A DNA stretch of 36,724 nt, counting the filler, from an uncultured virus (IMG/VR IMGVR_UViG_2061766007_000472) (lineage: Duplodnaviria > Heunggongvirae > Uroviricota > Caudoviricetes). It is 2 parts of one record of this genome, joined end to end, with 100 filler letters (N's around TTAATTAATTAA, not from the genome) between each part and the next. Parts side by side here need not be neighbours in the genome. Positions count along the whole stretch, not along the records: positions 1 to 31,618 come from IMGVR_UViG_2061766007_000472; positions 31,719 to 36,724 come from IMGVR_UViG_2061766007_000472. The stretch is one strand, 5' to 3'. The position numbers and the translations under genes were made by a program. This document shows, in pieces, positions 1 to 36,724 of the stretch; within the stretch, counting starts at the first letter, position 1; the number at the start of each line of letters is the position of its first letter. The notes below the pieces were generated by a model, which ran no database searches, was not told where the DNA came from, and saw nothing but the letters and a program-made list of their open reading frames with translations.

Positions 1-1392
1 TTGGTTCGTGTAGTTCCATTCTGCACTTACCCATCCGTCCGAGCAGTTTACCGTGACTGGACCCCAGCATTTTCCAAAATAATCGTTTCTTAACCAATCT
101 TCAACCGATAACATTTCCTGAATCGGGAAATTAACCGTCAAATCCGTCGTTCCGAACATAAAAGCGCTTGGACCTATGCTTGACACGCTATTTGGAACGT
201 TCATCGACGTCAATTCAGAGCATCCTAAGAATGCCCCCTCGTCAATGCTCAAAACCCCAACTGGAATGTCAATTGATTGAATTCTTGAGCATTCATAGAA
301 CGACTGATTTCCTATTGTTTTGACGGTGTCTGGAATTTCAATCTATTTGAGGTTTGAACACCCACTAAACATCTGGTTTCCGATTGCAGTCAACGTATTC
401 GGAAGTGAAATTGACGAAAGTCTGTAGCAGTCCATGAATATCCCGTCTCCCAAACTTGAAGTTCCGTTTGGAATCGTCACATTTGTAAAATCACAGTATC
501 GGAATGCAAGATACTGTATTTCCTTTACACTATTTGGAATTGATATGCTCGAAAGAATGTGGCAATAGTAGAACGCCTAGAACCCTATGGATGATACGCT
601 TGTAGGTATTTCAACGGAAATTAGGTAATTGCAGTATTCGAAAGCCTAGTGTCCTATTTTCGTGACATTAGTCCCGATTTCGACTGAAGACAGGCTGGAT
701 TTGGTTATCCCTACGTTTGTCATGGCCTGCTCGTCCAGGGTTCCAACTATGTCATATCTATAAACGTCTCCATTCCTGACGTGGAACACTGTCATTGTTT
801 CGTCTGTCGGAATCGGTCCTACCATATGCTGTATCACGCCTTTGAACTGGCCATACGTCGTATAGTACAATTGTCCGTAATCCATGAAAAATATGAGGTC
901 TCCGTCGTCTATTCTCTGGAGTCCAGTTTTTGCAGAGACAGAATTCGCTGAAATTCCGTCCGTAAAGAGGTTTACCCCAGTGAACAGGTTGTTGCTGGTC
1001 AGAATGTCTATTGAAATTACGTTCCTGGTGTTTGCGAAAACCCTGGAAATCTGGTCTGGAACTTCTTGAATGAGGCCTGACAGGTAATCGGTTCTGCCCT
1101 TGAACTGCTGATTCTGGGTTTCCATTGAACCAGCACTCTGACCAATGGACTGGATATTTTGTCTGTTTCCTTGAATCGTGCTCGATATCGTCTATATGTA
1201 CTGACTTGAAATCTATTCTATATCCAATTCCAGCTGTTCTGAACTTCCATGTATTTCGTCTACGTCGTCTCCAAGTCCGTTTACCACAGTGGACAGATAG
1301 TTTGCTGTTGTCAATGCCGATATCGAATTTGATGATATCTGGCCTATTAGCCCCATCGGGACCATGTTTTTTCCGTTTATGTATATTCCCAT
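1..1392 (-). CDS. BspA-type (LRR_5) leucine-rich repeat protein, probable tail fibre or receptor-binding protein; runs off the left edge
   Basis: ATG at 1392 with a GGAGTGAGG RBS, in frame with ORF 646..1125 when TAG is read through. The C-terminal part has canonical 23-aa BspA repeats ([45 protein letters not shown]..., SNLK*IEIPDTVKTIGNQSFYEC). TAGs at 646-648, 577-579 and 343-345 sit inside intact repeats. Confidence 0.85.
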
Positions 1393-1405
1393 GGCCTCAC
1401 TCCTG

Positions 1406-4400
1406 TCATTTAACCTTTACTATTCCATTTCTGGTCTGGAATACGACCTTGTTTCCGTCTTCGTCGAACGCATCTTGTACGGAAACCTCTATCGTGAACT
1501 GCTGTCCAGGAATCCATCCGATTGTTTCATCTTTCGGAATTAACATGATTGGAATGTGAACGTCTTTATTATTGGTTATCGTAAACCTGAGAAGTCCGTC
1601 GTTCAATCTGCTTTCGTCTGAAATTACTCCGCTTCCGTATGATGTCTTGGGAAGAATTTTTGCTATGGCCCTGTTGAACCTGACATTTACTGTATAACCT
1701 GGAATTATAGACGGGTTCTGAAACACGTATATATACGAAACGGTTTCAATGTCTGATTCTTCTATTGACACATTCTGGGCAACTATGCTCCTCGTNNNNN
1801 NNNNNNNNNNNNNNNNNNGAGTTGGGCTGGACGGTTCCAGTTCTCCTTATGATGAATTTCGGTTTGTCGTCCGATATGTTCTTGATTTCGTACCTTGCAA
1901 GGACGACCGTTCTGATTCCGACAATCTGGCCTCCACTTTCATATCTCACTTGTGCAACGAGATTTAGGGAACCAGTCTGTCCAGCGTCGAGAACGAGATA
2001 CGAGCCGTCGATTATCTTCGGATACAGCTTTCCGTTCCTTATTTCAGTGAACGGGGTGTCGAGATAGTTCATATAGTTGAACAGAAGCCTTATCTTGTTC
2101 CCGTTTTTCGCATAGTTGGCGTAAATCTTCATGAAATCATCTATATTGGAGTTTCCGCTTCCTATCTTGACAAAGACGTTTCCATTTGAATCGGAAGTTC
2201 CGTGTTCTTCGGATAATATATTTGTTTCTGACAATATCCTGCCGAGTGCTTCGTCTGTGGTCTGTGAGTCTTCTATCTATCCTATTATATAAGAGGACAT
2301 TGATTTGTCGTATTCCTGGAAAATGCAGAAATCCATTATCCTCGGGTCCTATACCTGGTATTTCTGGTAATTTGGAATGTCTCCATCTCCAGTAGATAGG
2401 AACTCTTCGGATACTAGTATGTTTCCATCCGCAGACCTTGAGAGTGGAACTGCTACGTTTCCTATTTGGTCTGCTATTTCTACGCTCTTGTCCATCTGGA
2501 TAATGAACGTTTTTTCCATCCTGTTCCTGTCGTAAACGCTCCCAGCCCTGTTGTATCCATGTAAAAGGGTATTTCCGAGATTTCCCTCCAGCTACTCCCA
2601 TATTGTCATGGCGACTGTCTTTGGATATCTCCAGTTAAGTGTTGGGAAATAATATTCGTTTCTTTCAACCGCCTCAAAGAAATCTTGGTCTGCATACTTG
2701 AAGTTCAGGTTGTATTCCCCCTATAGGCAGTAAACGTCGCTCAGATATGAATAATCAGACAGGTGTATCTCGTCAAGGTCTATTATGTTATTGTTTACGT
2801 CATAGAAGAACCTTTCAATCTGATTCTGGGTCTCCCTATAATCCTTCTTGTTCCTGTCGTAGTAGATTCCCCAGTCTCCCATGTCCACGTCCTGTCTATC
2901 GTATTCATGGATTATTAGAGGGGAGACTTTGGCTCCGTATACGAGATTCACCATTCCATACACGTCTAGATAATGGTAACTGTCGAATATGGCAAGGTCG
3001 TTCGGGTTGAACAACAGAACCTGAAGGGAGTCTTCCTTTATCTAGAAGAACTCCTTGTTCTACTGCTCAACCTTGAACATGGCGCTTATGTTTCCATTCT
3101 ATGCGTCGTATTTTACACTTATGCCTTCAACAAGGGGAATCCTGTTGGAATTGAGGCTTACAGTCGAAGCGTATGAAAATCTTCCAGCTATGTCGAAACT
3201 CGTGCTATCAGTAACCACGTTTCTCAGGTATTCCTCTTCGTTGTACATGACTGGAAGGGGCTGTTCGTATTTCGCCATGTCGGAGAGCATTGCCACGACG
3301 TATGGGTTCTTTCCGAGTGTGCTCCTCTTGAGAAACACCATGTGCATGTCCCTTAACTGCTTTTCGGTGAATCCTCGTTCGGACATGTCCATGTTCCAGA
3401 TGAAACAGCCAGTTTCTGAATCATAGTTTCCGNNNNNNNNNNNNNNNNNNNNNNNNNNNNNNNNNNNNNNNNNNNCACACCATTCCATATATTCCAGCCG
3501 AAAGGGAATCTGAGTAGAAATACGGGTTGACGTCCGTATTCACCATATTCGACAGCTTTGTAAGGTCTTCGGACGGACCAAGAAGCTCTATGCATGCAAC
3601 CTGCTGGTCTCCGAGAATCGAAAGCTCTCCTTCAGTTCCTGGATAGGAAGGTATGTATGACTTGTCCGCGTTTATGTTGAAACTTCTTAAGTCTCTTTCT
3701 ATGCTGGAATTGTCCGTAATGTCGAAACCAGCTATGACAACGTCATCGACAAATATGTCATGGGAGTTCATCTCGTCCCTGTAGTCGTCTATCGTGGGTC
3801 CTTCTGTATTGGAACTTAAGTTCGTCGTGTTCTTGTATTTATTTGCGGTAACGTTCGAAAGTTCGTTTTCCGCGAGAAACGCGAAGTCGAGGTGAACCGT
3901 CTGGTCGTCTGAGTGCTTCGCAAAGCAAATCTGGTCGCTGTGCTAAATTCCGTTAAATCCTATTTCGAATTCCAGTGGTTTTCCGACTATCTTGCAGTCT
4001 TTCGTCTTTATTATCCTGATTGACCCCCTGTCGATTAACCTTGCAGCTCCTTTCTCGTCATATCTCTTCTTTGCGAAGACATGACTTATGTCGTCTGTGT
4101 GGGTGTTAAAGCTTCCAAGATATGAATAGATATCGACTTCTTCTCCAAAACTTGAAAGATTCGACTGTATTCTGTAGTCTTCTGGATTCGTGGTTATCCT
4201 GTCCACGTAATTCGTGTTGTTCTCGTGTCCGAACGATATATTTCCGTTCTACGTCTTCTCTGGNNNNNNNNNNNNNNNNNNNNNNNNNNNNNCGAGTTCT
4301 CGTAGAACTGAACGTCGGCTGCGACGCCGTCTTCATGTATCTTTGATATGATGCATCCCTGTGAGCCGTCATCGGACATCTGCATGTCGTATACGAATTT

Positions 4401-7400
4401 TCCGTCATCAAACTTTTCCAGTGTATCCTTGAGGGCCTTCGGAACGTTGTCCGTGTCAACCTACGGGTGGTCTCCGTCAAGAGCTGGGAACGAAATGGGG
4501 GAATTCTTCTTTCTTATCCACAGCCTTCCTGGGGTATTCCTTCTCTCGTGGAACGTGGTTTCGTTTTTCCCGTACTTCTTGTATACCGTATAAATGTTCT
4601 CGCTTCCGTCCATTCCGTAGAAATAGATGTCATACATGTCGGACAACTCGTTGTCTTTGACTATATCGTATATGTCTCCTACGTATGCCGTAATCTGGTC
4701 GTGTATAAGCTTTCTTTCCGCCGCATATGACGACTTGTCTAGTCCGAGATGCGAGTAAAATCTCTGATAAAACGTCTCTTGGACGTTTGACGAAAGATAC
4801 TTGGCCAGTCCGTTCCATGAATGTGACTGATATGACGTTCCATTGATGTATCCAAGAAGCATTGACGATATACCGTCAATGCCCATGTCGGTCGTCTGTG
4901 CTATCTGGTCAGATATTTCACGTACAAGGCCGTCACAATCATGATATTCCATGACTACGAACCCGTTTTCGGAATTTTCCACGAATTTTATGTAGTCGTA
5001 TATGTCGTTGGGGGTCAGTTCCTGATTGTACACTATGCTCTGGTATAACGAATCCGACGTTGTGGCGGACAAAACTGATTTTGCGCATCTTGTCACGTGC
5101 TGGCTTTCCACCCCGTCTTTAAGCAGGAATTCCACCGCTGGTGGATAGAACGGTCCGTCATAGTCCACGACTTCTGACGTAAGCCTGGAATCGGTTGACT
5201 GGTGATGGCTTGNNNNNNNNNNNNNNNNNNNNNCCATCAGCTCTGGATGCATCCACTTGTTTATAATTTGTCCGAACTTTCCATAGTACTGGTCCGCTTT
5301 CTGAACAATCCTGTTCCATTCGAGGTTAGCCACGTTCGCGCTGAAGAACTTCCTGGAAATGTCGTACATGTTAAAGGCGTCCTTCTCTATGAGGTTCCAC
5401 ATGAATTGGTGTATCTAGTATGACGGATGGGTCTAGTTCTTCCAGTTCATGTACGGATAATACGCGAAATCCTGTCCTCCATAGTTGAGCATTACGCTCA
5501 TGTTCGTCTGGAAATCGGCTCTCGTCATGTAGTTAAGCTCGTCAATCCTGTATTGAACGGCTTCCATGAAGTCTTCGTATCCGTCAAGGGACGAACCGAG
5601 GTTTTCGGAAAGGTAGTCCAGGGCTGGGTCTATCTTTCCATACATTACGTCTTCCACGGAGAGGTTTCCGTTCTCCTCGTTTAACTGGATTGTGTTCCTG
5701 AGGTCTTGCTCTATGGTCTCTATGTAGTCCTGGATGTAGTACGGGTCTCCAGTCGTCATCTGGTACTTCTCGGCAAGTTCGTTTATCACTTCGGTAGCCT
5801 ACTGCTGCAGGTCCGTTAGCTGCTTGACTATGTCTTCCAGTCCCTACCTTATTCCAACCCTGTTGTCGGAGTCTTTCCCGACTACATACGCAAGAAGCTC
5901 GTCGACGAGGGTCAGCGTTATCTCGTTTATGTCGTGGTTTCCAGTGAAATCCTGCATGTAATCGGTCTGGTCCTGGTTCGTGAAGATTTTTCCAAACGCT
6001 GTAACATATGGCTCGAACCTGTTCTTGAGGTTCTCGGAGATGTTCTTCTTCTTTTCGTAGTCCTTGAGCTTGACGTCGCTCTGGATGAACGTCTCATCCA
6101 TGTTGGAATTAACGAAGTTAAGAAGTTTTACCATCCTGTTCTCGACTATGTCGCTCTGTATATAGTCCTTGTTCTTCGTATACGTTCCGCTTGTCTGCTC
6201 TTTTGCGAAATTGTATCCGAACACGCTTTCCAGCTGGTTCAGAATTCCAAGCATCTTCTGGTCTACGTCGTCAAGCCCCTTCAATGTTGATGTGACTGCG
6301 GCTACGGTTCCGTCGCTCTTCAGCCCCTTGAAATCTGGAAACGTCTATATGTCCATCCAGTTCTTGAGCTGTAGGCACCTGTTCTTCAGGCTCTTCTCGT
6401 CCTCCTCGTAAATGGCTTCTGAAGGTACGTCCATCCACCATCCGTAGTACTTTCCGCTGTGCTTAGTGTAGAAAACCCACTGGGAGCCAGGTGCTATTAT
6501 GTAGTCCTTGGACGGCTTGGACGTAGATGTCAGGTCTTCTTTCAGATTATATGTCTAATAGTCGTTTTTGCTCATCCCGTCTGGCTTGACATTTGTGAAG
6601 TACATTATCTTCGTATCGCCAAGCTTGTAGTTCGGACTCTTGGTGTCGTACTGGGATACCGCCATCGTAAAGCTATTATTGATGGAATTGAACTGGTTGT
6701 CAAGCTCCCTGACCTGTGTCTTTATTCCTTCGATTATCTCCTTTATGTACTGTTTTCTGTCCTGGATGCTGTCATCGAGGAACTGTGTTACGTTGTCAAG
6801 TCTCTTGTTTAGAGAGTCGAACTGAAGTTCCTGGCTGTATCCGTACTTGTATATTTCGTTCACGACGCTAATGTTCAGCTACGAGCTAATCTCTATCTGT
6901 CCGTTTCTCACGTCGTCAGCGGAATCCTTTGCGTAGTGGTTTACGAGATTGTCATCTTTCTGGCAGTACTGCTGCAAAAGGAATATCTGCTCGGCAACGT
7001 TCTCGCTGTAATAGTTCGGGTTTCCGATGTAGTAGTCGTAAGTGTTTACTACATCCTGCTCCTTGAAGTACATCTGGTACTCTCCGCTGAGGAATTCCCC
7101 GAAATTGGCACATAGCTGGTTCAGGCTTTCCTTTAATCCGTCCACCTTTGATATGTTTTCATCGTACTCCGACGAAATAGCGGAGAGATATGTGTCGTTG
7201 AGATTGCTTAATATGTAATCCCTTATCTCGCCTCTCTGGGTTGACAGCTGGGAACCTTCTGATTTCTCATATCCAGACGAGAGCCTTGACTGAATCTCGT
7301 CCCTGTACTTCTGCATGGACGTAAGGACTGGATACAATGAATTCGTATACGTCCCATTTCCCAGTTTTGTCTGGAAATTTCCGTCCGCGTCGATGAAGTC

Positions 7401-8959
7401 CTTCTTTGCGGAAAAGTCAAATATCGTGTCCAGGAAATCCGTAAGGTCGTTGTGGGACATTCCCTTCTCTTTCATGACGGCACGTAAGTAGAACCTGTCA
7501 ATCTGGTCGAGGCGAAGCTGTAGTCCGTCTTCGTTCATTACGTCGTCATGCTTCCAGTATCTCGGATTTGTCGGGGTGTCCGTCTAGATTGAGGAAACAG
7601 ACGATTCCGTTTCTATGTTGTAGTACTCCGTCGCGTCGTAGTACTCTATTACGTTTATGTCGCTTATCGAATGCGAAGAAAGCATCTGCATCGTTGCGGA
7701 CGTTCTTGAATCAACCTGGTCCGTTGCAAGGGCGTTCCTTGAATAGTCTATCAGGTACTCGTTCACTAGATAAAGGATGAGGTTGTTCGTGCCCTTCATG
7801 TAGCATTTTCTCGCGTGGTACTTCAGCCTCTCCCTTATTTCCCTTATGTAGATGGTCGTTCTTGCGAGCTGGCGTGCGACTGATTGAACCATTTCCATAT
7901 TTATGTCGCTCGTCAACTCTCCAGTTGGATTGTCCGAAATAACCTTGTCTTTTCCGTCTTGAAGTTGGAATACGGTATACTGTGGATTTAGTTCGTATTT
8001 CGTTCCACCGTTCTTCGATTTATACCTTTGCTCCACGAAAGACGCGTATTCCAGGACCTTTCTTTTCCTGTAATATGAATACTTCGACTGGAATCCAGCC
8101 TGTCCGTCCACATTGTAGATTGGTCTGATTGAATTCTGGTCGAACTCCCTCGCCCTTCTGTCCATTTCCATCTGAAGAAGTTCCTGGACCTCGTTCGGAT
8201 AGTCGTCCTTCGACTCCAGTTCCATCTCTATCCTGTCGACTGTCCCAGAATAGTCGAACTTCAGGTCTATGTGGTTCTTCTTCATGTAATTGACGGCGTC
8301 GGTCTTGAAATTCTCGTCGTCAAGTTCATTGTTGATTGACATGTAGACGNNNNNNNNNNNNNNNNNNNNNNNNTGTATGGAAGGGTCAGGAATCCAGATA
8401 TCACGTCCGAGAACTTGTCTATCAGGAAGTCCTTGAACTTTCCGTCGTCGAATACGTCGTCCTTTACTGTGACTTTATCTACATCTGAAAACCCGAAATT
8501 CCGTTCGTATCCAAAATCATACTTGTCTATCACCCTTGAGCTCAGCTCTTCATACAGTCCGTCGTCGAGAAATCCTCTTTCCTTCAGGTACTTCACGTTG
8601 ACGGAATATATGTCTATCAACTGGAGTATCTCCACTGGAATCTGCTCCTGTGGACCGACAAGGCTCATCTCGAAACCGAGATTGTCGAGCATGGACTGGA
8701 GCGCCTTTACCTTGCATGTCTCCACGTCGGAGGCGAGTCCGACGTAATTCCTTATGTTCTGGAACACCGTGCTTCCGATGTCCCCTCCTATTGCCTGAAG
8801 GGCCTCCCACATGAAGGATTTCTGGGTTTCCTGGTTTCCAAAATACTGGTCGAATCCCTCGGAGAAGTCCCTGTTTCCTATGAAACTTCCGAGGATGTTA
8901 GAAAAATGGAATCCCCCGTCGTTGTACGCCCTGCTTTCTATTGGATAGTTGGTGTCCAT
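1406..8959 (-). CDS. Giant (~2500 aa) baseplate wedge initiator-like protein (T4 gp7 / P2 gpI-like N-terminal region)
   Basis: ORF fragments from 8282..8959 down to 1406..1771 are joined only by in-frame TAGs or N gaps, and the first TAA/TGA I found is at 1406. The N-terminal motifs NYVGLASDVETCKVKALQSMLDNLG and KCYMKGT resemble gp7/gpI-family motifs, and the gene lies directly after gp6. A boundary hidden in an N gap cannot be excluded. Confidence 0.6.
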
Positions 8960-10972
8960 GTCTNNNNNNNNNNGTGTTGACCTGGGTCTGGGTCTTGCTT
9001 ATTATCTTTATCCTATTCATGAGTGTTCCACGACCCACGAAAATAGGGAACTGAAATTCCTCAAGTTTCCTCGATGAAGTGGAGACCTGCAAGTCGTCGT
9101 ACCCAGTACCGNNNNNNNNNNNNNNNNNNNNNNNNNNNNNNNNNGAAGCGAAAGCAAGTCCGTTTACCGAGAAATACTGGTCCGTCAAGTTGTTCTTGTA
9201 GATTGTCCTTATGTTCCTTATTCCGTCAATCTGGTAAATCTTTGCCGTTATCTCCCCGAAGTCGACGTTCTGTCCGAGTTTCATGGTCTGGATGTCGAAG
9301 AAGTCCGTTATTATGTCGTAAATCTTCGACTGCAACTGGTTTCCTACGAACATCGACTGGTTGTCCGTCGTAATCTCTATGTACGAGTCTATTCCAGAGT
9401 CGAAATCCGACGAGAAGCTTTCGAGGTACATCGTCTTTATGTAATCAAACGACTGATTTGCACAGATGTCGAAATTGACGAGGACTGGTTTTACGACTTT
9501 TATCTCCGTCGTCATCGTCTTAACTGGGTTCAGCTTCTCGTTTATGAACTGCTCGACTTTCTAGACGTCGTAACCGTCCTCCGTGTTTCCGTTCGTGNNN
9601 NNNNNNNNNNNNNNNNNNNNNNNNNNNNNNNNTCCGCTGGGTCTGCCATAACGTATTGGAACTGGTTCCAGAACTGCTGGTTGTTGAAATAATACCTTCC
9701 GCTTCCGTGGGACTGTCTTCCATTTAGGTACAACCACTTGAAGAACGACGCGATGTACTCTGTGTTGTTCATGGCCTTGACATCTATGACCTTTATGTCT
9801 GGGATATAATCCCTTACGTACGCCACATTCTTGATGAAGTACTGGTAGTCCTGCGGTGTTATCAGTCTGTTTCCGCACTTGAACCAGTTGGGGGCGTTCT
9901 CCCTTATGTCCTCGACTCCTTGCTCTGGGATGAATTTCGAAGTGCTCTATTGAAGCTGGTATGCGGTGAAACTTGTATTCTTTCCTATGACATTTGGACT
10001 TTCTCCGAGCATGAAGAATTCTTTGTATGCATCCGAATCAAGTCCGAACATCTCTTTCGTATGCTCTATCTTGACGTTGTCCCAGTCTATGTCGTTTACG
10101 TCTATCTCCCCGTCTGGTCCGTTCGACTCAAGGTAGAACACGTACACGAGGTCTCCCTTCTTCAGCTTGGAGCCAACGATTCCGTTTCCAAACGTTATCT
10201 CGTATTCCTTGTTCTGGTTGAGCCTTACCGAATACACGTTGCTGTCTGGGGAGTATATGTTTGTGTTGTTGGTATTGTATATGCTGCTGTCGTTCGTGTA
10301 GTTCAGAAATATTCCATTCGCATCTGACTTCCATTCTTCGGAATAATACGTGTTTCCGCTTTTTATCACCACGTTTACCATGTTTGTGGAGACATACTGC
10401 TGCTTGTCGGAGTCCGAACCCACCCCTTCAAGCACGAACGTCTCGTTTTCAGTCCCAGACGCAGTGAAAACCGTGCTGTAAAGCTTCCATTCTCCGTTGA
10501 AAACGTCTATTATGTAGGATTTTCCAGGCTCTACGGTTATGTTGCCTCCGTTATCTGTGTTTTTCGCGGAAGCCGTCGAAAAATATATCTCTTTTCCGTT
10601 TCTGTCCGTCTTTCCAGTTGAAATCCTCGAATAGAACGGTATTATGACGCTGCTCTCTTCGTCATCTGCAAGTTGAAAATTCAACCTGAACGACGAAGGT
10701 ACGCATCCGCTCGGGTTGTACCCTATCAGCTTGACGAGCCTTGTTATGTTGTCATATACCTACGTATCGGAAAACATGGATTCTGCCGCAGCGTTGTTCA
10801 GCTAGTACACGAGGACCTGGTACATGTACGCGACGAGGTCAATCAATATTGCGAGGTTGCTTCCCTCGTAAATCTGGTCTGTGAACTTGGAGTCCTCGCT
10901 CATCTTGCGAGTTATCAACTCCTTCATACTATACGCGTTGAACTTTAGAAAGTCTGTCTTTTCCGTCGCCAT
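8960..10972 (-). CDS. gp6: Baseplate wedge subunit, T4 gp6-like (3' end approximate, near N gap 8964-8973)
   Basis: ATG at 10972. N-terminus FTDQIYEGSNLAILIDLVAYMY...AESMFSDT*VYDNITRLVKLIGYNP, plus YEITFGNGIVG...YLESNGPDG and EDIRENAPNWFKCGNRLITPQDY, all hallmark gp6 motifs. Requires TAG readthrough. Confidence 0.9.
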
Positions 10973-10997
10973 TACATGATACCTTAGGACTTTCCTT

Positions 10998-11004
10998 TAT
11001 TTAC
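10998..11004 (-). promoter_or_regulatory. Putative late promoter GTAAATA upstream of gp6
   Basis: Intergenic copy of the recurrent GTAAATA motif, similar to the T4 late promoter TATAAATA. Confidence 0.6.
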
Positions 11005-11022
11005 TGTCTGGCGTTCGGGAGG

Positions 11023-11497
11023 TCACAGTGTCCTGTTGTACATGTATGAATACAGATATTGCTTGTTTGAGAGACTTGGTATGGTGAACACTATGTCGAC
11101 CTGGACGGTGTTGTCTTCCGCGTCAGAGGGGCTGTTTATTGGGGTAACACTCTCTATGTTTATCCTGGGTTCCCACTTAAGGCAGGCTCCACTAACCTCC
11201 GCCGCTATGCGTTCCTTATNNNNNNNNNNNNNNNNNNNNNNNNNNNNNATTAGAACCAAACTCTGGATTTAGGATTCTCTCTCCTGGAATCCACGTGAAT
11301 ATGTTCCGTATGCTGTTGAACACAGCCCTTACGTTCACGTCTTTCTCCTGGAATCTCTTGTTTTGCCTTCTTCGGACTGCACCATCACAGTCCTTTACGA
11401 TTGACATGACGACCTTTTTCTAGNNNNNNNNNNNNNNNNNNNNNNNNNNNNNNNNNNNNNNNNNNNNNNNNNNNNNNNNNNNNNNGAGATTTCCCAT
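11023..11497 (-). CDS. gp25: Baseplate wedge / sheath polymerisation initiator, T4 gp25-like
   Basis: AVFNSIRNIFTWIPGERILNPEFGSN ... CLKWEPRINIESV are classic gp25/GpW motifs. ATG at 11497 is in frame with ORF 11216..11407 through a TAG at 11420-11422. The apparent frameshift falls in an N gap. Ends TGA. Confidence 0.9.
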
Positions 11498-11502
11498 GAT
11501 TT

Positions 11503-11509
11503 TATTTAC
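11503..11509 (-). promoter_or_regulatory. Putative late promoter GTAAATA, 5 nt before the gp25 ATG
   Basis: Intergenic copy of the recurrent motif. Confidence 0.6.
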
Positions 11510-11518
11510 ATGTATCGG

Positions 11519-13481
11519 TTATTTTGCAACGCTTTTCCACATAAGAGAATAGTTCACTGTTCCGTCTTGATTAAGAAGCGGCTTCATCGTGTCCTCTATG
11601 ACGACTTCATCTCCATATGATGTTAGTTGTTCCTTATATGGCTCNNNNNNNNNNNNNNNNNNNNNNNNNNNNNNNNNNNNNNNNNNNNNNNNNNNNNNNN
11701 NGATTTTGATATTAATTTCTAGAAATAACTCAAATATCCTTCTACAGAAGGTTTCTCCCTCGTCATTGATTCCTCTTTGACTCCATATTTTATGCTCAGT
11801 TCGTTCTCAAGGTCTTCTGTTTTCTTTGGTTGGGTCTTCCAATTGTTGTCTACATAATTGTTATACTGTCCAGAAGTTGCAATAGCTGACCCGTCAAGAT
11901 AGCCAAGAGTAGCGATTTCGACAGTTGTATCAACGGCTGTATCGTATGTCTGCTGTACGGTATCGACCAATCCCCCAGCTGTTTCCTTAATGTTATCAAC
12001 GACTGTTCCCCAGTTTTGAGCAGCAAAAGCGCCAAAACCCAGGTTCTCCTGCTAACCGTCGTCAGAGAATTTCTTAATGTCCTTTTGCATCAAATCTGTT
12101 CCGTTGAATATTTTCTTGTAATTCGTCTGAACGGTCTTCGCCTGACGTTCTGTATAACCGTACTTTTCGAGTTTCGCCTTGTAGATTGAGTCTGTTATGT
12201 CGGAATATGTCAACTTCTTGAGGGCTTTCTTTCTTGCGTTCCTTTCGTCAACAAGAGCCTCGAGGCTTTCAAAGTCCAGTTTTATATTCGAGATGTCGAA
12301 CATCATGGCTTCCGCGAATTTCTGCTTCAAAACTCCCTTCACAAGGTCCATAAACAGGCTAGGGAGCACCTTTATAAGCGCCAATATTTTCGGAGTAGCT
12401 GTTATGGCAAGTGGGACCAGGTTAAGCGGGAACATGTTTCCGAGTGGAAGAAGTGACATTATCATCTGCAACTTGGAATATATTAGGTCCAGCATTGAAA
12501 ACGCTATCTGACAAAGTATCGTTGGAAGAGTGGCACAAAAAGCAACAAGGTCAAACCCTATAGCTTTAATCTTGTCTACAAGTTTTCCGTCGAGCTGTAA
12601 TTTCGGAACTGATTCCTTAAGTTTCTTTAATTGCTCTGGAGTGAGTTTTTTGTTAGTCGACCCGCTCTGCATCATCATTGTCAATATTCCAGCGAAATCC
12701 CCCAATACTGGAATGTTTCCTATTATAGGACCAAGTGGCTTTGTTGCTGCTATGACTGGTACGATGAACGACTTCAAAAGAGCTATTATTGCATTCACGT
12801 CGAAATNNNNNNNNNNNNNNNNNNNNNNNNNNNNNNNNNNATGTCAAGAAGTCCCTTTACCATGTCAATCTTCTCTTCGACCATCTTCGGGATTTCTGCC
12901 GTTTTTTTATTGAGTATATTAGTTTCGAACTAAAGTTCCTGTAGCTTTCTTAAATTATCGGCAAGAAGCTTTGCCAGTTTCATCTAAAGGGCAACCCTCT
13001 TCTTGTACTCGTGCTGGGCGTTCGTAGATATCATCTACTGCTGGTTCTCTATCGTTATGCTTTTCGCGAGTTTAGGCTTGTTCTTTTTCGCGCACTCTAT
13101 GTGTGCTATTATCCTGGGAATGAAGCTGTCCAGTATTGACGTTACGTCCTTTTTCTCCTGCTTGTCAATCTCCTCTTTCTTCGCGTTGGTCTGCTTTTCG
13201 TCGGCCTTGGATTCCCTTAGCTTCTTCTTTTCCTTGTTCCAGGTCTCGAACGTAAGCATCATCCTGTCAGCGACCTTCTTTACATATTCATCCACCTCTC
13301 CCTGGTACTGGACTTTCTCCACCCTCCATTCTGCATCTGCGAGGAGCTTGTTGTTGAACTTGTCCGATTTCGCCTTCTTGTCGAGTTTCTTCTAATTCTA
13401 AGCCTTGAAGATTAGCATCTACTTGACTTTTTCCTCGGTGGAAATCGGGCCTGCGCCAAAAAGGCTTGCTAATGTATCCAT
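11519..13481 (-). CDS. Hypothetical virion protein (~650 aa) with a charged helical N-terminus and long hydrophobic/amphipathic central segments
   Basis: ATG at 13481 with AAGGAG upstream. Joins ORFs 13035..13322, 12052..12798 and 11719..11970 via TAGs and N gaps. Ends TAA at 11519. Confidence 0.7.
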
Positions 13482-13493
13482 CTTCCTGACTCC

Positions 13494-14324
13494 TTACGGC
13501 ATGTACAACCCAGGATGGTCCTTTCCAGTTGCAAAGAACTGGCCCTTTGACGCGTCCATGTTTATTGTGGGGGATTTCACGTTGAACGAATCCTCATTTT
13601 CGAAATACGCGAGGGGAACTTTTGCCGCCATAAGAGTATCTCCCCTTATCACAATGCTCTATGAGTGCATGTTCAGCAGCTTGGACGCGTCTATGTCTAT
13701 GACTGGGGACTTCAACTCTATTTTGTTTGTCGAGGTGATAGTTATGTTCCCATCTTCGTCGATTCGTATCACGCTCTGCGTTACCTCGTCCTCGTCCGCC
13801 TCCTCTCCGTCGCGCCCTTCCTCCTGCGTGTCCATGTTCTTTTCCGTCGTCTTGCAGACTATCTCTATCTGTCCGCCTTCCCTTATTATCACCTTCGAGT
13901 CGCCGCACGCTATCATGTGCGTTTCGGAGTCCTCTCCGTTCATCGTGGTGTCCTTTTTCTTGTCGTCATCCCCTTCGTTGACGTTGTCCCTTACCTGGTT
14001 GAAACCCTGTCCGCTGTCCTGAAGGGCGAACTCACCAGCAAGGGTGGCCGCGAAATACACTGGCTTGTTCTAATCGCAGTTCTCAAAGAAAACCCATACT
14101 ATGGAACCAATGTTCGGATATGAGAACATTCCGTTCCCGTTATACGTTCCTCCGAACAAGGGAGCTGCCTGCTCCGCGCTTGGAAGGCTCCACGGAGTCA
14201 TCCTGTACATGGCTGGATATACCCCTGGAATGAACACCTTGCACTTTCCATTCTCTTCATGCTTTATGACCTCTCCCCTGTAGAAGCCAACGAGCTTCTA
14301 AACGTTATTCTACTACAACTACAT
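13494..14324 (-). CDS. gp5: Baseplate central spike, gp5/VgrG-like (OB-fold plus short beta-helix, no lysozyme domain)
   Basis: GFYRGEVIKHEENGKCKVFIPGVY...GMFSYPNIGSIVWVFFENCD*NKPVYFAA is the gp5/gpV OB-fold signature. The C-terminus has beta-repeat text (IRIDEDGNITITST, KSPVIDIDASK, KSPTINMDASK). 276 aa under TAG=Gln; ends TAA. Confidence 0.85.
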
Positions 14325-14360
14325 GTCTGTACACCGTACTTAAAGCCTGAATTGCGATTG

Positions 14361-14492
14361 TCAATCATGGTCCATCTGTTCAAGAAGACGTTCCTTCGTC
14401 TTCCTTATGAGGATGTCCTTCAAACATTTCTTTACATTGTCTTCGTCTTTGTTTACTATGTTTTCTATGAGCTCTTCTACTTTAGTGTCCAT
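14361..14492 (-). CDS. Small 43-aa helical protein, reminiscent of T4 gp67 prohead core protein
   Basis: Strong AAAGGAG RBS, then MDTKVEELIENIVNKDEDNVKKCLKDILIRKTKERLLEQMDHD-TGA. Fills the gap between its neighbours. The product call is by-eye similarity only. Confidence 0.55.
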   Translation of the reverse strand: MDTKVEELIENIVNKDEDNVKKCLKDILIRKTKERLLEQMDHD

Positions 14493-14521
14493 GTCCGCTC
14501 TCCTTTATATTATATGGAAAA

Positions 14522-15199
14522 TCATTTTATTATGTACCCAACCTTATATCCGAGTCTGGCTTTAAGATTAACATCCTTCGTAAATTTCATGACCTCGTCC
14601 TAGCTTGGACTATATGATGAATCTGGGTCGTACACTGACATGAAAAGCTATTCGGTCTTGTCGTCCAGACCGACTATTCTGCACCCGTGTCCGTCCTTCT
14701 CTACCTGTATCCTACCTCCCTGGTACTTCGGTATGTAGAGTACCATGTCCCGTTCGTCATACGCGTTCTTTGAATTCGAGAACGTCTTGAAATACGCGTT
14801 TATCCCAGCGTTAATCTTCCTTTTGCATTCCTTGATTAGGTTCCTGTTGTTCTTCTGGTATTCTGGAAGCATTGAAGGGTCAACGTCCTTTCCGTTTTCT
14901 GAAACCCCCCTGAGTCTTTCGAGCTTTGGTATCTCCATGACTATTGCGAACTCGAACCTGGACTCTCCTTTCGGGTTTATCGAGGACATTCCGCTCTCTG
15001 GCTTGCTCACGTCATCTAGTATGTTCTTCCCGTCGTTGCACAGGGAATTGATTATGAACTGGTTTATTGTCCTGTTTGGATGCACTCCTATTGCCCTGGC
15101 CGCGTCTATCAGCGCCGACTGGTGCAGATTGAAGTAAATCTGCTGGTCGGTCATGGTAAACGTCGGCTTTGTCTTGGAACTTGAATTCTGCTGCTCCAT
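14522..15199 (-). CDS. Hypothetical protein, paralogous to the N-terminal domain of the upstream gene (15206..17965)
   Basis: ORF 14648..15199 extends through two TAGs to TGA at 14522. CAGGAG RBS. Shares the TDQ(Q)I..NLH..A..DA motif with the upstream gene. Confidence 0.75.
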
Positions 15200-15205
15200 C
15201 GTTTA

Positions 15206-17965
15206 TCACTCCTGGAAATCCGTGTTCTTGTAATCCGCCATGTTCTGTTTTGCCGTGACCGTTCCGTCGCTTGCAACGTCATAGGCGTCCTTCCTGTTAT
15301 CAGAAACTAGATTCTTGTCTGGTATTATGTACAAATCACTCTCGTCCTTGTCCTCTGGCTTCTCGTTGGAGAACACGGCCCTGACCTCAACTGTCTGACC
15401 AGGTCTGGTATTGCTCCTGTTGAGCTCGTTCGGGTCTGGATTCCAGTACTGGAACTGCGTGTCGAACCTTGGAAGGTGGTTCTATATCTCTCCGACTGGG
15501 ATTTTTCCGAATTTGTCGTCTGAATCGATTACATACGTGGAAAGAGTCTATTCAAGGGGATTTTTCTTGTCTGGGTTCTTGAACAGGAACTTGACAGATA
15601 TTTCACCATCAGATATGTTGACCATGACGGCGTTCGTCCTTATCACGTTCTGACCGTCTAAATCATCCATGGACTAGAAGTCGTTCGGGTCTGGATTCCA
15701 CACGCTTAACGAATATCCACTTGGTGCTATTTCGTTAACTTTATCCCTTGCCGCGCTGAGGTCTATATTTCCAAGCTTGTCCTAAGATACGACCTCCTGG
15801 TAGACCATTGACTCTCTGGCGTTTCCCTTCACTGGGTCCTTATAGAAGAATTTAACTGATATCTGAGAACCTTCCTGCTGTTTATCCCCAAATTTCGCAG
15901 AAGTCGTTATGGATTTCCTCCCGTCAAGGTCCTCTATCCCTATGTCGTTCGGGTCTGGGTTCCAATGCTTGAAGTTGATGTCGTCTCCGAGAACCCTCTT
16001 GAGTTTTTCCGTAGCATGAGTGGTGTCTATCTTTCCAGGCTGTCCGTCTTTTCCTAGGTCTTCGCTCTTGACAAGCTGGGTCATGAGCCACTTCTCCTGC
16101 CAAGCGTTCTCCTTGTTCGGATTCGTGTATTTATAGAAAACCGATATGTCTCCGCTTCCAGACTCTGGGGGAGGAACGTCTCCAGGAGGTGGTTGCGTGT
16201 ACTTTGCGAACGTCTTTCCGTCCTCAGTCATGGAATTCGGCTCTGGTTTCCATTCCGTGAAGTTCAATCCTTCAATCTTGATGTCGTCGTACGTAGGGAA
16301 ACTGGATTCGTCGAACTTCCCAGGTTCCCCGCTCAATGTCTTTATTATCTGTTCCGCAGAACCTTCGTCCCTCGGGTCCTTCTTTACGAACTGAATCTGG
16401 ATTTCATTTCCCCCTCCGTCTCCGCCTTCGTCGCCTTCCTATGGAGGGGTCGTGTTCTCGAACATTTTCTTGAGGCACACGTATATTCCGTTCAATGTGT
16501 TTCTGCTGTCGGAATCCTTTGGCTCGCCCTTGAATTTTGAAAGGGGTTCTCCATCGGCTAGTTCCTGTACGTCTCCGTACTTAGACATCNNNNNNNNNNN
16601 NNNNNNNNNNNNNNNNNNNNNNNNNNNNNNNTTGAAATTGGCCTGGAAGGCCGCATCGGACTAGGTGTCGTTCCATTTGAACTTCGTGGTTCCGTGTTTC
16701 TTTATATAAGGTATGAGGATGTCGCTCGATATCTGGCTCATCGTGTGCCTGTTGGACTCCTCGATTAAGTATTCCTCAACAGCGTTCTTTCCGAAAAGAC
16801 TCTCGAGAATCTTCATCATTCCAGTATTTGACGTGGAATAGAAAATGCTTTCCGACGTGGAGCTTGCTCCGTCCTTTCCAGAACTCCTCTTGTCGTAGAT
16901 TGACTGGCTTCTGTACTCGGACTTGTAGTTCTCAATCTTTATGACACCGTCTTCCTTGACGACGTTCCTCCTGAGCTTGAACACCTTGTTCGCGTCTCCG
17001 AACGCCATCGTGCAAATCTCCGACACCATTTTCCTGTTGTACTGCTCATACGCCTTGTCCCTCTTTTCGACCTCTATCGTGACTGCGTATTCACATCCGT
17101 TGAACAGGCTCTGGTATTCTGGCCTCCATTGCTGCGAATACATCAAAGTGCTCGAAAGGCTCGGGCAGTCGTATACCCTGACAATCGCGCTGCTCTGGGG
17201 CATCTTATTCTTTATTACGTTGCGTATGTGGTTATCTACGTCGTTTATGTTGACCNNNNNNNNNNNNNNNNTCTTCGAGATGTACTTTCCTATCGGTATG
17301 TTTCCGTAGCTTGTGGCAATCTTGAAGTTTGCGAGGTCTGCAAGCATTCCAGAGAAGAACTTCGACGTCTTTGCTGGCTTTCCTCCGAGCATGGAAGTCT
17401 GCTTACCTCCTTTGTAGAACAGGAAATCGACGGCGTATCCCTTTACGTCCATGTCTTTCTCGTCTGCTGGCTTATCGGATGTTTCGTCATCGTCGGCTTC
17501 CGTAACGAGAACTCCNNNNNNNNNNNNNNNNNNNNNNNNNNNNNNNTCTGACACCATCCTTGAGCCTCTGTTTATGAACAGTGTGTCTTTAACTCTTGAC
17601 TCAGACGTGGTTTCTGGTTCTGGTTCTGGCGTCTCTTCTGGTTTTTCTGGTGCGTTGAATATCGGATGTACGTCGGACTCGTCGACCATGTTCGCATAGT
17701 TCTTGCCAGCGAAAAATGTTATGTAATCCTTTATCTTCTCCGTGAACTCCTTCTTCCTCGACGGCTCGATTGTGCTTCCGTCCTCCATCGTGAGCATAAT
17801 CTGGGGATTCACTCCGCTTACTTCCTTTTCCGCGAGTATGAGCGTGTTCACAAGGGAAAATCCGCTTCCCTCCCCCACTTTTGCATCTTTCATAGCCGCT
17901 TCATGGAGATTTTTCACTATCTGGTCGGTTTCTATAGAGACCTTGTAATTCGTAACTTTGGCCAT
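15206..17965 (-). CDS. Large (~920 aa) hypothetical virion protein with four C-terminal ~75-90 aa repeats carrying W[NK]P[DE]PN
   Basis: ORFs 16661..17965 and 15782..16336 plus the downstream frame are joined by TAG readthrough and one N gap. Ends TGA TAA at 15206. Confidence 0.7.
15365..16410 (-). repeat. Four intragenic protein-domain repeats
   Basis: Each unit reads I.V.F...[DN]P ... G[KN][IF]. ... W[NK]P[DE]PN ... A.[FYM]. Near-identical DNA (tcgttcgggtctgg[a/g]ttcca) recurs at about 15426, 15681 and 15945. Confidence 0.8.
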
Positions 17966-17972
17966 ACTGTAT

Positions 17973-17979
17973 TATTTAC
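17973..17979 (-). promoter_or_regulatory. Putative late promoter GTAAATA, 7 nt before the ATG at 17965
   Basis: Intergenic copy of the recurrent motif. Confidence 0.6.
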
Positions 17980-17999
17980 AGACGTAGGTTTGGCTGAAA

Positions 18000-19304
18000 T
18001 CAAGAATCGTATCCTCTCGAAAGCTGGAGATTCTGCTTGAACGAACTCTTGTTCGGCCTGATGATGTACCTGACCTTCGTTATGAGCCACGGACCAGAAA
18101 TCCTGTTGAACCTGTCGAGGTCGTCTATCGAGTCCTCTGTTGTTTCATACATGCTCAGGGCGTAGAACGAGTTGTCAACCTCTAGGTCAAGGATGTCCAT
18201 AAGCCTCCTGTCTATAACCCCCCCTATGTTGAGAAGTATGCTGTCCCACGAAAGAAAAGCCTTCAGCATGTCGTTCATGATGTTCGTGTCGTTTGACCAC
18301 TGGGACGCGTTTCTTCGAAGATTCACTTTCTTTTCGTTCTGGATTGGCTTAATCTTAGATTCCTTGCCTCCGAAGAACGTGGTTATCCTGTTCGACGTAT
18401 ACTCCCTCGTGAGGAAATATCCTCCCATCTCGTCGTACGACGTTACTTCAATGTCCGAAATAGGAACGAGGATGTCCGTCATCCTGGTGTCTGAATTCGT
18501 TCCGAGAAGCGCCCTTTCGGAGTTTATCTCGTCTTCCGTGCAGTCCTTTCCCATGCTGAGAAGTACGCCGTATTTCTATTTCGACTTGGACTTTCCTGGC
18601 TGGAAGATTCCATATTTTCCGCTTATTACGTCGTAAGTTATGAACGTCACCGTATCGTTATACATGTCCGAGTAGAAAAACTGTTTCTGCATGACGTAGT
18701 CTATCACGCTCTGCACGGTGTCATTTCCGTTCGTGATGTACTTGACGGTTACGTCGTTTTTTACCTAATCGAAGGACTCGTCTACCTGCTGCCCAGCGTA
18801 CTGGACGAGCATTTTCTTGATGAACTGTACAAGGCTCTCTCCTCCGACGTCGTAGTTGCTGTAGTCGACGTGGTTGGTTATTCCAAGGTACTCAATCCCG
18901 ACGAGCTCAATAGTGTACGTTATTCCGTCTTCCTCCCTCTTGTCTATTCGGACGTTGTCGACGTAGAATATGTGGGAGAACCTGTCCCTGTCCTCGACCT
19001 CCATGCACTGTGTCGGGTCTTCCGTGTCCGTCTTTACCATGTAGAAGGATATCATGCACTTCTGGCCGAATTTCTGGAATATCTTCGGGACATCTCCATC
19101 CATGTCCTTGTACCGTATGAAACCGTCCGAGTACAGCCTGTTTAGCTTGACGCTCATTTCTACGTCCAATATGCAATTGGAGACCATCGCGAAAGGCTTC
19201 TTGTCTGAGTCGTCGGATGGGAAGGTTATCGAAATGGCGTATGTGTCGCCCTGGTACTCGAACGTACCGTCCGTGAGTATGTTCGGGGTGAAACCAGTTC
19301 CCAT
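18000..19304 (-). CDS. Baseplate hub protein (gp27 / P2 gpD-like)
   Basis: ORFs 18765..19304 and 18000..18554 are in one frame joined by two TAGs (434 aa). The C-terminal SGPWLITKVRYII...FKQNLQLSR is typical of hub proteins, and the gene follows the gp53-like gene. Confidence 0.65.
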
Positions 19305-19305
19305 T

Positions 19306-19637
19306 TCACTTCACCCCCATGAAGAGTATCGCCCTAAGCTGTTCCTCTTCTATGTATCTTATGCTCTCTCCAGCCCTGACTGGCTCGNNNNNNNNNNNNN
19401 NNNNNNNNNNNNNNNNNNNNNNNNNNNNNNNNNNNNNNNNNNNNNNTGGAACGAAAGGGTTGTCCAGAACGTGTCGTGGTCTACGTAGAACACCTTGTTC
19501 GGGACTCCGTCGAGGTATACCGTGGAGTTGAGGTTAAATACGTATGGAGAACCGTGCTCGTCTTTCTTCTCGTACGCGTCCAGGAAATTCTCCATGTCGG
19601 AGAGCTTCACGTTTTTGTCTATGTCCCTTGCCTTCAT
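19306..19637 (-). CDS. Baseplate wedge protein, gp53 / LysM-like
   Basis: YVDHDTFWTTLSF-[gap]-EPVRAGESIRYI fits the gp53/LysM pattern. ATGA overlap with the upstream gene. After the gap the open frame ends TGA at 19306. Confidence 0.65.
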
Positions 19638-20948
19638 TGCTCCATCTCCTTGTCTAATCCACTTACCGTATTTGCGGATAATACCAAATTATCAAATTCC
19701 TTACTAACACTACTCCCAAGTCCACTTAATGCGTTAGTTTCAATTGGGTCTTTTTCAGCAGTAAACCTATATAGATGATTGTTTAAATTGTTTGGAAGAA
19801 GAGATTCAAATGTCACTGTAAACTCATAAATATCTGGTATGTAATTTATATTTTTTCTGACAGCATTTTCGGAATACATCATATTTCTAGAAATTACTAA
19901 ATCTGCCATACAACTGTTAGATATCCTTCTCATAGCCCCCTTCTTTTGACAGCTCATATTTGCAGAGCACATGAAAAACCTTCCAACACCGTCGACTTTT
20001 ATATCATATACACATGGGTTCTGCTGGAATATGTGATATTGCATGAACTTGTTCTTTGACATGATTGTATTAACAAATAAATAGTTGTTAACAGTTGATT
20101 CTTCTGTATCATTGAATAGGCTGAACTTGATTTCAATTTGTGGAAATGGGTTTCCAGCTCCAGCTCCAGACCAAATAGGTTGAAAAGGAATGTAAATATT
20201 TGCTCCTACAAAATTCAAAATAGTTCCGAGAATACTCTAGGACGATGTCCCACTTGCTCCTCCCTTTCCGCCACCTCCCCAACTTGAAGATGGATTATCA
20301 CTTTTATCTATGAGATTGGTTCCATTAAACGGAAGAACGTATTTTCCAGTGTTCTTTGACGTCATTATTTGATAGTATAGACAAAATGGTATATNNNNNN
20401 NNNNNNNNNNNNNNNNNTATTACCAGATTTGACTGGAATTACTTTATTACCAGATTTGACTGGAATTACTAATTCGTCTGCAATTGAAACTAAATTCTAT
20501 GATGGCGTACACGAGTTTCCAATAATGTCCTAAAGATTAGCAAAAACAAACTAAAGTGCTTTTAAGGACTTGTCTTTCAAATCCTTTCCTTTCATTACTG
20601 CATTAAATCCATTTTTTAATCCCCTTGCAAAAGCGGAAAAAGAATTGAAAATCTATGTCATCCTTGCATCAAATTGGTATTCCCTTACCTGAACGGTTGG
20701 TATTTCCTGCAATAATGAATTGAAAGCTGAGATATTATTATTTTGCTGGTTAAACGATAAATCATATTTAATACCGTTAGCGGCGTCCCTTATGGAGCTT
20801 GGGCATATATTTATTTGTGCGACGCCTTTTTCTGGTTTCTTAAAAGANNNNNNNNNNNNNNNNTAACTTCATTACATAAATCTCCTTGTATTTTTCCAAG
20901 TATTTCCTATGTAGTTTCACTTATTTTGTCCCAATCTACTTTACCCAT
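19634..20948 (-). CDS. Baseplate-tube junction protein (gp48-like, tube fold)
   Basis: ATG at 20948 with a GGGAG RBS. The frame is open only with TAG readthrough and joins ORF 19634..20218 (IEIKFSLFND...NPCVYDIKV...PDIYEFTVTFESL). Lies between the tape measure and gp53-like genes. Confidence 0.55.
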
Positions 20949-20977
20949 TTGACGTCTCCCTACTCAATATACCATGT

Positions 20978-20984
20978 TATTTAT
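20978..20984 (-). promoter_or_regulatory. Putative late promoter variant ATAAATA
   Basis: Lies in the short intergenic gap between TGA 20990 and ATG 20948; one mismatch from the GTAAATA copies. Confidence 0.45.
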
Positions 20985-20989
20985 CTTCT

Positions 20990-23900
20990 TCAATGCCTTT
21001 CGTCGGAGTGTTTCCTCGACTTAGCCTCGCTGTCCTGTCCGCTCGTGTCGACTTCTGCGACTTCTGCCGTTCCTCCGCTTCCAGTGGTTCCTGTTCCATG
21101 TAACGTTTTTCCAGTAAGTCCAGGTCCAGATACGCCGTTCTTTCCTTCATTTTTTCCTTCTATATAGTCTTTTATTTCCTTTAGCTTTTTCATGTTTTCA
21201 CCCAACTTGCCTATTGTCTGTTCGATTCTTCTAGCTTGCTCCTTGTTTTTCTTTTTTGCTATTTCTCTTGATTCTTTAGATGCATCTGATATTGTGTTTT
21301 CTGCGCTTTTCTGTTGCTATGAAAAAGTTCCATTTGCATTGTCCGCGATAGTTCCGTTCTGCATTACTCCACTATCGTATTTTCCTGCGTCTTTTTGAAA
21401 TTGAATGAAATAATAAATAAGTTTCATCATTGAATTAATTATTTTTGAAACTAAGTAAAATTCCGAGTTTTCAATCATTTCGTAATCGATTTCACACTAA
21501 GAAATAAAAAAAATATTTCGTATAAAATCTTCCCATCCTAGTTTTTCTCCTCCTTGTTGCCAACGTATAGCAAAAGAAGCTACTCGAAAAAGTGGAAATC
21601 CTCCTGTGGCGAAAGTAAGCCGTGTGTTATTGTCAAGTTCAGTGCTCTTATTCCTCTATGTTATTTNNNNNNNNNNNNNNNNNNNTGTCAGGAATCTTGA
21701 AAAATCATGTTCACGACATGTAAATTTAATACACCATTTATCTTCCCCTACAACTTTATCATATTCTGGTATTATTTCTTTTATCTCACTATAAAAAATA
21801 ACAAGTTTATTGGAACTGTTGCCGAGTTGACCAAAAAATAATTCAACTCCATTTTTAACATCCATTTCAGATTCATTATATAAACCATAATACATATTAT
21901 CTGAATTTTTATCTAAATTCTTCACCTTTACAAGCCTAAGCTAGTGTTGTCTAGAAAAATAAATAACGTCAAATAGAAGTTCTTTTAATATTTTGTTATT
22001 CGAACACTGAGCTTTTATGAACTCGTCAAACAATTCTTTTTTTGATGTGATATACCGTACATCTTCCAAAGTAACTTTTTTTGAGTACCTTTCCACCATG
22101 TCTTTCAACGTGTTCATCATTTTTTCATCTCTGAACATTGCCGTGAAAAACTGAGAGCACGAACTAACGTCGCTTTTCTGGTTCTGCTTTATAAACTTAT
22201 AAATCATTCGAACTATTTCAAAATTACTTAATTGGTATCCTTTTTGCTGCTCTCTGGATTTCTTATCGCGGGAGAATCCATCTGTCATATTCTATCTTTG
22301 AATAGCTTCTCCCCTTTCCTCCATCTATTTCTTCGCTTCATCGGAATTCGCGAAGAATGTATACGACAGTATTGAATGCATTCCAAACGCGTTATCGCTC
22401 GTGAGTCCTTCGTTGAAATCTACGTATTGTCCACTTCTTAATCCGACGCTGGACGGAGCTGAATACCTTATTCCATTTTCTGTATGATATGCACCTCTGT
22501 TACCCCTTTCTTCTTTTTTGCCAGTCAACCAATTCGTTTCAACCCAGTAATGAGTGTCTCCGCTTCTCTGTAAATTCATGAACTTTGGGTTTTTCATGTA
22601 TTCGTCGTTGAGTTCCATGAATCCTTTATCGTTCAGTTTTATTATATTCTTTACTTCTGATTCATATTTTTCCTTTGTTATTTCTCCCTTTGCAAATCTC
22701 TATAACATCGCATTCCTTATTAGAACATATCCTATCCTAAAATTAAATATCCTATCCTGACTTGAAACTAAGACATAATCGGTCTTTGTTCCATCTCCGA
22801 GAATGTATTTTATAGTTGATTTTACAGCCTTTTTTTTCTATTTTTCTCCATTTGGCTGATTCTAGTATGTGTCCTGCTTTTCTCCAGTTACCATAGCGTC
22901 CGATATGGCCAAAACCTCTTTTTCGAGAATTTCGTGCTCCTTGTTATAAAACTCTACGTCTTCGTTGTATTTCTTTCTTGACATTATTACACGTGAATAA
23001 TCTTTTACCGCCTGAACTGGTACACTAGAATTTGTTTTTTCTCCGTCCTTAACCCTATCTATCTCATTTGCCAACTGCTCTGCACTCTGGTTTGTCTGGA
23101 AATTCTTTCCAACGACCGAAGTTCTTGAATGCATTACCCTCATGTAGTTCATTCCTCCTCTCTCGTCATTGGATTTTCTATTAAAATCTGACTATATCTA
23201 GGTAAGCTCTTTGGACATTGTCCAAAAAGTTCCTATAGCAAGANNNNNNNNNNNNNNNNNNNNNNNNNNNNNNNNNNNNNNNNNTATCCAGCCACCCAAT
23301 GCTCCAATTACAGATTTTCCAGTGATGAATTTTGTTATTAACGCTATAGATGCTCCAGCTGCATATCCATATGCAAATTTTACTATATTTTCTGGGAGAA
23401 ACGGAAAGACGAAGTATTTCAGCATTTCCATAAACTCACCAAGCCCATCTGTTATTTTGTTCTTTATTTTTTCATAATAATCCTTTGCTTTCTAAAGTGG
23501 TGAATTCTAAAAGAAATTCTTTAATCCGTCGTACGCATTCTTAACACTGTCTTTAATTTTTTTAAAGNNNNNNNNNNNNNNNNNNNNNNNNNNNNNNNNN
23601 NNNNNNNNNNNNNNNNNNNNNNNNNNNNNNNNNNNNNNNNNNNNNNNNNNNNNNNNNNNNNNNNNNNNNNNNNNNNNNNNNNNNNNNNNNNNNNNNNNNN
23701 NNNNNNNNNNNNNNNNNNNNNNNNNNNNNTTTCCTATGTTGTAGACGGACTTGATTGCAAATACGCCAGTCTTGAACAATAGATTCGCGCCGCTGAACAC
23801 CGTCTGTATTCCAAATCCATGTAACAAGAAATTTCCAGCGAACTTCAGTCCAGCTCCAGCTATGCCGAGGGCACCTCTAAGCAGTCCTNNNNNNNNNNNN

Positions 23901-24878
23901 NNNNNNNNNNNNNNNNNNTCTCTTTATTTTCCTGTTTATTCCTTTAAACTGGCCTTGTAAGTGTTTTTTCTCGATGTCGTTCCTGTCCTTGAACACTTTC
24001 AGGAGTTTTTTCACATCTTTCTTTGGAATTCCGATGAATTTCTTAGAGTCGAATTTCTTGAACTGCTTCTTGTTTCCAGTTATCGACTTTGGTGACAAAT
24101 CCATTTTCTGGAGCTTTTCGAATGCCTTTGAATATTTTTCCNNNNNNNNNNNNNNNNNNNNNNNNNNAGGATTCCTTGAACACCCTAGGAAGTTTTTCCT
24201 TTGTATTTGTGGTCTTTCTGTCAATTTTGGAAATTATTCTTTCTGATGTATATGCTTTTTCTGGAACATTCCCTACAGTTCCAGAAATATTCTTTTTGTA
24301 ATTGTTCTTTTCTTCCTTTGTCCGTCCTTCTTTTATCTGTTCTTCAAATATGCTTTCAAGTTCTTTGAGTTTTTTCGCCCTATCAAGTGTGTTGTCTTTG
24401 AATGTCTTCTATTGACCGATAATATTGGTTTCTTCGATTATCTTATTGACTGCATTGTCTACTATGCAGCATATGTCATCTATGGATTTTTTCTTAAACT
24501 CATCCCAATCTAAGTTTCCAGTTATATTATCTAGTTCGTCTTTCGAAACATTCTTCTAGTCTTGTACAATCTGCTCGACCTATCTTGACACGAAGTCCAT
24601 TACATCTTCGCGTTTTTGCTGAAAAGCCTAGACGAATCCGAGGTCTTTCCTTGCAATGTTCTTTAAAAGCCTGAAAAGCTTTAATAGCTTCAGGTTTTGG
24701 TCGTTGTTGAAATTGTTTTCCTTATATGAGCCGAACGTCTGGNNNNNNNNNNNNNNNNNNNNNNNNCCTGGTTTTCCGAAATTTTGTAGACTTCGACCTT
24801 GAACTTGTCAACCTAGTTCTTTTTCTGTGTTCCAGGAACCCTCGTTCTCCTTGTTATCTTTATTCTGTCGCTCATCAT
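20990..24878 (-). CDS. Tape-measure-like protein, part 2 (~1300 aa; may be a separate gene or continuous with part 1)
   Basis: Many small ORFs (23877..24224, 23507..23827, 23198..23431, 22862..23152, 22325..22618, 21941..22288, 21656..21925, 20990..21205) chain into one frame via TAGs and gaps. Helical and Lys-rich, followed by Gly/Ala hydrophobic stretches. Ends TGA at 20990. The start (ATG ATG at 24878/24875) is next to a gap and uncertain. Confidence 0.5.
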
Positions 24879-27680
24879 CCNNNNNNNNNNNNNNNNNNNN
24901 NNNNNNNNNNNNNNNNNNNNNNNNNNNNNNNNNNNNNNNCCTGTACATCTACCTTGCCTCTTTGAGGTCTGAAATTAACCTGTTCCTTACTTCCTCTTCC
25001 ATGTTCTAATAGTTGTTTATTTCTTCTATGATAGAGTCTATGGTCTGCTCTAATGATTCTTTTTCTTCGTCCATACCTTTATATCGACGATTCTCAAGTG
25101 CTCCTATGGCATATCCTTGAATTTCTAGTTCGGTGTTTGAAGAAAAATCTGAGTCTATCAACACGGCTTCTCCGACCTTTACTTCTATATCATGTGCAAG
25201 AGTGGATGGGACTTCCTTTTGTTTTCCAGAAAGCAAATCTCCATATTTCTACGACAACGGTGCGGAAAACCAAGAAGGAACTCCACTGATTGCACTCTAT
25301 CCATTCGAAGAACCTTCTTTTGTGTTTTCTGTTCTACCGACATTAGAACTTTGGACTGTATTCTAAGTTCCAGTTATATGGGGATTTGGAGCCGAATTAT
25401 TGTTTCTTTCCTATTTTGATTCTGAATTAGAAATGAAACTACTTGGAATAATAAACATATTTGCGTTGAAAGAATTGTGTTGTGTTGATGGTGTTTCAAC
25501 TTTTATTTCTGGAATTTTAAAGCCTTCTCCCGTTTGTCCAGATATAAAATCGTCTATTTTTTCTGCTTTATTAATATTAGTGTGTCTTTTATCTCTAAAA
25601 TAATCTATAAATCCTTTACAACTTTTAAGTCTTTCATTGAGTACTTTCCTTAGAACTTCTATTCTGTCTGTATCAGAAAGCTAATCAAACGAACTTTTTC
25701 CGTATTCATGTATTATCTTTTTAAATAATCTTCTATAATACCCATTTCCTAATATATCAGTATTACTTTCTATTACATCTTTAATTGTTTCTGCGTCTGG
25801 AGAAATACCAGAACTCTCAAATGAATCAAGCATAATGTAACACTAGTTTATCTAATTTACATCTTCCCTAATTTTTTCTAATACACCATTAGTCTTTAAT
25901 AATGCATTATGCCTAGTTTCATCATCAATTATATTTGAAAATTCATCCAATAGTGTATCTCTTGTCGAATCAATTATTGCATCTATGCCATACTAAAAAT
26001 CTTCTTCTGTACCTCCGTTTGAACCTCGATATGTAGCACCTTTTCCATCATGAGGTTCAAATAATTCATTTAAAATCTTACCGCTAGAAACGGCTAAAGC
26101 TGGAATTATTCCAAGTACTCCTGCTCCACTTAAAAGACCGTGTAAAAGGGGACTGAAACTATTTAGTTTCTAACTAAAATTTCTCATCGTGCCTACAAGG
26201 ATTGTTGCCACTCTAAAAGCCTTCGAAATTCCATTTATCCAATCAATAGGAATAGTACTTCCATGCCATGTAGCTAGATTTAATAAAACACGTTGTGCAA
26301 AACCAGCATTCTGACGCGGAGTAAACAGAACAAACATTGCAAAACGGATAAAATCTTTTATTTTTCCGAAGAAATCAACTGTCATTTCTACGATTCCATT
26401 TACAAAATCTGTTATTTCTCCGATAACTTCCATGAATGGCTGTGAATACTTGCTTATGACTCCCTATAAGGACAGATATATCGAACCAGCTATTCCTCCT
26501 ATGAGAATACCCAAAAATTCTGCACTTCCTGGATTTGACATCGCCNNNNNNNNNNNNNNNNNNNNNNNNNNNNNNNNNNNNNNNNNNNNNNNNNNNTCTG
26601 TATCGGATGCAGAATCGTGTTGACGACCCCTTTCAGGACCTTTCCTACTGGTGAGAATATGCTAGAGAGAATCTTGAACGGAAAAAGCATGAACCTCATT
26701 ATGGCGGAACCGAACTTGTCTATCCCAGACTTGACTTTCTTTGAGCCCTTCTCGACCTGTTTCATCCTCTTCTTGGAATTCTTCTCGTCGAGTTTGTTTA
26801 TCTCCATGAACATGGACATGGACATGACATGCGCCATCTTCATTGAGTTGATTGAGTTACCAGCTACCCCAGAAGACTTGTTCTTGAACAAAATGGAGCC
26901 ATTTCCGTTGATTGTTCCAGATGCCTGTTTCATCCTTACAAGACCTATCGGACTTCTGTCGAACGATTTCTGAATCTTCTGGGCTATGTCTTTCTTGTTT
27001 TGGGATACTTTAAGTTGTCCGTATCCGTCTACGGGAGGTTTTTTGGATTCTAATGTGTCCTTACGCTTTGGAGATTCGCCTTTTTCCTTGCTCCGAGTAG
27101 ACGTTTTTGTCTTTTTCTTTGTCGTTTGCTCTTTTTTGCTAAAGAAATCCCTTACCTTCTCGACGATTTCAGAACCGAAATCATCGGACTTCGAAGAGGA
27201 TTCCTGTTGTTTTCCATTTAACTCCTGTTTTTTCTGTTTTTTTGCCTTGTCTACGAACTTCTGGACTTCCTTTGATATTTCGTCCTTTATGTTCTCGTAT
27301 GCCTTCTCGTCTCCAATCTTGTCTTCGAGGAAAGTCTTTATTTCATGAAGAATGGACTCCTTCATCTTCAAGACTGTTGGTTCCGTTGACTGGTATACGT
27401 CTTCTTGCGACAGTTCGAGATATTTTCCAAGCACCTGCTGTATGAGCTTCAGAAGGTCCTAGAACTCAACCATGTCGTAAACGGCCTAGTTATGGTCTTC
27501 GTCATCTGTTGTTGTCTTCAGGTCGTCTTGGAGTAGATTGAAGATTGTACCCATTACAGTCTTTACGGAATCTCCTTCGGACGGGATTCCGTACTTCAGC
27601 CAATACTGCTCAAAGGCCCCCCTCAGCCTAAGAGCTTTTTTGTACTGGTTTCTGTATATGTTGTTGACTGTATTGGCCAT
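24808..27680 (-). CDS. Tape-measure-like protein, part 1 (~950 aa)
   Basis: ATG at 27680. ORFs 27486..27680, 26499..27434, 26170..26433 and 25006..25236 are linked by TAGs and one gap. Contains amphipathic repeats (FGSAIMRFMLFPFKILSSIFSPVGKVLKGVV). Directly follows the chaperone pair. The TGA at 24808 is in frame only if gap 24881-24939 has the correct length. Confidence 0.55.
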
Positions 27681-27687
27681 TTCTCTC

Positions 27688-27921
27688 TCAGTTGTTGGAC
27701 GTCTGGTCGAATGTCATGTAGTTAAGGGTGTCCCTTATGTTTATTAGGCACTTCGCCATCTTGTCCTGCGTCCTGTTCTTCTGCTCCTCCTGGAGCCTGT
27801 TTGTCAGGTTGTCCACGTAGAACAGTAGGTCGTTCAACGTAAGGTTCCCGAACATCTAGAACGGGTCCATCTTGTACCTCATCCAAATCATCATCTCCAC
27901 GTTGATTATGTTGATGTACAT
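27688..27921 (-). CDS. Small chaperone-associated ORF, probably the -1 frameshift extension of the upstream gene
   Basis: MYINIINVEMMIWMRYKMDPF*MFGNLTLNDLLFYVDNLTNRLQEEQK..., with one TAG at 27856-27858, ending TGA. The frame is open back to the slippery site at 27948-27954 and has no obvious RBS of its own. Confidence 0.7.
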
Positions 27922-27944
27922 ATACTTGTCAATCGACCTGACTA

Positions 27945-28820
27945 TCAGAAAAAATCCGATAGGCTCCCGACTCCCTCGGTAGTCTCTGCTCCGCAGTGCG
28001 CGCACTTCTCGTACTGGAATATTCCGTTCAGCCTTTCCACGAAATTCTTCGTTATGTAGCTTATGACTCCTTCGTTCTCGGAGAACACGACGTTTTGCGG
28101 AAACACCTCTATGAGGTTCTCGATTTCGCCGTATGTCATGAGCGTGAGGTCAGCTGTAATCCTGTCGTTTGGGTCGGACTTCTCTATGACCTCTATCTGC
28201 TTTATGTACAGGTTTACGTACTCGACGTTTCCGAAATTGTCGAGGACTTCCTTCTCCACCTTGTTGAGTCCCTTGTACTTCTTCATGTAGTACCTGTAGA
28301 AGTTGGAAACCGTCCTTACGAGAGGGTAGTTAATCGTGAACTTGTATATGCGCAGGTCGTCTTCTACGGTGAAGATGTCGTCGCTGAGGTCGAAATCGTT
28401 GAATTTCTGTATAATCTTTGAGAAATCTAGCTTGTACGCGTTCTCCGCTCCGCACTCGCGGCACTTGTAAGTGATGTCGTTCTTGAAGTAGTTCGCCTGG
28501 TAGATTTCCATGAGAATTCTTATCCTGTCGAACTCGGTGAGCTTGTATACGTCGAACCCGTCTTCGAGCGCGAGCTTGTTTATGAGGTTGCACTGTGCGT
28601 CGTATATGATGTCTTTCCTCGTCTCGTTCTCGATTGAGGTCTTGGATAGGGTTTTCTGCTCGTTTACCGTCACTTCCCTGAACCCCACTTCGTGCCCGAG
28701 GCTGTTCACCATTATCCGCCTAACGGTGGTGGAGAACTTTTTCTTGAACGCGTTAAGTATGTCAGCGCCAGGGTTCTTAGGCGCTGATTTTTCGACTATT
28801 GTGTTTTCTTCTGTTTTCAT
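27945..28820 (-). CDS. Baseplate hub assembly / tail chaperone, T4 gp26/gp51 family
   Basis: Intact 291-aa ORF with a CAGGAG RBS, FREVTVNEQKTL motif, two CxxC motifs (CRECG, CAHCG) and a C-terminal GSLSDFF typical of this family. Confidence 0.75.
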   Translation of the reverse strand: MKTEENTIVEKSAPKNPGADILNAFKKKFSTTVRRIMVNSLGHEVGFREVTVNEQKTLSKTSIENETRKDIIYDAQCNLINKLALEDGFDVYKLTEFDRIRILMEIYQANYFKNDITYKCRECGAENAYKLDFSKIIQKFNDFDLSDDIFTVEDDLRIYKFTINYPLVRTVSNFYRYYMKKYKGLNKVEKEVLDNFGNVEYVNLYIKQIEVIEKSDPNDRITADLTLMTYGEIENLIEVFPQNVVFSENEGVISYITKNFVERLNGIFQYEKCAHCGAETTEGVGSLSDFF

Positions 28821-28853
28821 AATACTCCTGTACTTTTTACTTTCGTACAGAGG

Positions 28854-28860
28854 TATTTAC
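28854..28860 (-). promoter_or_regulatory. Putative late promoter GTAAATA
   Basis: Intergenic copy upstream of ATG 28820. Confidence 0.6.
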
Positions 28861-28869
28861 ACCGAAAAA

Positions 28870-30058
28870 TCACATCCTGAGGGTATTCGCCGCTGAGAAC
28901 AACGCGGAGTTCGCGAGACCAGATTTGCTGGTTCCGTCGCTTGGGCCGCTTCCGAGCTTCGTCTTCTTGAACGGGGCTGGAATCTTGTATACGGTGTCCT
29001 TTCCTCTGCTTTCAACAGTCATCAGGTCGAACGCGAAAGTCACGTTCCTGGTAAGTCCCTGGGATGGGGATTGGTCTGGCTGTATCATCTGAATCTGGAT
29101 TGGCCTGCATCCGTAGAAAACGTACTTGACGCTTGAATGGAAAAAGTCTATCGTTATAGTTGCGGTCGTGAACGGCTAGGTTTCATAAGACCACCTTGGA
29201 AGTGTGGTTTCCCTCATCCACGGATAGAAAATCTCCTCGAGAATGGGATTCTTGACGTTTACTATCTCCATGTTGAGATTGTTGTTGTCGGCCCCCAATA
29301 TGTTTCCTGGAATCGGGAACTTGCCCATCGGAGTCGTAGTCTCCTCCGTTCCCTGAACTGACATGTTCGGTATCAGGATTTTCTGTATGAATATTCCGAG
29401 GTCAAGCTTCTTATTANNNNNNNNNNNNNNNNNNNNNNNNNNNNNNNNNNNNNNNNNNNNNNNNNNNNNNNNNNNNNNNNNNNNNNNNNNNNNNNNNNNN
29501 NNNNNNTTTTTCTTCATCCTATGTCAGCATGTTCTTGAATTTTATCAAATTCAAGAGCTTTGCTAGTATCGAGTCTCCTTTAGTCTCAAATCCAGAACTG
29601 ACATCTTTTCCTTTATAAAGTTTGTCATCTTTCTTTAAGTAATACACTTGTTTTATATATTCTGTTTCAACAGACGGAAAAAACTCGAAATAGCAGTCGA
29701 ACGTCACAAGTGGGTCAATCATATCAACAAAATCCGCGTTATCTGACCCACGTGCTGAGAACTTTCCGTAGAATTCCTGCAATCTGGAAAAATACTGTGT
29801 TTCGTTGGTCCTCTTGTATCTTGTCTTCGAACTTCCAGTGAGCGCCTTCGCGAGTCCAGTTGCCCCTAGAGCCCCAGCCGCCTTTGCGACTATCCTTCCT
29901 CCTCCGACTATCGTTCCAGCTACGTTTTTCTGGATTCCAGATACGGAGTCCATCATCCCGTTCAGCTTGCCAGGTTTGTCGTTTCCGTGGTTGAACGCCT
30001 TTGATGTCTTTCCTTCGACCTTCTTGTTCGCGCTCGCCAATGTGTTTTCAATAGCCAT
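28870..30058 (-). CDS. Tail-tube-fold protein with an N-terminal extension (gp19/gp54 superfamily)
   Basis: ORFs 29519..30058, 29176..29517 and 28870..29088 are linked by TAGs and a gap. FIQKILIPN...IFYPWM...YVFYGCRPIQI...RNVTFAFD follows the tube-fold pattern. Confidence 0.6.
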
Positions 30059-30061
30059 ACG

Positions 30062-30694
30062 TCATCTTCCGAGAATGTTGCTCATCTTGTTGCTAATCTT
30101 GTCTACCTTGCCCAATAATCCGTCCTTCGTCTTTATGCTTCCGCGCTCGAAGTCCGTGAACTTTGCATAGGCGTCAACAGTGAACGTCTGGACTGTAGAG
30201 TCCGTGTGTGAGAAGTCAAGCCCGCTTATTCCAGTAATCCTTACGCCTTCCATTATTATGTTCATTCCAGGATAGTTCTGGCCGTCGCCCCTCTGCTTTA
30301 TCTTTATCTTGAAACCGTTGTCGAGGAATCCGAACACTCCATAGTCCAGAACCATGAGCTCCCTGAGCTTTCTGTATGTCTTTCCAGCCCCGTCGTTGAT
30401 TACCACCATCTGGAACTCGTGCTGCTGTTCGGCCCTTACTGGAACTTGGACCTCAAGGCCGTGGTAGAAAAGACTGTAGTTCTCTGATTTCAGGCCAGGT
30501 ATGTTCACGCTTTGGCAGAAGAACTGGAATCCTCCCATCTTGTAGAAAAGAACCTCGAAATTCGACTTTATCTGGACTCCAGCACCAGAGATTACGTGCA
30601 TGAACTCGTACAAAGACGAATCGGAGGACTTCCCCTTGTCGGACTTCCTCGAACTGATGTTCGCAACTGAATTTACTATCGCACCTAGACTCAT
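30062..30694 (-). CDS. Tail tube paralog / tube initiator (gp19/gp54-like)
   Basis: Intact ORF. SNFEVLF, FFCQSVNIPG, VVIND and LDFSHTDSTVQTFTV match gp19-family motifs. GAGG RBS before ATG 30694. Confidence 0.7.
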   Translation of the reverse strand: MSLGAIVNSVANISSRKSDKGKSSDSSLYEFMHVISGAGVQIKSNFEVLFYKMGGFQFFCQSVNIPGLKSENYSLFYHGLEVQVPVRAEQQHEFQMVVINDGAGKTYRKLRELMVLDYGVFGFLDNGFKIKIKQRGDGQNYPGMNIIMEGVRITGISGLDFSHTDSTVQTFTVDAYAKFTDFERGSIKTKDGLLGKVDKISNKMSNILGR

Positions 30695-30709
30695 CAAAAA
30701 CCTCGTGGA

Positions 30710-30716
30710 TATTTAC
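30710..30716 (-). promoter_or_regulatory. Putative late promoter GTAAATA immediately after the terminator
   Basis: Intergenic copy of the recurrent motif. Confidence 0.6.
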
Positions 30717-30717
30717 C

Positions 30718-30747
30718 AAACAAAAACGGCGGACTAGCCGCCGTTTT
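30718..30747 (-). terminator. Rho-independent terminator after the major tail tube gene
   Basis: Perfect 10-bp inverted repeat AAAACGGCGG-n5-CCGCCGTTTT, ending in TTTTTGTTT on the minus strand. Confidence 0.85.
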
Positions 30748-30772
30748 CTTCAGTTGACTGTTATGACTGAAA

Positions 30773-31342
30773 TCATTTCTGTCCTACTAGCGCTCCGTTT
30801 GCGGAGTTTTCGATTTGCCAGTAAATGGATTTGAGCTAGACCTCAAATGTCGCGACGGATGCGTCGCTGTTGCTCATCTGGAGTGGTCCGACCGATGCAA
30901 CCTTGACTCCGATTAGCTTGTAAACCTCAGCGACGCTGGACATGTCGTTGTCAAGAAGCTGGAGACGGACAACCGAGCTGTTGTTAAGACGCCTGTCACC
31001 AGCAAATACGGAACCTCCCTCGATGTCTGGGTCCGCCACCTTTGCCGCCCATGCAAGGAATCCACGGCGAATCTCTCCGTTCGTGTCAGCTCTGACAGTT
31101 ATCGTATGGTCCTGTTCCATCTTCATCACGGTAGGCACTGGGACCATGAATCCCTTGAATCCCACGTCTGCGTATTCCTACGTCCTGTTCGGCGCGGCGA
31201 ATCCGTCGACGTACATAGTGATTCCCTGGAAAATCTAGTCTATTTCGGAATAACCAGTCGTAATGGTCATTTCGTACATGTTCGTCGTACGAAGCTGGTT
31301 CGTAGACATCTTGTTCAGAAACTGGTTGAGAGCTATAGCCAT
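30773..31342 (-). CDS. gp19: Major tail tube protein, T4 gp19-like (189 aa)
   Basis: ATG at 31342 with an AAGGA RBS. LRTTNMYEM...HTITVRAD...IRRGFLAW...VGPLQM...ATFEV*LKSIYW aligns with gp19 motifs. Three in-frame TAGs (31235, 31178, 30836). Ends TGA before the terminator. Confidence 0.85.
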
Positions 31343-31369
31343 CTTTTTGTCCTTGTTGGTTCTTTGTCT

Positions 31370-31618
31370 TTATTTACTAAAAACCATGTAATTTTGTTTC
31401 AGTATGTTCCTTAATAGGGATAATCCAGATAATCTTTCATCTTTTATATCTTCGAGAGATTTTATGTTAACTTCAAGCTGCTCTGGATGTTTTGTAAGTT
31501 CCAATGCTGTTCTTTCTATTCCAGAATAACACATGAAGGCTGGGGTGTTTTTCCATTCAACGCCAAAAGACGGAACGTTCTCGTCAAATAGTTCTCTTCC
31601 GACATCGACATTGAACAT
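31370..31618 (-). CDS. Hypothetical protein, probably 5'-truncated at the contig edge
   Basis: Open frame from the spacer edge to TAA at 31370. AT-rich, no recognisable motif. Confidence 0.5.
   Translation of the reverse strand: MFNVDVGRELFDENVPSFGVEWKNTPAFMCYSGIERTALELTKHPEQLEVNIKSLEDIKDERLSGLSLLRNILKQNYMVFSK
31371..31377 (-). promoter_or_regulatory. Putative late promoter GTAAATA upstream of the tail tube gene
   Basis: Overlaps the stop codon of the upstream ORF, about 30 nt before ATG 31342. Confidence 0.6.
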
Positions 31619-31718
31619 NNNNNNNNNNNNNNNNNNNNNNNNNNNNNNNNNNNNNNNNNNNNTTAATTAATTAANNNNNNNNNNNNNNNNNNNNNNNNNN
31701 NNNNNNNNNNNNNNNNNN
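31619..31718. other. Artificial 100-bp contig-joining spacer (44 N + TTAATTAATTAA + 44 N)
   Basis: Symmetric N runs around a palindrome that gives TAA stops in all six frames, totalling exactly 100 bp. Confidence 0.9.
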
Positions 31719-34715
31719 CTTTCGTCACATATAATCTTATAGTCGTACAGACCTCCGCCAATCTTGGCTTCCTTGAAGTACGGGTCGAGCAGGTCGACTA
31801 CGCGCTGGCGCATATAGGCCGTGTTGCCCTCGTACACCACATAGCGGAGGACCTTGTAGGTCGCACGCTCGAGGCGGAGAAGGAGACGGCGGACGTTTAC
31901 GCGGTCAAGTGCCGAAGGCTTCGTCTGGAGGGTCTTCTGNNNNNNNNNNNNCTGAGGGTAGTTGATTGCGTAGTTCCAGTTCTTCGTGTAAATCTGACCA
32001 GCCTGCTTGTTTGTCGGACTGAACGCCACGTCGAGGGCTGCGACGATTCCACGGTTAAGTCCAGCTGGTGCGTCCCAGTACTCGAAGTTGAGGTCGGTGT
32101 AGATGTACACGCCGCAAGCCTTGATGGAAGGCGGGCACCAGAAGTAGTCTCCGCTGAACTCGTCTGCAACCTGGAACCAGTCGCAGTATCCAGCGCCGTA
32201 GGAGGTGTTGATTCCCGTGAGGTACTTCGTGTAGGGAAGAATCTCCGAGTCAATCGTGTTCTTCGGCTTGGAAGGACGGACAATCTTCTTCTGTCCCTGG
32301 AGACAGTATGGACGAGGTCCGTCAGCGATGAACATGCAGTCCTTGCGGATATTCTTGCAGAAGTTGTCGTACTTCAACACGACCGTTTTCCACATCTTTA
32401 CGTCGTTGTCCTTCTTGCACTTCCACATCGCCGCGTCTGGAGAGGCTGGGTCGTAGAATCCCTTCTTTCCGTAGACTGTCTTGATGAACTGGGCGATATT
32501 GGAGATACCTCCGTCGACAACGATGTCGATATCGCGCTCGTTGATGTCTGTCACCTTGTCGTATACCGTGTCGAGTGCCTTGAGAATAGATTCGGAGATG
32601 TCGATATCCTCTTCGCACTGTCCCTCATAGAATCCCATGGATGCTACGTATGCCGTGTCGTGTGGCATTACGAGAATGTCAACGTCTTCCTTGTATGTCC
32701 TCTTGAGCGCGTCAGTAGGAATGCAGTTTGTGAAGATGTTCACGTACTCGGACTGCTCGTTTACAATAGTGTCTATGAACGTAGTGGCTCCAGTGTTCGG
32801 GTTCTTCTCGTCTCGGTCGAGCGAGCCGACGAAGGNNNNNNNNNNNNNNNNNNNNNNNNNNNNTCGCTTGCGTCGAGGAAGGACTTCACGACCACAAGGC
32901 CGATTTTCTTCATGTTCTCGCGGTCGAAGCTTCCGTCTCCCTGGAGGGAGATACTTGAGAAGTAGTTGTTCGCTTGTAGTGCGAGGGAATCGAAGAAGTC
33001 GTCGTCGTTGTCCTCTTCAGTGTGTACGTTGTTGAAGCGCTGAGAGATTACCGCGACTGTCGAGAGCTCTCCTTCAAGCATCGTGTTGTGGGTATCGTAG
33101 TCTTTTCCTAGATATGTGTATTTCTGCGTGCTTGAATCGAGCGTCTGGATGTTCTTTATTGTCTCGTAGTCTGTGACGTAGTCTTTTCCAACGTCAATCA
33201 TGGACTGTGCGTAAAGGGCGTTTGCAGCCGTCGTAACAATCGGAATGACTCCGATTAGTTCGCGACCGTCGTTCTTGTGGAACTTGTCCTCTGGGACCTT
33301 TCCGTATGTCTTCCTGGTCTTGTCGACTATTAGAATCTGGTTTGTTGCGACCCTGGACTCGTCCGTCCTGTACTCGTCAATCTAAGACATTTCATAGAGT
33401 GCTGGGGAGCTAGATGATTCTATCTGCCAGTATTTGTCAATCGTATTGTCGGACTGCCTGATTTCGGACCAGGCGAGGTCCGCGTTCACGTTGTCTATTA
33501 TGGCGTCATTGATTGCATCTGAATTCTGTGATTTCTCCTCGAAGTAATCAATTGCGTCTTCAAGTGTTGTCCCCTTGACAAGGTTGAAATCTCCGTTGTT
33601 CACCAGCGCAGTGAGATATGCGAACCTTTCTTGGTTATCAAAATTTGACGAGCCTTCGAGAACCTGGAACGCATCGAATCCGTCTGCTTTCCTGAGAATC
33701 AAATTTCCGTTAATTGCCTGTTCGTACTAAATTATTCCAGGTTCATCTGTCTTGAACATGACGTAAATGTCGTCTGAAATAACATTTGGTGTTTCGGAAT
33801 CCCATGCGACAAGACCCTCTATCTTGTTTATGGAGAACGGAACCGAATCTGGACCAGCTCTTAGAAGAAGTGGATTGTAGCTCGACGTGAACGTGTTCCT
33901 TGCCGTCAATATTGAATAATGTGCATCAGATGAACATGCTATTACAACGCTAATGTCCTGTTGATAATCAACCTGCGCCGTAACGTCATTTTCATCGAAA
34001 TTTTCAGTTGTTATCTTGGTATCCAAGAAGTAAAACGCATTGAGACGGGGATTAACGCCAAGCGTATTTCCGCTTAGTTCATTTATATACGAAGTCAACT
34101 GGGATTTTGACATAGATGAANNNNNNNNNNNNNNNNNNNNNNNNNNNNNNNNNNNNNNNNNNNNNNNNNNNNNNNNNCGTCGCTTCTGTCAACATTGTTT
34201 ACAGAATCATTAAGTACATTGAGATTCGTGCTTGACAAGTTTATAAAATTATTGAGGTCTTCCTTGTCGGTTGCGTCTCCAACATTGCAGTTTGCCATGA
34301 AGAATCTCAGAACGTCGTCGCAATAGGAATCTGAATTCTTAAGAACCGATTTAAGCTGAGAATACTTGCTGCCATTGAGAAGTTCACTTACGGTCNNNNN
34401 NNNNNNNNNNNNNNNNNNNNNNNNNNNNNNNNNNNNNNNNNNNNNNNNNNNNNNNNNNNNNNNNNNNNNNNCGACCCCGTTCTGGTTAAGCACTTCCATT
34501 GAGGCTGCGTAGAAATACCTCTCGGCCTCGTTGTCTGGCTCCCCGTAGTAGTTGAGCCATGCGCTCTTGGAGGTGAAAATCATCGGAATATAGTCTTCAC
34601 CAGAATTGGCGAAGCCAGTTACAAGCACCTTGGTGCCAGTCATAGCTGGAGAATACTGGGACTTGTCAATCTCGTGTATCTCGATTCCAGGCGCGTCTAT
34701 CGTTCTTATGGCCAT
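31719..34715 (-). CDS. gp18: Tail sheath protein B (T4 gp18-like, >1000 aa; C-terminus truncated by the contig break)
   Basis: N-terminus MAIRTIDAPGIEIHEIDKS...YYGEP. C-terminal WCPPS, WDAPAGLNRG and KTLQTKPSALDRVNVRRLLL are sheath signatures. Fragments are joined by TAGs (33727, 33382) and N gaps. AAGGA RBS. Confidence 0.9.
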
Positions 34716-34755
34716 GTTTGGTTATCCTTTTGTCAAAATCCTTAGGTCTTTCTCT

Positions 34756-34762
34756 TATTTAC
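34756..34762 (-). promoter_or_regulatory. Putative late promoter GTAAATA between the two sheath genes
   Basis: Intergenic copy of the recurrent motif. Confidence 0.6.
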
Positions 34763-34776
34763 ATAGAAACGTCGGT

Positions 34777-36724
34777 TCAGGTTCCCAACTCGGACTCCAT
34801 AACCTCCTCGACATCTGTAGTCTGGTTCGTGGCTATGAAGTTAAGAACTATGAACTCTATCGTCTTTATTGGTCTTACCGCTATTGAAATGTGCAGCTCG
34901 TTGTTTTCTATCGTCTGTTCCGTATTGTTCCTCTCGTCGCATACGGTTATGTACTGGGAGNNNNNNNNNNNNNNNNNNNNNNNNNNNNNNNNNNCCTGTC
35001 TACGAGGTCTTTAATTCTTTCCCTGTTGTACTCGGTATTTCCCTAATAATTGAAATACTTGCAGAGATTCCTTACTACTTTTTCCATTCCAAGCATGAGA
35101 CGCCTGACGTTAACCCTGTCAAGAGCGGTTTTTTCCTTCTGGAAAGTCCTCTGACCCTCTAGGACTATTCCGTCAAGAGGATAACTTACCGCATAGTTCC
35201 ATGAATTGACGTATATCTAACCAGCTTCTTCGTTTGTTGGATTGAACGCCAAGTTCAAGGTGTCCTTTATCTTTCCCCTGTTCAGACCAGCAGGTGCGTC
35301 CCAATAGGAACCGTTGTTGTCAGTGTAGAGATATACTCCCAGCGCCTTTATCGACGGAGGAATCCACATGTACTCGCCAGTTGAATGGTCTACGGAGTAA
35401 AACCAGTTAAGGTATCCAGCCGAATACGAAGAGTTGAAAATTCCAGATATGAGTTTCATCTTGGGGAGAATGCTGTTTTTGACTGTATTGTCTGGTTTTG
35501 TTCTCCTGACGACTGGGTCGTTGTTTTCAAGGCAAAACGGCCTTGGTCCGTCCGCTATGAACATTGCGTCTTTTCTCGTATTCTTCACGAAATCATCGAA
35601 CCTGTCTATTACCTTCCTCCAGACGGTGCATTGGTTTCTCGAGTCTAGTTTGAAAAGGTATGCGGTTTCATCGTTGAAGTCGAACGTTCCAAATCTCTTG
35701 AACTCGTCCTTGACGTATTCGGACGTCTGTATACCAGTGTCCTTGTTCTTTTTGTAAAGTTGCGTGGAAGCTATGAACTGTGCTATGTTTGACACTCCTC
35801 CGTCGATTATGATGTCGAAATCCAGCGTATTCCTGTCTTCGCTCTTCTCGAAAATCTTCAGTAGGGGCGCATATATCGACTCGGACACGTGTATGAGCTT
35901 CCTTGTTTCCCTTTGATAGAACCCGAGAGAACATGCAGTCTGGTTGTTTATCTTGTAANNNNNNNNNNNNNNNNTGTTTCCGTCGTCAGATTCCTTTATG
36001 TCGGCATTTGAGAAAACAGTTATGTAATCTGAATTTGAATTGACTATGTCGTCTATGAAGATTCTCTCGCCAGTAGTTTCGTCTCTCGCTTTTCTGTCAA
36101 GTGAACCTACGAACGACTCGACTGGCTGGAAAGATATCTTATCTTCGTTTGCGGTATCCTTGAATACCTTAAAAACGACTATTCCTATCTGCTTGAGGTA
36201 TTTCCTGTCTAGCCTGTCGTTTATGAATTTTATTGTTGGAAAATACTCGGCGGCGACTTCCGATGTGGTGAAATCGTTTATTGTCACCCTTGAATTGTCC
36301 AGTTCGAACACTTCATTTCCAAGACAGTCCACAAGTCCAGGGAATTGTTTCGCTTCTTCACCAGATTTCTCACTTGATACTGTTCTATTGGTGTAATCAA
36401 AAGGCTAAAGGCATTCTTTATACGCAGTTCCGCCGTTTTCCCTATAAGAATTCCTGACCTTTTCTATCACATTGTAGTCTGGGAGAATGGCGTCGGTTTT
36501 TCTTATGACTTCCTAGTAAAACATTGCGTTCACTGGTGAGACTATGGCTGGCATTATACCGAGTATTTCATTTCCGANNNNNNNNNNNNNNNNNNNNNNN
36601 NNNNNNNNCCCTTGTCTTGTCGACTATGTAAATCTTGTTCAGAGGAACCCTTAGTTCTTTTATTATGAACTTGTCGTAGTTCTCAAACGACATTGTCTCT
36701 TCATTTGGTTGTTCGTCTGGTTGA
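34777..36724 (-). CDS. gp18: Tail sheath protein A (paralog; N-terminus lies beyond the right edge)
   Basis: WIPPS and WDAPAGLNRG, then after TAG 35217: IYVNSWNYAVSYPLDGIVLEGQRTFQKEKTALDRVNVRRLML...VCDERNNT...NELHISIAVRPIKTIEFIVLNF. Ends TGA at 34777. Confidence 0.9.

What the first reader, a model, noticed from the sequence alone, without database searches (positions are those of the whole stretch)
1..36724. Stop-codon reassignment: TAG encodes glutamine (code 15) across the whole structural module
Seen: minus-strand ORF fragments end in TAG and continue in frame with conserved motifs, while every clearly visible true gene end is TAA or TGA. The two sheath paralogs give an internal control for the amino acid. 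Sheath A EAG*IYVNSWNYA (TAG 35217-35219) aligns to sheath B QAGQIYTKNWNYA (CAG 31994-31996). Sheath A GNEILGIMPAIVSPVNAMFY* (TAG 36513-36515) aligns without gaps to sheath B GRELIGVIPIVTTAANALYAQ (CAG 33205-33207). A third TAG (35043) aligns to Glu. Known: TAG-to-Gln recoding occurs in Lak megaphages, some crAss-like phages and other gut phages. Inference: this phage is visibly less AT-rich than Lak and may be a distinct recoded lineage.
Basis: partly seen in the sequence, partly recalled or inferred. Interest (0 to 1): 0.85.

Follow-up and report, generated by a model that had tools for sequence, protein, structure and literature searches.

The report
Phage tail genes read TAG as glutamine
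This stretch is the tail-gene block of an uncultured large phage from cattle gut that uses the stop codon TAG as an ordinary glutamine codon, a kind of code change already described in gut phages.

Summary
All genes lie on the minus strand. With TAG read as sense, 49 ORF pieces cover 97.6% of the non-N bases and hold 101 in-frame TAGs in 11,479 codons. All 17 visible gene ends are TGA (13) or TAA (4).

- **Window against relatives:** at 44 window TAG positions aligned to related contigs, relatives show Gln in 20.9% of weighted cells. The background is 3.7%, and the window's own CAA/CAG positions give 25%. Log-likelihood is Q -125.5, E -141.7, K -142.3.
- **Deep columns:** in 12 columns with at least 70 homologs, Gln is the plurality in 7.
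- **Relatives against window:** their aligned segments hold 362 TAG against 4 TAA and 2 TGA, most often opposite window Gln.
- **tRNA:** one recoded relative carries a CUA-anticodon tRNA.

The window holds no tRNA and its genome is not held, so the decoding machinery of this phage is inferred.

This is a new member of a known kind: TAG-recoded large gut phages (Borges et al. preprint; Lak; jumbo-phage surveys). It is not Lak-like in GC (0.42). The scan has noted TAG recoding before on other DNA.

The parts
34780..36724 (-). Tail sheath paralog A. It is 5'-truncated by the window end and ends with TGA at 34777-34779. In-frame TAGs start at 36513, 36405, 35217 and 35043. N-runs at 36578-36608 and 34961-34994 shift the frame.
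   Evidence: phrog_23 tail sheath E 1.2e-27. 1975 homologs, many carrying PF17482. Frames seen by tblastn. TAG columns.
31721..34721 (-). Tail sheath paralog B, in several frame pieces split by N-runs. In-frame TAGs start at 33727 and 33382. CAG at 33205 and 31994 lies opposite TAGs of paralog A.
   Evidence: phrog_23 E 1.8e-27. Homolog N-termini map to 34473-34715 and the later parts to 33471-31721. Codons checked.
30776..31342 (-). Tail tube paralog 1, with TAGs starting at 31235, 31178 and 30836. It ends in TGA.
   Evidence: phrog_45 tail tube E 1.8e-21. 111 representatives. TAG 31178 aligns to Q in 39 of 89 homologs, including a 94%-identical fragment.
30065..30697 (-). Tail tube paralog 2, with no TAG. 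It ends in TGA.
   Evidence: phrog_45 E 9.4e-13.
28873..29415 (-). Tail tube paralog 3, with a TAG starting at 29176. It ends in TGA.
   Evidence: phrog_45 E 9e-08. TAG 29176 lies opposite Q in 8 relatives and TAG in 1, of 9.
27948..28820 (-). T4-type baseplate hub protein, with no TAG.
   Evidence: phrog_150 E 5.8e-09. PF12322 T4_baseplate E 5.4e-08, 33.2 bits against a cut-off of 24.5.
20993..27713 (-). TAG-rich genes of unknown family, possibly tape-measure or internal tail proteins. The pieces are 26598-27713 (2 TAG), 24940-26544 (12), 24169-24741 (4), 23730-23888 (1), 23285-23566 (2), 21686-23242 (8) and 20993-21664 (3).
   Evidence: ORF pieces and TAG counts. No PHROG or Pfam family above threshold. 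Relatives were found only for 26598-27713 and 24169-24741, in G001.
13497..14324 (-). Conserved baseplate-region protein with 6 TAGs, four of them in the first nine codons (ATG TAG TTG TAG TAG AAT AAC GTT TAG).
   Evidence: Sequence. Relatives G001 and G003 align from residue 15 onward, with Q opposite TAG 14070 in 2 of 2.
9635..10972 (-). gp6-like baseplate wedge protein, with TAGs starting at 10802, 10760 and 9947.
   Evidence: phrog_219 E 4.9e-32. Gp6-like_1st is below its cut-off. 333 homologs. Q in 58/120, 115/120 and 28/120 homologs at the three TAGs.
4293..8342 (-). Large tail or baseplate protein (about 1380 aa across one N-run) with 9 TAGs.
   Evidence: The G001 relative has a 1268-aa open frame with 2 TAG inside. 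Only 3 database homologs.
1..1392 (-). BspA-type leucine-rich-repeat protein, a likely tail fibre or receptor-binding protein. Its 3' end runs off the window. 5 TAGs, starting at 1213, 1192, 646, 577 and 343.
   Evidence: PF13306 LRR_5 E 2.7e-50. phrog_35892. Repeat comparison.
1..36724 (-). 101 in-frame TAG codons in 49 minus-strand ORF pieces. First bases on the + strand: 343, 577, 646, 1192, 1213, 2277, 2349, 2592, 2721, 3042, 3060, 3099, 3943, 4249, 4461, 5415, 5433, 5799, 5844, 6345, 6555, 6879, 7584, 9561, 9947, 10760, 10802, 11420, 11719, 12052, 12930, 12984, 13035, 13392, 13398, 13419, 13659, 14070, 14298, 14310, 14313, 14319, 14600, 14648, 15482, 15548, 15674, 15782, 16439, 16661, 18576, 18765, 19481, 20237, 20497, 20530, 20551, 20653, 21317, 21497, 21656, 21941, 22292, 22325, 22700, 22838, 22862, 23192, 23198, 23492, 23507, 23877, 24409, 24556, 24580, 24628, 24949, 25006, 25249, 25297, 25363, 25411, 25681, 25843, 25852, 25993, 26170, 26464, 27459, 27486, 29176, 29519, 30836, 31178, 31235, 33382, 33727, 35043, 35217, 36405, 36513.
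   Evidence: One search gives the list and the pieces. The pieces run stop to stop, so a few TAGs may lie upstream of true start codons.

Best explanation
The window is the contractile-tail module of an uncultured large phage found in bovine-gut metagenomes. It holds two sheath paralogs, three tube paralogs, a baseplate hub, a gp6-like wedge and an LRR fibre.

In these late genes TAG is not a terminator. It is a sense codon that supplies about one in five glutamines: 101 TAG against 96 CAA and 341 CAG. TGA and TAA end the genes.

Shown here: TAG is in frame inside conserved genes, the effect is specific to TAG, and the aligned-residue profile matches a Gln codon.

Inferred: during infection a tRNA with anticodon CUA, charged with Gln, reads UAG. 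It is most likely encoded elsewhere in the phage genome, as in one recoded relative. Under this reading the tail genes can be translated in full only once that tRNA is present, possibly helped by a release factor that ignores UAG. This would gate late-gene expression in a standard-code host.
For: - **ORF structure:** 49 pieces cover 97.6% of non-N bases with TAG as sense, and 101 of 11,479 in-frame codons are TAG.
- **Homology across TAGs:**
- **Residue identity, window TAGs against relatives:** at 44 positions the Q share is 0.209, against a background of 0.037 and 0.25 at the window's own Gln codons. Log-likelihood is Q -125.5, E -141.7, K -142.3. Q is the plurality at 10 of 44 positions, and the next residues reach 4 each.
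- **Deep columns (at least 70 homologs):** Q is the plurality in 7 of 12, including 100/101 at 36513 and 115/120 at 10760. A 94%-identical fragment has Q at TAG 31178.
- **Reverse test:** relatives' aligned segments hold 362 TAG, 4 TAA and 2 TGA. The window residue opposite is Q at 48 of 213 distinct positions. On the smaller first set this was a 6.4-fold enrichment, with Q ahead of E by 66 log units.
- **Paralog control:** 2 TAGs of sheath A lie opposite CAG of sheath B.
- **Clade context:** 40 of 48 relatives carry in-frame TAG.
- **tRNA in a relative:** recoded relative L040 has a tRNA with anticodon CTA (Rfam tRNA 31.8 bits). It has a U1-A72 pair and a G73 discriminator. I recall these as bacterial tRNA-Gln features; that rests on memory, not on a call.
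- **Literature:** TAG-to-Gln recoding of structural and lysis genes with suppressor tRNAs in gut phages, cattle included (10.1101/2021.08.26.457843, abstract and sections 5-6 read, plus passages).
Against: - **No decoding machinery seen for this phage:** there is no tRNA in the window and no Rfam match. The rest of the genome is not held. The suppressor tRNA, its charging and any release factor are therefore unseen for this phage. The L040 tRNA comes from a relative whose sheath is only about 39% identical.
- **Some TAGs sit in columns conserved for other residues:** 35043 is Glu in 111 of 111 homologs. TAG 343 lies where 5 other LRR repeats of the same protein have Ser. 35217 is Lys in 63 of 117.
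- **Many thin columns:** most of the 44 aligned positions rest on one to three relatives, and 55 of the 101 TAGs have no aligned relative at all.
- **Relatives are not independent samples:** L017 and L020 give identical counts.
- **No peptide or RNA evidence exists.**
Confidence: 0.86

Rival explanations
1. TAG is a sense codon but stands for another amino acid (Glu, Lys, Ser or other), or is read ambiguously.
For: TAG 35043 lies in a column with Glu in 111 of 111 homologs and in sheath B. TAG 35217 has Lys in 63 of 117. TAG 343 lies opposite Ser in 5 sister repeats. An 87%-identical fragment has Ser at TAG 31235. Earlier notes of this scan claim Glu, Leu or Trp readings in other phages (unchecked notes on other DNA).
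Against: Over 44 positions Q beats E by 16 and K by 17 log-likelihood units. The E share at TAG positions is 0.076, against 0.35 at the window's own Glu codons and 0.14 at its Gln codons. The window's ordinary Gln codons show the same pattern in conserved deep columns: 13 Q, 4 E, 1 N, 1 L. In the reverse test Q leads E by 66 log units.
Confidence: 0.07
2. The code is TAG = Gln, but the phage carries no suppressor tRNA of its own. The UAG-reading tRNA comes from the host, from a co-infecting element or from modification of a host tRNA.
For: There is no tRNA in 36.7 kb of window. No tRNA was found in six related viral contigs of 17.6-69.8 kb; only 1 of 48 related stretches has one. Borges et al. 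detected TAG suppressor tRNAs in only 40% of TAG-recoded genomes (10.1101/2021.08.26.457843, section 6).
Against: All the stretches searched are fragments of genomes that probably exceed 200 kb (contig lengths), so absence in them says little. Relative L040 does carry a CUA tRNA. Relatives that use the standard code sit beside recoded ones, which fits a phage-borne trait.
Confidence: 0.1
3. TAG is still a stop. The genes are decayed or split, or the TAGs are assembly errors.
For: The window is a gapped sequence with 36 N-runs, some of which shift the frame.
Against: Only TAG interrupts the frames: none of the 49 pieces contains TAA or TGA, which is by construction, yet the pieces still cover 97.6% of the bases. 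Conservation continues across the TAGs. Relatives from other contigs share TAGs at the same columns: 10 have TAG at the column of 36513. In relatives' aligned segments TAG outnumbers TAA plus TGA by 362 to 6. A contig from a different sample and study covers 34995-35153, and no difference is listed at 35043.
Confidence: 0.02

Closest known systems
Genetic code 15 (TAG to Gln) phages of human and animal guts: Lak, crAss-like and the Garnet, Amethyst, Sapphire, Agate and Topaz clades (Borges et al., bioRxiv 10.1101/2021.08.26.457843)
   Same: In-frame TAG in structural genes, a coding-density gain under TAG as sense, TAG aligned best with Gln, TGA and TAA kept as stops, clades that mix standard-code and recoded members, cattle among the sources, and suppressor tRNA (CUA) in part of the genomes.
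   Different: Clade membership could not be tested because the window has no terminase. GC here is 0.42, and recoded relatives reach GC 0.50-0.53, whereas that paper links recoding to low GC. TGA is the commoner terminator here, not TAA (13 against 4 visible ends).
Lak megaphages (PMC8346664)
   Same: A large myovirus-type phage of animal guts with a tail sheath gene. TAG is read as Gln. A CTA-anticodon tRNA and RF2 are reported for Lak.
   Different: Lak GC is about 26-31% and its genomes are 476-660 kb (passages read). The window is 42% GC and its genome size is unknown. The lowest-GC relatives found here (G006, L017, L020; GC 0.25-0.26) share about 46% sheath identity, and whether they are Lak was not established (no match).
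crAss-like phages with metaproteomic proof of TAG = Gln (PMC9523058; only the abstract start in the search listing was seen)
   Same: The same reassignment, confirmed there at the peptide level.
   Different: crAss-like phages are podovirus-like and lack a contractile tail. No peptide evidence exists for this phage.
Jumbo phages using code 15 in rumen and gut catalogues (PMC13037316, passages read)
   Same: Recoding concentrated in hallmark structural genes, with CTA suppressor tRNAs and RF2 in part of the genomes.
   Different: That survey calls codes by coding density only.
T4-type contractile tails (Straboviridae and cyanomyoviruses)
   Same: Sheath, tube, gp6-like wedge and T4_baseplate families all match.
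   Different: Only 24-35% identity to isolate phages. The sheath is duplicated and the tube triplicated. The code is not standard.

Membership tests
TAG-to-Gln (code 15) recoded phages | In-frame TAG inside conserved protein-coding genes, with homology on both sides | tested here: met
   101 in-frame TAGs. Full-length homologs align across them.
TAG-to-Gln (code 15) recoded phages | A gain in coding density that is specific to reading TAG as sense | tested here: met
   Minus-strand ORF coverage rises from 0.745 to 0.964, against 0.832 for TGA and 0.861 for TAA. With ORFs of at least 150 aa on both strands it rises from 0.59 to 0.98, against 0.83 and 0.71.
TAG-to-Gln (code 15) recoded phages | TAG columns align mainly to Gln in homologs | tested here: met
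   Q share 0.209 against a background of 0.037, with Q the best likelihood. Q is the plurality in 7 of 12 deep columns.
TAG-to-Gln (code 15) recoded phages | TAA and TGA remain terminators | tested here: met
   17 of 17 visible piece ends are TGA or TAA. Relatives have 4 TAA and 2 TGA against 362 TAG inside aligned segments. A TAG that truly terminates a gene could not be recognised by this method.
TAG-to-Gln (code 15) recoded phages | A UAG-reading tRNA (anticodon CUA) available, usually phage-encoded | not testable with these tools
   No tRNA in the window and no genome held. One relative, L040, has one.
TAG-to-Gln (code 15) recoded phages | Peptides with Gln at UAG | not testable with these tools
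   No proteome data. No RNA holder is listed either.
Lak megaphages | GC about 26-31% (PMC8346664) | tested here: not met
   Window GC is 0.421.
Lak megaphages | Genome of 476-660 kb, and placement in the Lak clade by capsid, portal or sheath trees | not testable with these tools
   Only 36.7 kb is held. No Lak sequence turned up in the collections searched.
T4-type contractile tail module | Sheath, tube, baseplate hub and gp6-like wedge families in one block | tested here: met
   phrog_23, phrog_45 (three times), phrog_150 and phrog_219. PF12322 is above its cut-off. PF17482 is precomputed on the sheath homologs.

The most novel reading that the evidence does not exclude
The window and its 48 relatives could be a so far unnamed clade of bovine-gut jumbo myoviruses, marked by a duplicated sheath and a triplicated tube. 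In this clade TAG-to-Gln recoding is nearly universal but graded, from 0 to 59% of Gln codons. It reaches members with GC of 0.50-0.53, which would not fit the proposed route to recoding through low GC and loss of TAG stops. Runs of TAG at the very start of a gene (four in the first nine codons of the gene at 13497-14324) could act as a dedicated translational gate.
Probability: 0.3. Interest if true: 0.45.

Novelty: new member of a known kind. Interest (0 to 1): 0.3.

Why it matters
**For annotation.** Under the standard code these tail genes are cut into fragments. The database holds such fragments of close relatives, for example a 374-aa piece that matches the code-11 ORF of sheath A. Gene calling and function prediction for this phage group therefore need code 15.

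**For biology.** This adds a mid-GC lineage of large cattle-gut phages to the list of TAG-recoded phages. Within one sheath-defined group the use of TAG varies widely between relatives. That makes the group a usable natural series for asking how recoding starts and spreads.

It does not open a new question. The phenomenon, its likely mechanism and its presence in cattle-gut phages are already in print.

Tried and rejected
- failed because my trimmed coordinates were out of frame. It was repeated with whole ORF coordinates.
- no genome is held for the window, so the proposed search for a CUA tRNA, GlnRS or RF2 in the rest of the genome could not be done.
- a single-protein search of viral contigs found nothing. 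The alignment-based search found 7 loci.
- blastn of 7.5 kb of the window, and megablast of 20 kb of the low-GC relative G006, against 50,697 GenBank phage records gave no match.
- the metagenome contigs behind L009, L012, L015 and L046 are not held, so their wider context (contigs up to 432 kb) could not be read.
- the 1038-aa piece has only 3 database homologs, so its 8 TAG columns stay thin.
- Rfam found nothing in the window.
- there are no earlier notes on this genome or on look-alike sequence.
- no RNA holder is listed.
- **LRR internal-repeat control:** mixed result. At two TAGs the sister repeats have Q in 2 of 6, and at a third TAG they have Ser in 5 of 5. It was not used as support.
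- **TAG = Glu:** It was tested and rejected for this window.
- **TAG as stop with decayed genes, and assembly error:** both rejected.
- **Not attempted:** structure prediction and complex prediction were not needed. A Prodigal or Codetta run was not possible with the tools, so ORF coverage and an empirical substitution-profile likelihood were used instead.
- **Not seen:** the supplementary tables of the Borges preprint, which list genomes and clades. They might already include this phage or its clade.
Full report
**What is in the window.**
The window is 36,724 bases at 42.1% GC, with 36 N-runs of 10-162 bases (1431 N in all). Every gene lies on the minus strand. Family scans identify a contractile-tail module:
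- two tail sheath paralogs (phrog_23);
- three tail tube paralogs (phrog_45);
- a T4-type baseplate hub (phrog_150; PF12322 above its cut-off);
- a gp6-like baseplate wedge (phrog_219);
- a BspA-type leucine-rich-repeat protein at the low-coordinate end (PF13306, E 2.7e-50).

Most of the other genes match no family. Identity to isolate phages in 50,697 GenBank records is only 24-35%, to T4-like and cyanophage proteins, and no nucleotide match exists there.

**A technical point on the N-runs.**
Full-length sheath homologs map to the window in frames that switch at the N-runs 36578-36608, 34961-34994 and 32836-32863. The frame is kept across 35959-35974. The N-runs are therefore gaps or masks of unreliable length. 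The long ORFs that searches list across them end in out-of-frame tails. All my counts use ORF pieces cut at the N-runs.

**Check of the observation.**
The five quoted codons are exactly as stated, and so are the peptide contexts. TAG 35043 faces Glu of sheath B.

With only TAA and TGA as stops, 49 non-overlapping minus-strand pieces cover 97.6% of the non-N bases. They hold 11,479 codons, of which 101 are TAG (8.8 per 1000). Seventeen pieces end at a visible stop, 13 at TGA and 4 at TAA. The other 32 end at an N-run or a window edge.

TAG occurs in 27 of 33 pieces of at least 100 codons. Its spread over genes is mildly uneven (chi-square 54.3, 32 df, p 0.008).

The gain is specific to TAG:

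| Measure | Code 11 | TAG sense | TGA sense | TAA sense |
|---|---|---|---|---|
| Minus-strand coverage by ORFs of at least 100 aa | 0.745 | 0.964 | 0.832 | 0.861 |
| Longest minus-strand ORF (aa) | 450 | 1427 | 581 | 594 |

**Which amino acid.**
Three kinds of comparison were made.

1. *Related DNA.* An alignment-based search found 7 viral and 43 metagenome loci with the same pair of sheath genes. Six viral contigs were fetched whole. After dropping two exact duplicates (L014 = L002, L034 = L007), 48 relatives were aligned to the window pieces by tblastn, keeping the best segment per relative.
   - Of the 101 TAGs, 46 fall in aligned segments and 44 face at least one residue.
   - Weighting each position equally, relatives show Gln in 20.9% of cells. 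The background is 3.7%. At positions where the window has CAA or CAG the figure is 25%.
   - An empirical substitution-profile likelihood gives Q -125.5, E -141.7, K -142.3.
2. *Deep protein columns.* These come from database homologs of the sheath (120 listed of 1975), the wedge (120 of 333) and the tube (111). Among 12 TAG columns with at least 70 homologs, Gln is the plurality in 7.
   - The seven are 36513 (100/101), 10760 (115/120), 10802 (58/120), 9947 (28/120), 9561 (26/90), 33382 (12/72) and 31178 (39/89).
   - The other five are Lys (35217, 63/117), Glu (35043, 111/111), Ser (31235), Thr (30836) and a mostly gapped column (36405).
   - A 94%-identical fragment has Gln at TAG 31178. 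An 87%-identical one has Ser at TAG 31235.
3. *The reverse test.* Inside aligned segments the relatives carry 362 TAG but only 4 TAA and 2 TGA. The window residue opposite their TAGs is Gln at 48 of 213 distinct positions, followed by Glu 29, Asp 22 and Lys 19. On the first, smaller set this was a 6.4-fold enrichment, with Gln ahead of Glu by 66 log units.

**The Glu column.**
TAG 35043 sits where every homolog, and sheath B, has Glu. The Glu share opposite window TAGs is 0.076, near the background of 0.061. It is 0.35 at the window's own Glu codons.

In deep columns that are at least 80% conserved, the window's ordinary Gln codons face Gln 13 times, Glu 4 times, and Asn and Leu once each. The TAGs face Gln twice and Glu once. 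One Glu column is therefore what a Gln codon would be expected to show.

A contig from a different sample and study covers 34995-35153, with no difference listed at 35043. Its one unlisted differing letter could not be placed.

**The clade.**
Every relative has both sheath paralogs, since each sheath piece hits twice per locus. Forty of the 48 carry in-frame TAG in the aligned genes. The TAG share of Gln-type codons runs from 0 to 0.59, and GC from 0.25 to 0.53. Eight relatives show none.

ORF coverage confirms strongly recoded members, such as L036 (0.12 to 0.96) and L040 (0.31 to 0.95). It also confirms standard-looking ones, such as L003 and L015. The window's share is 0.188.

Homologs sit on contigs of 200-430 kb, so these are probably jumbo phages. 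The relatives are not independent samples; L017 and L020 give identical counts.

**Mechanism.**
The window has no tRNA and no Rfam match, and its genome is not held.

Among all related stretches only L040 has a tRNA, at 14598-14672, with anticodon CTA (Rfam tRNA 31.8 bits against a cut-off of 29). Its acceptor stem starts with U1-A72, its discriminator is G73 and CCA is encoded. I recall these as features of bacterial tRNA-Gln; that rests on memory, not on a call.

The most likely mechanism is therefore the published one. A phage-borne amber suppressor tRNA charged with Gln lets UAG-bearing late genes be translated. It may be helped by RF2, which is reported for Lak and Agate phages (10.1101/2021.08.26.457843, section 6; PMC8346664, passages). 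For this phage that step is an inference.

One gene, at 13497-14324, begins ATG TAG TTG TAG TAG AAT AAC GTT TAG. Relatives align from residue 15 onward. Without suppression this gene could not be translated beyond its first codon.

**Comparison with what is known.**
- *Borges et al.* (preprint; abstract, sections 5 and 6, and passages read) found 473 alternatively coded phages in human and animal guts, cattle included. Three quarters were TAG-recoded, with TAG aligning best to Gln. Recoding was concentrated in structural and lysis genes. Clades mixed standard and alternative codes, and suppressor tRNAs were detected in 40% of TAG-recoded genomes.
- *Lak phages* use the same code at 26-31% GC (PMC8346664, passages).
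- *A 2026 survey of jumbo phages* reports code 15 with CTA tRNAs and RF2 in gut and rumen jumbo phages (PMC13037316, passages).
- *Peptide-level proof of TAG = Gln* exists for crAss-like phages (PMC9523058). I saw only the start of its abstract in the listing.

The present case has all the sequence-level features of this kind. It differs in GC (0.42, with recoded relatives up to 0.53), in preferring TGA as terminator, and in belonging to a sheath-duplicated lineage. I could not place that lineage among the named clades, because the window holds no terminase.

**Verdict.**
This is a new member of a known kind and of modest interest. Its main value is for correct annotation, and as one point in a graded series of recoding within one group of cattle-gut phages.

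Noticed in passing
window, 36 N-runs (for example 36578-36608, 34961-34994, 32836-32863, 35959-35974): The N-runs are 10-162 bases long. At least three change the reading frame of the sheath genes and one keeps it, so their lengths do not reflect the missing sequence. ORFs called across them have false ends.
   Followed up: partly
window 31721-36724 and 28873-31342; loci L001-L007: The sheath gene is duplicated in tandem and the tube gene is present in three diverged copies. All seven viral relatives also carry two sheath copies, since each sheath piece hits twice per locus.
   Followed up: partly
window 14298-14324 (minus strand): The gene at 13497-14324 starts ATG TAG TTG TAG TAG AAT AAC GTT TAG, with four TAGs in its first nine codons. 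This is a possible strong translational gate. No other canonical start codon lies before the conserved part.
   Followed up: partly
window 343-345 (minus strand), LRR protein 1-1392: This TAG lies at a repeat position where five sister repeats of the same protein have Ser (C-x-x-L-x-S-I-x-I-P). Two other TAGs (646, 577) lie where sister repeats have Q, Q, L, G, S and G.
   Followed up: partly
window, the 17 visible gene ends: TGA ends 13 genes and TAA only 4. Borges et al. report a TAA preference in recoded phages and their relatives.
   Followed up: no
L040 14598-14672: A tRNA with anticodon CTA in a strongly recoded relative. It has a U1-A72 pair, a G73 discriminator, an encoded CCA and a D-stem of only three pairs. 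ARAGORN labels it 'tRNA-Pyl' merely because of the anticodon.
   Followed up: partly
window 15209-16588 (minus strand): The 460-residue piece holds four diverged internal repeats, each built around a W-N/K-P-D/E-P-N motif (HWNPDPND, VWNPDPND, YWNPDPNE, EWKPEPNS). It matches no family.
   Followed up: no
G006 (69.8 kb), L017, L020: Relatives with GC 0.25-0.26 and in-frame TAG (37 in 4176 aligned codons for G006) share about 46% sheath identity with the window. They are in the Lak range for GC, but were not shown to be Lak.
   Followed up: partly
G001 (32.3 kb, GC 0.49) and G003 (31.8 kb, GC 0.52): These high-GC relatives carry a low density of in-frame TAG (15 in 6535 and 7 in 2770 aligned codons). 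This suggests light or incipient recoding at a GC content where it is not expected.
   Followed up: no
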